DNA from: an uncultured Chlamydiae bacterium
GTDB taxonomy: Bacteria > Chlamydiota > Chlamydiia > Chlamydiales > JAJFMA01
Reading direction: 5' to 3'
Assembly: GCA_963713615.1 (NCBI GenBank)
Contig: CAVQMM010000001.1
Span: 288,001 to 352,000 of the forward strand
Length of the DNA stretch: 64,000 nucleotides
In this document: positions 1-64,000 of the stretch, in pieces
How positions within the stretch are numbered: position 1 is the first letter of the stretch
Layout of the letters: every line of letters begins with the position of its first letter
Program-made: the position numbers and the translations under genes
The notes under the pieces: generated by a model
Seen by the model: the letters and a program-made list of their open reading frames with translations, nothing else
What the model was told of the DNA's origin: nothing
The model's database searches: none

Positions 1-561
1 GGTGAGGGCGTTGTTATAAGCGGTCGTCGTATCGCTAATATGTAACGCCACTAGATCGTTAATGTTTTTCAGTAGTGGCTCTACTAGAGGAAACAATAGG
101 GTGGCGCCAAAGGCATTGAGCTGTTGTTTATCTTGACGTTGCAGGGTTCCCTCAAGCTTATTTAAGGAGTCTTGGAGTCTGTTTATCAGAGGTTGAGTCT
201 TTTCTACAATTCCGTGTTGGATGATCAGGTTACCAGGTTCAAGTCCAGGGTCAGTGGTTGTATAGTGACTCCAGGTAGTGTTGAGAGTGTTGCGAACTTG
301 TCGCACTGTATCTAGACCTTCCTCCCAGGTTAGCGTTTCATCACGTAGTTTTTGCACAGAAATAATTAGTTTATGCTCTAGAGTGTCTTGCAAGGTTGAG
401 ATCTCTTCGAGTTTATCTACGCCGCCAAAGTAGACTTCATCAATTTGCATCGCTGTGCGGTGGCCGTTGATCAATCCTATAAGGCCTACGACGAGCAGCG
501 AAAGCGAGGAAACTAGTAGGATTAGGAGTAGTCGTGTACGGACTTTAAGGTTTTTAAACAT
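1..561 (-). CDS. Methyl-accepting chemotaxis protein, 5' part (runs off window); paralog of 601-2154
   Basis: Manual translation from ATG at 561: MFKNLKVRTRLLLILLVSS...IDEVYFGGVDKLEE, near-identical N-terminus to the adjacent MCP; GGAGG RBS upstream. Confidence 0.9.
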   Translation of the reverse strand, partial: MFKNLKVRTRLLLILLVSSLSLLVVGLIGLINGHRTAMQIDEVYFGGVDKLEEISTLQDTLEHKLIISVQKLRDETLTWEEGLDTVRQVRNTLNTTWSHYTTTDPGLEPGNLIIQHGIVEKTQPLINRLQDSLNKLEGTLQRQDKQQLNAFGATLLFPLVEPLLKNINDLVALHISDTTTAYNNALT

Positions 562-600
562 ATGCCTCCGGTGATTACAATCGTTAACCTTACAATTTTA

Positions 601-2154
601 TCAAGCCTGGCGAGTTCCCATTTTCTTAGGTGTAGCAATTCTCAGTGCTTGATGCACACCATCACTCATATGGCGGTATTTGTCCGTCATTTCTTTTAAG
701 CTACTACCTGCTTGGGTAAGTGTGGTTACGGCAGAGCCGATCTGTGCCAGGTGATCCACATGCTGGTTGGTAGCTTCGCTGATTTGCGTCATCGCTATGG
801 TGATTTGCTCAGTGCCGATCAGTTGTTGCTGATTGGACAGCACGATTTGATTGGCGGCTTGAGTGACTTTACCCATTTTGATGACTAGATCTTTGATTGT
901 ATGGCTGGTTTGGGTGGATTGATCCACACCTTTAGCGACTGCTTTGGAACCCTGCTCGGTTGCCAATACAGCGGCTGTCGTGGCTTGTTGAATATCAGCT
1001 AAGAGTCCTCGTACCTGTATCGTAGCTCCTTTGGATTGTTCCGCGAGGGTGCGTATTTCTTGAGCGACCACGCCGAAGCTTCTGCCAACTTCGCCGGCTT
1101 TAGCTGATTCTATAGCAGCATTCACTGCTAGGAGATTGGACTGTTCCGCGATATCACCCACGCTATCCATGATTTCAGCAATGGCTAGGGATTTTTCACT
1201 CAACTTGAGAATGCTATCAGAGATGATCTGCATCCTTTCGCGTATTTGGTTAATGTCATCGATTGTCGCCATGACGGATTTTTCGCTGGAAGTGACCGTT
1301 TGAAGGGTTTCTTGAGCATTTCCTAATACATCTTTGGCCTTATCGACGGAGATATTAGCCGTTTGTTTCAATTCTTCGACGGTGGTGGTTGTTTCAGTCA
1401 CCGCAGAGGCCGTTTCGGTGGCGCCTGTAGAAAGATGATTGAGGGAAGTCATGATATCTTCAGAAGCGGCGATACATTCGACAGCATATTCCAGGGGTTT
1501 GACGATGCCACGAATACTGACGAGGGTTAGTGGAATCAGAATGGCGAAGGCCAAGCCTAGGCAGATGAGCGTTAAAACTTCATAGAAGGTAGCTGTACTA
1601 GTCGCTTCGGCGTAGTCAGATTTGGTATCCCGAACATGGATGAGGATGATTTCATTTAGGAGGATAAGAAGCTGGTCTACCTGAGGATTTAATATATTTA
1701 CGAAATTGGCCAGCTGTTGCTTGTCCTGCTTCTGGAGGATGTCTGGAAGGTCTGAAAGGCTGTTCTGAATATTCTTCAATATCTGTTTACTTCTCTCTAC
1801 CAGACGATGTTGATCAGGTAGGTTTTCGGTGCCAATTAGGGGATCACTATTAGCATAGTCATTCCAGGTTGGCATCAGGGATTGCTCCGCTTCCGAAACC
1901 GACTGTGCTGCATCTTTCCAAGAGATCTCATCACTAAGAACACGATGGATGGGGCCGAGGAGATTGGCTGAAGCAGTTACGGATACGGCGACTAACTGCT
2001 CGATTTTGTCTACGCCACCAAAATAGACCTGATCGATCTCAGATCGGTTTCGGCTTTCGCTAAACAAACCGATGATTCCCACTCCCAACAGAGCTAGCGA
2101 GGCTACGATGAGAATGAGATTTAGCCTGGTGCGCACCTTAAGGTTTTTAAACAT
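601..2154 (-). CDS. Methyl-accepting chemotaxis protein
   Basis: Two TM helices around a helical sensor; signalling hairpin IAEQSNLLAVNAAIESAKAGEVGRSFGVVAQEIRTLAEQS. Confidence 0.95.
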   Translation of the reverse strand: MFKNLKVRTRLNLILIVASLALLGVGIIGLFSESRNRSEIDQVYFGGVDKIEQLVAVSVTASANLLGPIHRVLSDEISWKDAAQSVSEAEQSLMPTWNDYANSDPLIGTENLPDQHRLVERSKQILKNIQNSLSDLPDILQKQDKQQLANFVNILNPQVDQLLILLNEIILIHVRDTKSDYAEATSTATFYEVLTLICLGLAFAILIPLTLVSIRGIVKPLEYAVECIAASEDIMTSLNHLSTGATETASAVTETTTTVEELKQTANISVDKAKDVLGNAQETLQTVTSSEKSVMATIDDINQIRERMQIISDSILKLSEKSLAIAEIMDSVGDIAEQSNLLAVNAAIESAKAGEVGRSFGVVAQEIRTLAEQSKGATIQVRGLLADIQQATTAAVLATEQGSKAVAKGVDQSTQTSHTIKDLVIKMGKVTQAANQIVLSNQQQLIGTEQITIAMTQISEATNQHVDHLAQIGSAVTTLTQAGSSLKEMTDKYRHMSDGVHQALRIATPKKMGTRQA

Positions 2155-2178
2155 ATTCCTCCAGACAGTAAATAATTC

Positions 2179-4479
2179 CTATAAAAGCTTTTTGGTGGCT
2201 CCCAGCAAGGCGCTTTGGGTAAAAGAACTTTTATCCAAGTAGGCGTTGGCGCCGATCTCGATACCCCGTTCGCGGTCTTCTTTGGAACCCCTGCCGGTGC
2301 AGATGATAATGGGTAAGTCCTTGAGAGACTCGGTAGATCGCACCTTCTCAGCCAGCTTAAAGCCGTCCATACGGGGCATTTCGATGTCGGTCAGCAGTAT
2401 GTCGAATTGTTCTATCTGTAGTGTTCCCAGAGCTTCAAGTCCATCGGAGGCCGTTTTGACCTCGTAGCCAGCAGACTCCAAGATGTTTTTGAGAAGTAAT
2501 CGTGTTGTAATGGAGTCTTCGACGACAAGGATGCGCTTCTTCCTTATGGTCTTGCCAGAATGAGTGGGAGAGGTACGTCGAGTGACTTCGCCTCTGATGG
2601 CGCTATGTACGAGGTCAGTGGGGTTGAGGATAGGAATAACTTTACCCCACTCCATGATTGTAGCAGCCATGATATTTCTGACCCGTTGGCACTGTTTACC
2701 CAGGCTCTTCACGAGTACCTCATGCTCTCGGTGGATAGCATCGGCTCCGAAGGCAATGTTCTTTTCCTCGGACCTAACAATAAGAACAAATAGAGACTCT
2801 GGAGAGGTTGAGGTGTCCGCGTGGGCGATATTGAGGACGTTGGCGAGGTGGATGTAAGAAATCGGGTGGTTATCTATCGTGATAGCCTCGGAATTTTCCA
2901 TGGTCTTGATGTCGCCTTTTTTAACGCGAAGGACTCTGATGACGTTATGCGTGGGCATGATGAAGTCTTGGTTAGCGACGGTAATATGGATGCCACGAAA
3001 TGTTGCCAGTGTAAGGGGTAATACTAGGCGGAAGCTAGTCCCTTCGCCGGGAATGGACTCGACAAAGACATGTCCACCTAGCTTATCCGTTTTTTCAGAG
3101 ACAATACCAAGGCCAAGACCACGACCTGATAGTTCGGTGATGATGGGGCTAGTGGATACTCCGGAGTGAAAAGCTAGTTTGAGTGCTTCCGTGTTAGACA
3201 TCGCATCGAGTTCTTTTTGGGTAAGAGCAGTCTGTTTGATGGCAACTTGCTTGAGCTTGCTAATATCAAAGCCACGTCCATCATCGCTTACCGATAACTC
3301 TACATTCCCGCCACCGGTCTCAGCAGCGATAATACGGATGGTGCCACATGATGCCTTGCCGCTCCTGGCTCGTTCTTCTGGAGATTCAATGCCGTGGTCG
3401 ATGCTGTTGCGAATCAGATGAATCATGGGGTCCTTGATTTCTTCTAGAATCCTTCGGTCAACCTCGATATCCCCACCTTGAAACTCTAGATGAACCTCTT
3501 TTCCCAGCTCGTGAGCAATGTCGCGAACCATGCGTGGCATTGCTTCAAATAGGGTACTGACGGGCTGCATCAGCACTTTTTTGATGTCTTCTAGCAAGGT
3601 ATCAACAAGAGTGCTTACGAAGTGCGCGTTCTGCTCAGAGGTCTTTGTCAAGCTATTAAGGGAATCTCTAAAGGACTTCATGGAACTTTGTTGCTGACTT
3701 AGGAAGCCTATGACCTTGTCCAAGAGCTTTCGATCTTGCAGGTGAACTTGATCTTCGCGTGGTGCATGTTGGAGGCTTTGAGCATCAAAAAGCAGACGAG
3801 TAAGCTCCTTTTCGCGAGTAAGGAATTCTGCTAAGAGGTGCTTAAGATCGACCAGTTCTTGTTGGGTGACGAGTTTCACCATGAGCATTTCTTCGGCCTC
3901 TTGGAAGAGACGATCAAGCTTAGCTAGGGAAATGCGAACTGTTTTGTCCCGATACATTTCTCCGAGGGGTTTGCTCTCTGCGGGTTCTTGTTTTATCAGC
4001 TTTTCAAGCTGTGGAAGAACGGCTTCTAAGGGTTCTGTAGGGTTTCCAAGTTCTACTTCGCTACGTTCTTCCGGGGTTTCTGCAGGCGGATTAAGCAATT
4101 CCCTTAGTTTATCTACTATTCGATTGATGGTATCACTATCTGGGGGGGTAGCGAGGGCGTCTGTTATAGCATCGATAGTAGCGTGCAGAGTATCGAATAG
4201 GGCTGTTGTAGGTTCTAGAGTATGTTGTTTCCAGGCTGAGAGCACATTTTCCAATGATTGACAAATCTCTTGGATACCGCGTTGATTTACCGAACGAGCG
4301 GCCCCCTTCAAGCTATGGGCTTCTCGGTATATTACTTCGATCGTTTGTTCGAGCTGTTCCTGGGGGGGATTGTCTTCGAGTATCAGGATCCCCTCAGACA
4401 ATGTTTGTAAATGCTCCTCGGCCTCCACTCGAAATGTAGCTACTAGCTTGGTAAGAAATTCGTCTTCTTTTTGTCCCAT
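2179..4479 (-). CDS. cheA: CheA-type hybrid histidine kinase (Hpt-HATPase-CheW-REC), WspE-like
   Basis: Hpt REAHSLKGAA, HLIRNSIDHGIE, DDGRG, SGRGLGL, C-terminal receiver (VVEDS...TDIEMPRMDG); start placed at MGQKED. Confidence 0.95.
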   Translation of the reverse strand: MGQKEDEFLTKLVATFRVEAEEHLQTLSEGILILEDNPPQEQLEQTIEVIYREAHSLKGAARSVNQRGIQEICQSLENVLSAWKQHTLEPTTALFDTLHATIDAITDALATPPDSDTINRIVDKLRELLNPPAETPEERSEVELGNPTEPLEAVLPQLEKLIKQEPAESKPLGEMYRDKTVRISLAKLDRLFQEAEEMLMVKLVTQQELVDLKHLLAEFLTREKELTRLLFDAQSLQHAPREDQVHLQDRKLLDKVIGFLSQQQSSMKSFRDSLNSLTKTSEQNAHFVSTLVDTLLEDIKKVLMQPVSTLFEAMPRMVRDIAHELGKEVHLEFQGGDIEVDRRILEEIKDPMIHLIRNSIDHGIESPEERARSGKASCGTIRIIAAETGGGNVELSVSDDGRGFDISKLKQVAIKQTALTQKELDAMSNTEALKLAFHSGVSTSPIITELSGRGLGLGIVSEKTDKLGGHVFVESIPGEGTSFRLVLPLTLATFRGIHITVANQDFIMPTHNVIRVLRVKKGDIKTMENSEAITIDNHPISYIHLANVLNIAHADTSTSPESLFVLIVRSEEKNIAFGADAIHREHEVLVKSLGKQCQRVRNIMAATIMEWGKVIPILNPTDLVHSAIRGEVTRRTSPTHSGKTIRKKRILVVEDSITTRLLLKNILESAGYEVKTASDGLEALGTLQIEQFDILLTDIEMPRMDGFKLAEKVRSTESLKDLPIIICTGRGSKEDRERGIEIGANAYLDKSSFTQSALLGATKKLL

Positions 4480-4492
4480 AGCCTTTTCCTGT

Positions 4493-5044
4493 TTAAGCGG
4501 TGTCCGCGGTCTCATCTACCATAATGTGTTTGCTCAATAGGAGCTTTTGCCCATCAAGAATCACAATGCCATCTCTGGTAATGCCTTTGAGGAAGTCTTG
4601 ACGGATGCCTGTCAGGGTCGGCAGTGATGGCTCGATGTTATCCATAGAGAGTCTTTGAATTCCTATGATCCCATCGCTAAGGATGGCAAATTCCTTTTGG
4701 CTATCCGATAGAATGATCAATTTTTGCTCTACCTCGGGTTCAGAGGTCAGAGAGAAGAAAAATTTGAGGTCTACGATAGCAAGGATTTTCCTTCTCAGGT
4801 TCACCAGGCCATAGAGGTAAGGAGGAGTGCACGGCAGAGGGGTGAAATCTCTAAGAGGATACACTTCCTTCACATATTGCGTTTCTAGTGCATATTGTTC
4901 CGCAGAAAGTTTGAAGACAAGGAGCTCGAGGGTTTTTTCCGAGATCGTTTCTCTATCCACAACAGGTCTAGCAAGATCTGCGGCACGTCTTTGTAAAATC
5001 TGTTTGGACTTTGTCAAGGTATCTTGACTATTCGTGCTACTCAT
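4493..5044 (-). CDS. cheW: CheW adaptor (WspD-like)
   Basis: LLVFKL...YAL...V.EV...TPLPCTPPYLYGLVNLRRKIL. Confidence 0.9.
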   Translation of the reverse strand: MSSTNSQDTLTKSKQILQRRAADLARPVVDRETISEKTLELLVFKLSAEQYALETQYVKEVYPLRDFTPLPCTPPYLYGLVNLRRKILAIVDLKFFFSLTSEPEVEQKLIILSDSQKEFAILSDGIIGIQRLSMDNIEPSLPTLTGIRQDFLKGITRDGIVILDGQKLLLSKHIMVDETADTA

Positions 5045-6623
5045 CTTTATGACTCCTCAAAATAGCTGACAGATACTCTTTGATGTGCTCAGCGGTGAGC
5101 TCTTCGGTTCCTGGAAGGATGTCATGCGGTGCATAACCTCCTGCCAATTCTAATGCTTCTCGAAAGGCCTTCCTAGCACTAGGTATTTTGTGGTTCTGTC
5201 GTTCCAACAACCCCAATAAATAGTGCGCGGCGACGAAATCAGGGTCTAGGAAAATGGCCCTTTTAAGAGACTTAATAGCGCTATCATGTTGGTTAAGGTC
5301 TGACAACACCTCTGCATGGAGATAATGTAGGATGGGATCGAGTTTGTTAGCTTTTAATGCCGCTTCGCACCACGTTAAGGCTTGTTTGAGGTCTCCTTGA
5401 TTGGCATAGGTGCGGATGAGTAGGATGACCTCATTAGCGCGTTGTCGAAGAACTTCCAGATTGCTTTGGCCAGGCGACAGTGCTTTTAATAGGATATTAA
5501 TGGCTTTATCGTAGTGTTTTTGGCGTACTAAGAGGGAGCAGGTGTTGTAAATTTCATCACTGGTAGGTGTTTGTGGTGGCTCGACAGCTGGCTTTGGTAG
5601 CAACAGCTCTGGCTTGGAGGTAAAGCGGTATTCTAGCACGGGAGTTGCCGATTTAAGAAATGCGGGGAGGACCACCCTTAACAAGAGATCCTCGTGATCG
5701 TTCGGCACAGAGGTTGCCGCAGGAGCAGGCACCACGTGGCTGTTTTTGAACTTATGCTCTGCTATGGGATGCGAAATGGTATCTTTCTGGAAGAAAATGG
5801 TTCCCTCAAAGCTGTGTGGAGAAAGATACGCGTGATTAATGAAAGGGGCCTCGATGGGCGTGCTGCTCAACCAGCCTTCACGGCCAAGCGCTTGGGTGAG
5901 GCGGTTGATGGTACTCTCAATCTGTTTGCAACCGAAATAGATTAAGACATTATTGCATAGAATGAGGTCCGTGGCTGCTTCTTGACTATCGGAAGAATGC
6001 GTATTGCCATCCACTAGGTTGATGTTAACGAAGGAGACCATATCTCGTATTGCTGGGATAAGCTGATAGCTGCCATTGCTCTGTTTGCAGAAGTATTGGT
6101 TGATAACTTCTCGAGGTGTTGCTCTTAACGACCATCTGCTATAGATCCCTCGTCGCGCCTTTTGCAGGAAGGCAGGATTGATGTCAGAGCCTAACAGATG
6201 AATATTCCAGTCCCTATAGTCGGGCAACCGACGTTGTATAGCTATAGCTAGCGAGTAGGGCTCCTCGCCAGTGCAGCAGCCTGCCGACCAAATTCGCAAA
6301 TGGCGGTCGTTTCTGTGTTTAGCGATAAGGTCAGGCAACAGAATATTTTCGATGACCGCAAAAGCTTGTGAGTCGCGAAAGAAATAGGTCTCCCCGATGG
6401 TAAGGTGATAGGCCAAGTCGGCAATGAGCTCATTGTGTGAAAGATGCTTGATGAGGGCCTTAACACATGTTGACAAATCCCCAAAACCTAAAGAGAGCAT
6501 CAGGGGGACCAGCTTCTTTTCGAGGTCCTTCCAACGCTCTCTGGGAAAGCAGAGGCCTGTTTTATCCGCCAGGATATCGGAGAATTGTTCTAGGAGACTT
6601 TCTGACATCACGGGTTGACTCAT
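5037..6623 (-). CDS. cheR: CheR methyltransferase with C-terminal TPRs (WspC-like)
   Basis: TIGETYFFRD, RIWSAGCCTGEEPYS, DLILCNNVLIYF, then TPR-like helices (ALKANKLDPILHYL, AIFLDPDFVAAHYLLG). Confidence 0.93.
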   Translation of the reverse strand: MSQPVMSESLLEQFSDILADKTGLCFPRERWKDLEKKLVPLMLSLGFGDLSTCVKALIKHLSHNELIADLAYHLTIGETYFFRDSQAFAVIENILLPDLIAKHRNDRHLRIWSAGCCTGEEPYSLAIAIQRRLPDYRDWNIHLLGSDINPAFLQKARRGIYSRWSLRATPREVINQYFCKQSNGSYQLIPAIRDMVSFVNINLVDGNTHSSDSQEAATDLILCNNVLIYFGCKQIESTINRLTQALGREGWLSSTPIEAPFINHAYLSPHSFEGTIFFQKDTISHPIAEHKFKNSHVVPAPAATSVPNDHEDLLLRVVLPAFLKSATPVLEYRFTSKPELLLPKPAVEPPQTPTSDEIYNTCSLLVRQKHYDKAINILLKALSPGQSNLEVLRQRANEVILLIRTYANQGDLKQALTWCEAALKANKLDPILHYLHAEVLSDLNQHDSAIKSLKRAIFLDPDFVAAHYLLGLLERQNHKIPSARKAFREALELAGGYAPHDILPGTEELTAEHIKEYLSAILRSHKDE

Positions 6624-6631
6624 AGCCTCTC

Positions 6632-7060
6632 CTAGCTGTGAAGTACGGGACCTCGAGACCCAATGAGCTTTTCCAAATCAAAGATCAGAGTAATTTTGCC
6701 ATCTTCTTTCAAGGCATACCTTACCGTGTCACAATCCGGCATCACATCTTGCGCAGGAATGAGATCCTCTTGGCGACAGTGCTTGACCTGGATCACCCGA
6801 TCGACCCAAAGGGCTATGGGCTTGTGGCGATCTCGACACACAACAAAATGGTCGTCAATGCTTAGGGTTTTGTGGGGAAGTCCCAGCAGCTGACGCAGGC
6901 TCAGCACGGGCATAATCTGACCATGGATATTGATAGCACCTAAAATATGACTCGGAGAGTTGGGGATAGGTGTAATCTCTAGGGCTAAGATACTGCGTTC
7001 CACCACCGCAAGATCGAATCCGTAACGTTGGTCTCCGATGCTGCAGATAAGGATATGCAT
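6632..7060 (-). CDS. cheW: CheW adaptor (WspB-like)
   Basis: ITPIPNSPSHILGAINIHGQIMPVLSLR. Confidence 0.9.
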   Translation of the reverse strand: MHILICSIGDQRYGFDLAVVERSILALEITPIPNSPSHILGAINIHGQIMPVLSLRQLLGLPHKTLSIDDHFVVCRDRHKPIALWVDRVIQVKHCRQEDLIPAQDVMPDCDTVRYALKEDGKITLIFDLEKLIGSRGPVLHS

Positions 7061-7135
7061 GGCCTTACCCCCTTTCCTCCCTCATACCCCTATCCCCTTA
7101 TTTAACGCAAAGATGCGGGAAATCCAAGCCCGAGC

Positions 7136-7531
7136 TTAGGAGGATAGGATGGCTAACATGGTTCGTTCAACTTTTTAGGAGTAACACGGATGCACACGGA
7201 TCTAGGAGGATTTAGGAGGATAGGATGGCTAACATGGTTCGTTCAACTTTTTAGGAGTAACACGGATGCACACGGATCTAGGAGGATTTAGGAGGATAAG
7301 ATGGCAAACACGGTTCGTGTCGTTTTTAGGAGTAACACGGATGCACACGGATCTAGGAGGATTTAGGAGGATAAGATGGCAAACACGGTTCATTTTCAAC
7401 TATTGTGTTCATTCCACCTTAAAACCTTTTTTTTGTTTTAGATTAACGAACGGTATCTGCTCTCCCAATCCTCCTAAATCCTCCTAGATCCGTGTGCATC
7501 CGTGTTACTCCTAAAAAGCTGAACGAACCGT
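7136..7531. repeat. Family A element: tandem 75-76 bp units plus an inverted terminal unit
   Basis: TTAGGAGTAACACGGATGCACACGGATCTAGGAGGATTTAGGAGGATA at 7175, 7251, 7326; reverse-complement copy at ~7468-7514. Confidence 0.95.
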
Positions 7532-7621
7532 GTGTAGTTAAGTCCATCCACACAATCTTCTTTGTAGTGAAATGACCCTTAGTGATACAATGTAAAGCCT
7601 TTATGAATTCCGTGGAGGGTT

Positions 7622-8593
7622 ATGATGTTCAGTAAATTAAAAGTAGTGTTGGCTGTTTCGATATTGTTATCGTTAAATTCTTTTGTTGAATCAGTCGAAA
7701 ACTCTATCGTTCCTTTGGCGGAATCCGTGCAAATCCGTGCTAACATCGATGCTAGGAAGTATTCGACTTGTCAGTACAAGGAGATTATCTCGGCTCTGGC
7801 TCGAAAGGACGAGAGCATCAGGTTGATGACTTACAATGTGTTATTTCCTCTGCATGACCATGAGCTGCCATCCATTCATCATTGGCCTCAGCGCATTTCT
7901 CGTATCGTAGAATTGATTGCAGAGATGCAGCCTGATATTATTGGTGTTCAAGAGCTCATGCATAGTCAGTTGATGGATCTTCTTCCACACCTATCGAACG
8001 CCTATGCTTTCTTTTCCAGAGAGGGCAAAGACGGTGAGTTAAATGGCTTTTTCTACCGCAAAAACCGCTTTGAGTTAATCGAAACTCGAGTGTGGGGTAA
8101 GGCATTGACAATGCTCCAGCTCAGAGACCAAAAAACCAACAAGTCTTTTGCCGTTTTTAATACCCACTTGGCGTTTGGCAACGTGAATAAACGAGAAAGT
8201 CAGGCTCGCTTTATCGCAGAGGCCATTGACCCATATGCGCGTCGAATGCCTGTCGCTCTAGTTGGGGATATGAACACTTTTCCTCAGCGCCCGGAGTTGT
8301 CAGCTCTGCCATTTCTTGATGGAGACTACATCCAGCGCATTTTTACCCGTGGAGAGCTCGAAGATGCCAGAGATGTCTCAGTCTTGGGGCATATAGGCCC
8401 GCTTAGCACGTTTACTAATAGCCCTCCGGAGACCAATGCATTTTCGGGTATGGGCACTCCTGGCGTATTCTTAGACCATATTTATGTTAACAGCAGGGTA
8501 ACTGTTTTGCTGCATGCCGTGGAGCCTGGAACTGTTGATGGGCATTACCCATCAGATCATATGCCAGTATTTGTTGATTGTGTAATTAATTAA
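7622..8593 (+). CDS. Secreted endonuclease/exonuclease/phosphatase (EEP) family protein
   Basis: Signal peptide; MTYNV, PDIIGVQE, NTHL, GDMN, LDHIY, SDHMPV motifs. Confidence 0.92.
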   Translation: MMFSKLKVVLAVSILLSLNSFVESVENSIVPLAESVQIRANIDARKYSTCQYKEIISALARKDESIRLMTYNVLFPLHDHELPSIHHWPQRISRIVELIAEMQPDIIGVQELMHSQLMDLLPHLSNAYAFFSREGKDGELNGFFYRKNRFELIETRVWGKALTMLQLRDQKTNKSFAVFNTHLAFGNVNKRESQARFIAEAIDPYARRMPVALVGDMNTFPQRPELSALPFLDGDYIQRIFTRGELEDARDVSVLGHIGPLSTFTNSPPETNAFSGMGTPGVFLDHIYVNSRVTVLLHAVEPGTVDGHYPSDHMPVFVDCVIN

Positions 8594-8607
8594 TATAACA
8601 AAAGAAT

Positions 8608-8636
8608 TTGAATTAAAATACCGTACTTGTTATTAT
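8608..8636 (+). promoter_or_regulatory. Sigma66/70-type promoter
   Basis: TTGAAT-17 nt-TATTAT, predicting a TSS at ~8642-8644. Confidence 0.6.
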
Positions 8637-8642
8637 TGAAAT

Positions 8643-8855
8643 TGAAGGGAGGGAAGAGGCTCATCGAACTGACCTCATGCCGACGAAATCCTTGCCTCTG
8701 ACGGCAAGCATTATTTTGAGACTTATTTTGGAAAGCAACAAGATGAGTCTTAACCATAGGATCAGTGGGCTGAGGACTATAATTGTAAATTTGTTTGATT
8801 AGTCAGGCGATTTTCAATTTAGGTTGTTTAGATGAGCTGGTCTCTTTCCCTTCAC
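8643..8855 (+). ncRNA. Candidate structured ncRNA (~210 nt; rod-like, possibly 6S-like)
   Basis: 5' GAAGGGA..GCTCATC..GACCT pairs with 3' AGGTT..GATGAGC..TCCCTTC; inner GAAATC/GATTTT, GCCT..GAC/GTCAGGC, CAAGCA/TGTTTG; 15-bp hairpin with G-U pairs; starts at predicted TSS; no ORF in the track. Confidence 0.55.
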
Positions 8856-8946
8856 AATTGATAAAATAAAAGCTTGCGTTGCTCGAAACGACAAGCTGTA
8901 TTATGTTGACCTCTATTAAAATCGTCCAAGGCGTAGTTTTGATCCT

Positions 8947-9798
8947 ATGAGCGACTCAATAGCCCCATATTCTGCCGATCAAGATCGATGGTATCATTTC
9001 AGATCAAAGGGTATTGTTGCGCCTTTTTCCTCAAATAGTGGATCCTCTTCTGGTATATCTGCCGATACCTATCGAGGGCCTACAGTTGATTCCATCTCAA
9101 AAGGACCTTTAGGACCAGCATTTGACACCTTTCGAGTGGATAGCATAGACATACCGCCGGTGGTGCCCACTATACTGTCTGCCGAAGGCGTATCTGTGTT
9201 TATCGGACCCGACGGAGGTGGAGCTGCAGCGATGATCGTTCGTCCTCCGCAGTTTGAGGCTGTACCGCCTTGGTTGGCTGAGGTGCGCCGCAAGGAGGAG
9301 ATTGAAAAATCTGTGCAGCGCAGTGCGCGAAACGCGCCAGTGGTTCCGGGATCGCCGGGATGGTTATCGGTTTTGGGACGCTTTGTACTGGGACCCGTTT
9401 CGCGGATGACGAGTTTATTCCAGCAGCAGGGAACACGCTTTGTAGAATCGATTCTTGCACCTACAGCTAAGATTTTGGCTAGGCCCATTGTAGCGTTTGT
9501 CCGTTTGTTAGCTAACGTGGCTGGTCATATGATAAGGTTTGTTAATCGTATCGTCCCACCACTATGGGCGCCTATTGAGTGGACATTGATCCAGGCGGGG
9601 AATTGGATAGACAAGCAGTATCAGAGGGTTCAGCCTTATGTAAAAAGGGGCATAGAGCAAGCCTTGGGATTTGGGAAGCGTGTTTTGGACACTCTTATCT
9701 TAGAGGCTCCTAAGGCCGCTTGGGCAATTGTTAAGAGTATCCCAGAATTCCTAGGCAATTGGATAAATGGACTGGCAGATCGCAGTCACAGTCGTTGA
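8947..9798 (+). CDS. Hypothetical protein (S/P-rich N-terminus, amphipathic C-terminus)
   Basis: 283-aa ORF; no family recognised. Confidence 0.7.
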   Translation: MSDSIAPYSADQDRWYHFRSKGIVAPFSSNSGSSSGISADTYRGPTVDSISKGPLGPAFDTFRVDSIDIPPVVPTILSAEGVSVFIGPDGGGAAAMIVRPPQFEAVPPWLAEVRRKEEIEKSVQRSARNAPVVPGSPGWLSVLGRFVLGPVSRMTSLFQQQGTRFVESILAPTAKILARPIVAFVRLLANVAGHMIRFVNRIVPPLWAPIEWTLIQAGNWIDKQYQRVQPYVKRGIEQALGFGKRVLDTLILEAPKAAWAIVKSIPEFLGNWINGLADRSHSR

Positions 9799-9926
9799 AG
9801 CCTGGTATAATTTATCTTTTTTTACATTTAGGGTTTTAAAGAATTCTTTGCTTTGGTACAAGGATAGCGCCGGTAAATTTCCATACTTTTCCAAATGAGG
9901 TCGGCGCGAAATTTTATGACAAGACC

Positions 9927-10091
9927 TATACCACACTCGGTCACAAACTTGGATTTGGACCGCGCCAAAGCTCCTGGGATTCAACGATCGCAAGCGGGTC
10001 CAATATTATCTAAATTTGACCCGTTTGCGATCGTTGAATCTCGGGAACTTTGGCGTGGGCCAAATCCAAGTTTGTGACCGAGTGTGATATA
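9927..10091. mobile_element. Family C palindromic MITE, TA-flanked
   Basis: TATA-CCACACTCGGTCACAAACTTGG...CCAAGTTTGTGACCGAGTGTGA-TATA; core shared with the 15358 and 58113 copies. Confidence 0.9.
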
Positions 10092-10119
10092 ACGTGAAAC
10101 AGAAGCAAATAGGTGCTGC

Positions 10120-11274
10120 ATGATTCATTCTAAAAGTGCAAGTGCTGGGGTGATTGGACTAGCATTGTTTTCCATGTTCTTTGGCGCTGGAAATTTGATA
10201 TTTCCAATGGCTGTAGGGGCTTTTGCCGAAGGGCATTATCCTTATGGGACTCTTGGTTTTTTGATAACTGCTGTCTTTTTGCCTTTTTTGGGTGTATTTA
10301 CCATGGTTTTGTTTAGGGGGGATTACACGCGCTTTTTTTCTATCCTCGGACGTCCATTAGGTTTTTTCTTTACCCTACTACTATTGACATTCTGGATTCC
10401 ACTGGGTTCGGGGCCAAGATGTGTTACTTTAGCATTTGCGGCAGCGAGGACTTTCGTGCCCGATCTTTGGCTTTGGCCCTTTAGCCTAGGGTTTTGCGTG
10501 CTTATCTATGCACTTACCTACCGTGAAAATAATATCATTGGCCTGCTTGGCAAGGTCCTTACGCCTGCATTGCTCATATCTATCGTTTTCGTCGTCGTTG
10601 CTGGGCTCCTAATCAGTCCGGGCTTGGCGGCTGTGGAACATGTTCCTTCGCATGTCTTTACCTTTGCCCTTAGCGAGGGTTACAACACACAAGATCTCAT
10701 CGCTTCATTTTTCTTCTCATCGGCGATCATTGGGATTCTCAATCACACGGATGTAGAAGGTGGCGCTTCAGCAAGCGAAAGGAGGCACTTAACGTTGGCT
10801 CTTCGTGGCGGTTTGATAGGCGTTGCTGTGTTGGGTATTGTCTATGTGGGCCTCCTATATCTCGGAGCTGCTTATTCCTCCGTTCTACAGGAGGTTTCCA
10901 AGGACTCCTTGCTTTCCCACTTATCGGTGTACTTGCTAGGTCACCATATGGGCTTTGTGCCAGTGGCCATTATAGCGTTAGCTTGTGTCACGACTTCGGT
11001 AGCTTTGACTATTGTATTTGCTAAATTTCTAAAGACAGCAGTGTTTAAGGATTACATTAGTGAGCAGACGTCCTTGATAATGACGTTAGTACTGACTTTT
11101 TGCATGTCATTACTCGGCTTTGAAAGTATTTCCGAGGTCCTTGGAGTAGCGATGGCTTGGCTATACCCGGCTCTGATCATCCTGATGGTTGTAAACCTGA
11201 TCCTTTACTATTACCGCAGGCCAAATGGTAAAGAGACAGCCACTGTAGCTACGTCGCGAGTGAAAGCAGTATAA
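10120..11274 (+). CDS. brnQ: Branched-chain amino acid transporter BrnQ
   Basis: GLALFSMFFGAGNLIFP, GKVLTP, EGYNTQD, ACVTTSVAL, LYP motifs. Confidence 0.93.
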   Translation: MIHSKSASAGVIGLALFSMFFGAGNLIFPMAVGAFAEGHYPYGTLGFLITAVFLPFLGVFTMVLFRGDYTRFFSILGRPLGFFFTLLLLTFWIPLGSGPRCVTLAFAAARTFVPDLWLWPFSLGFCVLIYALTYRENNIIGLLGKVLTPALLISIVFVVVAGLLISPGLAAVEHVPSHVFTFALSEGYNTQDLIASFFFSSAIIGILNHTDVEGGASASERRHLTLALRGGLIGVAVLGIVYVGLLYLGAAYSSVLQEVSKDSLLSHLSVYLLGHHMGFVPVAIIALACVTTSVALTIVFAKFLKTAVFKDYISEQTSLIMTLVLTFCMSLLGFESISEVLGVAMAWLYPALIILMVVNLILYYYRRPNGKETATVATSRVKAV

Positions 11275-11309
11275 CGAGGCCATAAATTCGTGCCCGAACC
11301 TGTGTCCAA

Positions 11310-11640
11310 GCCCATACGCGGAATTTTCACCGCCGAGGCGCATAGAAGGTCGTGGGGCTTTTTTAGGATTTTTACCGCCGAGACACCGAGATAGGAGAGA
11401 GAGGATTAGGAGAGAATGTGCCGTTTGTGTGTCCTTGAGCAAAATTCTGCCCAAGGGCCTCTTGAGGGGTTAGCGTTTTGGTAAAGCCCTTAGACAGCAT
11501 TTTGCCCAAGGACATACAAACGGCACAGGTGCTCAATCTAACTTTTTCGAGGACCTGTTTAGTTGCTACCGAACATTCTTTCCTATCTCGGCGCCTCGGC
11601 GGTGAAAATTCCTAATCCTCTTAGCTTAACGCGCATGGGC
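11310..11640. repeat. Family B palindromic element with nested internal palindrome
   Basis: GGAATTTTCACCGCCGAGGCGC (11320) / GCGCCTCGGCGGTGAAAATTCC (11612); inner IR TGTGCCGTTTGT...ACAAACGGCACA at 11417-11527. Confidence 0.88.
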
Positions 11641-11699
11641 ACGCACACGGGCTCCGACTCGTAGGCAACAGTTTAAATACATATTTTGCTATAATAGAG

Positions 11700-12626
11700 A
11701 TGAAAACATCAAATCTTAGGCGGAGTATGGAAAGACTTAAAGGTGAAGGTCAGCCCGATTACGCATCCTATCAAGCGCAGTCTCGTTCTGAAAAGCCTTC
11801 GCAGAGCAAAAAACACACACATCTTAGCCGTCAGGTTGATCAATTATGCAAGCAATGCGTGGATACCGTGCGCCTCCTTGATGGCTTGCATCGCAAGCAG
11901 CTGATGGGAAGCGAGGTTCATCCTCATGAACTTGAACTGGTCACCGGAGAGATCAGCGTACTTCAAGGCATTGTCAAGGAGCACGAGGAGTTGGCCATTG
12001 GATCACCCAAGGCAATACCCCTTATCCTAAAGGAAAAAGCACGCCTCGACCAGCTCGTACAAAAACTGGAAACGGTTAAGAGTCATCAGAAAGTATTAGA
12101 CCTAAATGTTCAGCCGCAGCAAGCTCCGCAGTCTCCCGCTCTTAAGGCTGTAATTGCGCAACAAATGGTTTTAGCGAAAGCGCGTGTGGATGAAGCCGCG
12201 CGCACTAAATCCACCTTCACAGCAGTTGTCGTGAAACCCACCGTGGCGTTTCCGAAACAACTCAATAAGCTTTCGGCGACAGGTCCGGATAGCCAGCTCT
12301 TCAAGCCTGATCTGGTAGATGGGGGCACTCTTTCCAAGCTAGGAAATGAAGTGGCTAAGGCTGCCGACGATGTTCTTAGGGCGGAGCGATATGCCGAGCA
12401 GATAGACCCTAGTCCAGAAGCGCTTCAACACCTACATGTCATCCATGAAGCGGTTACCAACCTTAAAGAACGTTTAGGAGGGTTGGAGATCTCGCTTGCT
12501 AAGGCAGCCGTCCACTTTCCTGGATCTCGCTTTCAGCTCAACCTCGAAGAGAGAGTGAGTCTTCTACGCGCCAAATTGGATTCCCTGGAGGCGCACTATC
12601 ATGCTCTACAGAAAATGACCGGCTAG
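11700..12626 (+). CDS. Hypothetical coiled-coil protein, possible effector
   Basis: 308-aa helical ORF; two loosely similar halves (VHPHELE.V..EIS.L / IDPSPEAL...H..V..L). Confidence 0.75.
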   Translation: MKTSNLRRSMERLKGEGQPDYASYQAQSRSEKPSQSKKHTHLSRQVDQLCKQCVDTVRLLDGLHRKQLMGSEVHPHELELVTGEISVLQGIVKEHEELAIGSPKAIPLILKEKARLDQLVQKLETVKSHQKVLDLNVQPQQAPQSPALKAVIAQQMVLAKARVDEAARTKSTFTAVVVKPTVAFPKQLNKLSATGPDSQLFKPDLVDGGTLSKLGNEVAKAADDVLRAERYAEQIDPSPEALQHLHVIHEAVTNLKERLGGLEISLAKAAVHFPGSRFQLNLEERVSLLRAKLDSLEAHYHALQKMTG

Positions 12627-13114
12627 GCCCAATAAAACTTCCAACAATTTGTGATGAATTGTCGGGGCGATTTGACTGCCTGTACTACGTAGTGATAGGG
12701 ATAGGAGGAAACCCGGCATAGCACGATAAATTTGTCTAAAGCCTCAATAGCAGTTTCTATGATTTCATTGGTCATTAGAGGAGGCTTGAAGGTCAGCTCG
12801 TCGATGCATTCAGGCGAAGGTAATTCCAGAAACTGAGCGATATCTAACGTTTCCTTGGCGGCAGTACGTATGCGGTGCCTGACCTCTTTGTAGTCGGGGT
12901 CATTAAGCAGAAGCTTCTTGAATTTAGTAGCAATCTCTTCATCATCGATGGCTTTGTGGATGGCGGTCTGCTCGGTTAGTTGGCGCACACGTGTTTCAAG
13001 CAACTCCCAACGATTGGCTTTGAGCTGCCAGAAGAGCATTAGATCGTCGCTTAGACTATGCAATATGGCTAAGTCCCTGAGTTGATTGCGCCATGCCTTT
13101 CTAGAAGTTGCCAT
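12623..13114 (-). CDS. Hypothetical protein
   Basis: ORF from MATSRKAW; upstream extension lies in repeat A. Confidence 0.7.
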   Translation of the reverse strand: MATSRKAWRNQLRDLAILHSLSDDLMLFWQLKANRWELLETRVRQLTEQTAIHKAIDDEEIATKFKKLLLNDPDYKEVRHRIRTAAKETLDIAQFLELPSPECIDELTFKPPLMTNEIIETAIEALDKFIVLCRVSSYPYHYVVQAVKSPRQFITNCWKFYWA

Positions 13115-13620
13115 GGATGCCCACGGATTTAGAAGGTTTAGGAGTAACACGGATGCACACGGATCTAGGAGGATTTAGGAGGATAGGGTAGCAAATACGG
13201 TTCGTGTCATTTTTAGGAGCAACACGGATGCACACGGATCTAGGAGGATTTAGGAGGATAGGATAGCAAATACGGTTCGTGTCATTTTTAGGAGCAACAC
13301 GGATGCACACGGATCTAGGAGGATTTAGGAGGATAGGGTAGCAAATACGGTTCGTGTCATTTTTAGGAGTAACACGGATGCACACGGATCTAGGAGGATT
13401 TAGGAGGATAGGATTAGAATTAGTTTTTTCAGGTCCATAATTTATGTTCAAATCCATCCTATTCAGTCCTAATCCCCCTAGATCCGTGTTACTCCTAGCT
13501 CCTAACTCCTAATCCTATCCTAATCCTCCTAAATCCTCCTAGATCCGTGTGCATCCGTGTTACTCCTAACTCCTAACTCCTAACTCCTAAATCCTAATTC
13601 CTATCCTAATCTCTATCTTA
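13111..13620. repeat. Family A element: four 75-bp units, a degenerate unit and an inverted unit
   Basis: Units at 13138, 13213, 13288, 13363; inverted copy at ~13521-13570 followed by CTCCTAA heptamers. Confidence 0.95.
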
Positions 13621-13624
13621 GTCC

Positions 13625-14491
13625 CTATCCGCGGCTAAGACCGAATTCCGTGCGCACATCGGGACCATTTAAGGAGTCGAGGTAATCGAAGACATTGTTC
13701 ACGCGTTCACTCACAGCGGAGTTTGTGATGGCACCAAACCAGAGGCCCCACTCGACATAGGCTTGAGGTTCGATGGCCTGGGTGCTTTTGATGGAGAAGG
13801 CATAGGAATGACCTTGGCGGTCTCTAAACATATAAATCGCCCCTACGCGGTCGCTGGGAAGCAAGTCACTGTCGAGAACTGAGTCTATCAGCAGAGTGGG
13901 GAATTCAGTTAGAGCAGCGTGATAGGTGGTCTGCTGTTCAGAAGTACGCCTTTCCAAACCACCTCGTGGATAAGCAATATAGAGCTTACCACCCTTGTGG
14001 AGGTACTCTCGCACGATCTGAGCTCGAGATCTGACGGTAAGTAGCTTATGAAGGTCATAAGCGATCGAAGGATCTAGTAGACCCGTCGACGGAGCTTCTG
14101 TAGGAAGGGTACACAGTGGTGTCGCGGGCGTTGGAGTATGTATAACACCGACGAGTTGGACAATTTCGCCCATGGCCTGAGCGCATGCCAAGACATGTTC
14201 TACAGCGCCCTGGGTACTCACAAATTTTACACGAAAGTCGTCTGAACCAGCTTCTCGGTAGAAACCCTTACTTTTAAGAACATCGACAAGAGCTAACATT
14301 TCATTCCGCTGTGAAAGGGCGGTGTCGTTGCCGATGCAGGCTTTGACCCGATCCAAAAGAAGATTAGCAAACTGTTGGGCATTGTCTTCTTCACAAGCAG
14401 CAGGGACTTGGAAGGATGTCATCGCAAAAGCCAAGGCCAGACTGCTAAGCGCCAGAGCAAGCTTTGTTGTAAGATCTCTCAATTTCATCAT
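13625..14491 (-). CDS. Hypothetical secreted protein
   Basis: 288 aa, signal peptide, GGGGG RBS; conserved-looking GVIHTPTPATPLC. Confidence 0.8.
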   Translation of the reverse strand: MMKLRDLTTKLALALSSLALAFAMTSFQVPAACEEDNAQQFANLLLDRVKACIGNDTALSQRNEMLALVDVLKSKGFYREAGSDDFRVKFVSTQGAVEHVLACAQAMGEIVQLVGVIHTPTPATPLCTLPTEAPSTGLLDPSIAYDLHKLLTVRSRAQIVREYLHKGGKLYIAYPRGGLERRTSEQQTTYHAALTEFPTLLIDSVLDSDLLPSDRVGAIYMFRDRQGHSYAFSIKSTQAIEPQAYVEWGLWFGAITNSAVSERVNNVFDYLDSLNGPDVRTEFGLSRG

Positions 14492-14674
14492 GACCCCCTT
14501 TGTTGATATAGCAAGTATAACGATGAGGGCCTGTCTTAGCTACCCTTTTTGATGCAAATGAGGTACACTTCGAGCTATACCCCGCGCGGTAAAAACTTAT
14601 CTTTAACAACATAGTGAAACACAAAAGTGAGCTCTCCTTTGCGCCTTTGCGTTAAAAAAGCCCCAACAACCGCT

Positions 14675-15229
14675 GTGGCTAAGGCGTCAAAAGCTAAGCC
14701 GAAATGGGAAATACCATCCAGAAGCCGCCAATGCTGCCGAGGCCAAGAGCCCTTTCAGCCTGAAATGGTCTATTACTCTTTGCTTACAACTGACGATCAG
14801 GGCGCTTATGACCGGCGAGACTATTGTTTGACTTGCTGGCAGCAAGAGCTTGCTGCTGGGAGTGTTCCATCTGAAGGAACACATTGGAAAGCCATGGTTC
14901 CATCGCGCAATCCCAAGGTTAATGACCCGCGCGAGCGTGGCGAGCGTGCTTTGCTCCTATTGCGGGAATCGCTAACGGCTGGAGAAGATGCGGAGGCCTT
15001 TGTGCTAGGCTTATATTTGCAGAGGCTGCGCCTATCAGCCGCGCGCCAGGAGATAGTCCGAGAGGGAGTGGAATTTACCTTATATGAAGTGCTGGAAACG
15101 GGTGAAATGATTACGGTTCCGAAAGTGATCTTATCACATATAGAAGTGATTGATGTGCAAAAGCGTATTTCCAAAAGGCTCAACGACGAGACGCCGGCTT
15201 CACACGTGCCGGAACATAGGCAGGTGTGA
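14675..15229 (+). CDS. Hypothetical protein with Cys pairs
   Basis: CC..RRDYCLTCW...HWK; GTG start chosen because the upstream extension overlaps a REP-like half site (CTTTGCGCCTTTGCGTTAAA). Confidence 0.75.
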   Translation: MAKASKAKPKWEIPSRSRQCCRGQEPFQPEMVYYSLLTTDDQGAYDRRDYCLTCWQQELAAGSVPSEGTHWKAMVPSRNPKVNDPRERGERALLLLRESLTAGEDAEAFVLGLYLQRLRLSAARQEIVREGVEFTLYEVLETGEMITVPKVILSHIEVIDVQKRISKRLNDETPASHVPEHRQV

Positions 15230-15357
15230 TAGGGGCTAGGCCGCGGCGAGTGGATGGGATACGAGGAGTTTCTTTGATCCAACGTTGGTTAGTGGGATTT
15301 TTCATAGTTCCCTCCTTTTTTTCGCACACTTTTCAACATGCAAAACGAATGCCAGGT

Positions 15358-15518
15358 GTACCACACTCGGTCATAAATTTTGGATTTGGACCGCGCCAAA
15401 GCCCCGGGATTCAACGATCGCAAATGGGTCAATATTAGAATATGGACCCATTTGCGATCGTTGAATCGCGGGAGCTTTCGCGTGGGCCCAAATCTAAATT
15501 TATGACCGAGTGTGGTAC
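15358..15518. mobile_element. Family C MITE immediately upstream of the xerD start
   Basis: GTA-CCACACTCGGTCATAAATT...AATTTATGACCGAGTGTGG-TAC, then C-ATG. Confidence 0.9.
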
Positions 15519-15519
15519 C

Positions 15520-16404
15520 ATGTTTCTACATTTAGATGAGTTTATCAGCTATTTAGCCTCGGAGAAGGGAGCAAGCCATCATACTATAGAGGCTTATGCC
15601 CGTGACACTGCGGGCTTTGCAAATCACCTAAAGCAAGTGGGAGTTGCCACGTTTTGTGAGGTAAAACGAGACCATATCGTTCGTTATCTATCTCATCTCA
15701 AAGAACGAGAGTATGCTAGCGCTTCGATCTGCCGAGCCCTCATCGCTATAAAGGTTTTATTTCGCTTTTTGAAGAGGGAAGGTTATCTGAAGGTCAATAT
15801 CACCCTGACCCTCGATTCACCTAAGCTTTGGCAGCTTATTCCAGAGGTGCTTACAGGCGCCGAGATTGAGCGTTTGTTGGTACAGCCGTGCACTTCCACG
15901 GAACAAGGGGCTCGTGATCGTGCGATTCTGGAGGTTCTCTATGGATGTGGACTGCGTGTATCGGAGCTCTGTGGACTGAACATTTATGATGTCAATGATC
16001 AGTATGTCAAGGTGATGGGCAAGGGACGAAAGGAGAGGGTGGTGCCCATCGGCCGAAAGGCCATTGAAGCGATCGATTATTATTTAGGGCAATTTCGTGA
16101 TCGATGGGATAGTGAGAAGGAAAAAGCCCTTTTTGTGAATAGTGTCGGCAAGCGAATAGACCGCATGACGGTATGGGAACGCGTTAAGGCCTACGCTAAA
16201 GCCGCGGGCATTAGCAAAAATATATCGCCTCATACGCTTAGGCACTCATTTGCTACGCATTTATTAGACAATGGGGCGGAATTGCGTGTCATCCAAGAGA
16301 TGCTGGGACACGCGAGTATAGCGAGTACTGACCGCTATACCCATGTGAGCCAGCAACGACTTCAAGATGCTTTCCACTCCTTCCACCCGCGCCAGGAAGG
16401 CTAA
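15520..16404 (+). CDS. xerD: Tyrosine recombinase XerD
   Basis: RDRAILEVLYGCGLRVSEL, GKGRKERVVP, SPHTLRHSFATHLL, QEMLGHASIASTDRYTHV, FHPR end. Confidence 0.9.
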   Translation: MFLHLDEFISYLASEKGASHHTIEAYARDTAGFANHLKQVGVATFCEVKRDHIVRYLSHLKEREYASASICRALIAIKVLFRFLKREGYLKVNITLTLDSPKLWQLIPEVLTGAEIERLLVQPCTSTEQGARDRAILEVLYGCGLRVSELCGLNIYDVNDQYVKVMGKGRKERVVPIGRKAIEAIDYYLGQFRDRWDSEKEKALFVNSVGKRIDRMTVWERVKAYAKAAGISKNISPHTLRHSFATHLLDNGAELRVIQEMLGHASIASTDRYTHVSQQRLQDAFHSFHPRQEG

Positions 16405-16841
16405 TCGAACTTGAGTGCGCGATGACACTGCCCGCCCAAGCTTGCAGCGGTTAGGAAGCAGGTTGTGAGCAGAACTGCAGGCCCGGCGATGATAGCGCCG
16501 GCAGTGCAAATGGCCTTTCCTAGAGCCGTCTGATCGTAGAAGACAGCTTTGATTTTCTCTATGGCTGCATGGCAAGTTTCATCCCATACGATCCCACAGA
16601 ATAACCCAAAGACAAACAAGTTTGGAGACACAAAGAAGACTGCCAGCTTAAGGAGTATCAGGCAGAAGTCCTGGATTCTCTTTATTAGCGGAATCTGGTC
16701 TCTATGGGCTCCAAAGGTAGGTGGATTTTTGAACTTATTGAGAAACGCATGCTCCGCAGAGCTCTTTCCCAGGGGCAGAAAGGTAGGTAACCCTGGATCA
16801 AAGGAAATACTTGGTAGATAGCTCGTGTTAGTAACAGCCAT
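16401..16841 (-). CDS. Small membrane protein, Inc-like
   Basis: Two hydrophobic hairpins after a polar N-terminus; GGAGG RBS. Confidence 0.7.
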   Translation of the reverse strand: MAVTNTSYLPSISFDPGLPTFLPLGKSSAEHAFLNKFKNPPTFGAHRDQIPLIKRIQDFCLILLKLAVFFVSPNLFVFGLFCGIVWDETCHAAIEKIKAVFYDQTALGKAICTAGAIIAGPAVLLTTCFLTAASLGGQCHRALKFD

Positions 16842-16948
16842 CGCTCCTCCTCTCTTTTTTATTCTATGCTCCCACGCTTACTCTGTGTGAGTTAGCGACA
16901 TAGAGGGAATATGATACGCTAATCGGCGTTAAAAAAACACACGAACTA

Positions 16949-17434
16949 TTAGGTTGAAGCACCAGTAGTAGTCATTTCTGCTTGAAGCTGCTGAGCTGCA
17001 AAAGCCCCTGCAACAACAGGCAAATAGGCAAAGAATGTGACGCCAACGATAAGGGCTCCGATGCCGCCAAGAATCTTGACTTCAGAATTCATCGTTTCAA
17101 AACGTTTGCTTAAATCAGCAAAATATTGGTCTACACTCTTTGATGGAATAAGCAGACCGACGATAGCTCCAGCAGCAAAATAGGGCAACGATACAACAGC
17201 TAATATTGCTGTTGCTGACCAAGCCGCAACTTTGAGGACCGTTTGTACAAACTCTGGATCAACTTCCGAAGTCGTCACTTTGTGAGACTTGGAACCGGCT
17301 GATGGACGCACACGCTCAAGGACTTGCAACTCATGTCCATGATTGTCTATTTCAACGACTTGTGGATTTTCATTATCCTGTCCAACCCATGGCACGATAC
17401 TCCAATCATTGTTATTTCTATGTATGGTAGTCAT
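16949..17434 (-). CDS. Small membrane protein, Inc-like
   Basis: Polar N-terminus plus two bilobed hydrophobic segments, same layout as its neighbour. Confidence 0.7.
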   Translation of the reverse strand: MTTIHRNNNDWSIVPWVGQDNENPQVVEIDNHGHELQVLERVRPSAGSKSHKVTTSEVDPEFVQTVLKVAAWSATAILAVVSLPYFAAGAIVGLLIPSKSVDQYFADLSKRFETMNSEVKILGGIGALIVGVTFFAYLPVVAGAFAAQQLQAEMTTTGAST

Positions 17435-17460
17435 TTAATTCCCCCCCGGAAATGCTATAT

Positions 17461-18927
17461 TTATGAAAGTTTTTTCTTAAGTAGGTCATTCACAATTTTA
17501 GGCGAGGCCTTGCCTCGAGTGAGTTTCATCACCTGCCCTACCAAAAAGGCAAATGCTTTATCTTTACCAGCTCGGTAGTCGGCGATGCTCTGGGCGTGTT
17601 CTGCGAGCACTTGATCTACGAGCACCTCGATCTCATCCTCTGCATGCAGAGGCTGATAGTCAGGATTGCTATCTACTATTTCCTTGACGCTTTTGCCTGG
17701 TGCCGCCATGAGGTCATCGGCTACCTTCTTCGCTATTTTGCCTGTAATAGTCCCTTGATCGATCAAATTCACGAGCAGGGCTAGTTCACTGGCCGGAATG
17801 CCGAGGTCCATGAGGCTCTTGCCACTATCCTTGAGGCGGCCTGCGAACTCCACGATGATCCAGTTGCATAGATTTCTTGCATTACTACACGTTTTGAGAC
17901 CCTCTTCGAAGTAGTCAGCCAGGGGTTTATCGCTTGTGAGGACGAATGCACTATCGGGCGATAGCTGCAGATTCTTAACATAGCGGCGTAGGCGTTCCAG
18001 AGGCATCTCAGGTAGGGTAGCACGAACTTCTTCAATGAATGCTGGAGTAAGCACAATCGGAACGAGGTCTGGCTCAGGGCAGTAACGGTAGTCATCCGCG
18101 CATTCTTTGCGACGCATGATGACGGTCTCTTTCTTCTGTGGATCCCAGCGATAGGTGGCCTGCTTGATGACGTTGGTATAATCGGCGTCACCATGTTTCA
18201 CGTATTCGCGGATTTGACGTTGGATTTCGGCTGCAAGGGCCATTTCCAAGAAGTTAAAAGAGTTCATGTTTTTGATTTCGATCTTATTACGCAGCCCTGT
18301 CTCACCTTTTTTGCGAACGGAGATGTTGGCATCGATGCGTAGGGATCCCTCTTCCATGTTACAGTCGGAGGCATCGAGATATTGCATGATTCCTTTGACA
18401 GCCATGGCATAGGCGGCGGCATCGCGTGGAGTGTGCATGCAGGGCTCGGAGACGATCTCAAGCAAAGGTACGCCGGCCCTGTTGTAATCTACGCCTGCGA
18501 AGCTTGTGAAGTGCTTGAGCATGCCAGCATCATCTTCCAGATGGGCATGGTGAATTTGGAAGGTCTTTTCGACTCCTTCCACTTCTACAACGACTTGACC
18601 ACCGATGACAATGGGCTCGTAGAACTGTGTAATCTGAAAATTACGAGGACTGTCCGGGTAGAAATAGGATTTGCGGTCGAAGCGGCTGATAGGGGCAACA
18701 TTGGCTCCCACAGCGCATCCAAATTGAACAGCTTTGCGGACAGCTTCTTTGTTCAGAACTGGTAGGGCACCTGGCTGGCCTGTGCAGACAACATCGATGT
18801 TGCTATTGGGTTCATCGCCAAAGCGGTTAGGTGCATGGCTGAAGAGCTTGCTCTTAGTATTAAGCTCTACGTGGATCTCCAGGCCTATGACGGCTTCCCA
18901 GTTATCATTTTGGCTCATCGCTGTCAT
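17461..18927 (-). CDS. gatB: Asp/Glu-tRNA amidotransferase subunit B
   Basis: VIGLEIHVELNTKSKLF, FDRKSYFYPD, DYNRAGVPLLEIV. Confidence 0.98.
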   Translation of the reverse strand: MTAMSQNDNWEAVIGLEIHVELNTKSKLFSHAPNRFGDEPNSNIDVVCTGQPGALPVLNKEAVRKAVQFGCAVGANVAPISRFDRKSYFYPDSPRNFQITQFYEPIVIGGQVVVEVEGVEKTFQIHHAHLEDDAGMLKHFTSFAGVDYNRAGVPLLEIVSEPCMHTPRDAAAYAMAVKGIMQYLDASDCNMEEGSLRIDANISVRKKGETGLRNKIEIKNMNSFNFLEMALAAEIQRQIREYVKHGDADYTNVIKQATYRWDPQKKETVIMRRKECADDYRYCPEPDLVPIVLTPAFIEEVRATLPEMPLERLRRYVKNLQLSPDSAFVLTSDKPLADYFEEGLKTCSNARNLCNWIIVEFAGRLKDSGKSLMDLGIPASELALLVNLIDQGTITGKIAKKVADDLMAAPGKSVKEIVDSNPDYQPLHAEDEIEVLVDQVLAEHAQSIADYRAGKDKAFAFLVGQVMKLTRGKASPKIVNDLLKKKLS

Positions 18928-18932
18928 TACTC

Positions 18933-20387
18933 CTACTTGGCCAATTCGGGCAGATGCGGTTCTGGTGCGGTAGCCTGTTCGAAGGCATGGGCAGCGGCGA
19001 AGACGCCGACGTCGCCTTGCTGTGGACCTACAAGTTGCAGGCCGAGTGGCTGGCCCTTCATAGTGAAGCCTGCAGGGACACTGATGGCCGGCACTCCAGC
19101 CAAGTTTGCAGGAATAGTATAGATATCTTCTAAGTATTCGCGCAAGGGATCGTTGATGGATCCAATATCAAAGGCACCGTCAGTCGTTACTGGAGTGGCA
19201 ACGAGATCACATTTCTTGAAAGCCTCTTCATACTGACGAATGATGAGCGTGCGCACCTTCTGAGCCTTGCGGTAATAGGCATCTTGAAAGCCAGCCGACA
19301 GGACATAGGTGCCGAGCATAATACGCCTTTTGACTTCGTGGCCATAGCCCTCTTCCTTAGAAAGGTCGTAAACCTCAGCCAAGGTGCGGGCTTCCTTCGA
19401 ACGCTGTCCGTAGCGGATGCCATCAAAGCGAGCCAGGTTTGTCGACGCTTCAGCCGGGGCGATGATGTAATAGGCGGCAATGCCCTTTTTGAGCAATGAG
19501 AGGTCAACATCGACGATGGTCGCGCCAAGCTTCTTAAAGGTCTCTAAGGATTGATCAAAGTTTGCTCGCGTATGTTCAGGAAGGCCTTCTAGGAAAGCCA
19601 AGGAAACGCCAATTTTCTTACCAGCCATCTGCCCATTTAGGGCAGAGAGATAGTCTTGGGGACCGAATGGCAGGCTGGTAGAGTCGCGTGGACAGTGGCG
19701 TCCGAGCACTTCCATCAACAGAGCGGTGTCTTGAACAGTGGTGGCGAAGGGACTAACTTGGTCGAGGGAAGAGCCAAAGGCCACCAAGCCATAGCGCGAT
19801 ACACGTCCATAGGTGGGTTTAAAGCCCACAAGGCTACACAGAGCAGCCGGCTGGCGTACGGAGCCGCCAGTATCGCTGCCTAGAGCTAGTGGGCATAACC
19901 GCGCTGCAACAGCTACAGCAGAACCTCCTGAAGAGCCCCCTGGAGTCCATTTAAGGTTCCAAGGATTGCGTGTGGCCTGGAATGCTGAATGCTCGGTGGA
20001 CGACCCCATGGCAAACTCGTCGAGATTGGTCTTACCAATGATGATGGCGTCTTCGGCTTCAAGAAGTTCGGTGACAGTAGCGTTGAAAGGCGCTTTATAG
20101 TTTGATAGAAATTTGGAGCCACATGTGGAGATGACTCCCTCGACATGGATATTGTCCTTCAGCGCTATCGGCACCCCAGCCAGCTTGCCCATCTTTTCAC
20201 CACGAGCTTTCTTAGCATCGAGGTTCTTAGCTTGGGTTAGGGCGCGATCATGTAAGACTGTTAGGAAGGCCCCCACCTGTGGATTTAGGCGATCGACACG
20301 TTCCAAAAAGTGCTTTACAATACTTTCGGCGGTACGTTCTCCGCGGATAAAGCTATCTCGAATTTGAATGGCTGTTTCACGATGCAT
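18933..20387 (-). CDS. gatA: Asp/Glu-tRNA amidotransferase subunit A
   Basis: Amidase signature GGSSGGSA, GSDTGGSVRQPA, EVKRRIMLG. Confidence 0.98.
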   Translation of the reverse strand: MHRETAIQIRDSFIRGERTAESIVKHFLERVDRLNPQVGAFLTVLHDRALTQAKNLDAKKARGEKMGKLAGVPIALKDNIHVEGVISTCGSKFLSNYKAPFNATVTELLEAEDAIIIGKTNLDEFAMGSSTEHSAFQATRNPWNLKWTPGGSSGGSAVAVAARLCPLALGSDTGGSVRQPAALCSLVGFKPTYGRVSRYGLVAFGSSLDQVSPFATTVQDTALLMEVLGRHCPRDSTSLPFGPQDYLSALNGQMAGKKIGVSLAFLEGLPEHTRANFDQSLETFKKLGATIVDVDLSLLKKGIAAYYIIAPAEASTNLARFDGIRYGQRSKEARTLAEVYDLSKEEGYGHEVKRRIMLGTYVLSAGFQDAYYRKAQKVRTLIIRQYEEAFKKCDLVATPVTTDGAFDIGSINDPLREYLEDIYTIPANLAGVPAISVPAGFTMKGQPLGLQLVGPQQGDVGVFAAAHAFEQATAPEPHLPELAK

Positions 20388-20404
20388 CGATATCGGACCT
20401 CTTG

Positions 20405-20719
20405 TCAGGATGGCTCTTGCTGAAGGACAGGGGGGACACGGATCATACCGCCAACGTGGTCTGGGGCATTGTCTAAAAAGACCTCACGGGACAACGACTT
20501 TCCAATGATGTCTTCACGCATGACGTTGTTCATGCCAGCGATGACATGACTGCAGGGAGGTACACCCTCGGTGTCGATAGCTTGCAACTGCTCGATGTAG
20601 CCGAGGATACCTTGTAGATCGCGTAGCATCGCCTCTTCATCTTCTTCACTGCAATGGATGCGGCAGAGTTGCGACAAGTAGCGGATTGTTTCTTTTGTCA
20701 GTTGTGCCATGGCTGTCAC
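20405..20719 (-). CDS. gatC: Asp/Glu-tRNA amidotransferase subunit C
   Basis: IDTEGVPP...MREDI...NAP...VP; first gene of gatCAB. Confidence 0.95.
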   Translation of the reverse strand: MTAMAQLTKETIRYLSQLCRIHCSEEDEEAMLRDLQGILGYIEQLQAIDTEGVPPCSHVIAGMNNVMREDIIGKSLSREVFLDNAPDHVGGMIRVPPVLQQEPS

Positions 20720-20875
20720 TCAAAAACTGTTAATGGCTATCAGTCTACAGAGATTTCGGATATGTGGCAAGAATTTGGCCGTTGTGTTGGGATCTCGTAA
20801 AGATGACCGGTGCTGGTTGTGATGGGTCACAACCTTGATTTAGAGAGTTCAAATGATTCCAACATCTTATTATCA

Positions 20876-20904
20876 TTGCATAAAAAGATCATTAAGCATA
20901 CAAT
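20876..20904 (+). promoter_or_regulatory. Sigma66/70-type promoter of the CAP-domain gene
   Basis: TTGCAT-17-TACAAT. Confidence 0.55.
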
Positions 20905-20956
20905 CTAGTATAACTTAATTAACATTTGTAAACTATTAACAAGGCTTTTGAGTGTT

Positions 20957-21550
20957 ATGGTTAAATCTACTTTTTTATACTGTTTAATGATTTTAGCCCT
21001 AAGTATGGGCCAAGTCGAAGCGTGTAAACGTTCCCATAAACATCATCATTCGAAACATAAAAAGACGGATATGGAGCAGACGGCGGTGTCAGACAGAAAC
21101 CGCATCCAGTCGATTCGCAATGAATATGAGGATCGCATGGGGACTCAGGTTGACATTTTCCATGGCGAACAAGCGATTGAGCAGTACGTCCATCGTAAGG
21201 TGAATGAATACCGTCAGTCAAAGGGCTTGAGACAGCTGGAGTACATTGATGCCATTGCTGATATTGCAAGGGAGCACAGTGAGAACATGGCGCGTGGAGT
21301 GGTGCCTCATGGCCACGATGGGTTTGATCAGCGCTTTAAGGATATGCAGATTACTGTTCACGCACGGAGTGCGGGTGAAAATGTAGCCTACAACTATGGA
21401 TATGATGATCCTGCACTTGTGGCCGTGAATGGGTGGATCAAAAGTGATGGACATCGAAAGAACATGGAAGGTGACTTCACTCTAACTGGTGTAGGCGTTG
21501 TGGTAAGTGAGGACGGAAGCTACTATTTTACGCACCTATTTGCCAAGTAG
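20957..21550 (+). CDS. CAP/SCP domain secreted protein
   Basis: Signal peptide; VNEYR..GL, AREHSENM, GENVA, GWIKSDGHRKNM, GVGV. Confidence 0.92.
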   Translation: MVKSTFLYCLMILALSMGQVEACKRSHKHHHSKHKKTDMEQTAVSDRNRIQSIRNEYEDRMGTQVDIFHGEQAIEQYVHRKVNEYRQSKGLRQLEYIDAIADIAREHSENMARGVVPHGHDGFDQRFKDMQITVHARSAGENVAYNYGYDDPALVAVNGWIKSDGHRKNMEGDFTLTGVGVVVSEDGSYYFTHLFAK

Positions 21551-21694
21551 GCGCTACATTCACCTGTTATCCTAAAAAGCCTCTCACTGACATTCTTCAC
21601 GGGTACCCTAGCATCTGTGTGGATTTAAGAAACAATTGAGTCTGGTGGCTTTAGAGGATTTGCGTATCCAAAAAATGTGCAAAGTCCAGTATAT

Positions 21695-22446
21695 GAGGTA
21701 ATTGCAGAAGTCCGATTTTTCGAAGTCAATTTCCTGAAAATCGGATGCCGGTGAAGAGAGAGCCATTCCCTTCCCAGGCCCGAAGGGTCGATATTGCAAC
21801 AGGCCATGGCATCGCCATGGTATATGCCAAAACGTGTTTCGCAGTCTGAAGGACTGCCATAAGACGTCAGTATTCACACGCTATTTATACAAGCGCCTTA
21901 TGGCAGCCCTACAGGCTGCGAAATCCCTTCCTGGCATATACCATGGCGATGCCACATAGGCCTCAACCTAAGCCTAACAATCGTATCTCGGCGCGCAGCG
22001 CTTTGGAGTGCGGTCGCTTGCGACCGCTTTGGGTTCCTTGCGACGGTCGTGTGCAACGGCATTACTATAATTCCCTAAGGGTAAAATAGTTAGTACATGC
22101 AGCCTTCGACGAATCCATACAATGCCGTTTAGCATTGCCGTCCCAAGGAACGAAAAGCGGTCGCAAGCGACCGCACTCCAAAGCGCTGCGCGCCGAGATA
22201 CGATTGTGAAGTCCTAAGTCATTGAGATATAAGCTCAAAAGACCTGTTAGGTTGAGGCCTATGTGGCGATGCCATGGCCTGTTGCAATATCGACCCTTCG
22301 GGCCTGGGAAGGGATAAAAGCCTGTCTCTCCAGACTAGATAGTGCCATGCCATTTGAGCTTTCCAGAATCGCCTTCTCGCAAAAAAAGGTTACCTTTTTT
22401 CCTAAGAATCGATCCTTAAGGGCTCAAATAATTTTGCAATTACCTC
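21695..22446 (+). mobile_element. Family D composite MITE carrying a nested H element
   Basis: TIR GAGGTAATTGCA/TGCAATTACCTC; internal IR arms CCCAGGCCCGAAGGGTCGATATTGCAAC. Confidence 0.92.
21955..22263 (+). mobile_element. Family H MITE (309 bp), 11-bp TSD
   Basis: 17-bp TIR CATAGGCCTCAACCTAA; TSD TGGCGATGCCA at 21944-21954 and 22264-22274. Confidence 0.95.
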
Positions 22447-22588
22447 TCATGGACGATTATGCTAAGTCCTACAAAACCGGATGAGCCCAAAATGCTCAAT
22501 CTTTACAATGTTAAAAAATTAAAAGGATGAAGATTAGGTTTATAAATAAAAACTGCTGATAAACGATTTATGTTTCCACAAACTGAAA

Positions 22589-23881
22589 CTACTTTTCTGA
22601 GTTCATGTCAGTGGATCGCATTAAGAGCCACTGATAGATGGCCACCACTTCTATTTCGGGGAGCTCTGGATTAGCAGGCTCTTCCTCTTGAGTGAGGATC
22701 AGCCCGCGCTCAACACGAAGTTCTTTCATGGCCTTAAGTAAGGCTTTATACTCCCGCTCTCGAGTCTTTGGTTCTTTTAAACTCTCGCTTACTTGAATTA
22801 GAAGTACAATTTCAGTGCCCTTACGAACAAGAAAATCCACTTCTAAGTTATCTTCTGTTTTATAGTAAAAGACTTCTTTAAATCTTCTTCTCAGTTCGAG
22901 ATAGACAATGTTTTCAAGGTACCGTCCTTGCTTTTTAGAAAAATGGAATGCAATTTGTTTCGCCAGCCCAGTGTCAATGGCATATACTTTCTTTTGCAGT
23001 TGGGTCTGTTGTGAAACAGAGAATGAAAATCGATCCAACGTAAAAATTAAATAGGCATTTTCTAAGTAATGGATGTAATTTTTGACGGTGTTAACACTTC
23101 CGAGGTTTAAGTTGTTTTTCATTTTTGTGTACGATAGAGGGGCTCCGAGGTTGCTTAATAGGTCAAGAGTGAGCTCACGAATTGCTTTAACCTCTTTTAC
23201 TTCGTAGCGAACGATGACATCTTTGTAGAGAATGTTTTCATAAACATTTTGAAGGACTAAAGGATTTTTGTGTTCTAAGTATTCTGGCATGCCACCATTT
23301 TCTAAAAAATCATTAAAAAATCTTTTTAAGATTGCCTTTTCCTGGGTTATCACGAAGCTTTTTTCGTTATAGGAGACTTGGTGATAGTGGAGATATTCTC
23401 TAAAGGAGAATGGAAGGAGTTCAACGACAATGTGCCGCCCAGTTAGGTGAGAGCTTAGTTCTGAGCTTAGCAAAGAGGCATTGGATCCTGTGATGAAGAC
23501 TTTATTTTTTTCTCGATGTATTCGGCGTACGAAGAGTTCCCAATCTTCAATATTTTGAATCTCATCAAAGAAAAAGACATACTTTAATCCATAAAGTTCG
23601 ATTAATATTTCATATAAAGAATTGAAATCCTGGGTTGTAAATTTGACAAAACGCTCATCTTCAAAGTCAACAAAATAAAACTCGTCTTCATAATGCTTCT
23701 TGAGAATTTGCCGCATCAGAGTGGATTTTCCACATCGGCGCACCCCAGAGATAATGATGGCATGAGAAAGGGGTATAAGAGAATCAATGAGCGTCAATTG
23801 CTCTCGCTCAATGCCGGTAGAGTCGATCTTCCTCGCACCTTCTTGTTCCAAAATGACTTGTTTGATGACGTCTTTATCCAT
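22589..23881 (-). CDS. AAA+ ATPase (AAA_14 plus DUF4143-type)
   Basis: GVRRCGKST, FFDEIQ, ITGSNASLL, GGMPE, KVYAIDTGL, EVDF. Confidence 0.93.
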   Translation of the reverse strand: MDKDVIKQVILEQEGARKIDSTGIEREQLTLIDSLIPLSHAIIISGVRRCGKSTLMRQILKKHYEDEFYFVDFEDERFVKFTTQDFNSLYEILIELYGLKYVFFFDEIQNIEDWELFVRRIHREKNKVFITGSNASLLSSELSSHLTGRHIVVELLPFSFREYLHYHQVSYNEKSFVITQEKAILKRFFNDFLENGGMPEYLEHKNPLVLQNVYENILYKDVIVRYEVKEVKAIRELTLDLLSNLGAPLSYTKMKNNLNLGSVNTVKNYIHYLENAYLIFTLDRFSFSVSQQTQLQKKVYAIDTGLAKQIAFHFSKKQGRYLENIVYLELRRRFKEVFYYKTEDNLEVDFLVRKGTEIVLLIQVSESLKEPKTREREYKALLKAMKELRVERGLILTQEEEPANPELPEIEVVAIYQWLLMRSTDMNSEK

Positions 23882-23973
23882 GAATCCCCTTTTCTTCAAT
23901 GATAGGTGTCTTAGGAAAATCTGTCAATTGCAGTGATAGATTGGGGGCTTGAGCTTAGTCCTTGTGATTTGAA

Positions 23974-24131
23974 GCAAACGGCAAAAAACATGATAGATGG
24001 GATACGCTTGATATGCATGATGAAGGAAAAGAGTACCCACATATCATGCATATCCTTATGAACCATGTTTTTTTGTTTGCAGCCAAATTTTGGTAACCGT
24101 TCACGGGCTCGGATACCTATCCCGTGAACGG
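23974..24131. repeat. Two adjacent intergenic hairpins
   Basis: Imperfect IR GCAAAC..AAAAAACATG / CATGTTTTTTTGTTTGC (23974-24080); perfect 11-bp IR CCGTTCACGGG/CCCGTGAACGG (24097-24131). Confidence 0.7.
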
Positions 24132-24158
24132 GAGAAACGCTGCGGCGTTATTAGAGAA

Positions 24159-24602
24159 CTATCTGAGATCTTCCCAGCGTATACATTTGACTAAATGGTC
24201 GAAATGGCGAGTATTTTGAGTAATGACGATGGCATTTTCTACAAGCGCCTGGGCAGCTAAAATACAGTCAGCGTCCATAGAGTTATCACCCGCCGTAGGA
24301 CGTCCCATTTGTCGCGCTTTGACCCACAGGTCGGCAGCTTTATTCCAGTGTTCTGTAGTAATGATGAGCAACTCCATAGTCGACACTAATTTATTTAATC
24401 GCTGAAGACCGGTGGTTGCTTGTTTATACAATAGGCCTCTACGTACTTCATAATCGACTAGCTGGGACAGCAAGAGTCGTGGAGCCACTCTATCAAAGTG
24501 GATCACTAGCTTCTTAGCGAGCTCTTGGTTATTCTTGTGTGATGGAGCGCACAATGCCGAAACGATATTAGTATCGAGTAAATAAGAGCGATTGTCAGGC
24601 AT
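24159..24602 (-). CDS. PIN-domain (VapC-like) ribonuclease toxin
   Basis: YLLDTNIV, YEVRRG, DADCILAAQA, ITQNTRHF. Confidence 0.92.
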   Translation of the reverse strand: MPDNRSYLLDTNIVSALCAPSHKNNQELAKKLVIHFDRVAPRLLLSQLVDYEVRRGLLYKQATTGLQRLNKLVSTMELLIITTEHWNKAADLWVKARQMGRPTAGDNSMDADCILAAQALVENAIVITQNTRHFDHLVKCIRWEDLR

Positions 24603-24852
24603 CTCTAAATTTCACTCGATGTTGTTTGATCTCTTTGTCAACCTCTGGCCAAACATGATAATCAAAATCGTCAGACTCTTCCAGCCAACTTCGAATAAGG
24701 GTGCTTACGGGTGAACCAGGAGATGGAGGCAAGTCAGTAATCGGCTGGTAGTGCCTATCAAAGAGCACGCTCATTTCACATCCAATATTCGATGCGTCAC
24801 GGTAGCTAAGACTAATAGGCTCTATCAGATCATTATAGTCCGGTGCAGCCAT
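24595..24852 (-). CDS. Small acidic protein, putative antitoxin
   Basis: 85 aa, overlaps the PIN start by 8 nt; AGGAG RBS. Confidence 0.65.
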   Translation of the reverse strand: MAAPDYNDLIEPISLSYRDASNIGCEMSVLFDRHYQPITDLPPSPGSPVSTLIRSWLEESDDFDYHVWPEVDKEIKQHRVKFRDA

Positions 24853-24866
24853 AGAATGATCTCCTG

Positions 24867-25631
24867 TTACTTTTGGTTCAAGAATTCCGTATACTTGTCA
24901 GTACGAGCATTATCGAACTCTCGACGTACCATATTATGTAAATCTTCCAGCTCAGATTTTAATGAATCCCAGTGTGCGGGTGTCTTTTCCATGCAAACGG
25001 CATCAATGTCTAAGATAATAGGTCGAATTTCGTTCGTGGATCGCTCTTCGGCGACAGAAAGAATGAGAGTTCTATCTCCTTTTTCCATTATTTCGGAACG
25101 GAAAAAATACCCCTCAGATTGCTTTAATAGTCTACTTGGAAACATATCCGTACTTTTCAACCACTCGCCTATTTGCTCTTGAGAGCTGCTACGAGGAATA
25201 CGGTTGATGTATCGTAAACCAATACGCTCAATATTACACCCCTCTATAATTTCACAAAGGGCAGTCCAAGCCTCTTGAATATGACTTAAAAAATGTGTCC
25301 AGCTTTGATATCGGCTGACTTCATTTATTGTTAGACACCATGGGCTTAATTGAAAAAGAAATTTGTTGTCGTGATGTCGATACAGCATGTGATTAATGGG
25401 ATATGTTTCGGTGGTGGCTGTGAGAGAACCTGGGCTGTTGACGAGTCTAAAAGTGGAAGCTAACTTGGGCTCCATTTCGAACATGTCACCTAATTTTTTA
25501 AGGAATTTGCCAAACCAAATGCCATCCCAGCCAGTTTCCTTTGCGGGGGGAGAAAAACGAATTTCGCAAATAGCTTCTACAATAGTGGGGTTAGGAAAGA
25601 CTTGTGAAGGTAGCTTTTTAGGTTTTGTCAT
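24867..25631 (-). CDS. TIGR04255-like protein
   Basis: NPTIVEAICEIRF, Y.SW..F, IERIGLRYINRI, ILDID motifs. Confidence 0.85.
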   Translation of the reverse strand: MTKPKKLPSQVFPNPTIVEAICEIRFSPPAKETGWDGIWFGKFLKKLGDMFEMEPKLASTFRLVNSPGSLTATTETYPINHMLYRHHDNKFLFQLSPWCLTINEVSRYQSWTHFLSHIQEAWTALCEIIEGCNIERIGLRYINRIPRSSSQEQIGEWLKSTDMFPSRLLKQSEGYFFRSEIMEKGDRTLILSVAEERSTNEIRPIILDIDAVCMEKTPAHWDSLKSELEDLHNMVRREFDNARTDKYTEFLNQK

Positions 25632-25735
25632 AATATTTCACGGGTATATTGACGTGAGAAGTGGCTCAGACAAAAGATACTCTATAGCCCTCATTTTACC
25701 AAATCTTATAATATATATGTACCGATTCGCACCGG

Positions 25736-26836
25736 CTAAAGATGCTCTAAAATTTTAGACAGAACTGCATCGCTATCCTGTAAGTTTCCTGTAAACCTGA
25801 TATCAGGGACATAAGGGACGTTATGTCCACGAGGGCGATTTCTAATGGCCTTTATAGGAATAGACAATTTGCCTTTTCCGCTGGGAAGAACAACAACCCT
25901 TGCTTCCATATAAACGCTATCAGCTCCCGTTGTCTCACCCAATAGAAGCGTCTCATGTCCCATGGCCTTTATAGCATCGATGAAGTCTAGGGCAGCGCTA
26001 AAACAATGATGATCGATGATGACAAAGATCTTAGCCTTAACAGGGTTCAGTACCCTCTCCGATGGTACTGCGCTATCCCTTCTTAAGTCGGATTCTACGT
26101 AATAGTGCTCACCGCGCTCAAAAGCAATCTGCATACCTTTAGCAATTTTTTCCGCCCAAGCAACGGCATCGCTTTCTTCACCAAACTGCTCTACTAAAAT
26201 TTCCTTAAAGCCATTGACATGATTAACATTATCCTGGCTTATACGCCATTCAGTGGTCATGTTTGGTTGATTATCCCATTGCTGTTTGGCGAATGTTTCT
26301 CCAAAAAAAGCTTGAAGAAGCCTTTTTCCCCATTCGCTATTTCCTCCACCATTTCCCTTGAGATCGAAAATCAGAGCTCGATCGTGACGGTATTGAGCAA
26401 TTGTATGAATGATATGGTTTAGGCAATGGGCCTGAATTTCATCAGGAGCCAAGGTTGGGAGTGTAATCCAATGAACGCCTTCTATAGGTTCTGTGATTCC
26501 AAATGAATTGAGACTGCTGGTCACCGAAGAGCCCTCCCTGGTTTCGAAGTAACGAGCTTTCAAATGGACATCTTGAAAACTCTTTACAAAATTCTCAACT
26601 ACATTAGCGCGGTCATCATCACCAGAGCAGTAGCAAAGCTTCTGCAAAGCACTATGCATTCCATCTTCTATTTGCTTACAAAAATCAGGATTTAGTGGGT
26701 CGTACACCCCGGGATGACTTTCAAACAGTATTTTAGCAATAAATTCAAGATCAGCAATATACGAATTATTTTTGAATTCAAATGATACCGATTGAGCAGA
26801 ATGAATATTTAGAAGGGAAGTAGGTAAAGTATTCAT
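25736..26836 (-). CDS. S41-family peptidase-like protein
   Basis: LIFDLKGNGGGNS, CFSAALDF, GETTGAD; promoter TTGCAA-17-CATAAT just upstream of MNTLP. Confidence 0.85.
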   Translation of the reverse strand: MNTLPTSLLNIHSAQSVSFEFKNNSYIADLEFIAKILFESHPGVYDPLNPDFCKQIEDGMHSALQKLCYCSGDDDRANVVENFVKSFQDVHLKARYFETREGSSVTSSLNSFGITEPIEGVHWITLPTLAPDEIQAHCLNHIIHTIAQYRHDRALIFDLKGNGGGNSEWGKRLLQAFFGETFAKQQWDNQPNMTTEWRISQDNVNHVNGFKEILVEQFGEESDAVAWAEKIAKGMQIAFERGEHYYVESDLRRDSAVPSERVLNPVKAKIFVIIDHHCFSAALDFIDAIKAMGHETLLLGETTGADSVYMEARVVVLPSGKGKLSIPIKAIRNRPRGHNVPYVPDIRFTGNLQDSDAVLSKILEHL

Positions 26837-26954
26837 AAGCGGGCCATTATGTCTCAAGTGCTTAATTTTTGCAAGATTGTGAAAAATCAAATGGCAAAGA
26901 TGAGCTTTATAAACAAAGACTATTCATAAAAGATTTATATTCAGCAAACAGAAG

Positions 26955-27116
26955 CTACTCTTCTGAGATCATGTTGGTGGATCGCATCAAGAGCCACTGA
27001 TAGATGGGCACAATTTTTATTTGGGGGGAACTCTGGACTAGCAGGCTCTTCTTCTTGAGTGAGGATCAGTCCTTGTTCAACACGAAGTTCTTTCATGGCC
27101 TTAAGTAAGGCTTTAT
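26955..27116 (-). pseudogene. 3' remnant of a paralog of the AAA ATPase at 22589
   Basis: Diverged direct copy of 22589-22749 with one extra base; 5' part absent. Confidence 0.85.
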
Positions 27117-27237
27117 GAGGATATGGACGAATCCAGAATAAAAAACAAAAAAAAATCTTTTTTTTCTTTTTATTTTCAGAAAACTATTGATAGACGATTT
27201 GTGTTTCAACAAATAGGCGCTGCGGTATTATTATGTA

Positions 27238-28689
27238 ATGCTGGCATACCTGATTATAAAGGAATTTTTCTTAGACGTGGCTTTTGGCACTTTGATGCCA
27301 TTGGAGCGCCCCCATGCAGTTGCTATAGTGTTCGAAGAGGACTCTATGGTCGTTGCATCATGCGGTGCTGCGGCTAGAAAGGCAGGTGTCCGACCAGGGA
27401 TGCCAGAGCCTGAAGCGCGCGCACTTTTCCCAAAGGGGAGCTTTGCTGTTGTCGATAGAGTCGTTGCTGAAGAGGCTTTTGCTAAGGTCCTCAACCTACT
27501 GGAATCCTTCTCCCCTACATTTCAAGCTTTGGGGATCGGCAGTGCCTTGCTAGACTTGGGAGTGATCCCTGATCTAGAACGTGTGCAGCAGGAGGCTAAG
27601 GGGCTTATCACTGGTCTAGAACGCAAAAGCGGTCATGTGGCTAGCTTAGGGCTGGCCGAGGGGCGCTTTGCCGCTAATGTAGCGGCGCGTCTGGCGGGTC
27701 CTGGTCAGGCGATAATTGTTCCAGCAGGTGATGAAGCCATCTTTTTGCAGGGACAGCCTGTGGCTTGTTTGCCTGTGAATCACGAAATTCTTCGTCGACT
27801 CGACCTTCTGGGCATTGAAACGATCGGAGATCTGGCGAAGCTTCCCGAAGATGATCTCGTCAATCTGTTTGGTGACGAAGGATGCCTAATGGCAGCTTTG
27901 GCTCGTGGTCAAGATGAGACTCTTGTGGCTGCTGAGCGCTTGATTGAAGCTCTTAGTGGCAATATCGACTTTGATTTTCCCTTAGAAGGCGGCGAGCTTA
28001 TCCTGGGAGAGGTAGTGCAGATTCTCGAGGGATTATGTGATCGACTGCGTGAAAAGCACCAGATGGCCACGCGCATCCGTGTCACAATAGGTGTGATGGG
28101 GCATGAGAAAGTATCCATAAGCTTGCACCTGGCTTCACCGAGTCATGATGCTGCACGAATTATCCAGCCTTTACGCGATCGCTTGGCCTCACTGTCTTTG
28201 CCTGGGCCTATTGCTACTTTGGAAGTGGCTTTGGAAGGATTTGTCGATTCCCATGCACGTCAGCTGACATTGGCGTCGCTGCTGCCCAAAGCTGAGCGGT
28301 GGCGCAATATTCAGCGCATTGTGGAACGCCTCTCCGTTCGAACGGAGAAGGCTACCCTGATGCAGGTTGTTTGGGATGACCTCAAATCGCGCATACCAGA
28401 GTGGCGTGGGCACCTTCAGGATATGATTAGAGAGACACAACGTCGTGGTCTATACCTTCCCAGGCCAGTCAATGTTGCCGCTGATCCCAGTGGAGCTCCT
28501 CGCTTAGTACGCACAGGTAGGGGGTGGGAGCCTGTAGAAACGATCGTGGAGGCATGGGAAGTGGATGAGGATTGGTGGACTCCACGGCCTATTGCACGCA
28601 GCTATTATCGCGTGCTTTTGCGCAATGGTGCTGTGATGCGTCTTTTCCGCGATCAGCGTCGAGGCTCCTGGTACCACCAAAATCGGTGA
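27238..28689 (+). CDS. imuB: ImuB-like Y-family polymerase homolog
   Basis: AARKAGVRPGM, SP..Q.LG..SALLD, L.LLGI.TIGDLA.L; C-terminal WEVDEDWW...RSYYRV module; upstream of dnaE2. Confidence 0.85.
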   Translation: MLAYLIIKEFFLDVAFGTLMPLERPHAVAIVFEEDSMVVASCGAAARKAGVRPGMPEPEARALFPKGSFAVVDRVVAEEAFAKVLNLLESFSPTFQALGIGSALLDLGVIPDLERVQQEAKGLITGLERKSGHVASLGLAEGRFAANVAARLAGPGQAIIVPAGDEAIFLQGQPVACLPVNHEILRRLDLLGIETIGDLAKLPEDDLVNLFGDEGCLMAALARGQDETLVAAERLIEALSGNIDFDFPLEGGELILGEVVQILEGLCDRLREKHQMATRIRVTIGVMGHEKVSISLHLASPSHDAARIIQPLRDRLASLSLPGPIATLEVALEGFVDSHARQLTLASLLPKAERWRNIQRIVERLSVRTEKATLMQVVWDDLKSRIPEWRGHLQDMIRETQRRGLYLPRPVNVAADPSGAPRLVRTGRGWEPVETIVEAWEVDEDWWTPRPIARSYYRVLLRNGAVMRLFRDQRRGSWYHQNR

Positions 28690-28695
28690 GCAGTA

Positions 28696-31600
28696 ATGAA
28701 TGACAGCTCCACATTTGTAGAACTTTGCTGTAGAAGTTACTTTTCGTTTTTAGAAGGGGCTTCATCGCCGGATGCACTGGCACATCAGGCTGCAGAACTC
28801 GGTTTGAAGGCATTGGCTTTGACAGATCGCAATGGTCTCTATGGAGCCTACACATTTTATCGCGCTTGCCGCTCTGTGGGCATTAAGCCGATTATTGGTG
28901 CTCAGCTAACTTTGGAGGGTGGCGATGAAATTATCGTTCTCTGTACCGATGCTAGCGGTTATACCAAGTTATCCCTACTACTCACGGATGCTCATCGCGG
29001 AAGAAGCAAGGGCGATCCTTTAGTAACGTGGCAGCATCTGCAGCGCTTAGCTGGCGGAGGCCTCATTTGCTTGGCTGGCGGTAAGATGGGCAAAACCGAT
29101 GCTCAAAGTCTCCTGCGGTATAAAGAGTTATTTGGCGACGGCAACTTATATGTAGCTTTAACGCATCATCACGATGCTGGTGACAAGGTTCTTTGCAAAA
29201 AGACTGCTAAAATCGCTCAGGAGCTGGGTCTTCCTCTTGTGGTTACTAATGCTGTCTGCTACAGCAAAAAGCCTGAAGGGCACCTGCATGATGTTCTGCT
29301 GTGCATTAAGAACCACGTGACTCTAAGCAATTCACATCATCATCGTCCTGGCAATCACCAGCGCTATTTGAAGTCTCCAAAGGTGATGTGTCGTCTATTT
29401 CATGATTATCCCGAGGCTCTCCAGAATACGTTGGCTATTGCTAACCGTTGCAATATTTCGTTGGATTTCTCATCGTATCGCGTGCCTGATTTTCCAGTAC
29501 CTCCGAAACACACCATAGATAGCTACCTGGCAGAGCTCTGTTGGCAGCGGGTTGCCTCGCGATATAATCCTATCACCGATGTTGTAAAGGCTAAGGTAAA
29601 CGAAGAACTGGCCCTCATAGCCTCCTTGAAGCTTTCAGGATACTTCCTCGTCGTATGGGACATCGTGGAATATGCTAGGTCGCTCGGAGTGCCCGTTCAG
29701 GGGCGTGGATCAGCAGCTAACTCCATTGTCAGCTATGTTTTGGGAATCACCCCGGTCGATCCGGTTGCTCACAAACTCTTCTTGGGACGCTTTATTCATG
29801 AGGGGATGACAGAGGCTCCAGATATCGACCTAGACTTCGCAGCGACCCGCCAAGAAGGTGTCTCCAACCGCGAGGATATCATCCAATATGTCTACCGCAA
29901 ATATGGGGAAGACCATGTAGCGATGGTATGCACCTACATCACGTTTCAGGCTCGCAGTGCCATTCGGGAGGTGGGGAAGGTGTTAGAGCTACCTGAGCAT
30001 ATCCTCGATCAGATGGCTCGGCTGATCAGTCGCTATGGCATGAAGGACGTCTTTGCTGAGTTGGAACGTACTCCTGAGGTTGTGGCTGACCTTAAGGCGG
30101 AGTCTTGGCAGGTTTTCAAGGAACTGGTGATCGCTATAGCAGACATTCCGCGACACATCTCGATTCATGTGGGGGGCATGGTGATAGCCTCGCGGCCCAT
30201 TGCTGAACTGGTGCCCCTGGAGCCTGCGCGAATGGAGGGCAGGGTTGTCTGCCAGTGGGACAAAGACATGGTTGGTGATGCTGGCCTCATCAAGGTGGAC
30301 ATCCTAGGGCTGGGGATGTTGGCAGTATTACGAGAGGCGCAGTGGTTGATAGAAGAAGGGTATGGAGAGGAGATCGACTTAGCAGCTTTACCGCTCGATG
30401 ATCCTGCGATTTATGCAAACATCTCCCGAGCGGATACGGTAGGAGTATTTCAGGTGGAATCGAGAGCCCAGATGCAAAGTTTGCCACGCGTGCGGCCGAG
30501 GAATTTCGATGAGTTGGGAGTTCAGATTGCGTTGATTAGGCCGGGGCCATTGCAGGGAAACATGGTTTCTCCCTATATCAAGCGTAAGCAGGGCGAAGAG
30601 GCTGTGTTGTACATACATCCTTCTTTAAAACCTGTTTTGGAGGATACCCTTGGGGTCATTCTCTTTCAGGAACAGGTGCTCATGGTAGCCGTAGCGGTAG
30701 CGGGTTTTAGCGCCTCACAGGCAGCGGATTTGCGGCGGGCGATGAGTCGCAAGCGTTCTCAGGAGGCGATGCAGAGGTTGAAAAATGCCTTTTTGGAAGG
30801 AGCACAGCGCAATCGCATTGAAAAAACACAAGCGGAGATGGTCTTCCATGCCCTGGAAGGCTTTGCATTGTATGGTTTCTGTAAGTCTCACGCGCTCTCC
30901 TTTGCCAAAATCACCTATGTATCGGCTTGGCTGAAGCACTACCATCCTGCAGCCTTCTTGGCGGCTTTGCTTAACAATCAGCCTATGGGCTTCTATCCTT
31001 GTAAGACGCTGATCGACGATGCTAAACGTCATGGAGTTGTTGTTCATCCGGTCGACATCAATGCTAGCCAGAGACGTTGTCATGTTCTCGATCCTCAGCA
31101 GGTTCAGTTGGGCTTTGTCATGGTGAAAAATACCGATGGTAACGCCATTGTGGAGGCTCGTGAACGAGGAGGGCCTTTTGCTTCTCTACGCGACTTTGTT
31201 CAAAGAACACATGTGCGGCGTCAGGTGATCGAGTATCTCATTCAGGCCGGAGCTTTCGACAGCATGGGACTAGATAACCGTGAGCTTCTATGGCAGCTAT
31301 GGTTAATTCAGCGTACGGAGGATCTTTTTAGCGGGCAAGAGATAGTGCCTCCAGCCTTGCCACCTTCAGGGGAGTGGGATCTCATCCGCGGGGAATATCA
31401 GGCTCAAGGATTTTCCGCTAACAGGCATCCGGCGGCTTTGTTGCGCGGTCAGCTTAGTCGTCAGGGGGTGGTCACTTCAGATGCTCTTGTTGATCTCGAC
31501 GAAAAGGCTAAGGTCAGCGTTGCTGGGGTTGTCGTGTGTCGTCAGCGCCCTCCTACAGCCAAGGGCTTTGCGTTTCTTACCCTTGAGGATGAGTGTGGCA

Positions 31601-31752
31601 TGATGAATATTATCATCTCGCCAGCTCTTTATGAAGGTGTACGCACAGCCTTTCGGCAGGCACCGCTGGTACGCGTCGATGGTGTGAGGCATGAGCGCGA
31701 TGGCATCATCAATATTAAAGCCACAAACCTTGTACCACTAGACTCCCGCTAG
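28696..31752 (+). CDS. dnaE2: Error-prone DNA polymerase DnaE2 (ImuC)
   Basis: PHP SYFSFLEGASSP, GRGSAANS, PDIDLDF, QWDKD, GFCKSHA, NNQPMGFY, RQRPPTAKGF. Confidence 0.95.
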   Translation: MNDSSTFVELCCRSYFSFLEGASSPDALAHQAAELGLKALALTDRNGLYGAYTFYRACRSVGIKPIIGAQLTLEGGDEIIVLCTDASGYTKLSLLLTDAHRGRSKGDPLVTWQHLQRLAGGGLICLAGGKMGKTDAQSLLRYKELFGDGNLYVALTHHHDAGDKVLCKKTAKIAQELGLPLVVTNAVCYSKKPEGHLHDVLLCIKNHVTLSNSHHHRPGNHQRYLKSPKVMCRLFHDYPEALQNTLAIANRCNISLDFSSYRVPDFPVPPKHTIDSYLAELCWQRVASRYNPITDVVKAKVNEELALIASLKLSGYFLVVWDIVEYARSLGVPVQGRGSAANSIVSYVLGITPVDPVAHKLFLGRFIHEGMTEAPDIDLDFAATRQEGVSNREDIIQYVYRKYGEDHVAMVCTYITFQARSAIREVGKVLELPEHILDQMARLISRYGMKDVFAELERTPEVVADLKAESWQVFKELVIAIADIPRHISIHVGGMVIASRPIAELVPLEPARMEGRVVCQWDKDMVGDAGLIKVDILGLGMLAVLREAQWLIEEGYGEEIDLAALPLDDPAIYANISRADTVGVFQVESRAQMQSLPRVRPRNFDELGVQIALIRPGPLQGNMVSPYIKRKQGEEAVLYIHPSLKPVLEDTLGVILFQEQVLMVAVAVAGFSASQAADLRRAMSRKRSQEAMQRLKNAFLEGAQRNRIEKTQAEMVFHALEGFALYGFCKSHALSFAKITYVSAWLKHYHPAAFLAALLNNQPMGFYPCKTLIDDAKRHGVVVHPVDINASQRRCHVLDPQQVQLGFVMVKNTDGNAIVEARERGGPFASLRDFVQRTHVRRQVIEYLIQAGAFDSMGLDNRELLWQLWLIQRTEDLFSGQEIVPPALPPSGEWDLIRGEYQAQGFSANRHPAALLRGQLSRQGVVTSDALVDLDEKAKVSVAGVVVCRQRPPTAKGFAFLTLEDECGMMNIIISPALYEGVRTAFRQAPLVRVDGVRHERDGIINIKATNLVPLDSR

Positions 31753-32690
31753 AATTTCAGGCTGAGTTCTCCGCCGATATAGGGAGCGGTCTTAAATTTG
31801 TAGTGGATAGAATGATGATTGTTTTGGTCTGCAACGACAAAATCGCCTTCGAAGGTTTGGCCTATATGAATATTGGCCGACACTCCCGGAGGGAGGTCAT
31901 AGACCAAGCGTAACTCACCGCCCATATTGCGGTATTCAAAAAGGGCTCGAGGTAGAGGCTCATCTTTGCGAGCTCGTTGGCGGTAGCGAAACTGTCGCGT
32001 GGCTGCTTCAATAGACCATGGACCACACACAGCGTAGTTGATCGATGCTTCAAAGGGATAGACAATGTAGAACTTTAGGCAGTCATTATATTTGAAGTCG
32101 AAGCCAAAAATGGGCCATACTTTAGTCTTATGTAGGCCAGTTTCGAAGATAAAACCTACGTGAGTTGCAAAGCAGCGGGATAATGTATAGCGTCCCCACA
32201 TGGATCCTGTATAGAGAACATAGGTGGGTACCTGTGTCGCTGAAGCATTAAAACGTGCGACGAGGTTAGAGCGCCAGAGCCAGTTATCAAAGCAAGAGCT
32301 CGTCACACCAATCGTCGCTGAGACATCTTGAAAATTCTGTTCATGGAAAGCAGGGTTTTCCTTCCAATGAATCCCCGTGTTTCCATATCCAACCCCCAGC
32401 TGCATAGCGGTCTTGGAACCCATGAACCAGTTATAGGATAGGAGTGTGATGCCTTCATGATAGCCTATTTTTCCGGGAATCCCTGGAGTCCTGAAACCCG
32501 ACTTGCGTATCCAGTTATATTCACCGTCGATACCCCAGAAGCTGCCAACTTTAGAAAGTTCTTCCATCGAGCTTGCTGTATCACCGGTGAGAGGCTCTGA
32601 TTCGATGCCTCGTTCAAATTCATCCACGGCTTGAAGGGCTGTAGTCGAAAAGGCTAATAGACAAATTAGAACGAAATAGCTCGCCTTCAC
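31749..32690 (-). CDS. Outer-membrane beta-barrel protein
   Basis: Signal peptide, alternating aromatic beta-strands, terminal YIGGELSLKF. Confidence 0.75.
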   Translation of the reverse strand: MKASYFVLICLLAFSTTALQAVDEFERGIESEPLTGDTASSMEELSKVGSFWGIDGEYNWIRKSGFRTPGIPGKIGYHEGITLLSYNWFMGSKTAMQLGVGYGNTGIHWKENPAFHEQNFQDVSATIGVTSSCFDNWLWRSNLVARFNASATQVPTYVLYTGSMWGRYTLSRCFATHVGFIFETGLHKTKVWPIFGFDFKYNDCLKFYIVYPFEASINYAVCGPWSIEAATRQFRYRQRARKDEPLPRALFEYRNMGGELRLVYDLPPGVSANIHIGQTFEGDFVVADQNNHHSIHYKFKTAPYIGGELSLKF

Positions 32691-32785
32691 TCGAGACCTC
32701 CCTCTGATTGGTGCTAGTGAAAGAATTGTTCGGCTAAAACCCGCTTGTAGCCCAAACCCAAAAAGGTGTCAATGGCTTCGTAAAT

Positions 32786-32980
32786 AAGAGAGGAGTGAGA
32801 AATTTTTACCGCCGAGACGCCGAGATAGGAGAGAGAGGATTAGGAAAGAGAAGGAGGAGAGAATGTCCCGTTTGTGGGGCCTTGGGCAAATCCTATCTAA
32901 GGGCCTCTTTCCTAATCCTCTCTCTCCTACCTCTGTGTCTCGGCGTCTCGGCGGTAAAAAGTCCTAATTCCTCTCCTCTT
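32786..32980. repeat. Family B palindromic element
   Basis: TTTTTACCGCCGAGACGCCGAGA / TCTCGGCGTCTCGGCGGTAAAAA; carries half of the inner module of the 11417 copy. Confidence 0.88.
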
Positions 32981-32984
32981 CTTG

Positions 32985-34595
32985 TTATTCGCCGCCGAGC
33001 ATGCGCTGGAGTTCGTGGCCTTGGCTGTCGCCATCTAACATCTTCACAAGGGTACGCGTACGTCCCTTGCTTTCGTTTTTGCTGATCTGGATGTGTTGAT
33101 GGGCATGGCGAGCCACCTGAGGAAAGTGCGTAATACAGACAAGCTGGTGCTTTGCCCCGATGTTCGCAAGCTTTTGCCCTACGACCGTTGCTGTTTCGCC
33201 GCCAATATTGGCGTCGACTTCGTCAAACACCAGCGTTGCTGTCTGGGCTTTGCCAGCCATCAAGGCTTTTAGGGCCAACACGAGGCGAGAGAGCTCTCCT
33301 CCGCTAGCGCAGTCTTTGACCGATATCAACTTTTCCCCAACGTTGGGCGCGAAATAGACTTCCACATGATCTTCGCCATGGTTGTGTCGTGGCACAGGTG
33401 ATACGTTTACCTGCACATCCACTTTAGGCATATTCAGGCTGCGCAGTTCCTGCGCCAAGGCTTTACCAAGCCCTTTGGCGGCATGTGTGCGCTGATCTGT
33501 TAGGGTCTGGGCCAGGCGGCCTGATTCGCTGCGCTTTTGCTCTAAGGAGATTTTGAGTTCTTCAATACGCATATCTGCATTGTCGAGCTCACTCAATTGT
33601 TGTCGAACTGTGGCATGGTAGGCAAGGACATCGGCCACCGTGGGGCCATACTTTTTCTTAAGCTTGGAGATTAAGGCCAGGCGGTCATCGAGCATTGATG
33701 CACGCTGCGGGTCGCTTTCAATGCGTGCACCATAATCGCGCAGGGTTCGCGCCACCTCTTGTAATTCTACCACAGCTCCCTGGTAAGCCTGACGGGCATC
33801 TTCTAGAGAACTGTCCAGGGCTGCCATTTTGCTAAATGTAGCCATTTGGCTGCTTAGCGCGGGTAAGGCGGCGCCATCTTCACCGGAGAGCACCTGATAG
33901 ATGCCATCAACCTGACCGCGAAGTTCATCGGCATTGGTCAAGCGGCTATATTCGGCAAACAGCTCCTCTTCCTCGCCCTCTTTGATCGCTGCTTCGTCGA
34001 GTTCTTCAAGTTGTCTTTGATATTCTTCAGCTTGACGGATGCGCTGTGTCTCATTGTGAATGAGGGTATTGAGTTCTTGTTCGACTGCTCTCTCAGCTTT
34101 CCAGGCAGCTTGAAAGGCTTGGACATTAGAACCAAGACCAGCGAAGGCATCGGTGATGGCACGGTGCTGTTCTACCTGGCGCAGTTCTTGGTTGGAATGC
34201 TGCCCCACGATTTCTACGAGGTGCTCGCCAACGTTGCGAAGTAACGATACCTGAGCCAGTTGATTGTTGATGAATGCTTTACTCTTGCCGGCTGCTGTAA
34301 TCTCTCGTCGAAGGATCAGGGGTTCATCGAGCTCGTAGGAAATACCACCCTCTTCAAGTAGCTGACGAACCACCTGAGGATAATCGGTGTCAAAAGCAGC
34401 CTCGACAATCCCTTTTTCAGCTCCCTTGCGCAGGGATTGAGAATCGGCGCGTTGTCCTAATACAAGTGCTAGGGCGCGTAAGATGGCCGATTTGCCAGCT
34501 CCGGTCTCACCCGTGATGACATTAAAGCCTTCTCGGAAGTGAACCTCAGCCTGTTCTACTAGAACAATATCTTGGATACGAAGCGTACTTAGCAT
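32985..34595 (-). CDS. recN: DNA repair protein RecN
   Basis: ITGETGAGKS, ASGGELSRL, FDEVDANIGG, CITHFPQVA. Confidence 0.97.
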   Translation of the reverse strand: MLSTLRIQDIVLVEQAEVHFREGFNVITGETGAGKSAILRALALVLGQRADSQSLRKGAEKGIVEAAFDTDYPQVVRQLLEEGGISYELDEPLILRREITAAGKSKAFINNQLAQVSLLRNVGEHLVEIVGQHSNQELRQVEQHRAITDAFAGLGSNVQAFQAAWKAERAVEQELNTLIHNETQRIRQAEEYQRQLEELDEAAIKEGEEEELFAEYSRLTNADELRGQVDGIYQVLSGEDGAALPALSSQMATFSKMAALDSSLEDARQAYQGAVVELQEVARTLRDYGARIESDPQRASMLDDRLALISKLKKKYGPTVADVLAYHATVRQQLSELDNADMRIEELKISLEQKRSESGRLAQTLTDQRTHAAKGLGKALAQELRSLNMPKVDVQVNVSPVPRHNHGEDHVEVYFAPNVGEKLISVKDCASGGELSRLVLALKALMAGKAQTATLVFDEVDANIGGETATVVGQKLANIGAKHQLVCITHFPQVARHAHQHIQISKNESKGRTRTLVKMLDGDSQGHELQRMLGGE

Positions 34596-34606
34596 TTCGG
34601 GTATGT

Positions 34607-35041
34607 CTAGGGGTCATGAGCTGTTTCGAGTAAACGCCAAAGGCGGCCAGCACTGACATCTAGAAGATAACCTTCAGAATTGAGCGCTGGAGCTTTAAAG
34701 GTAAATTCGTCTTGAGAGACATTGATCGGCGTTAGTTCTACGGGCTTTTTGTCGAATAAGTAGACGACAATTTTATCCATGCCAGGAGGCGGAATTGGGC
34801 TGCCTCTTAGTTTACCGATAGGGATGCAACGGTTGATAAGCTCAACGGCCTCCTGCTGCTGCTCGAAATTAAGGGTATAGGGCTTGCCCTTGAAAACAAG
34901 CTCCGTCCCACGAATCTTATAGGGATCGAGGTAGCCACTGTCGATTTGCTGAGGAGCTACGGTCACAAAAGCTCGTAGCAGCAACAGGCCGACCATGACA
35001 ACAATAATAGCAGTAGCATAGATAGCAAAGCGTGTATTCAT
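34607..35041 (-). CDS. Hypothetical membrane-anchored protein
   Basis: N-terminal TM helix, 144 aa. Confidence 0.8.
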   Translation of the reverse strand: MNTRFAIYATAIIVVMVGLLLLRAFVTVAPQQIDSGYLDPYKIRGTELVFKGKPYTLNFEQQQEAVELINRCIPIGKLRGSPIPPPGMDKIVVYLFDKKPVELTPINVSQDEFTFKAPALNSEGYLLDVSAGRLWRLLETAHDP

Positions 35042-35066
35042 GACTCGAACTATAGCAAGATGATTT

Positions 35067-35960
35067 CTATTTCACCAGGTCTTTGTAAGTCTTGAAATGG
35101 ATCTTGGCGACCTTGAGAAAGATATCGGGTCCATACTTGTTCAGAAGCTGTCGTGCGACGGCCACAACCTGCGCCGAGGCGCCTTTGGGAAGCTTAAGTC
35201 CTATTTCCTCGCTGAGGCGCGCCAAGCCATCGAGGAAAGCATGCCTAGCCAAGATTGATGCCGCAGCGACAACGAGGTCGGCTTCTGCGCGATGACGTTG
35301 GGTTAGAGACACTTCAAGTTTTTTGCGTGCTAAAGCCGTTTCTACGACATGTTCAGCAGCGAACTGGTCGATGACTACATTGGTACAGCCTGTCCGAGTG
35401 ACAAGGTCTTCGATTGTTGTCGCATGTCCCCAAGCTAAAAATGTGTTGAGGTTACGGAACTTGTCGTACAACTCATTATATTTAGGTGGGTTGATTCGAA
35501 CGATATGGTGCTGACAGCAACCTCGGATTTTCTTAGCCAATATGGCTGCATTGCTATCGGTCAACTCTTTTGAATCACGCACACCGATTTTCTTGAGCTC
35601 GGTGATGGTTTCTTTATCGCCATACACACCAGCAACGCAAAGAGGGCCGAAGAAATCTCCCTTGCCAGATTCGTCGATACCTATATGAGGTGAGTAGTCG
35701 ATCTTGTCTTCGTTAAGGACTTCTTTGTACCCATAAGAGAATGACTTTAGAATCTCAGGCTCGAGATAAAACTCTATAAACGAGGCCATCTCCTTGCCCT
35801 GCACAACGAGCTTTCCAGACAGATATACCGTTACCGATAGACCAGGCTTCTTAGCGGAAAAATGCGTATGCGGTGGAGTAGAAAGCTCAAACCCTTGCGA
35901 TCGCAGGTCGGCCTTTAGCTTGTCAGCGCGAGCAGAATCAATAGTAGCAACAAAAGACAT
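35067..35960 (-). CDS. rnhC: Ribonuclease HIII
   Basis: N-terminal TBP-like domain (Y.SGKLVVQG), IGIDESGKGDFFGPL, VAAASILAR. Confidence 0.96.
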   Translation of the reverse strand: MSFVATIDSARADKLKADLRSQGFELSTPPHTHFSAKKPGLSVTVYLSGKLVVQGKEMASFIEFYLEPEILKSFSYGYKEVLNEDKIDYSPHIGIDESGKGDFFGPLCVAGVYGDKETITELKKIGVRDSKELTDSNAAILAKKIRGCCQHHIVRINPPKYNELYDKFRNLNTFLAWGHATTIEDLVTRTGCTNVVIDQFAAEHVVETALARKKLEVSLTQRHRAEADLVVAAASILARHAFLDGLARLSEEIGLKLPKGASAQVVAVARQLLNKYGPDIFLKVAKIHFKTYKDLVK

Positions 35961-35995
35961 GCAGTAAGTATAGCACGCGTTCGAATTAGGATTGA

Positions 35996-36625
35996 GGAAT
36001 TTTTACCAGAGGCGCCGAGATAAGAGAAGAGGAGGAAGGAAAAAGAGGAAAGAAAAAATCAGTCCAATCAGTCCATGGTGTCCATAAGAGGTAATTACAG
36101 AAGTATTTGGGCTCTCATGGATCGATTCTTTGAAAAAAAATCACTTTTTTTTGTGAGAAGGCGATTCTAGAGAGCTTAAGTGGTATGGCACTATCCAGTC
36201 TGGAAAGACAGGCTTTTCTCCCTTCCCAGGCCCGAAGGGTCGATATTGCAACAGGCCATGGCATCGCCATGGTATATGCCAGGAAGGGATTTCGCAGTCT
36301 GAAGGACTGCTACAAGACGCCAGTTTACAAACACCATTTATGCATGCGCTTTATGGCAGCCCTACAGGCTGCTAAAACCGTTTTGGCATATACCATGGCG
36401 ATGCCATCGCCTGTTGCAATATCGACCCTTCGGGCCTGGGAAGGGAATGGCTCTCTCTTCACCGGCATCCGATTTTCAGGAAGTTGACTTCGGAAAATCG
36501 GACTTCTGCAATTACCTCATGGTGTCCATAAAGTCCATTTTGGCATCGGTGAAAATGGACTGAATGGACGAATTGGACTGATTGGACGAATTGGACATTT
36601 TTTTCCTCTCCTAACCCTCTTTCCT
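35996..36625. repeat. Family B half-site plus family E (GGAC/GTCC 9-bp tandem palindrome) hosting a D element
   Basis: GGAATTTTTACCAGAGGCGCCGAGAT; GTCCAATCAGTCCATGGTGTCCAT...GGACTGAATGGACGAATTGGACTGATTGGAC. Confidence 0.75.
36088..36518 (-). mobile_element. Family D MITE with a 13-bp direct repeat
   Basis: GAGGTAATT...AATTACCTC flanked by ATGGTGTCCATAA on both sides; near reverse complement of the 41023 copy. Confidence 0.92.
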
Positions 36626-36720
36626 ATTCCCCCCCCCTCCCTCCCCCTTCCCCCTCCCTTTTTAATGGCTGATCATGTATAAACGAGCCGATCATAACAG
36701 CTCTAACCCAAGATAGGTTC

Positions 36721-37134
36721 ATGGCCACCACTGAAGATGCTAGTAAAAAAATCGGCGAAATGTTCAAAGAGAAACGCCGAGAGCTCAATCTTTCCCTGAA
36801 AGAGGCCGAAAATGCGACATCGATACGCATGGGTCATCTTAAATCCATTGAAGAAGGAGCTCTTGATCAGTTGATCTCTCCGGTCTATGCACAGGGCTTT
36901 ATACGGCAATATGCCGGCTTTTTAGGTTTTGATGGCGATAGCATTGTGCAAGAAAACGCAGAGTTATTTCAGTCGCATACTAAGCACGAGTTTTCTTATG
37001 GAATTGGCACTCTAGAAGTCCGCGGCAATCCTGGTGCGGGCATTAAGTTGTTTCCCAATGCCGTGTGGATCGGGGCTTTTGTTGTCGTAATGGTATTGGC
37101 TTGGGGGCTGGCACGTTACCTGGAGCTGCTGTGA
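36721..37134 (+). CDS. RodZ-like HTH protein with C-terminal TM helix
   Basis: IGEMFKEKRRELNLSL...L.SIEEG...VYAQGFIRQYA.FLG. Confidence 0.85.
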   Translation: MATTEDASKKIGEMFKEKRRELNLSLKEAENATSIRMGHLKSIEEGALDQLISPVYAQGFIRQYAGFLGFDGDSIVQENAELFQSHTKHEFSYGIGTLEVRGNPGAGIKLFPNAVWIGAFVVVMVLAWGLARYLELL

Positions 37135-38366
37135 AGGGACATGCCGTTGGTGCCAAGCCTCAGATGCATGCGCTGCGCGACTGGTTGCGAGTGATGCTCT
37201 GTGGCATGGGAATGGGTGTCGCTGACTTAGTTCCTGGCTTCTCCGGTGGTACCGTTGCCTTTCTGACAGGCATTTACCCCGATTTACTGAACAGTATCGT
37301 AAGCTTCAATGCACGCGCATTTAGGGCATTGGCATCACTACGTGTTTCAGCCTTTTTCAGCATCATCGCATGGGAATTTCTATTGGCTTTAGGAATGGGA
37401 ATAGCCATTTCTGCAGGTTCCTTGGTGCGCGTGATTCATTACATTCTAGGCGAACCCACCTTACGTACTTACCTATTTGCAGCTTTTGTAGGGTTGGTGA
37501 TGGCGTCGGCATCGATCTGCGCACGCCAAGTGCGTGAGTGGTTATGGCCTCAGGTCGCCGCTTTGATAGGTGGAGGAGTCCTGGCTTTTGCAGTCACCAG
37601 CTTATCACTGGCAAATACTGCTGATGGTCCCCTTTATGATGTGGTCGTTCGACAGGAGACTGTGAGTGGAGGACAAACACGTGCTCTCACCAATTATGAT
37701 GCAAAGACACAGCGCGTCTTGGCCGTCCCTGAGGCCACACTGGTGGCGATGCTCTCTAGAGGCGTGGTGGAGGGCGATACCCCAGTCTATAGCCACAGCC
37801 TCAAGCAAGAGGGGACTGTGGAAGATTTCGTGCAGGAGAGCTCCCCAAACCGTTTCAGTGCGTGGTTGATGCTTTGTGGCATGGTTGCCATCTGTGCCTT
37901 GCTATTACCGGGGATGTCCGGATGCTATATGCTTACCATTCTCGGAGCCTATCCTATTTTTATAGGATCATTATCCGACCTAATTAACGGGCTTTTGAAG
38001 CTGAGTTTTGATACAGAGGCTTTTTGGAACCTAGCTAGTTTAGGCGTGGGCGTTGTCATCGGACTAGGCCTTTTCTCACGGGTGGTAAGATGGCTTTTGC
38101 ATCATTACCGTAACCTTACCGTTGCGGCGATCACAGGCTTTATGATTGGTGCTCTACGGTCCGTGTGGCCTTTTTGGTCCTATGAGTACCAGGTAGTGCC
38201 CTTAAGGTTGCAGGAAGGCCCACAGCTTCAATTGGTGGCTCCGATCTTACCCGATGTAGCCAGTGGGGCCTTTTGGATAGCGGTGGGGTGCTCAATAGCG
38301 GGCTTTGCCATCGTCATGATCCTGGATTCTATGACAAAGCACCGCGAACGCTTGCCTTCGCACTAG
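37131..38366 (+). CDS. DUF368 family membrane protein
   Basis: GMGMGVADLVPGFSGGTVAFLTGIY, ALLLPGMSG, GFMIGALR.VWPF; GTG start overlaps the previous stop. Confidence 0.9.
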   Translation: MKGHAVGAKPQMHALRDWLRVMLCGMGMGVADLVPGFSGGTVAFLTGIYPDLLNSIVSFNARAFRALASLRVSAFFSIIAWEFLLALGMGIAISAGSLVRVIHYILGEPTLRTYLFAAFVGLVMASASICARQVREWLWPQVAALIGGGVLAFAVTSLSLANTADGPLYDVVVRQETVSGGQTRALTNYDAKTQRVLAVPEATLVAMLSRGVVEGDTPVYSHSLKQEGTVEDFVQESSPNRFSAWLMLCGMVAICALLLPGMSGCYMLTILGAYPIFIGSLSDLINGLLKLSFDTEAFWNLASLGVGVVIGLGLFSRVVRWLLHHYRNLTVAAITGFMIGALRSVWPFWSYEYQVVPLRLQEGPQLQLVAPILPDVASGAFWIAVGCSIAGFAIVMILDSMTKHRERLPSH

Positions 38367-39142
38367 AACAATACCTTGTGCAAGATAAGTCCATGGGCCG
38401 GTGCCGTGATACCTGCTTCGGTGCGGTTGCCAGTTTGTAGGAGTAATGGTAATGTATTGGGGGATATGCGTCCGCGGCCAATGTATGCTAGGGTCCCTAC
38501 GATATTGCGTGCCATGCGAAATAGGAAAGATGTCCCTTCAAGCTCAAATCTGAGTTGCCGATTTTCGAGTTCGATGATTTCAAGACGTTTTAAGGTACGC
38601 ACAAAATCCTGATAGTGCAGGTTCTTGCGCGTATTGCAGAAGGCATGAAAATTGTGCGTGCCAACTAGCTGCAAGGCTCCTTGGCGCATTAGAGGCAGAT
38701 CGAGGGGATAAGCATAATGCCATTCGAAATGGCGCCGAAGTGGTCGTTGCACCTGAGCGTTACAGAGGTGATAATGATAGATTTTGCCGTGATTGTGCAG
38801 GGTCGGATGAAAGTCGAAGGTGGCTTCCCACAGCTTTAGCACAGCCATATCTGGTGGAATTAAAGCATTGATGCCTTCAAACAAAGCCTCAATATGGATG
38901 TCTCGCGACGTGTAAAAGTTAACCACCTGGCCTTCGGCATGCACTCCAGCATCTGTTCGACTGGCGGCCTGCAAGGTAATGGGATGTCTTAGGATTTGTT
39001 CACAAACTTGTCGCAGAGTCTTTTCGACTGAATGCCCCTGGCAGTTATCCTGCCAACCTTGATAGGCTTCGCCATCATAGGCGAGGATCAGTGCAATGTT
39101 CTTGGGTTCTTGTGACGAAATATGTTCACTCCAGTGCTTCAC
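38363..39142 (-). CDS. truA: tRNA pseudouridine synthase TruA
   Basis: AYDG..Y.GWQ, SRTDAGVHAEGQV, FLFRMARNIVG, TAPAHGL. Confidence 0.96.
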   Translation of the reverse strand: MKHWSEHISSQEPKNIALILAYDGEAYQGWQDNCQGHSVEKTLRQVCEQILRHPITLQAASRTDAGVHAEGQVVNFYTSRDIHIEALFEGINALIPPDMAVLKLWEATFDFHPTLHNHGKIYHYHLCNAQVQRPLRRHFEWHYAYPLDLPLMRQGALQLVGTHNFHAFCNTRKNLHYQDFVRTLKRLEIIELENRQLRFELEGTSFLFRMARNIVGTLAYIGRGRISPNTLPLLLQTGNRTEAGITAPAHGLILHKVLF

Positions 39143-39161
39143 AAGAACCCGTTCTTCAAGA

Positions 39162-39764
39162 TTAGTGAATCGTGTGGTAGGTGTTCACAAAGAGTTGAAC
39201 CCCTTCCGCGAAGCGTTGAATCGCTAGCATCACTAAGATCATTCCACAGAGGCGTTCAGCAGCCATCAAAGCATTCTTAGTAACTAGGCGTTCTAACTCT
39301 GCTCCGTAGTATAGAATAGCTGTCCCAAAGGCCCAAGCCACAACGATAGCGATAGGAACAATGGATACTGAAGTCTCCATGCGAGCATAAAGCATGATGG
39401 TCGCCAATAACGATGGGCCTGCTGTAAGCGGCAGTGCTAGAGGAACGAGGATGGGGTTATCTTCCGGTTGTAGAGTCTGGCGGATGCTGTATGGTCCGAT
39501 GAATAAAATACCGATACCGACTAGGAACAAAATCAGACCTGAGGTGATTCGCAACGTTGTTTCCGAAAGCTGAAAGAGGCTGAGGATCGTTTCACCTAAC
39601 AGAAAGAAGAATAACATCAAGCCCAGGGCGATGCACATTTCGCGAAGAATAATCTGCTTCTGACGGGCTGGCGGAACATTGCGCATCACCTGCAAAAATG
39701 TGCTGATGTTGCCGATAGGGTCCATGATAAAGAAGAACACTAGGATGACGGAGATCAGTGTCAT
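39162..39764 (-). CDS. MarC family membrane protein
   Basis: FFIMDPIGN, VPLALPLTAGP, ERLCGMIL. Confidence 0.92.
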   Translation of the reverse strand: MTLISVILVFFFIMDPIGNISTFLQVMRNVPPARQKQIILREMCIALGLMLFFFLLGETILSLFQLSETTLRITSGLILFLVGIGILFIGPYSIRQTLQPEDNPILVPLALPLTAGPSLLATIMLYARMETSVSIVPIAIVVAWAFGTAILYYGAELERLVTKNALMAAERLCGMILVMLAIQRFAEGVQLFVNTYHTIH

Positions 39765-39779
39765 TGTAAAAATAGCTCC

Positions 39780-40376
39780 TTACAACCCATTCAGAAAGAG
39801 ACCAAAACCTTTAATGATCATGTCCACGGCGATCATAGACAGAACCAATCCCATGAGCTGTTCGAGAGCAAACAGGCCCCTCTTGCCAAAAGTGCGCAGG
39901 AGGTAAGGAGCGGCTGCCAATACTGCAAAGACACCCACCCAGGCAATGAGGATAGCGCCGGTCATCTCTAGAGGATTTTCTAACTTTTTAGCGTAGATCA
40001 TAATGTACGTCAGCAGTCCCGCCCCAGACAATAGAGGCGTTGCTATGGGAACAAGATAGGGATCGCGGGGGATTTCAGCGACCTCATCGGCTTCATTCTC
40101 GGGATGGTTAGGGAAGACCATTCCGATACCGACCAAGAGGATGAGCACACCACCACAGAGACTGAGCGCATAATTTTTAATGCCTAGAGCATCCAAGACC
40201 GGCTCGCCTAGAAACTGAAAGAAGAGAGCTAGCAGGAGAGCGAAGAGGGCCTCGCGCATCAAAATCTGCTTTTGGCGTACAAAGTCATAGTGCCTGACGA
40301 TAGCAAGAATAGCGGGAGAGTTACCGATCGGATTCGTGATGATGAAGAGCTTGATAGCTAGATCAAAGATGTCCAC
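39780..40376 (-). CDS. MarC family membrane protein
   Basis: FIITNPIGN, VPIATPLLSG, EQLMGLVL. Confidence 0.92.
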   Translation of the reverse strand: MDIFDLAIKLFIITNPIGNSPAILAIVRHYDFVRQKQILMREALFALLLALFFQFLGEPVLDALGIKNYALSLCGGVLILLVGIGMVFPNHPENEADEVAEIPRDPYLVPIATPLLSGAGLLTYIMIYAKKLENPLEMTGAILIAWVGVFAVLAAAPYLLRTFGKRGLFALEQLMGLVLSMIAVDMIIKGFGLFLNGL

Positions 40377-40380
40377 GCTC

Positions 40381-40910
40381 TTATACCCATTGGTTGATAA
40401 CATCGCCGATGCCGGCGCCGCGTTCTTCGGCCTCTCTGACCTTTAGCCTCTTGCCGGATTGCTCGAGGTCTATGGTCAGAGCTGTCAAACCACCCACCAC
40501 CAAACCGATTGCAAACCCTGCTTCTAAGGAGAAAGGTGCGATGATTATCCCGAACAAAAATGTAATCATTTTGATGAGGGGATAGTCATTTATAAGGTCT
40601 AAGGTTCTTTGACTCAGTTCGTCAAGTGAATTGGACAGTGCTTGATTGTACTCTTTGGCAACATTTATGACAAGACGAGTCGTTAGTGTGCCTGCAGCGT
40701 GACCGAAGAGAGGCCAGGCAAAGGGCATCCCTAACAGGCGACAGGCATAGCCTAACCCGGCCGATGCGCAAGATTTCGAAGTCGCATCGAGTGTTACCTT
40801 TCGAAAAAAACTTAAGGAAGATGAGCTTTGCGAAGTCGAGGGCTGGCTTTTGCGAAGTTCACCGGGGGGGATTCAAACGGTCGTTCGGAAATGCGAGTTT
40901 GATATTCCAT
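40381..40910 (-). pseudogene. Inc-like membrane protein gene frameshifted at a C7 tract (phase-off or sequencing error)
   Basis: GGAGG RBS plus ATG at 40910 gives MEYQTRISERPFESPP; one extra C in 40864-40870 joins it to the 40381 ORF (176 aa). Confidence 0.75.
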
Positions 40911-41022
40911 GGCTGCCTCCTATGAATGAAATAAGAAGCGCCATATATTACTAAAAAATTGCCTACAAGCGAAGAGAAAATGCGCGTTACTCTTTAGCAA
41001 AATGGACTAAATGGACCCGCAT

Positions 41023-41454
41023 GAGGTAATTGCAGAAGTCCGATTCTCCGAAGTCAATTTCCTGAAAATCGGATGCCGGTGAAGAGAGAGTCATTCCCTT
41101 CCCAGGCCCGAAGGGTCGATATTGCAACAGGCCATGGCATCGCCATGGTATATGCCAAAACGGTTTTAGCAGCCTGTAGGGCTGCCATAAAGCGCATGCA
41201 TAAATGGTGTTTGTAAACTGGCGTCTCGTAGCAGTCCTTCAGACTGCGAAATCCCTTCCTGGCATATACCATGGCGATGCCATGGCCTGTTGCAATATCG
41301 ACCCTTCGGGCCTGGGAAGGGAGAAAAGCCTGTCTTTCCAGACTGGATAGTGCCATACCACTTAAGCTCTCTAGAATCGCCTTCTCACAAAAAAAGGTAA
41401 CCTTTTTTCCCGAGAATCGATTCTCAAGGGCTCAAATAATTTTGCAATTACCTC
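41023..41454 (+). mobile_element. Family D MITE inside a family E palindrome
   Basis: GAGGTAATTGCA...TGCAATTACCTC; flanks ATGGACTAAATGGAC / GTCCATTTCGTCCATGGTGTCC. Confidence 0.92.
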
Positions 41455-41512
41455 AGTAAGTCCATTTCGTCCATGGTGTCCATTCAGTCCAGTTCGTCCA
41501 TTTGGTTTAGCC

Positions 41513-43048
41513 TTATGTTTTGGCCAACGGCATCACAGATAGCAAAGCACAATGCCACCCACGAGTAGCTGTGCGAGACAGTAGGTTGAGGCCCGAGGAA
41601 ACACCACCGCTGATATATCTTAGGCTCATGATCTGCAGTCCAAACTGCAACGGCTCGAACGCCTTCTTCATGCCACTGTCAAAGCCTTTCACATCATCCT
41701 TAGCAAGAGCACCGAAGGCACCGACAAGGCTACCCAGGAAGTGTGGGATGGCCTGAACATAGAATGCACCATAGATGAGGCAGTTGCCCAACCTCATGGA
41801 TAGAACTGAGTCCAGTACTGACCCAACGAGCCCGAAAATTGGCCCGAAAAGTGGCCCTCCTGCAACCCAAAAAGAGAGTGGTAAGAACGGATTGGGTTCC
41901 TTCAGTCTTGGCCCTGCTAAGAAGGTAGCTATATTAGACGGTAACATATTGAAAAGCATTGCTGACGCTAGAGCATATGTCGAGGTCTTCACACCATTGC
42001 GCCAGCCACTTTTGAAGGCAGAAAATATTTGGAAGGCTGCAACAGCTGCTGGAAGCACCCCCAATGTCCATTGCGTCACTGAATAGCCCTTCAGGAGTAA
42101 AGAAGAGGTTCCCAACCACGATGATGCCGCTGCAGCATTGCATACGCCTTCAGCAGATTCTAACGTCGCGCCCATTACCTGATCAGCAAAAACCGTGCTA
42201 TTGCCATAGAATGCTGAAAAACTATCTTTGAGGGCATTGAGGGCGAAAATGCTGGCAATACCCGTCGAGATGGCTGTATTAATTAAGGCACTTCGCAATT
42301 CCGTTCTGATTCCACTGACCTGTACAGCTTCAGCACGCGTTCCTTGAGTAGACGCCAAAGCAGTCTGCTTGGCTTCGCAGGCCTTTACAGTGCTATCTAG
42401 ATCGTCTCTAGCCGTGAGATATTTTGCCACATTGTCATATTGTCCAGTGTAGCACTCCTTAAACTCGGTCAAGACGTGTTGGATCGTTCCATCGTCTGGA
42501 TACCAATTGATGGAATGGCATGCTAATTCAAAGTCATGGATATTGCTAGCCGTGCAACCTGTGGCGAACCACTGTTGAAGTTTGTTGACATCGATGTTTT
42601 GGCTTTTTAGAAGGTTCCTAACCTCGCCTTGTTCCGTTTTCAACGTGTTTTTGGCCTGATTCCAAAAGACATGATCATTCTTGATACGGGCCTGGCGTGC
42701 AGCATTGAGCTCGCCGCTTGCTAGTCCTGCAGAAGCCCCCGAAGATGTCTTTGGCAGCAGCCAGGGCAGGTGTAGCGAGGTAGACGCAATCGTATATGCA
42801 TTACGCGCTAAGTCTAGGCCGGCCATTACCATAAATGGAGGATAAAAAAGACCACTGACAACGCGGATGGGGGTCCAAACGCGGTGGAGGCTTCCTCCAG
42901 CGACAGTAGCCATCACCTGAGCGCCAATGAATGAAGACAATAGGCGTCCGCCAACTTCCCATGCGCAGTCCAACCCTATGGAATTGCACGGCCACGTGGG
43001 TTTTAATACGCTGGACCATGATAGGCCTGGTAAAGAAGAAGAATCCAT
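41513..43048 (-). CDS. Hypothetical multi-hydrophobic/coiled-coil protein, candidate Inc/effector
   Basis: 511 aa; Ser-rich N-terminus; promoter TTGAAT-17-TAGATT at 43112-43084. Confidence 0.8.
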   Translation of the reverse strand: MDSSSLPGLSWSSVLKPTWPCNSIGLDCAWEVGGRLLSSFIGAQVMATVAGGSLHRVWTPIRVVSGLFYPPFMVMAGLDLARNAYTIASTSLHLPWLLPKTSSGASAGLASGELNAARQARIKNDHVFWNQAKNTLKTEQGEVRNLLKSQNIDVNKLQQWFATGCTASNIHDFELACHSINWYPDDGTIQHVLTEFKECYTGQYDNVAKYLTARDDLDSTVKACEAKQTALASTQGTRAEAVQVSGIRTELRSALINTAISTGIASIFALNALKDSFSAFYGNSTVFADQVMGATLESAEGVCNAAAASSWLGTSSLLLKGYSVTQWTLGVLPAAVAAFQIFSAFKSGWRNGVKTSTYALASAMLFNMLPSNIATFLAGPRLKEPNPFLPLSFWVAGGPLFGPIFGLVGSVLDSVLSMRLGNCLIYGAFYVQAIPHFLGSLVGAFGALAKDDVKGFDSGMKKAFEPLQFGLQIMSLRYISGGVSSGLNLLSRTATRGWHCALLSVMPLAKT

Positions 43049-43226
43049 GTGTTATTAGCTCCTTGTCTAGGTAAAAACGGTATAATCTAACAGTACTTAT
43101 GCATACATTCAACGATATGTGTGTTTTGTTTCGCTTAAGCATTCATTAAGATCAGATAAGTTTTCACAATCGTTGTTGGCTTGCAGTGCTCTGGAGTGTG
43201 TCGTTCTTAGATAGGATAGATTAAAG

Positions 43227-43386
43227 GGCCTTATTCACCTTTGCGGTCAGTTTTCGGTCGACTGCAAAAGGATCGTCTGTCGCGTTTTGCTCCTCGGACA
43301 TAGCTGGCGCTATGCCCTCGTCACAAACCACGACATCCGACCTTTTTCGTCCGACCGAAATTCTGACCGTAAAGGTGAACAAGGCC
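43227..43386 (+). mobile_element. Family F MITE (160 bp), 8-bp TSD
   Basis: TIR GGCCTTATTCACCTTT/AAAGGTGAACAAGGCC; TSD GATTAAAG on both sides. Confidence 0.95.
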
Positions 43387-43402
43387 GATTAAAGGACCTA
43401 AA

Positions 43403-44155
43403 GAGGTAGTTGCAGAAGTCCGATTTCCGAAGTCAATTTCCTGAAACTCGAATGCCACCGAAGAGAGATAAACGATTCCCTTCCCAGGCCCGAAGGGTCG
43501 ATATTGCAATAGGCCAGGGCATCGCCCTGGTGTATTCCAGAAAGGGATTTCGCAGTCTGAAAGACTGCCACAAGACGCTGGTTGGCATAGACCATTTATG
43601 CATGCCTTTTATCGCAGTCTTTCAGACTGCGAAATACCTTCCTGGCCTATACCAGGGCGATGCCCCATAGGCCTCAACCTAAGCCTAACAATCGTATCTC
43701 GGCGCGCAGCGCTTTGGAGTGCGGTCGCTTGCGACCGCTTTGGGTTCCTTGCGACGGTCGTGTGCAACGGCATTACTATAATTCCCTAAGGGTAAAATAG
43801 TTAGTACATGCAGCCTTCGACGAATCCATACAATGCCGTTTAGCATTGCCGTCCCAAGGAACGAAAAGCGGTCGCAAGCGACCGCACTCCAAAGCGCTGC
43901 GCGCCGAGATACGATTGTGAAGTCCTAAGTCATTGAGATATAAGCTCAAAAGACCTGTTAGGTTGAGGCCTATGGGGCGATGCCCTGGCCTGTTGCAATA
44001 TCGACCCTTCGGGCCTGGGAAGTGATAAAAGCCTGTGTCCACACCAGATAGTGCCATGCTGCCTGAGCTCTCTAGAATCGCCTACTAGCCAAAAAAGATA
44101 ACCTTTTTTCCCAAGAATCGATTCTCAAGGGCTCAAATAATTTTGCAATTACCTC
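43403..44155 (+). mobile_element. Family D MITE (variant) carrying a nested H element
   Basis: GAGGTAGTTGCA...TGCAATTACCTC; arms contain CCAGGGCATCGCCCTGG. Confidence 0.92.
43666..43974 (+). mobile_element. Family H MITE (309 bp), 11-bp TSD
   Basis: Identical by eye to 21955-22263; TSD GGGCGATGCCC at 43655-43665 and 43975-43985. Confidence 0.95.
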
Positions 44156-44256
44156 CTTTGGTCCTTTTTGTACATCCAAGAGCCACTACACTCCAACCCA
44201 CGACGTATCGCCGCTGTTTATAGGCTCTATAACACACCCTGAATGTGTTTTTGCTA

Positions 44257-44311
44257 CTTAACGATAACTTAACTCGTGCTTAATCCCAGCCAAATTAGTC
44301 TGTATTAAGAT
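44257..44311 (+). promoter_or_regulatory. 11-bp-periodic CTTAA direct repeats plus -10 element
   Basis: CTTAAC 44257, CTTAAC 44268, CTTAAT 44279; TAAGAT 44306. Confidence 0.55.
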
Positions 44312-44391
44312 AGATGGCAAGTAACACAAAATGAAAGGATTGAATGCCTTTCACGAATTCCATAGAAAGAATCTAACTTAGGAGGCCCTTA

Positions 44392-45210
44392 ATGGTCAGT
44401 TTAAACTTTAACACAGATATTTCCCCGCTAGGAACCTTCATGGTTGATAGTACTGAAAAACTGTCAAAGTCTGATGGTATCATGAAGAGCTGGGCTGGAG
44501 CCCGCGCTGCTGGTACTGCTGCTGGTGTTGCTGTCGTACTAGATTTGGTTCCACATCTTGGTGCTGCTGTTGCCAAGGCGCTAATCAAAACGGGTTGCAA
44601 GATCGTTGAGTTCGTTCCTAACCTATTCGGTAAGAACCTCGATCTTACTCCAGGACACTGCACCTTCAGTGAAGCTGGCGTTCACGTCCTCAAAGCTGCG
44701 CGTAATATCCCATGCGGTATAGCTTTGATTGGCATTGGCGTGGCGGCTCCTTCCTTAACAGCCGTTGTTAGCCGCAAATTCGGCACTTCGCATACACCAG
44801 TTCCTCCTAAGCCACAAGGGCGTATTGCCCGTGCTAAAGATGCTGTGGTTGGTGGTGCTAAGGCTTGCGGCAATGCTGTGATGCATCCGCTAGACACCGG
44901 TAGCAAGGCTATTGGCGTGGTACGTCGGAATCCAAAAGCATCTATTGCTGTCGCAACAGTGGCTTTGGGTCTCGTTGCTGGCCAATACTTTGGCTTGAAC
45001 AAAATAGCTTTTGACTATGCATCTGAAAAAGGCCAACCCTACTACGAGCAGGCAAAGGGTATTGTTAGTGAGCAGTATACCTCTCTATCTACGTTGGCTG
45101 GTAGTGCTTATACTAGCTCTAAAACATGGGCTGTTGCGACTGCTAGCACGGCTTATGAAGCTATTCGCTGCAGAATATGGGCTGATTGTCCTGCCGACGG
45201 AGCTCAGTAA
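44392..45210 (+). CDS. Candidate Inc/effector family member 1
   Basis: 272 aa; close paralog of 45447; LD..PH...K...H..KA..P core plus C-terminal TM. Confidence 0.85.
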   Translation: MVSLNFNTDISPLGTFMVDSTEKLSKSDGIMKSWAGARAAGTAAGVAVVLDLVPHLGAAVAKALIKTGCKIVEFVPNLFGKNLDLTPGHCTFSEAGVHVLKAARNIPCGIALIGIGVAAPSLTAVVSRKFGTSHTPVPPKPQGRIARAKDAVVGGAKACGNAVMHPLDTGSKAIGVVRRNPKASIAVATVALGLVAGQYFGLNKIAFDYASEKGQPYYEQAKGIVSEQYTSLSTLAGSAYTSSKTWAVATASTAYEAIRCRIWADCPADGAQ

Positions 45211-45246
45211 GCTAATAGTCACCTAGCGGTGAATGTGAAAAACTCT

Positions 45247-45284
45247 GGAAAGCGGGTCCCTTCGGGGACCAGCTTTCCTTTTTT
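45247..45284 (+). terminator. Intrinsic terminator
   Basis: GGAAAGCGGGTCCC-TTCG-GGGACCAGCTTTCC-TTTTTT. Confidence 0.85.
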
Positions 45285-45446
45285 GGTACGTGTGAGATGT
45301 GCAGCGTATCGGTTTACACTAAATTAATAGATGCTTAATTCCAGACCAATGATGCTCTGGTACAATATTGTGCATGAAACTCGAGTGAAGGGTTTACAAG
45401 ACTCTTAGCGATTTCCATAAGATAAACATAACTTTGGGAGGCCCTC

Positions 45447-46400
45447 ATGGTCTTAAATTTTGATACACAAGTTTCCCCGATGGGAACCTACATGGTTGAC
45501 TCGACAGAGAACATGTCGAAGTCAAACAGCTTTTTGAAGAGCTGGGTTGGAGCAAAATTACCTGGCGCTGCTGCTGGTGTAGCGGTATTGCTCGACGTGG
45601 TTCCACATGCTGTTGGTGCCCTTGGCAAGCCAATTCTTAAAACGGGCTGTAAGGTTGTCGAATTCGTTCCTAACCTATTCGGAAACGGACTCGACCTTAC
45701 ACCAGAAAACTGCACCTTTGGTCAGGCTGCTGTTCATGCGGTAAAGCTTGTGCGGAACATTCCTTGCGCGATTATTCTACTCTGTGTAGGGATCATTGCT
45801 CCTTCTTACACAGCAGTCGCTAGCCGTGCTTTCGGCACCTCGCGAACACCGGTCATAGCTCCTCAGCAACCGATGAGCTTCATGGAGCGTGCAAAAGGCG
45901 CCGCGGTTGGCAGTGCTAAGGCTGTAGCGAATGCTGTTATGGACCCGGTAAAGACGGGTAGCAAAGCAGTCGCTGCTGTTAAAAACAACCCTGGAAAAGC
46001 TATTGCTGTTGCAACAGTTGTTGCAGGTTTGATTGGTGGGCATTACTTTGGGTTGGATTCCATAGCTGCGAAGTATGCTACAGATAAAGGCTCTGAGCTA
46101 TATAATGGCGCGGGCAACCTAGCCCAAGATTGGGTTGGTACGCCAGTGGCTAAGGGCAAAAATTGGGTCGTTGGTACAGTTGGCGGCGCCTACGATGCTA
46201 TCCGTTGCCGCATTTGGGCGGACTGCACACCAAAGCCAGAGACAGAGAGTCCATTTTTTGGGCCGGAGATCACTGAAGATCAGCTGAAATATCAGAATGA
46301 TCTAGCTGAGTACCAAAAGTGGCAAGCTGAGTATTCGCCTGAGATTAGGTTCTTCCAACAGCTATTTGGACTTGGCCTCAGAAGTCCAGTAAAGCCCTAA
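45447..46400 (+). CDS. Candidate Inc/effector family member 2
   Basis: 317 aa; shares KTGCK.VEFVPNLFG..LDLTP and AY.AIRCRIWADC with 44392. Confidence 0.85.
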   Translation: MVLNFDTQVSPMGTYMVDSTENMSKSNSFLKSWVGAKLPGAAAGVAVLLDVVPHAVGALGKPILKTGCKVVEFVPNLFGNGLDLTPENCTFGQAAVHAVKLVRNIPCAIILLCVGIIAPSYTAVASRAFGTSRTPVIAPQQPMSFMERAKGAAVGSAKAVANAVMDPVKTGSKAVAAVKNNPGKAIAVATVVAGLIGGHYFGLDSIAAKYATDKGSELYNGAGNLAQDWVGTPVAKGKNWVVGTVGGAYDAIRCRIWADCTPKPETESPFFGPEITEDQLKYQNDLAEYQKWQAEYSPEIRFFQQLFGLGLRSPVKP

Positions 46401-46450
46401 CAAGCGTAAGCTGAAAACCATTGTTACAAATGATGTTGTGAGTGGAAATC

Positions 46451-46484
46451 GGAAAGCTGGGTCCTTGAGGATCCAGCTTTCTTT
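46451..46484 (+). terminator. Intrinsic terminator, homologous to 45247
   Basis: GAAAGCTGGGTCC-TTGA-GGATCCAGCTTTC-TTT. Confidence 0.75.
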
Positions 46485-46512
46485 GAATCATTCAATAACC
46501 CGATAGAATGGA

Positions 46513-47172
46513 ATGACCTTGGATACAAAGATTAAACCACCGGTTCTTGCCCCGGCAGATGCCACACAAGCGATGAGCAACTGGGTGCTTAAACCCGAAG
46601 CTTGGATGGAGGTAGCGAAGAAGTCTGACAATACCGTTGCACGATTCGCTTGCAGACATGAGACGATCTTGATCCGGATAGGTGTGGCGACCATAGCCAT
46701 GGTATCCGCCTGTATGGATAGTTATTACAATGCTGTCTGGTTCAGCATTAAAGCCGTTATTATTAGTACGCGAGGAACAATTCAATTTTTGACCTTGAAT
46801 AAGTGGGGACATTTTTGTGAGGACGTTACTAGACAGCATCTAGGAATACATCTGTACAAAGCTGTAGCCTTTTTCTGTTCCATATTTTGTGCTCCTTTTG
46901 TGGGGCTTGCAGCTCCTGAGCGCCTTGTAGCCGCCTATCGAAAGCGTGAAATGATCATTACTGAAAAAGAGAAGTCGCTATGGGAAACGGCCTTAGCTAA
47001 GATTAAAGACACCGGTGAGGTAGTTCTGAATGCTGCTAAAGAGATCCCACCGATCGTACTGAAGCATCCTGTAGAAACAGCTGGCGCAGTATTCTTAACT
47101 GCTCTTGCAGCGGGTGCTGCGATTCATCTGCATAAAGTGAATAGAAGGGTAGGCGCTTTGTGGAGGGATTGA
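46513..47172 (+). CDS. Candidate Inc/effector family member 3
   Basis: 219 aa; SACMD.....F.IKA...HLYKA...AP...AAPE core; C-terminal TM. Confidence 0.8.
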   Translation: MTLDTKIKPPVLAPADATQAMSNWVLKPEAWMEVAKKSDNTVARFACRHETILIRIGVATIAMVSACMDSYYNAVWFSIKAVIISTRGTIQFLTLNKWGHFCEDVTRQHLGIHLYKAVAFFCSIFCAPFVGLAAPERLVAAYRKREMIITEKEKSLWETALAKIKDTGEVVLNAAKEIPPIVLKHPVETAGAVFLTALAAGAAIHLHKVNRRVGALWRD

Positions 47173-47175
47173 GGA

Positions 47176-47703
47176 CCTCACAACCATTTCTCGGCGCGTA
47201 GCGCTTTGGAGTCATAGGCATCAACTTAAGCAACTAACTTCGTAAATAGGCGCGCAGCGCTTTGGAGTGCGCGTCGCTCGCAACCGCTTTGGATTTGGGC
47301 GAAGTTGGCATTGCAAGAAACGTAACCCTTCTCTCTAGGGGTAACTGTGGGGGGGGGGGGGGGGGGGGGCAGCCTCCGTAGAACGGTGCGCGATTCAATA
47401 GGCTCGCCCAAATCCAAAGCGGTCGCGAGCGACACGCACTCCAAAGCGCTGCGCGCCTATTTACGAAGTTAGTTGCTTAGGTTGATGCCTATGGCTTTGG
47501 AGAGCGACCGCTTGCGACTGCTTTTCGTTTCTTGCGATGGTTGTGCTACACGGCATTGTAGGGATTCGGTTAGGTTGCATGTGCTATCTAAATAACTCTT
47601 AGCGAATTAAGTGATACCGTTTCACAAGACCGTCGTAAGAAACGAAAAGCGGTCGCAAGCGACCGCACTCCAAAGCGCTACGCGCCGAGAGACGCTTGTG
47701 AGG
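47176..47703. repeat. Family I REP-like palindrome interrupted by an H-type MITE
   Basis: CTCGGCGCG.AGCGCTTTGGAGT...CACTCCAAAGCGCT.CGCGCCGAG arms. Confidence 0.88.
47213..47493. mobile_element. Family H variant MITE (281 bp) with a G21 tract
   Basis: TIR CATAGGCATCAAC.TAAGC; ~10-bp TSD GCTTTGGAGT/GCTTTGGAGA; G run at 47349-47369. Confidence 0.88.
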
Positions 47704-47781
47704 GCTGTGGGCGAAATATTCCATGGGGTCCTGTTGCTTTTGGATTCGCGCTACGCGCCAATAGATTTCCTTGTTAAAAGC

Positions 47782-47814
47782 AAAAAAAAGCCCAGCTTCG
47801 GGTGAAGCCGGGCT
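47782..47814 (-). terminator. Intrinsic terminator
   Basis: AGCCCGGCTTC-ACCC-GAAGCTGGGC followed by a T8 run on the minus strand. Confidence 0.85.
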
Positions 47815-47833
47815 ATCCGACATAGTAGGACTA

Positions 47834-48886
47834 CTAAGCGGCAGCAGAAGCATCATAATTCAGGTAAGCTGCCAAACCAGCAATAGCACTCAATACAACT
47901 GCAGTAATCGTTGACCTCCTACCGCCATATGGGGTCAAAGACGCAGCACCAGACAAACCAGCAACTGCTCCACATCCTATCATAGCCTGGCCCGCGGCTG
48001 ATTGGGCTTTGAACATATCCCATAATTTCGACGCTCTAGACTCTTCCACAGGCTCTCCTGTATCGTCCACCACAGGCTCTCCTGTATTGTCCACAGGCTC
48101 TCCTGTATTGTCCACAGGCTCTCCTGTATCGTCCACCACAGGCTCTCCTGTATTTACAAAGAAGCTCTTAAAGTAATCATATCCGCGGGATACGTTGGAT
48201 TCTATGTTGCCCCAAGCTGTCGTAACCAATGTGTCCTGATAGCCTAATACCTTTTGACCACCATGGAGAGCACCTAAAGCCAGAATAACAATAGCAGGAA
48301 TATGAAGGTGATACTGTTTAGCCACAGATGCACCAGTAACAACACCAGTACTGATAGCGCTACCAGCAGCAGACGTTACATCTTGCTTATGGTTCAGAAT
48401 GTATATCGCCTTGTTTTTGAGGCATTGTTGCGCTTGGATATTAGCCCAAACACCTTTAGGAGCAGGCTCGCCAGAAGCTCCAGGAGCCAACTTGAGGCCA
48501 TCCAGAATCGCCAGAGCTGAGTCGCAGCTAAAGAACGAGGTGAGGGGCATGACGGCGACCATAGTCAAGTCACCACCAGTACGTGCAGTATGCTGGAGGA
48601 TGCTGCTGAGGTTTGCTGTAGGCGCAAAGTCGATTTTTCCGAAAGAAGCGATGTAAACGACAGTTCCAGGAATAAAAATAGCAGTTTTGATAACAGCAGA
48701 AAAGGCCTGCACCAGCGTATCTAGAGCTGCGGATGCGATGGTTACTGCTGGGATAATGGTATGGGCACCAACCCATTTCACACCACCTTCATTAGCCCAC
48801 TGCTTTCCAGTCTTTACCACGTCGGCAGTGGAGGAAAAAGCAGGATCTAAGAACGAGGGGCTCTGAGGTATAGCTGTTACGGACAT
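47834..48886 (-). CDS. Candidate Inc/effector family member 4
   Basis: 350 aa; SAALDTLVQA..AVIKT...LQHTART core; TGEPV repeats; terminal hydrophobic hairpin. Confidence 0.85.
   Translation of the reverse strand: MSVTAIPQSPSFLDPAFSSTADVVKTGKQWANEGGVKWVGAHTIIPAVTIASAALDTLVQAFSAVIKTAIFIPGTVVYIASFGKIDFAPTANLSSILQHTARTGGDLTMVAVMPLTSFFSCDSALAILDGLKLAPGASGEPAPKGVWANIQAQQCLKNKAIYILNHKQDVTSAAGSAISTGVVTGASVAKQYHLHIPAIVILALGALHGGQKVLGYQDTLVTTAWGNIESNVSRGYDYFKSFFVNTGEPVVDDTGEPVDNTGEPVDNTGEPVVDDTGEPVEESRASKLWDMFKAQSAAGQAMIGCGAVAGLSGAASLTPYGGRRSTITAVVLSAIAGLAAYLNYDASAAA
48046..48152. repeat. Coding tandem repeat (5 copies, 21/24-bp period; TGEPV(V)D(D/N))
   Basis: CCACAGGCTCTCCTGTA at 48046, 48070, 48091, 48112, 48136. 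Confidence 0.92.
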
Positions 48887-48946
48887 GAATACTCTCCTGT
48901 CGATAATTCATTCATAATTAAATTTTTCGCTAGTTTGACTACACGA

Positions 48947-48979
48947 GGATGACATGTTCATAAAATGAACATGTCATCC
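48947..48979. other. Perfect 15-bp inverted repeat between paralogs
   Basis: GGATGACATGTTCAT-AAA-ATGAACATGTCATCC, no U-tract. Confidence 0.75.
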
Positions 48980-49026
48980 AGTCCTCTTGCGTGAAGACTC
49001 ATGGCTTAAAAGTACACATACTAAGC

Positions 49027-49899
49027 CTAGGGTGAACCAGTGCTGTCAGTGCCAGTACCAGTGCCAGTACCAGTGCCAGTACCAGTGCCAGTACCAGTGC
49101 CAGTATCAGTGTCGTCAGCTCTAGGACCATCGCTACTTAAGAAAGGTATTTTAAAGTTGGAAATATAGTTTAAAACGGCGTTGTAGCTTTCCTTTGCGTA
49201 AGTTGCAACATCTTCAACTCGCGATGTTTCATAACCAAACCACTTCTGAGTGTAGTGACTAACAACTCCAACAACAGGCAGGCCTACAACAACAGCACCA
49301 GCAATGTGCAGTTTGTACTTGTTAGCTACGCTTAAAGAACTAGCCGCAACGTTACCAGCACCGTACATAGACGCTAAAGCAGCTTCTTTAGGATTCTGAA
49401 TAGCGAACTTTGCTTGGTTAGCAATGCCATCTTGAGCTTTTAGCTTATCCCAGAAGCCTTGAGGGGCTTGTTGGCCAGAAGCGCCAGGAGCCAGGTTAAG
49501 ACCATCCAAAATAGACAGAGCAAAGTCTGGGCTAAAGAAGGATGTGAGCGGCATTGCGACGACCATTGCCAGGTTACCAGCAGTACGACCAAGGTGCTGC
49601 AGGATAACTGGCAAGTTGGCACTAGCGCAGATGTCGACTTTACCGAATGTTGGGATGAGAACGACTAGGCGTGCAGCGAACACGACTGTTTTAGCAACAG
49701 TTGCCAGAGCATGTACCAAAGTATCCAATGCTGCAGTAGCTGCCGATGCTACGGGTACTAATGTGTGTGCAGCGATAAACTGTACGCCACCAGCATTATG
49801 CCATCTCTGACCGGCCTTCATTAGGGTCTCGGTTGATGAAAAAGCTGGATCGATTAAATCGCTGAATTTAGGGGTTACGGGTGCTAATAACATGAACAT
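49027..49899 (-). CDS. Candidate Inc/effector family member 5
   Basis: 290 aa; close paralog of 47834 (DPAFSST, MPLTSFFS, LAPGASG); (TG)n tail. Confidence 0.85.
   Translation of the reverse strand: MFMLLAPVTPKFSDLIDPAFSSTETLMKAGQRWHNAGGVQFIAAHTLVPVASAATAALDTLVHALATVAKTVVFAARLVVLIPTFGKVDICASANLPVILQHLGRTAGNLAMVVAMPLTSFFSPDFALSILDGLNLAPGASGQQAPQGFWDKLKAQDGIANQAKFAIQNPKEAALASMYGAGNVAASSLSVANKYKLHIAGAVVVGLPVVGVVSHYTQKWFGYETSRVEDVATYAKESYNAVLNYISNFKIPFLSSDGPRADDTDTGTGTGTGTGTGTGTGTGTDSTGSP
49047..49106. repeat. 12-bp coding tandem repeat x5 (Thr-Gly tail)
   Basis: CAGTGCCAGTAC repeated. Confidence 0.9.
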
Positions 49900-50106
49900 C
49901 CTCCTCTCAGTAAGTTCAATGTTGTGATTGATACATCTCTATCTGGTTTCCTAAGTAAACACAGGTCTCGTTAAGACAATGTTAAGGCCAGATTAAGTTC
50001 ACATAAGTTATTCCGCCGGAATCACATGTCATAAAACTATACAGGACCGACGGGTTTTCCATAAAGCAAAAAGCAAATTTGATGTTACTATTTTCCAAAC
50101 CTCGCA

Positions 50107-51066
50107 CTAGCTAGAAGGCTGTTGCTGGTTGATATTCGTGTTTTCAGTGCCTTTAAGGCTATTTTGGTTATTTTCAGTCTGCATGTAAACGTCGTTGGAT
50201 TCTGTGTTAGTATTTTCTCCGGGCTCTGCAGGCGGATAGCCAATCATTTGTTTTGCTTGATCTATCCAATCGCTGACAGTCGTTGTGACGCTGCCAAGGG
50301 CGTTTCCAGCGTTTACCTGAACGCTAGCAAAAAGGCCATCCACATAGCCTGTGTAGCCTGCTTTGCTACAGCCTAGGTAGCTCGCAGCTACGATTGAGGC
50401 TATGACGACATAGGGATGTGCCCTAACCTGTTCGACAGATGCTGTAACCATCCAACGCCAAGGTCTCCAGCCGATATTTAGGGTAACCTCAGAAACGGCG
50501 AAGGCTACCTTACGCACGGCGCCCTGAGCTAGCCTCCAACCTTCAAACAGGGTTGCTGGGCCAATCTTCATCTTCTCGGCTAGGAAGGTAACTCCGGCAG
50601 TGATCATGAGTTTATCCGAAATTTCGAGAGCCTTCTCAGGATCGTAAGAAGCCACTATAGGAGCGATAGCGATCAGTCCAACGGAACCAATAGCCTTAGC
50701 AAGGTGTTGCAACGCTTCGCCGAACTCTATGGAGAGACGGCCTTCTGGGCTTGGTGAGCGAATGGCCCATACAGCAACATTAGGGATGATGGAGATCGTT
50801 TTTACAACGGCATTAGTAGCATGCAGTAGGGAGTCAAGAGCAGCTGAGGCTGCAGCCATAATGGGGATTGCTACGCGAGCTAGTATTTGTTCTTGGTGCG
50901 TTCCATGGCTCCATTTAATTCCCAGCACCAAAGTTTGCTGAAGGACGCTACGGTCGACTGGCATCATATCGCCGTCTTTTCCGTGACTATTCACTTCGGC
51001 GAGTGCTCCGTCTAGCCTAAGATTGGCCTCAATCCTTGCCGGATATGGGTTGACTAGATTTTCCAT
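50107..51066 (-). CDS. Candidate Inc/effector family member 6
   Basis: 319 aa; SAALDSLLHATNAVVKT...LQHLAKA...AP...YDPEKAL core; TM plus N/Q-rich tail. Confidence 0.85.
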   Translation of the reverse strand: MENLVNPYPARIEANLRLDGALAEVNSHGKDGDMMPVDRSVLQQTLVLGIKWSHGTHQEQILARVAIPIMAAASAALDSLLHATNAVVKTISIIPNVAVWAIRSPSPEGRLSIEFGEALQHLAKAIGSVGLIAIAPIVASYDPEKALEISDKLMITAGVTFLAEKMKIGPATLFEGWRLAQGAVRKVAFAVSEVTLNIGWRPWRWMVTASVEQVRAHPYVVIASIVAASYLGCSKAGYTGYVDGLFASVQVNAGNALGSVTTTVSDWIDQAKQMIGYPPAEPGENTNTESNDVYMQTENNQNSLKGTENTNINQQQPSS

Positions 51067-51316
51067 TTAAGATCTCTCCTCCTAAATAACTATTTTCAAA
51101 GCCCTCCTCATTGTTTATAAGGTCATTTTACTGACATTTCAGCTGAGGTCGGGCACGAATCTTAACAGATCACGACATTATCGTCATCAATGGCTTATGG
51201 ATAAAAAAAAGATTGATATTGATTGAATTGCATTGGACGTAGAAGGCTTCTATTGTTTTCGCTATATACCACGCAGGGTCCAAATTCCAAATTTGTGCCC
51301 GATTGTGGTATAAGTT

Positions 51317-51544
51317 CAATCGTCGCTCGGCGCGCAGCGCTTTGGAGTGCGGTCGCTCGCGACCGCTTTTCGTTTCGTGCGATGGCTGTGTGAAACGGCA
51401 GTGTAGGGATTCGGTTAGGTGGCACATACAAACTATTTTACCCTTAATGAATGCGAGTGATACCGTTTCACACAGCCGTCACAAGGAACCCAAAGCGGTC
51501 GCAAGCGACCGCACTCCAAAGCGCTGCGCGCCGAGCGACGATTG
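51317..51544. repeat. Family I REP-like palindrome, stand-alone
   Basis: CAATCGTCGCTCGGCGCGCAGCGCTTTGGAGTGCGGTCGC ... complementary right arm. Confidence 0.92.
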
Positions 51545-51593
51545 TGAGTCAAGAAAACGATATGTATAGCCCCACAAGGGAGAGGAAGATCGG

Positions 51594-52325
51594 ATGAAAA
51601 TAGCATTGATTGGTTACGGAAAAATGGGACGTATGATTGAGGAAGCTGCTTTACGCCGTGGGCATGAGGTTATTGCAAGGATCAACCGCACCTCTGACCT
51701 TGAGGCTCGAGGGGTCGCTGATGCCGATGTATGCATTGACTTTACGCATCCTAAATCTGTTTTAGGCAATATACGCACTCTGGTGGCATTGGGAAAGAGT
51801 ATGGTGATAGGGACTACCGGCTGGGAGGAGCACCTAGACGAAGTCAAGAGTCTTGTGAGTGCCTCTGAGATCGGAGCGATATATGGCTCAAATTTTTCAG
51901 TTGGTGTGCATATGTTTTTTCGGTTGGCGCGTTTTGCAGCGCAGATAGTTCAGCAGTTCGAGGATTACGATGTTGGAGTTATAGAACAGCATCATCGACA
52001 GAAGGTTGACAGCCCATCGGGGACAGCTCGCAGCCTCGGAAATATATTGTTAGAAGCAATGCCGAGGAAGCAATGTTTAGTGTTTGACCACTTGGAAGGA
52101 GCGCCCAAAAACGAGGAGTTGCACGTTACAAGTTTACGCTGTGGGAGTATTCCTGGAACCCATGAAGTGGTGTTTGACTCTAGTGCTGATACGATAAGCC
52201 TATGCCATACAGCGCGCAATCGCGAAGGCTTTGCCCTTGGCGCTGTGTTAGCTGCGGAATGGATACTAGGCCGCAAGGGATTGTATTCCGTCGATGATAT
52301 GATGCAGGACCTGATGGGTGGTTAA
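51594..52325 (+). CDS. dapB: 4-hydroxy-tetrahydrodipicolinate reductase
   Basis: IGYGKMG, IDFT.P, GTTGW, EQHHRQKVDSPSGTA, GFALGA. Confidence 0.96.
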   Translation: MKIALIGYGKMGRMIEEAALRRGHEVIARINRTSDLEARGVADADVCIDFTHPKSVLGNIRTLVALGKSMVIGTTGWEEHLDEVKSLVSASEIGAIYGSNFSVGVHMFFRLARFAAQIVQQFEDYDVGVIEQHHRQKVDSPSGTARSLGNILLEAMPRKQCLVFDHLEGAPKNEELHVTSLRCGSIPGTHEVVFDSSADTISLCHTARNREGFALGAVLAAEWILGRKGLYSVDDMMQDLMGG

Positions 52326-53392
52326 TAGATGAGGCCGCGGTCGCTTTCATGGACAATAACCCCCCAGGTTCTCCCTAGGTAGTCTTGCTGATCAGTTGAC
52401 AACGGACTAAGCACTAAAAAGCAGTCGTCATTGCGTGCAAAAGCTGAACGCGTCCAATTAGCCGAGCCCATCACCAAGATAGCATCGTCGATGATAGCCA
52501 TCTTATAATGCAATAGCCCTTCGCCTTTGCTTAAGTAGGTGAGAATGCCTGCTTGACGTAGCTTGTGAACGACTTCCGCGCCAGTGCCGGTCCCTTGATT
52601 GTTATCGATGACAGCAGTGACATGTACACCGCGATGATGAGCCCGAATGATTGCTTCGGTAAGTTTGGGATGAGTCCATGTAAACATGGCCACCTTTAGC
52701 GACATCTTAGCGCTATCGATGAGCTCCAGGAGCTTTGGAAGGGCAGGTCCCATGTCGGGAAGAAACCATAGATCGCCGTCTTGACCCTCTTGGGCAAATC
52801 GGATGGGTTTCGGAGCCGCCACTGTCACAGCGCCGATTTGTGGCATGGCTCGTAGGTAGCTGTCAATCCTTGTTGCGAGAGATGGGTTGTCCATGGCTAC
52901 GATCATATTGCCATGTGTGCGTAGAGAAGCAAAACTCATATTGGCCGATCCTATCCACACTTGCTTGCTGTCGATGACCAGAATTTTGAGATGCATTAGT
53001 CCGGTAGGGGACCGCTTTAGAGTTTTCACTAGCGGGCCCAACAGCTTTTGTGCTTTTGGCGAGGCTTTGGCATCGACGATGACTGTCACTGGGACACCTG
53101 ACTCCGCCTTCGATTTCAATGCTGCGATAATCTTGGCATCGCTCAGATTATAGATGGCCATCAGAATCGAATGATCAGCAGATGCAATAGCCTTTAAGAC
53201 AGTACCTCTGAGGTCATCACCAGCTTGGTTGGAGTAAAGTTCCACTGGCCCATGACCTTGCGGCAGGCGTACAGGAGCCATCGCTTCCGAGGCTAGGACG
53301 ACCAGAGTAATCAGTAGACCAATGACTGTTGCTAAGAGGCTTTTGGCGTTCATACGTCGACGACTGGGGAAAGAGGAGGATGAGCGCTTCAT
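52322..53392 (-). CDS. Phospholipase D family protein
   Basis: Two HKD motifs: MHLKILVID..GSAN and LHYKMAIID..GSAN; N-terminal TM; start may be 53353. Confidence 0.92.
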   Translation of the reverse strand: MKRSSSSFPSRRRMNAKSLLATVIGLLITLVVLASEAMAPVRLPQGHGPVELYSNQAGDDLRGTVLKAIASADHSILMAIYNLSDAKIIAALKSKAESGVPVTVIVDAKASPKAQKLLGPLVKTLKRSPTGLMHLKILVIDSKQVWIGSANMSFASLRTHGNMIVAMDNPSLATRIDSYLRAMPQIGAVTVAAPKPIRFAQEGQDGDLWFLPDMGPALPKLLELIDSAKMSLKVAMFTWTHPKLTEAIIRAHHRGVHVTAVIDNNQGTGTGAEVVHKLRQAGILTYLSKGEGLLHYKMAIIDDAILVMGSANWTRSAFARNDDCFLVLSPLSTDQQDYLGRTWGVIVHESDRGLIY

Positions 53393-55560
53393 TTAGGTTT
53401 TCCTTGCTGTTGTAGAAGAAATCGAAGGGCGGTGTAGCGACGACGCACCTCGTCATTATGAACAGCAATTGCGAGGGCCTTTTTTGTGCCGACGAGGACG
53501 ACGAGTTTCTTACCTCGCGTGACACCGGTGTAAAGAAGATTTCGGTAGAGCAGTTTAAAGTGCGTTGTATGGATGGGAATGATAATGCATGGGCATTCGC
53601 TTCCTTGATATTTATGAATGGACACGGCGTAGGCGAGTACGAGATCATCGAGTTCCGTGAAGTCATAGACAACTGCCCGTTCGTCAAAGATGACGATGAC
53701 TTCCTGTTCAACCATGTCGATCTTTTTGATTCTACCGACATCACCGTTGAAGACCTCTTTCTGGTAGTCATTGCGAATTTGCATGACCTTATCGCCCGGT
53801 AGAAAACGGCGTCCCGAGCGAAGCAGGGGGGTTCCGGATGTGACAATCTTCTCTTGAAGTACCTGGTTAAGGTTTTCGATGCCTATAATGCCGCGTCGCA
53901 TAGGTGCTAGGACCTGAATATCGTTAAGTTGGTCAAAACCATATTTCGCTGGAAGCCTTTGGGTAACCAAATTGACAATGGTGGCAAGGACCTCTTCGGG
54001 CTGTTCTTTTTCGATGAAGAAGAAGTCGCCAGCAGGAGGATTATCGATATTGGGGAAAATGCCAGCATTGATGGCGTGAGCATTAGTAATGATTCCCGAG
54101 CCAGCGGCCTGTCGATAGATATCTGTCAGGCCAGTGACGGGAACCTTCTGGCTGGCGATGAGATCTTTGAGGACATTGCCAGGGCCGACGCTGGGGAGTT
54201 GGTTGATATCCCCCACCAGCACAAGACGTGCATGCGCTGGGATAGCCTTCAGTAGGCTATTCATCAGCAGGGTATCGATCATACTGGCTTCGTCTATGAT
54301 GATGAGATCACACTCTAGAGGGTTCTCCCGGCCGCGCTTAAAGGCGCCGACGCGAAAATCGAACTCCAATAGACTATGAATCGTCTGTGCTTTACGACCG
54401 GTGATTTCTGTCATGCGTTTGGCAGCACGACCCGTCGGGGCTGCTAGGACGATTTGAGAAGTTAATTTGTCGGTGATGGAGAGGATGGCTTTGGTGATAG
54501 TGCTCTTGCCGGTGCCGGGGCCTCCAGTAATGATGTGAACCTTATCCTGGAGTGTTTTGGCTATGGCATCGGCTTGCCTGGGAGCCAAGCTGATGTTTAG
54601 GATACCTTGCACCCAAGCAATCGCTTTAGCGGTGTCGATAGAGCGCAGGCGGCAGGTTCCATTGCGGATGCGCTGAAGCTCTTTGGCGATACCTTGTTCG
54701 GCTAGGAATAGTGGCGTGCGCCAGACGAATGGCTGCGCAGCCTCACCAAATCCTATTGGAGCCAGGACAACGCGATTTTCTTTACCAAGGGTTTCTAACT
54801 GCTGCTGGACTAGGGGTTCATCGACCTCTAACACCTTGACGGCTTCAGGGAGAAAACCTTCGACGGGATAGCATACATGCCCTTCATCAGATAGTCCTGA
54901 TAGGACAAATTCAATGCCTGCGCTAATGCGTGATGGAGAATCTGGAGCGTGACCCATGCGTTGGGCGATGCCATCGGCGGTTTTGAAACCGATACCAATG
55001 ATATCGCGGGCGAGGTGGTAAGGGTTTTCGCTGATGCGTTCGACACTTTTCGCGCCATAGGATTTGAAGATTTTCTGGGCGAATGAAGGACTGACGCCAT
55101 ATTTCTGAAGAAAGATCATGACATCGCGGATAGTCTTTTGGGCCTGCCAGCAGGCAGTGATTTTGGAAAGACGTCCCTTACCGATTCCTGGAACATCTAG
55201 CAGACGCTCGGGGGTGAGATCGATGATGTCCAGGGTAGTGACGCCAAAGAGCTCGACAATGCGAGCGGCATAGACTGGGCCAATGCCTTTGATGAGTCCG
55301 GAGCCTAGATACTTTGAGATACCGACGACATCGGCGGGCATTTCGGTCTGGCATTCATTAACTTCGAACTGACGTCCGTGAATGAGGTGACTTTTCCATT
55401 CCCCTCGGCAGCGGACAGTTTCCCCCGGTTGTACAAGAGGCATGGACCCAACAATACAAACAAGGTACTGCTTACCAGGAGGGCGCAGCTGAGCGACAGT
55501 GTAGCCTGTTTCAGGATTTTGAAAGGTGATTCTCTCGATGTAACCGTGAAGATATTCCAT
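53389..55560 (-). CDS. recD2: RecD-like helicase RecD2
   Basis: HhH N-terminus, TGGPGTGKST, DEASM, GD..QLPSVGPG, HKYQGSE, LLYTGVTR. Confidence 0.96.
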   Translation of the reverse strand: MEYLHGYIERITFQNPETGYTVAQLRPPGKQYLVCIVGSMPLVQPGETVRCRGEWKSHLIHGRQFEVNECQTEMPADVVGISKYLGSGLIKGIGPVYAARIVELFGVTTLDIIDLTPERLLDVPGIGKGRLSKITACWQAQKTIRDVMIFLQKYGVSPSFAQKIFKSYGAKSVERISENPYHLARDIIGIGFKTADGIAQRMGHAPDSPSRISAGIEFVLSGLSDEGHVCYPVEGFLPEAVKVLEVDEPLVQQQLETLGKENRVVLAPIGFGEAAQPFVWRTPLFLAEQGIAKELQRIRNGTCRLRSIDTAKAIAWVQGILNISLAPRQADAIAKTLQDKVHIITGGPGTGKSTITKAILSITDKLTSQIVLAAPTGRAAKRMTEITGRKAQTIHSLLEFDFRVGAFKRGRENPLECDLIIIDEASMIDTLLMNSLLKAIPAHARLVLVGDINQLPSVGPGNVLKDLIASQKVPVTGLTDIYRQAAGSGIITNAHAINAGIFPNIDNPPAGDFFFIEKEQPEEVLATIVNLVTQRLPAKYGFDQLNDIQVLAPMRRGIIGIENLNQVLQEKIVTSGTPLLRSGRRFLPGDKVMQIRNDYQKEVFNGDVGRIKKIDMVEQEVIVIFDERAVVYDFTELDDLVLAYAVSIHKYQGSECPCIIIPIHTTHFKLLYRNLLYTGVTRGKKLVVLVGTKKALAIAVHNDEVRRRYTALRFLLQQQGKPK

Positions 55561-55643
55561 GCCGGATAGCATAGCTCAATGAGAAACGAAAGTTTAGAAA
55601 AAAATGGCGGGCGTGGTAGAAGAAAATCTCAGGAGAACGACCT

Positions 55644-56018
55644 ATGAAATTAGTGACGTCTATTTTTTTGACCCTTTTAGCGGTATTTCCGCTTTCTATG
55701 GAAGGGGCTCGCCGACCGGACGAACCTACCTACGTTTTAAAACGTTTGCATGCCGGCCCCGATGCTCCCGTGGAGAGTGCCGATCCGGATGAGGGATATG
55801 TTTATGTAGAGGATCCAACTGGACGCTCTTGCCCTGATGGCGAGGATTGCTGCGGTCATTGGACTCGGGTACGTCGCAATCGATGTCGCGATAGTTGGCG
55901 CTGCTATGACCAGCGTACTCCATTGTATGACTATGACATTGAGGGAGATTCGTATGATTCTACCTTCGATTGGCCTGGTCGTAAGACAGACTCGTGGATG
56001 TATGAGGTAAGTCATTGA
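55644..56018 (+). CDS. Small secreted Cys-containing protein
   Basis: Signal peptide, AGGAG RBS, five Cys, acidic/aromatic tail. Confidence 0.75.
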   Translation: MKLVTSIFLTLLAVFPLSMEGARRPDEPTYVLKRLHAGPDAPVESADPDEGYVYVEDPTGRSCPDGEDCCGHWTRVRRNRCRDSWRCYDQRTPLYDYDIEGDSYDSTFDWPGRKTDSWMYEVSH

Positions 56019-56060
56019 GGGCGAGGAGAGAAGGGCGGAGAGAAGGCGGAGATAGGAAGA

Positions 56061-56280
56061 GGAATTAGGAATTTTTACCACAGAGAGCGCCGAGACGCCG
56101 AGATAGGACAGAGAAGATAGGAAAAAGAGAGAGGAAAAATTGAATAATTTTTTATTTTAATAAATAGTAATTGGCAAAAAATATTTAATAAAAAGAAGTA
56201 TTCAAATTTTCCTTTCTTTCTCTCCTCTCTCTCCTATCTCGGCGTCTTGGCGCTCTCTGCTGGTAAAAATTCCTAATTCC
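56061..56280. repeat. Family B palindromic element with AT-rich centre
   Basis: GGAATTAGGAATTTTTACCA.AGAGAGCGCCGAGACGCCGAGATAGG / complementary arm. Confidence 0.9.
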
Positions 56281-56331
56281 CTTCCTCTCCTCCCTCTTTC
56301 TCTCTAACTCGGTTTGGCGTATAATGTCGCC

Positions 56332-58104
56332 ATGCCATTATACACTGCTGAAAGTTTAGAAACTTTGCGCCGTCGCGTCGACCTTGTCGAAGTGGTATCT
56401 CCGCATGTCGATATGAAGCGCGCCGGCGCAGCCTTCAAGGCGTGCTGTCCATTCCACGATGAGAAGACACCATCGTTTACTATCCAGAAGGGTGATAGCC
56501 ATTATCATTGTTTCGGGTGTGGGGCGCATGGGGATGCGATCCAGTTTTTAATGGATCATGCCCGTATGAATTTCCAGGAAGCTATCGAGAATCTTGCTCA
56601 GCGCTTTGGTGTTATTTTAGAAATTGTTGAGGGTGAAAAGGAGCAACGTGGTCCGCGCAAGGCTGAGATTAAACGGGCTTTGCTAGAGGCTAACCGTCTC
56701 TTTCATTTTTTACTGCTACATACCGAAGAGGGAGGCGCAGCCTTACGTTATCTGTATGATCGCGGCCTGACCCTAGAGTTTATCGAACGCTTCTACCTGG
56801 GATTAGCCCCACGACAGGGGGGGGTGGTCCGTCCCGCGCTGCATGCTAAAGGTTTCACGGATGAGGTGCTTTACGCTGCGGGTTTATTGAGAGAGCGAGA
56901 AGATGGATCGAGTAGAGAATTCTTCTACGATCGCATTACGTTTCCTATTTGTGATGGGACTGGAGCGGTGATCGGCTTCTCAGCGCGTAAGTATCGCGAA
57001 GAAACGTTCGGCGGCAAGTACATTAATAGCTCCGAGACGACACTCTTTAAGAAATCTCGAGTGATTTATGGATTGCATGAATGCCGTCGACGTATTGCCA
57101 AGGAAGCACAGGCGATCATTGTCGAAGGGCAGATCGATGCGTTGTCATTGATTTTTAATGGTTTAAACATTGCTGTGGCAGCACTGGGGACGGCATTTGG
57201 CGAGGGCCATGTCAACGAGCTTGTTGACCTAGGTGTTAAGAGGGTGTTCCTGGCTCTTGATGCCGATAAAGCTGGTATTGAAGCAGCGCGAAAGGTGGGG
57301 GACCTCTTTCAGAAGCGCGGCATTGAAGTGAAGGTTATCAGACTTCCTATTGGCAGTGATCCCGATGCGTTAATACGTTCTGATGGTATGGAGGGCTTTA
57401 TCCGTTTGCTAGAAAACGCGCAGGAATACCTTGCTTTTTTGATCGAAGTAGGCAGTCTCACCTATGATCTTAACTCACCAGCAGGCAAGTCACAGCTTCT
57501 ACAAGAGGTGGTGGAGCGCATCCGTCAGTGGAATAACCCCGTCATGGTGCATGAGAGCTTGCGGCGGTTGGCACACCTGATGCGGGTGCCTGAGGAGATG
57601 GTTAACGCTTCTCAGATGTCTGGAGGACATTATCTGATCAGGAAGTCGGCTAGTGCAGGGCTTTTGGACATTGATCCAGACCGCATTCTAGAGACCGATC
57701 TTTTGCGTTGGCTCATCGTTTGGGAAAAAGGTCCTGCAATGCTATCTATGGTACAGAAAAATCTGTCGGCCGAAGATTTTCGCGTGGACATTTGCCGCAG
57801 AGTGTTTCAGGCAATTGAGGCTTTGGCAGCGGCGGGGGAGCGATGGAATTTGTGGAATCTGGCAGCACAGGCTCCGGAAGGCCAGGGGCTCTTGGACGAA
57901 ATTATGCAACGCAAGCTGGATAAAGATAGGGGTGATCAACTGGTCTTAGCGGCAATACAGAAGGTGCTAGATCGCAATTGGATGTTGCAAACCGAAGAGA
58001 TCGGGGCAAAGATCCGCAGTGGCGTTTGTAGTGATGACGAGGTATTGCTCCTACTTAAGGAGTTTGATACATTGAAGAGAAATCCACCCAAGGTGCAGAG
58101 CTAA
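56332..58104 (+). CDS. dnaG: DNA primase
   Basis: CPFHDEKTPSF..CFGC zinc finger, KYINS, VEGQID, D.D.AG, DPD. Confidence 0.98.
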   Translation: MPLYTAESLETLRRRVDLVEVVSPHVDMKRAGAAFKACCPFHDEKTPSFTIQKGDSHYHCFGCGAHGDAIQFLMDHARMNFQEAIENLAQRFGVILEIVEGEKEQRGPRKAEIKRALLEANRLFHFLLLHTEEGGAALRYLYDRGLTLEFIERFYLGLAPRQGGVVRPALHAKGFTDEVLYAAGLLREREDGSSREFFYDRITFPICDGTGAVIGFSARKYREETFGGKYINSSETTLFKKSRVIYGLHECRRRIAKEAQAIIVEGQIDALSLIFNGLNIAVAALGTAFGEGHVNELVDLGVKRVFLALDADKAGIEAARKVGDLFQKRGIEVKVIRLPIGSDPDALIRSDGMEGFIRLLENAQEYLAFLIEVGSLTYDLNSPAGKSQLLQEVVERIRQWNNPVMVHESLRRLAHLMRVPEEMVNASQMSGGHYLIRKSASAGLLDIDPDRILETDLLRWLIVWEKGPAMLSMVQKNLSAEDFRVDICRRVFQAIEALAAAGERWNLWNLAAQAPEGQGLLDEIMQRKLDKDRGDQLVLAAIQKVLDRNWMLQTEEIGAKIRSGVCSDDEVLLLLKEFDTLKRNPPKVQS

Positions 58105-58106
58105 CC

Positions 58107-58670
58107 ATGGCTTATACCCCCATCGGCCTGAAACTTCGAATTTGGACCGCGCCAAAGCCCCGGGATTCAACGATCGCAAACGGGTCAATATTAGAAATAT
58201 GGACCCGTTTGCGATCGTTGAATCGCGGGAGCTTTCGCGTGGGTCCAAATCGAAGTTTCAGGCCGATGGGGGTATACCAACACCTGATTTTTTACGACGG
58301 ACAATGCGGACTGTGCGACCGTTGCGTACAGATGGTGTTACGTGCCGATAAGAGGCAAATTTTTGCTTTTGCACCCTTACAAGGTCAGACGGCTGAGAAA
58401 ATGCTTCAAGGAATTCCCAGAGACCTCGATAGCGTCATTCTCATCGAAGACTACCTGACTGCGCATCGAAAGATTTATGTGCGCAGCACAGCCGTTTTTC
58501 GCACTTGCTGGTTGCTTGGGGGTGGCTATCGGTTGATCGGCTGGAAGTTCTTTCTGCCTGCATGGCTGTTCGATTGGGGTTACCGCATCGTGGCAAAAAA
58601 CCGGCATCGGTTGGGTGTGTGCCCAGCGGTTCGTCCTGATGCGGGGCACGGCGACCGCTTCTTACCTTAG
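58107..58670 (+). CDS. DCC1-like thiol-disulfide oxidoreductase with an in-frame MITE at the N-terminus
   Basis: FYDGQCGLC, FAPLQG, DWGY..VAKNRH; residues 4-57 are encoded by the family C element. Confidence 0.88.
   Translation: MAYTPIGLKLRIWTAPKPRDSTIANGSILEIWTRLRSLNRGSFRVGPNRSFRPMGVYQHLIFYDGQCGLCDRCVQMVLRADKRQIFAFAPLQGQTAEKMLQGIPRDLDSVILIEDYLTAHRKIYVRSTAVFRTCWLLGGGYRLIGWKFFLPAWLFDWGYRIVAKNRHRLGVCPAVRPDAGHGDRFLP
58113..58276. mobile_element. Family C MITE inside a CDS
   Basis: TATA-CCCCCATCGGCCTGAAACTTCG...CGAAGTTTCAGGCCGATGGGGG-TATA. Confidence 0.92.
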
Positions 58671-58684
58671 CAGTTCGTGGGGCC

Positions 58685-58908
58685 TTTTAGGAGTAACACG
58701 GATGCACACGGATCTAGGAGGATTTAGGAGGATAGGATGGCAGATACGGTTCGTTCTGCTCTTTAGGAGTAACACGGATTGTGTTCATTCCATCTTAAAA
58801 ACCAATTTTATTGTTTTAGATTGACGAGCCGCATCTACCATCCAATCCTCCTAAATCCTCCTAGATCCGTGTGCATCCGTGTTACTCCTAAAAACGAAAC
58901 GGACCGTG
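58685..58908. repeat. Family A element (single unit plus inverted unit)
   Basis: Same arm and same loop (ATTGTGTTCATTCCA.CTTAAAACC) as the 7136 copy. Confidence 0.92.
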
Positions 58909-58909
58909 G

Positions 58910-61900
58910 CTATGCTTGGATTCGGCTGAAGTCGAGGAGCCTCCCAAACAGCCCCAAGACACGTTGAAGCAAGGCAATGCGGTTCTGCTGAACTGCAGGG
59001 TCATCGGCTAGGATTTTGACCTCATCAAAGAGCGATGCAAGGGGTTGCTGAAGCTCTGCTATAAGAACATAGGCTTGCTCATAGTTCTGCTGTTGCAGGG
59101 CTTGCAAGAATGGCCCTTCAAGCGTTTGTAGGCGCTGATCGAGGTTTATCTCGGCCTTTTCACTGAGCAGAGCAGGGGAAAAGGTGGCGATTTTTTGACC
59201 ATCGAGCTGACCACTAGCGCGCTTAAATACTTCAAATAGCAGAGGGAAGCGGTTGTCGGTTGCACGGAAGTCGTGAAGAGCTTTGACGCGTAGGAAGGTG
59301 TCATAGATGTCGCTAACAGCCTGTGCCAAGCTGGCTTCGATCTCATCTTTGCGAACGTCGTATTCTAGGAAGACTGTTTTTACACGGCTGGTGACAAAGG
59401 CTTCCACCTCTTTGAGGACTTGGGCTTTTTGTGCGTGATATTTCTGGGGGAAGTGGTCAAAACAGAGGTCGAAGAGTTGTGGTAGCTGCAGGCGGTATCC
59501 GCCGCGGATGAGAATGCGCACAATACCTAAAACCTGGCGTCGTAGAGCATAGGGGTCACTGGAGGATGTGGGCTTTAGCCCTACAGCAAAGCAACCGAGA
59601 ATGTTGTCCACCTTTTCAGCTAGGCTAACGAGTGTGCCGGCGTCTGAAGTAGGCAGCGGAGCCCCTTCACCGCGTGGCATCCAATGCTCTTCGATGGCTA
59701 GAGCGACCTCATTGTTTTCTCCGTGAGCTTTGGCATAGTAGCGGCCGATGGTCCCTTGAAGCTCGGGGAACTCCCCAACCATGGCTGAGGCGAGGTCTGC
59801 TTTACAGAAAAGAGCCGCCCTTTCGGCAGTGGCGAGGTCGCCGAGAGGCAGAAGGTTATGTAGGACTTTGACGTGTTTGATCAGCCTTTCAACTTTTTCA
59901 TAGATCGTTCCAAGGTCCTTCTGAAAGGTGATGTGTTTTAGTTTCGCGTTGAAACTAGTCAGAGTTGTTTTGAGGTCCTGGTTGTAAAGAAACGCGCCAT
60001 CTTTAAGTCGTGCAGAAAGAACTTTGCGGTTGCCGTGGCGGATGGAGTCTGTCGGTTGGGTGTCTGCAGTGATAACGAAGAGGTTCTTAAGTGTTCCATT
60101 GGCATCGGCTACCGGGAAGTACTTTTGGTGCTCAACCATTTCGGATGTAAGGACTTCGTGAGGGATACTGAGGAAGGCTGGATCAAAATCGGAATAGGTC
60201 AGAGCTGGCCATTCGACTAGATAAAGGACTTGTGGTATGACCTTTTCCCGATACAATAATTGTGCCTTCAGCTCTTTCTCGAGCGCATCAATTTGTTTTT
60301 CAATATCGGCTCTGCGCGTTTCGATATCAGCCAAAACCCAATGCTTCTTGAGCGTTTCGATGTAGGCATCGGCCTGAGGGATGGTGAATTGACCAGGACA
60401 GCGTTGGCGATGCCCTTCTGAAGTATTGCCACTCACGAGGTCACCGACAGCAAAGGGGATCACCGTGTCGTCGATGAGGGCGACCACCCACTTCAGCGGA
60501 CGCGCATAGGTGAGTTCGGAGGTGCCCCAGTGCATTTTTTTGGGAAATTCGAGGTCTACAATGACCTTCGGCAATGCCTCCGCCAGTATAGCCGCTGTGG
60601 AGCGCCCCTCGGTTTTGATTAGAGCAAAGAGGTAGCGGTCTCCCTTGACTTCACGGATTTCTAGTTCGGGATCTGTGCCGGCGATGATCGTCTCATAGGA
60701 TGGAATAACCTTTCCTATCGAGCGGAAAAAACCTTCCGCAGCCTTCGTGGGGTTATGGTCACTGTCGAAAGCATTTGCCAAAGCAGGGCCACGACGTTCG
60801 GTGGCTTCGGCAGGACGACCTAGGGCCAGACCATGGATGCTAACGGCCAGTCTGCGCGGCGTGCCATAGATGGCGACGGATTCATAGGGAATGCCTTCCT
60901 TGCTGAGGATCTGTTCTAGGGCCTTCTGTAGGTTTGCCGTGCCCTTTGGAACGAATGTAGCAGGAAGCTCCTCAGAGCCGATCTCCAGGAGGAAAGTCCC
61001 CTTAGCTGAAGGAGATGCTTTGGCGAGCTTTTCGGGCAACGCACCCACTTGCACTGGAGTGGATTTGGTTTCTGGGGCATGGCGCAGTAGGGGGAATCCA
61101 AGACGCTCGCGGCTGGCAACATATTCCTGTGCCACAAGGCAAGCGAGATCGCGAATGCGTGCGATGTAGCCTGTGCGTTCCGTCACGGAAAAATAGCGAC
61201 GTGCATCTAACATATTAAACGCGTGGCTGGCTTTCATCACAAAGTCATAGGCCGGTATGGGAAGCTTGAGCTCTAGGAGATAACGAGCTTCGCGTTCGTA
61301 GTCGGCAAAATGGCGGAACCACATATCGGTAGAAGCATGCTCAAAATTATAGGTGCTCCATTCGATTTCGCTGGCGAGGTAGATATCGCCATATGTGAGT
61401 GTATCGTTCCACTGAAGATCATAGACGTTATCAACCTTCTGAAGGTACATGGCCAAACGTTCCAGGCCAATGGTCAGCTCTCCAGTAATTGGCTTTAGAG
61501 TTATCCCACCGACGCTTTGGAAGTAGGTATATTGGGTGATTTCCATGCCATCGCTCCAGACCTCCCAGCCCAATCCCCAAGCGCCCAAGGTCGGGGACTC
61601 CCAATCATCATGGACGAAACGGATGTCGTGATCTTTCAGATTTAGGCCGACAGCTTGCAAGGATTGGAGATAGAGGTCCTGCATATTCGGGGGAGAAGGC
61701 TTGAGGATCACCTGATATTGGAAATAATGCTGCAGGCGGTTAGGATTTTCACCATAGCGACCATCGGTAGGACGTCTGCTGGGTTCGACATAGGCAGCGC
61801 GGTAGGGCTCAGGGCCCAGAGCGCGTAGGAAGGTGGAGGGATTAAAAGTACCAGCACCGACCTCAAGGTCATAGCCTTGAAGAAGTGTACACCCTTGTTC

Positions 61901-61948
61901 ATGCCAAAAGTTTGAAAGACGCTGAATGAGTTGCTGAAATGTGAGCAT
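58910..61948 (-). CDS. glyQS: Glycine-tRNA ligase, fused alpha/beta
   Basis: [30 protein letters not shown] fused to [26 protein letters not shown]. Confidence 0.97.
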
Positions 61949-62144
61949 AGAATACCTAACCACCTGGCTGTAAATTGTGACGCCAAGTGTACTGCGCAGA
62001 CGCATTTCTCTCAACAGCAGAACGAAGCATCTCATTAATGGATTTGTGATAGTTTGTTCAATTGTTCTGTTTGGATTGACTAAAAGTAGTGACTGTGAAA
62101 AACTAGACACCCTTAGCAAGAATAAACATGTTAAAAAGGGGTAA

Positions 62145-62855
62145 ATGATGGTTTCGATAAAAGATTGCGTTCTTTATGTTCCTTTGGTTGCGGCATCAAC
62201 TGCGGGTTTTGCTGGCGCTGTAGGTGGATTAATATGGCGTGAGGCCAATGGCATCGAGCATACCTTTAAGATTACTAAAGATGTTGTTGAGAATGCATGT
62301 AAGGACTTTACCTTCCTTAAGGCCATTAACGATCCAATGCAGGAGCTTGCCAAGGATCAAATCGGCTACAAATACTGCTTTTCTGGGCTATGCCTTACAT
62401 TGAAAAATAGCGGTCCAGCAGTGTTATGCCTCAGTATTTTAGGGCTATCCTATTTTGCTGCTAAAATAGATAAAAAAACTAAGTGGATGGGGATATTAGC
62501 AGGCGCTTTGCCCATGGCTATGGGTATTTTGGCGGATCGGAACATTCAGCCGTTGTGGGCTGATGCATTGGGATCCGTGGGATTTAGCCTAGAAGCTTCC
62601 GGACACATAGCGATGATGTCAGCTGTTGGTCTAGCCTTAGGATTAGCCGACCGTTGCGCCAGCAATACCAAGAGTTGGAGCTTGGTACGAGTTATAACAG
62701 CGTCGATTGCTCTTGCCTACAGTATTGGCACGGCTGTTTTGGTATTTAATACCGCTGCTTGTCGTCACACCGTGGTCGAAGTTCTAGATGGGATATCTTG
62801 GTTTGGAACAGTTGGGATTATTTTGAGTGGAATCGCTGTGGTTGCTTCCCGCTAG
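62145..62855 (+). CDS. Hypothetical polytopic membrane protein
   Basis: 236 aa, several hydrophobic segments. Confidence 0.78.
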
Positions 62856-62889
62856 TATTTAGACCCTAGCGGTAGGAAAGGACTTTAAG

Positions 62890-63013
62890 CAGCAATTCCC
62901 GCTAAAAAATGACATAACACCCCAGAATGGGGTGTAAGAGATTAGCCCAGGGTCAGGCCGCCCCGATAGGGGCAACGCAACCCTGGGTAGAGGTGAATTA
63001 GCGGGAATTGCTG
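62890..63013. mobile_element. Family G MITE (124 bp), 9-bp TSD
   Basis: 16-bp TIR CAGCAATTCCCGCTAA; TSD GACTTTAAG at 62881-62889 and 63014-63022. Confidence 0.9.
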
Positions 63014-63021
63014 GACTTTAA

Positions 63022-63301
63022 GTGGTAATTGCAAAACTATTTGAGCCTTTGAGAATCGCCTTCTCGCAGAAAAAGGGGCCTTGTTCACCTTTACGGTCAG
63101 AATTTCGGTCGGACGAAAAAGGTCGGATGTCGTGGTTTGTGACGAGGGCATAGCGCCAGCTATGTCCGAGGAGCAAAACGCGACAGACGATCCTTTTGCA
63201 GTCGACCGAAAACTGACCGCAAAGGTGAATAAGGCCGAAAAAGGTAACCTTTTTTCCTAAGAATCGATCCTTAAGGGCTCAAATAATTTTGCAATTACCT
63301 C
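63022..63301. mobile_element. Mini family D element (two right-type ends) hosting an F element
   Basis: GTGGTAATTGCAAAA.TATTTGAGCC ... GGCTCAAATAATTTTGCAATTACCTC. Confidence 0.85.
63077..63236 (-). mobile_element. Family F MITE (160 bp), 8-bp TSD
   Basis: Exact reverse complement of 43227-43386; TSD GAAAAAGG. Confidence 0.95.
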
Positions 63302-63447
63302 CTCCTATCTCCGTGCTCTCTGTGGTAAAATTCTAAAAAGCCCCACAAATTTTAAAAAACGAAACTAACCAAATAGATGAACTAATGCGTTCACCTGTTT
63401 GGTTAGTTTATTTTTTTGTTTTAAACATATAATTTTAAAACTATTTA

Positions 63448-63476
63448 TTGTGAATAATAATGAGACTGTATATAAT
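63448..63476 (+). promoter_or_regulatory. Sigma66/70-type promoter
   Basis: TTGTGA-17-TATAAT. Confidence 0.65.
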
Positions 63477-63508
63477 GGTTTGAGATAGTAAAAAACATTG
63501 GAGATATT

Positions 63509-64000
63509 ATGATAATAGATCAAGGTGTTAATAATCATCAGCAAATCAATCATCAACAGCCAGCAATCAAGCGTGGTTCAATAGTTGGTAAGGCTTTATC
63601 TTACTCGGCGACTATTGGAACGATGGCCGGGGTGGCCGTAGGCTGGTATCAAAGAATCTCGGAAAACATGCTGCCGGATTTCAAGTCTAAGGCTTTATGT
63701 GTCACGAAGTTCAATAGCCCAATCATGCAGACGATGAATGCGGGTATGCAGGCATATATTAAAACTGGGCTAAAGTATGTTATTCCCGGGGTTAGCATAG
63801 CTTTGCTGACAGTGCCACCAGTCGTGCGCGGGATCAATGCTTGGCGTAGCGAGGGAGGCGACAAATCGTTGGTTCGCCATATTGTGGATGCTGGCAAAAC
63901 GGTGTCTTGGAGCAAGGTTGCATTAGCTGCGTCATTAGTTGGACTAGCTATGGTGACAGGAGCTAATCGTTCCTTTTGGATTTCTAATTTACCTTTTATC
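63509..64000 (+). CDS. Hypothetical membrane protein, 5' part (not in ORF track)
   Basis: Manual translation MIIDQGVNNHQQ...FWISNLPFI, open to window end; GGAGA RBS. Confidence 0.75.
   Translation, partial: MIIDQGVNNHQQINHQQPAIKRGSIVGKALSYSATIGTMAGVAVGWYQRISENMLPDFKSKALCVTKFNSPIMQTMNAGMQAYIKTGLKYVIPGVSIALLTVPPVVRGINAWRSEGGDKSLVRHIVDAGKTVSWSKVALAASLVGLAMVTGANRSFWISNLPFI

What the first reader, a model, noticed from the sequence alone, without database searches (positions are those of the whole stretch)
7136..63333. MITEs with different end chemistries all carry REP-like hairpin cargo
Seen: five element types have distinct ends and TSDs (C TA, F 8 bp, G 9 bp, H 10-11 bp, D 13 bp in one copy). 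Their interiors are GC-rich hairpins: GGAGTGCG..CGCACTCC in H, CCAGGGCATCGCCCTGG and GCCCGAAGGGTC in D, GCCCAGGG..CCCTGGGT in G, CATAGC..GCTATG in F. The H cargo also occurs free as family I (47176, 51317). There are about 25 elements in 64 kb and no transposase. Inference: DDE-type ends capture REP/REPIN-like palindromes and spread them, giving a layered selfish-DNA system or a distributed set of RNA-structure modules, unexpected in a chlamydial genome.
Basis: partly seen in the sequence, partly recalled or inferred. Interest (0 to 1): 0.8.

Follow-up and report, generated by a model that had tools for sequence, protein, structure and literature searches.

The report
Transposon ends carrying captured REP hairpins
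In this environmental chlamydia, short transposon ends enclose intact hairpin repeats that match the repeats beside its own single-strand nuclease genes, and the same ends enclose many unrelated hairpins in other bacteria, so one kind of selfish DNA likely spread by riding inside another.

Summary
Largely confirmed and extended. Five end types exist; D's usual duplication is 4 bp, not 13, and G has only 2 copies. D and H interiors are not IS remnants: they match repeats beside two single-copy Y1 (RAYT-like) genes of this genome. D ends also carry two other Y1-linked cargos. In a second chlamydial genome, 16 of 17 D elements match flanks of three of its own Y1 genes. H ends are IS4-family (IS231-like): in metagenomes they bound 1.4-1.7 kb IS4 elements and 27 short elements with 17 unrelated interiors. 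About 95% of one REP family's copies sit in D shells or their fragments. Layers nest because D, H, IS66 and IS1634 insert into such repeats. F's partner is an IS whose DUF6399 protein is predicted DDE-like. Not shown: free cargo for C and F, D's transposase, the capture step, any RNA role. Precedent: Coxiella QMITE2. The scan noted REP-in-MITE nesting before in another genome (e1-6827031, unchecked).

The parts
21695..22446 (+). D shell + R3 REP doublet, with H nested inside
21955..22263 (.). H element (IS4/IS231-type ends, 11-bp duplication) carrying an R6 doublet, inserted in the R3 hairpin
36088..36518 (-). D + R3 doublet; the 13-bp-duplication copy; inserted in a GGAC/GTCC (K) repeat
41023..41454 (+). 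D + R3 doublet, no duplication, K-repeat flanks
43227..43386 (+). F element, 8-bp duplication; ends shared with the DUF6399 IS at C1:1035800-1037682
43403..44155 (+). D + R3 doublet with H nested
43666..43974 (.). H element with R6 doublet, 11-bp duplication
47168..47714 (.). free R6 doublet whose left arm is interrupted by an H element
47213..47493 (.). H3 variant (symmetric arms) carrying the second R6 spacer type
51317..51568 (.). free R6 doublet, no shell found
62890..63013 (.). G element, 9-bp duplication, hairpin cargo, inserted at the tip of a D shell
63022..63301 (.). D shell without REP cargo, holding an F insertion
63077..63236 (-). F element, 8-bp duplication
9929..10089 (.). C element, TA-flanked near-perfect palindrome
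15359..15517 (.). C element
58115..58274 (.). C element
7136..7534 (.). A-family repeat array, not a MITE; the same repeat brackets a GxxExxY gene at C1:1921790
36519..36630 (.). K (GGAC/GTCC) repeat, the target of D; the same repeat type brackets four-helix-bundle-like genes at C1:1850843 and 3217661

Best explanation
Short IS-type ends (D, H, G) enclose whole REP doublets that match the repeats beside single-copy Y1 (RAYT-like) genes, and the units were likely copied through the genome by DDE transposases acting in trans after the hairpin repeat had entered a small shell or the non-coding end of an IS. Step 1 (inferred): a REP doublet enters a MITE or the region just inside an IS left end, probably through its own HUH nuclease or recombination, and the transposase gene is later lost. 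Step 2 (shown by duplications and near-identical copies; the enzyme is inferred): the shell is amplified by cut-and-paste with its own target duplication. Step 3 (shown): because D, H, IS66 and IS1634 prefer REP-like targets, layers nest: K repeat > D > R3 doublet > H > R6 doublet > IS66/IS1634. Step 4 (inferred): hairpin collapse and refilling exchange the cargo.
For: Y1 gene L003 is followed by arrays of the whole D cargo without D ends; RAYT L006 (NF047646 83.7 bits, cut-off 80) has 3+3 inverted copies of the H cargo. D ends also hold R6 (C1:1790184, 2647468, 2670956) and the L002 repeat (C1:3816692). H cargo starts at the boundary where free copies stop being conserved; 66 of 73 H-borne doublets form one 95% cluster while 41 free ones fall into 23. 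240 of 283 R3 half-units lie in D shells, 13 by the Y1 gene with a different core, and most of the other 30 are D fragments. In G061, 16 of 17 D elements match flanks of three of its own Y1 genes; in G065, 3 of 3 match its own. H ends bound IS4 elements (5 of 5 proteins pass NF033592) and 27 short elements in 17 interior groups, 23 of 27 folding at z<-2 against 3 of 32 IS windows. Intermediates: IS4 element L169 has REP hairpins between left end and transposase; G-bounded relic L342 has a GxxExxY fragment 148 bp inside its left end; G061's 69-bp D (L051) keeps a hairpin whose halves flank a second cargo in L246/L249. Targets: 203 of 224 H ends in R3/R6, 225 of 328 D ends at GGAC/GTCC (random 1%), 34 of 36 IS66 ends and 14 of 14 IS1634 ends in R6.
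Against: No transposase with D ends was found; 43 of 114 D pairs have no duplication and many have inverted flanks. No IS4 transposase was found in this 99%-complete genome with the L133 query or among 32 DDE_Tnp_1 hits, and no IS630 for C, although H copies are 99.7% alike. F and C cargo have no free form here. D interiors from G062 (5 loci), G063 (2) and L101 matched no Y1 flank, and G064's matched other genomes' Y1 flanks but none of its own 13. Empty shells (C1:3510752, L051) may be deletion products. Some 'free' R6 doublets lie in decayed D-like shells. The capture step was not observed.
Confidence: 0.7

Rival explanations
1. Capture happens by end-swapping of REP-targeting IS elements: an IS or MITE inserts beside or in a REP cluster and the transposase pairs its end with a second nearby end, with no HUH step.
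For: H, D, IS66 and IS1634 do insert into these repeats; L169 shows three stacked left ends separated by REP halves; IS231 elements are known to carry extra DNA behind the left end (PMC2266710, passages).
Against: H cargo starts at the natural outer edge of the R6 repeat, not at H's own target sites inside the stem; no inner pair of ends is left in the main H and D subfamilies.
Confidence: 0.15
2. The MITEs are the ancestors and the free REPs are their truncated remains, as proposed for Coxiella QMITE2; interiors come from IS or host DNA.
For: Fits F (115 of 120 core hits in F pairs, the rest in related shells) and C; several apparently free R6 and most non-D R3 copies are shell fragments.
Against: Cannot explain inverted copies bracketing single-copy Y1 genes without shell ends, three Y1-matched cargos in one end type, or 17 unrelated interiors within one 18-bp end. 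IS4 elements with H ends have the transposase frame almost abutting both ends.
Confidence: 0.08
3. The elements are kept as distributed RNA-structure modules (terminators or stabilisers) selected by the host.
For: Strong folding; mild enrichment of D and H between convergent genes (27% and 31% against 18%).
Against: F and C show no such bias; copies are nested, tandem-amplified (4 D arrays) and young; the D-end motif is missing from 2 of 3 same-genus genomes searched. Side effects on transcripts are not excluded.
Confidence: 0.07

Closest known systems
QMITE2 of Coxiella burnetii (PMC5896051; passages read)
   Same: A MITE with TIRs and 7-11 nt direct repeats that contains a REP, with shell-less REP-like copies, and is a target for an IS (IS1111).
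   Different: One family, read by the authors as REP = truncated MITE. Here several end types each carry several cargos, and cargos match Y1-gene flanks in the same genome.
REPIN/RAYT and TnpA-Y1 systems (PMC3116915, PMC6006769, PMC8266576, PMC3733652; passages)
   Same: Inverted REP doublets, single-copy Y1 genes bracketed by their own repeat family, dispersed intergenic copies.
   Different: Most copies here lie within DDE-type ends with target duplications. L002 and L003 carry the Y---Q--HH signature of subclass 1.2, described there as generally without IS200 terminal structures, yet are flanked by repeats.
IS4 family, subgroup IS231 (PMC2266710; passages and Table 1); mobile insertion cassettes (name recalled)
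   Same: H ends fit CAT-------AA--TAA, duplication 10-11 bp, target preference, passenger DNA behind the left end.
   Different: Passengers here are non-coding REP doublets; hosts lie far outside the Bacillus cereus group; the subgroup (IS231 or ISH8) was not resolved by a tree.
IS elements that target REPs (IS1397, IS621, IS1594; PMC3184786 passages)
   Same: Insertion into REP hairpins.
   Different: Here the inserting units are themselves REP-carrying MITEs, which gives up to six nested layers.

Membership tests
MITE | Terminal inverted repeats, no transposase, under about 500 bp, multicopy | tested here: met
   D 113, H 103, F 126, C 20 paired; G only 2 here, more in relatives
MITE | Target-site duplication | tested here: met
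   F 102/126, H 62/96, G 2/2, C TA; D weaker: 44/114 at 4 bp, 43/114 none
MITE | Interior derived from the parent IS by deletion | tested here: not met
   F matches its IS only over the terminal 26-35 bp; H interiors do not match IS4 coding DNA
MITE | Mobilised in trans by a matching transposase | not testable with these tools
   Partner present for F, found elsewhere for H and G, not found for D and C
IS4 family (H) | Ends bound an IS4 transposase gene | tested here: met
   5 of 5 proteins over the NF033592 cut-off
IS4 subgroup IS231 (H) | CAT-------AA--TAA ends and 10-12 bp duplication | tested here: met
IS4 subgroup IS231 (H) | Transposase clusters with IS231 proteins | not tested
   no tree built; ISH8 shares CAT ends
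IS701 (considered for D) | 4-bp duplication, and ends bounding an IS701 transposase | tested here: inconclusive
   4 bp is modal, but the two IS701-like genes here have no D ends and the published end signature does not fit
IS630 (considered for C) | TA duplication, and ends bounding an IS630 transposase | tested here: inconclusive
   TA present; no DDE_3 hit in the genome
RAYT/REPIN (R6 with L006) | Y1 gene passing the RAYT model, bracketed by inverted REPs that also occur free as doublets | tested here: met
RAYT/REPIN (R3 with L003, R2 with L002) | Protein passes the RAYT model | tested here: not met
   22 and 26 bits against cut-off 80; they pass the IS200 model and show the subclass 1.2 signature. 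They work like REP-flanked Y1 genes
RAYT/REPIN | Cleavage of the repeat by the Y1 protein; GTAG-type guide | not tested
   cleavage needs biochemistry; guide motifs were not scored
DDE transposase, IS256/hAT-like (DUF6399, partner of F) | RNase H core with helical insertion, invariant acidic residues, gene between TIRs with 8-bp duplication | tested here: met
   pLDDT 84 model; top Foldseek hits Hermes and ISCth4 (E 5e-5 to 7e-4, TM about 0.3); D166, D221, H243, E473 invariant in 61 sequences; activity untested

The most novel reading that the evidence does not exclude
A general shell-and-cargo system: across bacteria, the ends of several DDE IS families serve as interchangeable vehicles for the REP-type repeats of domesticated nuclease genes (Y1/RAYT, GxxExxY, four-helix-bundle and others), so that many MITEs arise by cargo capture and serial exchange, not by internal deletion, and many REP families owe their genome-wide spread to DDE transposases, not to their own enzyme.
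Probability: 0.45. Interest if true: 0.8.

Novelty: new variant of a known kind. Interest (0 to 1): 0.63.

Why it matters
How REPs spread is described as unresolved (PMC8266576, abstract and passages), and MITEs are usually said to come from IS deletion (PMC3189936, passage). This genome offers a measurable second route for both: about 95% of one REP family's copies sit in or derive from one DDE-type shell, and the same shells hold other Y1-matched cargos in other genomes. It gives defined substrates (an 18-bp IS4 end with intact transposases, three Y1 proteins with their repeats) for a direct test. It also assigns DUF6399 (at least 1563 homologues; no paper in the library names it) to a predicted transposase family with known ends and an 8-bp duplication.

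Tried and rejected
Search for D's transposase: own-genome pairing with internal ORFs (only IS66, IS1634 and IS110 nested inside), 89 genome loci, five D-rich genomes, plasmids (2 chance hits), 20 viral loci (chance matches in genes), 20 regions from the phylum scan: none found. The 2.2-kb H and 3-kb D elements looked autonomous but are IS1634 and IS66 insertions. IS701-like genes of the genome were rejected as D's parent. The search for related loci for the DUF6399 protein found nothing. Public runs hold the organism only at low depth as contigs: no empty-site or expression evidence; of 5 loose flanks checked, 3 were occupied sites shared with this genome and 2 were not in it. A generic TIR+TSD screen found no further large family. 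G's candidate transposase (L347, 455 aa) has no NCBIfam or Pfam hit. The cargo family labels for metagenomic H elements (GIY-YIG-, DUF559-, RAYT-type repeats) are recalled resemblances and were not tested. Literature searches; supplements were not opened (Di Nocera's REP lists and the IS4 end alignments could bear on family names).
Full report
Setting. The window is C1:288001-352000 of a 3.97-Mb, 99%-complete genome. A fused glycyl-tRNA synthetase and a same-genus genome whose matches coincide with a record titled uncultured Chlamydiae support a chlamydial origin. About 372 kb of the genome lies in 1004 high-copy segments.

Observation. Self-BLAST gives 23 repeat segments in the window. Fourteen elements belong to the five bounded types: D x5, H x3, F x2, G x1, C x3. 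Genome-wide, F has an 8-bp duplication in 102 of 126 pairs and H 10-11 bp in 62 of 96 (that pairing includes false pairs with an IS66-internal look-alike); D has 4 bp in 44 of 114, 13 bp in 3, none in 43. G has two copies, both 9 bp. C gives 14 TA-flanked pairs. No transposase family was found in 57 of 72 window ORFs. The other window repeats have no shell: A and B bracket two GxxExxY genes, K brackets four-helix-bundle-like genes.

Cargo. The genome has six Y1 genes. L006 passes the RAYT model and has three inverted copies of the H cargo (R6) on each side. L003 is followed by arrays of the whole D cargo (R3) without D ends; it and L002 fail the RAYT cut-off and carry the subclass 1.2 signature. 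A homologue in another chlamydial family is bracketed by R3-like repeats (L014). Of 140 R6 doublets, 73 are in H, 3 in D, 23 have one shell end and 41 are free; 66 of the 73 form one 95% cluster while the 41 fall into 23, and H holds both spacer types. Of 47 free or half-shelled doublets, 28 had no inverted pair in their flanks and 19 had one (control 12 of 100), some being decayed D-like shells. Conservation of free copies ends where H cargo begins. Of 283 R3 half-units, 240 lie in D shells, 13 by L003 with a different core, and 30 elsewhere, of which 20 have the exact D-type core and by eye all but a few keep D arms. D ends also hold R6 and the L002 repeat, and empty forms exist. F's core has no free form: all hits lie in F or two related 8-bp shells. 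G's cargo is single here; C's has no partner.

Ends. H ends fit the IS231 signature (PMC2266710 Table 1). Of 123 metagenomic loci with this end, 47 were paired; 27 passed a strict filter as short elements and 11 as long ones (two are one contig, one is decayed). Five of 5 proteins tested are IS4. The 27 interiors fall into 17 unrelated groups; 23 of 27 fold at z below -2 against 3 of 32 IS windows; the only match to an IS interior is a REP upstream of the transposase in L169. No such transposase was found in this genome. F ends belong to an intact 1883-bp IS with a DUF6399 protein; F matches it only at the last 26-35 bp, and the model resembles Hermes and ISCth4 (TM about 0.3). A G-type left end precedes a 455-aa transposase-like ORF in G019 (other end not assembled). 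D's and C's enzymes were not found.

Replication elsewhere. The D-end 15-mer occurs in 74 of 401 chlamydial genomes, mostly as single hits, with 13 or more copies in six; the reversed control gave 3 hits; 2 of 3 same-genus genomes lack it. It also bounds elements in Planctomycetes, Armatimonadia and Lentisphaerae records. Against 32 Y1 loci, 16 of 17 D elements of G061 matched flanks of three Y1 genes of G061 itself, and 3 of 3 of G065 matched its own; G064's one element matched only other genomes' flanks; G062 (5 loci), G063 (2) and L101 matched none. G ends in relatives hold several interiors.

Nesting. 178 of 224 H ends sit in the R3 hairpin and 25 in the R6 stem; 225 of 328 D ends sit at GGAC/GTCC words (random 1%); 34 of 36 IS66 ends and 14 of 14 IS1634 ends sit in R6. 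Median identity is 1.00 for F, 0.997 for H and 0.947 for D, so amplification is likely recent.

Mechanism. Shown: shells, duplications, cargo identity with Y1 flanks, many cargos per end, target preference. Inferred: entry of the doublet into a shell, trans-mobilisation, cargo exchange. Three possible intermediates favour entry behind an IS left end followed by loss of the gene: L169, L342, and L051 with L246/L249. D copies without duplication and with inverted flanks are probably recombinants between D copies (inferred; tandem arrays fit). Against: missing enzymes for D, H and C here, and empty shells that may be deletions. The RNA-module reading has only mild positional support and no expression test.

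Comparison. Papers were read as passages or single sections only: PMC3733652, PMC3184786, PMC5896051, PMC10969869, PMC2266710, PMC11602168, PMC3189936, PMC6006769, PMC8266576, PMC3116915; no supplements. QMITE2 is the one MITE-with-REP precedent found, read there in the opposite direction. Eight searches found no description of interchangeable REP cargo in IS ends; the library lacks most subscription journals. The scan has an unchecked note of the same kind from another genome, seen after my reading was formed and not counted as support.

Verdict. A real, layered system built from known parts in a little-described arrangement: new variant of a known kind, interest 0.63. The broad shell-and-cargo reading has probability about 0.45 and would deserve 0.8.

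Noticed in passing
G000:C1:1035800-1037682 (L009); broken copy near C1:3024577: Unclassified IS with 16-bp TIRs and 8-bp duplication encoding a 559-aa DUF6399 protein predicted to be a hAT/IS256-like DDE transposase; partner of 126 F elements.
   Followed up: yes
G000:C1:1855174 and 1921790; window 7136-7534, 13112-13595, 58670-58916, 11320-11660, 32782-32986, 56017-56308: Two GxxExxY (PDDEXK_3) genes are each bracketed by inverted copies of one of the window's shell-less repeat families (B and A), a REP-like pairing; one paper search found no description.
   Followed up: partly
G000:C1:1850843 and 3217661: Four-helix-bundle-like genes (23S_rRNA_IVP, below cut-off) flanked by GGAC/GTCC repeats, the target of D.
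   Followed up: partly
L004 and L005: Two long Y1 genes preceded by short repeats that fit the GGGGWSAS motif of TIRYT genes (PMC3733652); L004's locus holds a duplicated gene segment.
   Followed up: no
G000:C1:476526-478848, 1173286-1175135, 2273505-2280484, 2600817-2603020: Head-to-tail arrays of 4-9 D elements with short K-repeat spacers.
   Followed up: no
L347 (G019:C259) and G000:C1:1035174-1038567, 3157973-3158935: 455-aa transposase-like ORF behind a G-type left end, with no Pfam or NCBIfam hit; broken homologues in this genome. G ends in relatives hold at least four different interiors.
   Followed up: partly
L251 (G061:C4): D-type ends 607 bp apart enclose what looks by eye like a small osmC-type gene; no duplication, may be two half elements.
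   Followed up: no
L259 (G061:C7), L317, L319: C-like interior with different TA-flanked ends nested in D; F-like hairpin cores inside D ends in two other chlamydial genomes (by eye).
   Followed up: partly
window 47350-47370: Run of about 21 G in the spacer of an H3 element; other copies have shorter runs.
   Followed up: no
G000:C1:3037627-3044956: Regular repeat array that looks like CRISPR.
   Followed up: no
window 601-7060: Chemotaxis-type cluster (MCP, CheA-like hybrid, CheW x2, CheR-TPR).
   Followed up: no
window 27238-31752: Y-family polymerase-like gene followed by a DnaE, resembling an imuB-dnaE2 mutagenesis pair (recalled).
   Followed up: no
window 48045-48154 and 49047-49123: In-frame tandem repeats (21-24 bp and 12 bp units) in two ORFs of no known family.
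   Followed up: no
window 22589-23899, 25736 region, 26890-27230: AAA_14/DUF4143 gene whose 5' part recurs as a fragment near 26940.
   Followed up: no
G000:C1:3084003-3085934: Rhs-like ORF between two related small HEAT-like ORFs, resembling a toxin-immunity layout.
   Followed up: no

Follow-up and report, generated by a model that had tools for sequence, protein, structure and literature searches.

IS231 has the target consensus GGG(N5)CCC. In the Bacillus cereus group, IS231 and MIC231 combine a common end signature (consensus CAT-------AA--TAA; PMC2266710, Table 1) with a 10-12-bp target duplication, a G-rich target and insertion inside another transposon, and the MIC231 cassettes are non-autonomous, gene-less derivatives mobilised in trans (PMC6199540; for the IS231 subgroup also PMC2266710). 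Several insertion sequences target REPs, including ISRm22, ISPsy8, ISPa11, ISPpu9/10 and IS621 (PMC1525189, PMC3184786). All copies of ISRm22 (Sinorhizobium meliloti; IS4 family, IS4Sa subgroup) lie at one fixed point on the REP symmetry axis, and some carry hybrid duplications produced by recombination between copies. REPINs and RAYTs (PMC3116915, PMC2817692, PMC3337134) comprise inverted REP doublets and free arrays beside Y1 HUH genes, and IS1272, of the IS1182 family, can insert in palindromes (PMC5678879). The targeting principle at the locus reported here has precedents in ISRm22 and MIC231; its layered nesting is unusual.

The window, the whole stretch of 64,000 nucleotides that was analysed, belongs to a chlamydial and probably host-associated genome and matched nothing in Rfam. 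It contains two copies of a 309-bp MITE, H, each inserted in a copy of another MITE, D. H copy 1 (21955-22263, + strand) and H copy 2 (43666-43974, + strand) are identical (0 differences over 309 bp), with a perfect 17-bp TIR of the IS231 type (CATAGGCCTCAACCTAA). The first is flanked by the 11-bp target duplication TGGCGATGCCA (21944-21954 and 22264-22274, + strand) and the second by GGGCGATGCCC (43655-43665 and 43975-43985, + strand). D copy 1 (21695-22446, + strand; GAGGTAATTGCA ends) carries H in its second REP arm, while its first REP1 target arm (21804-21820, + strand; CCATGGC-ATC-GCCATGG) is unoccupied. D copy 2 (43403-44155, + strand) likewise holds H in the second arm; it has the G..C variant in both arms, so that its empty first arm (43514-43530, + strand; CCAGGGC-ATC-GCCCTGG) shows the same variant as the duplicated target. 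With H removed, these two hosts differ by 14.2%. Two further D copies, of 431 bp (36088-36518, - strand) and 432 bp (41023-41454, + strand), have no insertion in either REP1 arm. The latter serves as the D reference copy, with the REP1 doublet at D positions ~73-302 and the target stems at 110 and 247. The preliminary description of the window was thus correct as to the identity of the two H copies, the exact duplications in each host's own variant and the two empty sites. The shared position and orientation of H that it noted are a feature of the window pair alone; genome-wide, H is found in either of the two target arms that each D offers, and in either orientation.

The assembly contains 80 H copies with canonical ends and no genes, making H a bacterial MITE (309 bp, 17-bp TIR, 11-bp duplication, no transposase, 80 copies); with its nested cargo it occupies 60 kb of the genome. 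All but one (79/80) lie at [TG]GGC-N3-GCC[AC], a short palindrome found mostly within D. The strict target GGG(N)5CCC that had been proposed is present at 15/80 copies, whereas the relaxed form [GT]GG-N5-CC[AC] fits 80/80. A perfect 11-bp duplication, as expected from the 10-12 bp first claimed, flanks 69 of the 80 copies in eight sequence variants; no copy has a 10-bp or a 12-bp repeat instead (0/80 each), and six have inverted-hybrid duplications. Orientation relative to the arm is balanced (30:36, p = 0.54). The concentration of H at this motif is not due to chance, because 79/80 copies lie at an 11-mer pattern that occurs 554 times in 3.9 Mb and none of the 288 core matches outside the REP context is occupied (0/49 for the non-coding ones, as delimited by a crude ORF mask). 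In the manner of ISRm22, nearly all H copies lie in REP1 arms, the one off-target copy (C1:1654684) lying in a G-rich, non-REP site, and scattered insertion at unrelated targets is not what is seen. The two elements differ in that ISRm22 is autonomous, generates 6-bp repeats and enters free chromosomal REPs, whereas H is a MITE that generates 11-bp repeats in MITE-borne REPs. Compared with MIC231, H lacks a passenger gene, has a REP doublet and resides in a chlamydia-like host in which no resident transposase was found.

The preference for D does not reflect homing to another transposon's ends, as was first suggested: H inserts into a REP-like hairpin that D carries in its interior, at ~110 and ~250 bp. 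The use of a MITE's internal hairpin by 79 of the 80 copies is a further difference from IS231. REP1 arms in or near D number 245 of 268, and H occupies 77 of these 245. The best explanation for the presence of H in D is that nearly all of the targets are located there, the ends of D not being recognised. The interior of D is 78-85% identical to an array beside the Y1 gene L013, downstream of which 14 free REP1 arms are found; none was seen in the 1.5 kb upstream. The L013 protein matches PF01797 and scores 57.6 against the IS200 model (cut-off 55) and 22 bits against the RAYT model NF047646 (cut-off 80). None of the 14 free arms contains H, compared with 77/245 in or near D (Fisher p = 0.012). 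This was not predicted by, and runs against, a purely motif-driven model. These empty arms have other flanks, and in several of them the loop is ACC.

D-type ends also bound elements encoding DUF772 and DDE proteins (L171 and L220), and D inserts in a palindromic context of GGAC/GTCC repeats. IS1182 (NF033551) is the best model for both proteins, with scores of 86 and 72 bits, far under the cut-off of 270. An exact 4-bp duplication is present in 30 of the 77 full D copies, and about half of the D copies lack a clean one. We do not take missing duplications as proof of rearrangement, since, according to PMC5678879, IS1272 (IS1182 family) can enter palindromes without duplicating the target. As with REPINs, both D and H contain an inverted REP doublet in their interior, with free arrays beside Y1 HUH genes; unlike REPINs, these doublets stand between DDE-type TIRs and spread with DDE-type duplications, of 4 bp (D) and 11 bp (H).

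The full-length H copies (n = 60) differ by a mean of 1.1 nt (0.4%), whereas their linked D hosts (n = 32) diverge by a mean of 8.9% (maximum 28%), a value perhaps inflated by recombination between copies; H is thus ~25-fold less diverged than its hosts. The two do not co-descend (Mantel rho -0.05, p = 0.63), filled and empty copies are interleaved on the D tree and, of the 44 full D copies that bear H, only 2 have a near-identical counterpart within their class. Divergences of 0.4% and 8.9% without co-descent indicate that insertion was repeated. Together with the duplication variants, they bear out the proposal of repeated, independent insertion into D copies that had already diverged; the opposite pattern, one H-bearing clade with H diverging in step, was not found. 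H, with its IS231-type ends and 11-bp duplication, is a young element lying at one target, in both orientations, in older and diverse hosts, and we consider it probable (about 80%) that an IS231-like enzyme pasted it repeatedly into the REP1 hairpins captured by D.

An improbable alternative is homing by gene conversion, in which filled D copies convert empty ones through their shared REP arms and no transposase is needed. This would explain the absence of a cognate enzyme from the assembly; recombination among the repeats is evident from the six inverted-hybrid duplications and from flips, and there is almost no variation in the outer 20 bp of the arm, which would make short conversion tracts hard to detect. 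Against it, filled arms keep the host's T..A or G..C variant in both duplications: when the empty arm is of the minority G..C type, so is the filled one in eight of nine cases, and agreement is 49/53 overall in filled/empty doublets against 50/53 in empty/empty doublets. Diversity in the flanks is no lower for filled than for empty arms (0.035 versus 0.033 outer, 0.216 versus 0.188 inner), and the off-target copy in its non-REP site also argues against conversion.

It is less probable still that there were only one or a few entries of H into D, followed by passive spread as D+H or as a larger unit, flips producing the observed classes. Such spread did occur: D copy 1 lies within a 921-bp unit of which the genome holds three, with shared unique flanks of 124 bp and 40-45 bp, and this three-copy D+H unit, including the first window copy, is a passive duplication. 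One of the three has its 548-bp interior inverted, and we therefore reject the counting of the four arm/orientation classes as four events, since interior flips interconvert them. The empty arms beside the Y1 gene also favour few insertions. As a general account, this alternative is largely refuted by the divergence gap without co-descent and by the 42/44 H-bearing D copies that lack a same-class twin; in addition, where the target is a rare variant, both duplicates flanking H show it, and both flip-invariant orientations are common.

As initially claimed, both H ends fit the IS231 consensus, with five mismatches in 17 positions relative to IS231A. The IS231A duplication in NC_017202.1 is GGGTACCGCCA, which equals that of H at 8-9 of 11 bases; the G-rich targets are nearly identical. 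The IS231A site at L315 reads GGG-N5-CCA, with a Tn3-family tnpA 66 bp away. In other genomes, elements of 1.4-1.5 kb end in this TIR, and their proteins score above the cut-off of the IS4 model NF033592 (5/5 tested). YREK is present in 18 of the 19 aligned proteins, four of them from reference elements. The TIR-sharing transposases are 24-31% identical to IS231A, whereas transposases of core IS231 members are often >50% identical to each other; they are IS231-like rather than core IS231. In the chlamydial genome G329, the exact 17-bp TIR precedes an IS4-type ORF; it also occurs there on MITEs in GGGG-N3-CCCC-like sites.

In the present assembly, which is 99% complete, family searches and tblastn revealed no such enzyme: nothing scored above the NF033592 cut-off, and tblastn with the 19 proteins gave a best E value of 0.14. 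The preliminary description had called for a search for an IS4/IS231 transposase bounded by H ends; all 15 long H-ended elements, which might have been autonomous parents, proved to be H with nested IS66 or IS1634. Among the contigs listed from four metagenome runs, the TIR leads into no sequence other than that of the two known H ends. None of the 31 resident PF01609 hits has H or D ends, and these were rejected as the enzyme of either MITE, being ISAs1-, IS1634- or IS701-like by ends and sequences. No cognate transposase of D was found in the assembly either, nor, with one query and no positive control, a D-type transposase in seven genomes of the family. Relatives contain only short matches, to REP2 for H (5/60 genomes) and to REP1 for D (4/299 genomes, two candidates per genome scored and one genome left out), and no Y1 gene lies near the 15 weakly matching loci. 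Since the assembly yielded no cognate enzyme for either MITE, we infer that H was moved in trans, as is stated for MIC231 (PMC6199540); the IS231-like enzyme first proposed is to that extent supported by the IS4 transposases with the same TIR elsewhere and not by a resident gene.

H itself carries a second REP doublet, REP2 (21977-22207 in H copy 1, no strand assigned; arms 21977-22063 and 22121-22207), and its interior matches the two arrays that flank the RAYT gene L016, whose product scores 83.7 against NF047646 (cut-off 80). Least probable of all is movement of H by this RAYT, which matches REP2, or by a resident IS1634, IS701 or ISAs1 transposase. In its favour, these genes are present and intact-looking, no IS231-like gene was found and H carries REP2. 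Against it, these elements have other ends and duplicate targets of other lengths (IS1634 5-6 bp and IS701 4 bp, PMC2266710, Table 1; nested IS1634 6 bp and IS66 8 bp), and the H TIR accompanies IS4 transposases elsewhere. HUH enzymes are not known to make 11-bp duplications.

Under repeated insertion by an IS231-like enzyme, D, with its IS1182-like ends, would first have captured a REP doublet of the family beside the Y1/RAYT-like gene and then spread it to ~245 arms. A visiting or since-lost transposase, acting as a dimer, may have read the symmetric G-rich site and its flanks and cut the strands 11 bp apart, so that H was pasted in either orientation. Recombination would later have inverted the interiors of D, eliminated most D copies with both arms filled and generated the hybrid duplications, and the REP2 doublet of H would in turn have become a landing site for IS66, IS1634 and a further MITE, J. 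More tentatively, and at somewhat less than even odds, the whole may be a self-building chain of landing pads, in which the REP doublets that MITEs take up from RAYT loci provide more targets for the element that follows: D would have raised REP1 from ~14 arms at one locus to ~245, enabling the expansion of H to 80 copies, and H would have spread REP2 for three further DDE families (IS66, IS1634 and the IS231-like J), each with its own fixed position, D and H being orphans of departed transposases.

The 80 natural insertions of one IS231-like system into one palindrome and its natural variants form a data set for distinguishing sequence reading from hairpin-shape reading by IS4-type DDE transposases, and the H system might serve as a site-specific insertion tool. 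The case also shows how non-coding repeats can expand without harm by nesting within each other, and the stacks seed rearrangements. REP2 is targeted by IS66, IS1634 and J. IS66 inserts at H position 70 or 213 with an 8-bp duplication and IS1634 at position 54 or ~227 with a 6-bp duplication; J, a related IS231-like MITE of 281 bp with CATAGGCATCAACTTAAG ends (47213-47493, + strand), sits in a free REP2 arm with a near-perfect 10-bp duplication. The unique flanks of the window locus are barely covered in metagenome runs; D, H and the junctions of IS66 and IS1634 in H are seen in contigs of independent peat and soil runs.

Two copies of H, a gene-less MITE with a CAT-starting 17-bp TIR, lie in the window at 21955–22263 and 43666–43974. 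As the preliminary description had it, they are identical (309/309 bp) with perfect TIRs, each is bounded by an exact 11-bp duplication matching its own host variant, and their hosts, copies of a second MITE, D, differ by 14.2% with H left out; in D at 36088 and in D at 41023 the site is empty. Pairing of canonical left and right ends throughout the assembly under study (G000) gave 80 copies of H: 15 are longer elements and 65 are short, 60 of the latter measuring exactly 309 bp. Perfect 11-mers in eight sequence variants flank 69 of these, with inverted hybrids at six and other arrangements at five; duplications of 10 or 12 bp were found at none of the 80. The insertion site is [TG]GGC-N3-GCC[AC] for 79/80. 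We take it as real that an IS231-like MITE inserted, repeatedly and site-specifically, into a REP-like palindrome that is itself part of an IS1182-like MITE, and regard this reading as strong and well supported.

D is about 432 bp long with ends GAGGTAATTGCA. Its interior is a 230-bp inverted doublet (REP1) that folds into a single long stem. The stem targeted by H, CCA[TG]GGC-N3-GCC[AC]TGG, is found at D positions 110 and 247; these sites are internal, and the transposon ends of D are not the target. The doublet, which D appears to have captured, shares 78–85% identity with an array lying downstream of L013, a Y1 HUH gene of which there is a single copy. G000 contains 268 REP1 arms: D or its vicinity accounts for 245 (77 filled), 23 are free (two filled, both in a D-remnant-like context), and not one of the 14 arms in the Y1-linked array carries H (p 0.012). 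It is this concentration of 91% of the targets in D that accounts for H being there. With H excised in silico, the core motif has 554 matches in G000, and none of the 288 outside a REP context (a crude ORF mask leaves 49 of these as non-coding) is occupied, so that flanks beyond the core matter. The single off-target H (C1:1654684 in contig coordinates; 96% identical) occupies a G-rich site without a hairpin, a weak hint that target sequence rather than hairpin shape is read at insertion. A further 31 older TIR variants in G000, 16 also adjoining the REP1 target, point to earlier waves.

D is itself site-selective, its flanks being 9–10-bp-periodic GGAC/GTCC repeats (e.g. window 36060–36087 and 36519–36590); of 154 flanks, 135 have G at −8 and 137 have C at −6. 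A 4-bp duplication is exact at 30 of 77 full copies, has one mismatch at four and is absent from 43. In metagenomes the ends of D bound numerous small MITEs that have 4-bp duplications, and also full elements; the latter encode DUF772+DDE proteins, for which the nearest model is IS1182 at a score below its cut-off; no D-type transposase gene was found in G000. Head-to-tail arrays, in which 4–9 D copies are separated by a constant spacer and hardly any copy carries H, occur at C1:476526–478850, 1173286–1175136, 2273505–2277246 and 2600817–2603020, and their D-to-D joints recur in metagenome contigs.

Repeated separate insertion of H into diverged D copies is borne out by a tree of 83 D copies covering at least 380 of the 432 bp, on which 39 empty and 44 filled copies are interleaved. 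H copies diverge by 0.36% versus 8.9% for 32 linkable hosts, without co-descent (Mantel rho −0.05, p 0.63), and a same-class twin within one difference exists for 2/44 filled copies. The orientation of H relative to the arm is 30:36 among 66 perfect insertions and is left unchanged by interior flips. Counting against purely one-by-one insertion, the first D+H of the window belongs to a 921-bp unit with unique flanks, present in three copies (window 21572–22492, C1:3645580–3646500 and C1:656649–657569), of which one differs by inversion of the 548-bp D interior and a second by inversion of a 148-bp spacer. Regarding conversion, arm variants agree in 49/53 one-arm-filled and 50/53 empty doublets, filled and empty arms agree in 8/9 cases of the minority G..C variant, and reduced flank diversity around filled arms was looked for and not seen. 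A single co-diverging clade did not emerge from the genome-wide collection, nor are H copies scattered at unrelated targets. Also against insertion purely one by one, both arms are occupied in 1/107 intact REP1 doublets versus about 7 expected by arithmetic from arm frequencies; this rarity and the six hybrid duplications suggest that H copies later recombined with one another.

IS231 has the target consensus GGG(N5)CCC, and Tn4430 is an insertion hot spot. The TSD of IS231A (NC_017202.1), GGGTACCGCCA, matches that of H at 8–9 of 11 bases, and this element lies 66 bp from a Tn3-family tnpA. The ends of H fit the IS231 consensus and its duplication falls within the IS231 range, both as tabulated in PMC2266710 (Table 1). 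The H TIR occurs at at least 97 loci in GTDB genomes, among them 1.4–1.5-kb elements whose proteins pass NF033592 (5/5 tested); at 24–31% identity to IS231A, these transposases are IS231-like and not core IS231. A relative is present in 12/401 genomes of the phylum. In one chlamydial genome (G329) the exact 17-bp TIR precedes an IS4-type ORF with YREK, and MITEs lie in GGGG-N3-CCCC-like sites without D. A same-genus genome carries an IS231-like transposase element (L278, G003:C41) and 39 CATACGCATCAACCTAA-type ends; a few ends of this type are kept in G000, without the gene. The earlier proposal of an IS231-like transposase acting in trans thus holds for the ends, the duplication and the IS4 proteins with the same TIR elsewhere; searches of G000 with PF01609 and NF033592, by tblastn using 19 proteins (best E 0.14) and as part of the phylum survey did not find the gene itself, and we infer both what the enzyme is and that it was lost. 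The 15 long elements were considered as autonomous parents, but each is an H into which IS66 (12) or IS1634 (3) has inserted. Chlamydial elements of this TIR family have 9–11-bp duplications. Among non-chlamydial members, 16 of 42 paired elements examined have 19–21-bp duplications of whole REP hairpins (L052, L062, L064, L076, L092, L093, L100, L113, L118, L125 and L145), direct beating inverted in 15/16.

REP targeting by an IS4 element is already published for ISRm22, for which PMC1525189 gives 10/10 insertions in REPs, at the symmetry axis and with 6-bp repeats, and attributes hybrid repeats to recombination. MIC231 cassettes are described as moving in trans in PMC6199540; further known systems are treated in PMC3733652, PMC3184786 and PMC5678879. 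Largely open-access literature yielded no report of a MITE in bacteria that homes to a REP borne by a second MITE.

The interior of H is a second doublet, REP2, arrays of which lie on both sides of a RAYT gene (L016; NF047646 score 83.7, cut-off 80). REP2 arms receive IS66 (34/36 ends), one IS1634 element (14/14) and the IS231-like MITE J (at least 26/30), each at its own fixed position, three different positions in all; a second IS1634 element shows no REP2 preference across 18 ends. The IS66 element encodes TnpA-TnpB fused as one 193-aa ORF, plus TnpC; examples of these REP2-targeting elements are at L017 (C1:433207–435818) and L018 (C1:1118054–1120245). J (window 47213–47493; CATAGGCATCAACTTAAG ends, 30 genome-wide; duplication of about 10 bp) contains the REP2 doublet and so carries its own target. 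From outside to inside the nesting is GGAC/GTCC repeat, D, H, then IS66 or IS1634; the order of events in H/D history we likewise infer.

Part of the D+H stretch occurs in 20/24 listed metagenome runs (16 studies). Contigs of six runs compared (three studies) cover D and H, the H/target junction and the IS66 and IS1634 junctions within H, and the empty-arm joint was seen in one run; among the matches listed (four studies), every contig that reads on from the TIR enters one of the two known ends of H. The D+H arrangement is not an assembly artefact. The best-matching run may be the source sample of G000, an assembly of 3.97 Mb in three contigs (99.1% complete) in which the window spans C1:288001–352000. 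Its fused glycyl-tRNA ligase (NF011499), its RNase HIII and the Parachlamydiaceae transposase matches among same-order genomes suggest an environmental chlamydia.

The window also holds a 160-bp MITE with GGCCTT.TTCACCTTT ends (43227–43386 and 63077–63236), presumably IS1595-like by its end signature; its target duplication of 8 bp, GATTAAAG, is seen at positions 43219 and 43387. It has 247 ends genome-wide, among which no fixed target was seen, and most copies are 98–100% identical. Two intergenic palindromic repeat families are present, one as 75-bp-period arrays (7085–7572, 13124–13572 and 58673–58908) and the other as an 80-bp inverted doublet (9927–10091, 15359–15517 and 58115–58274).
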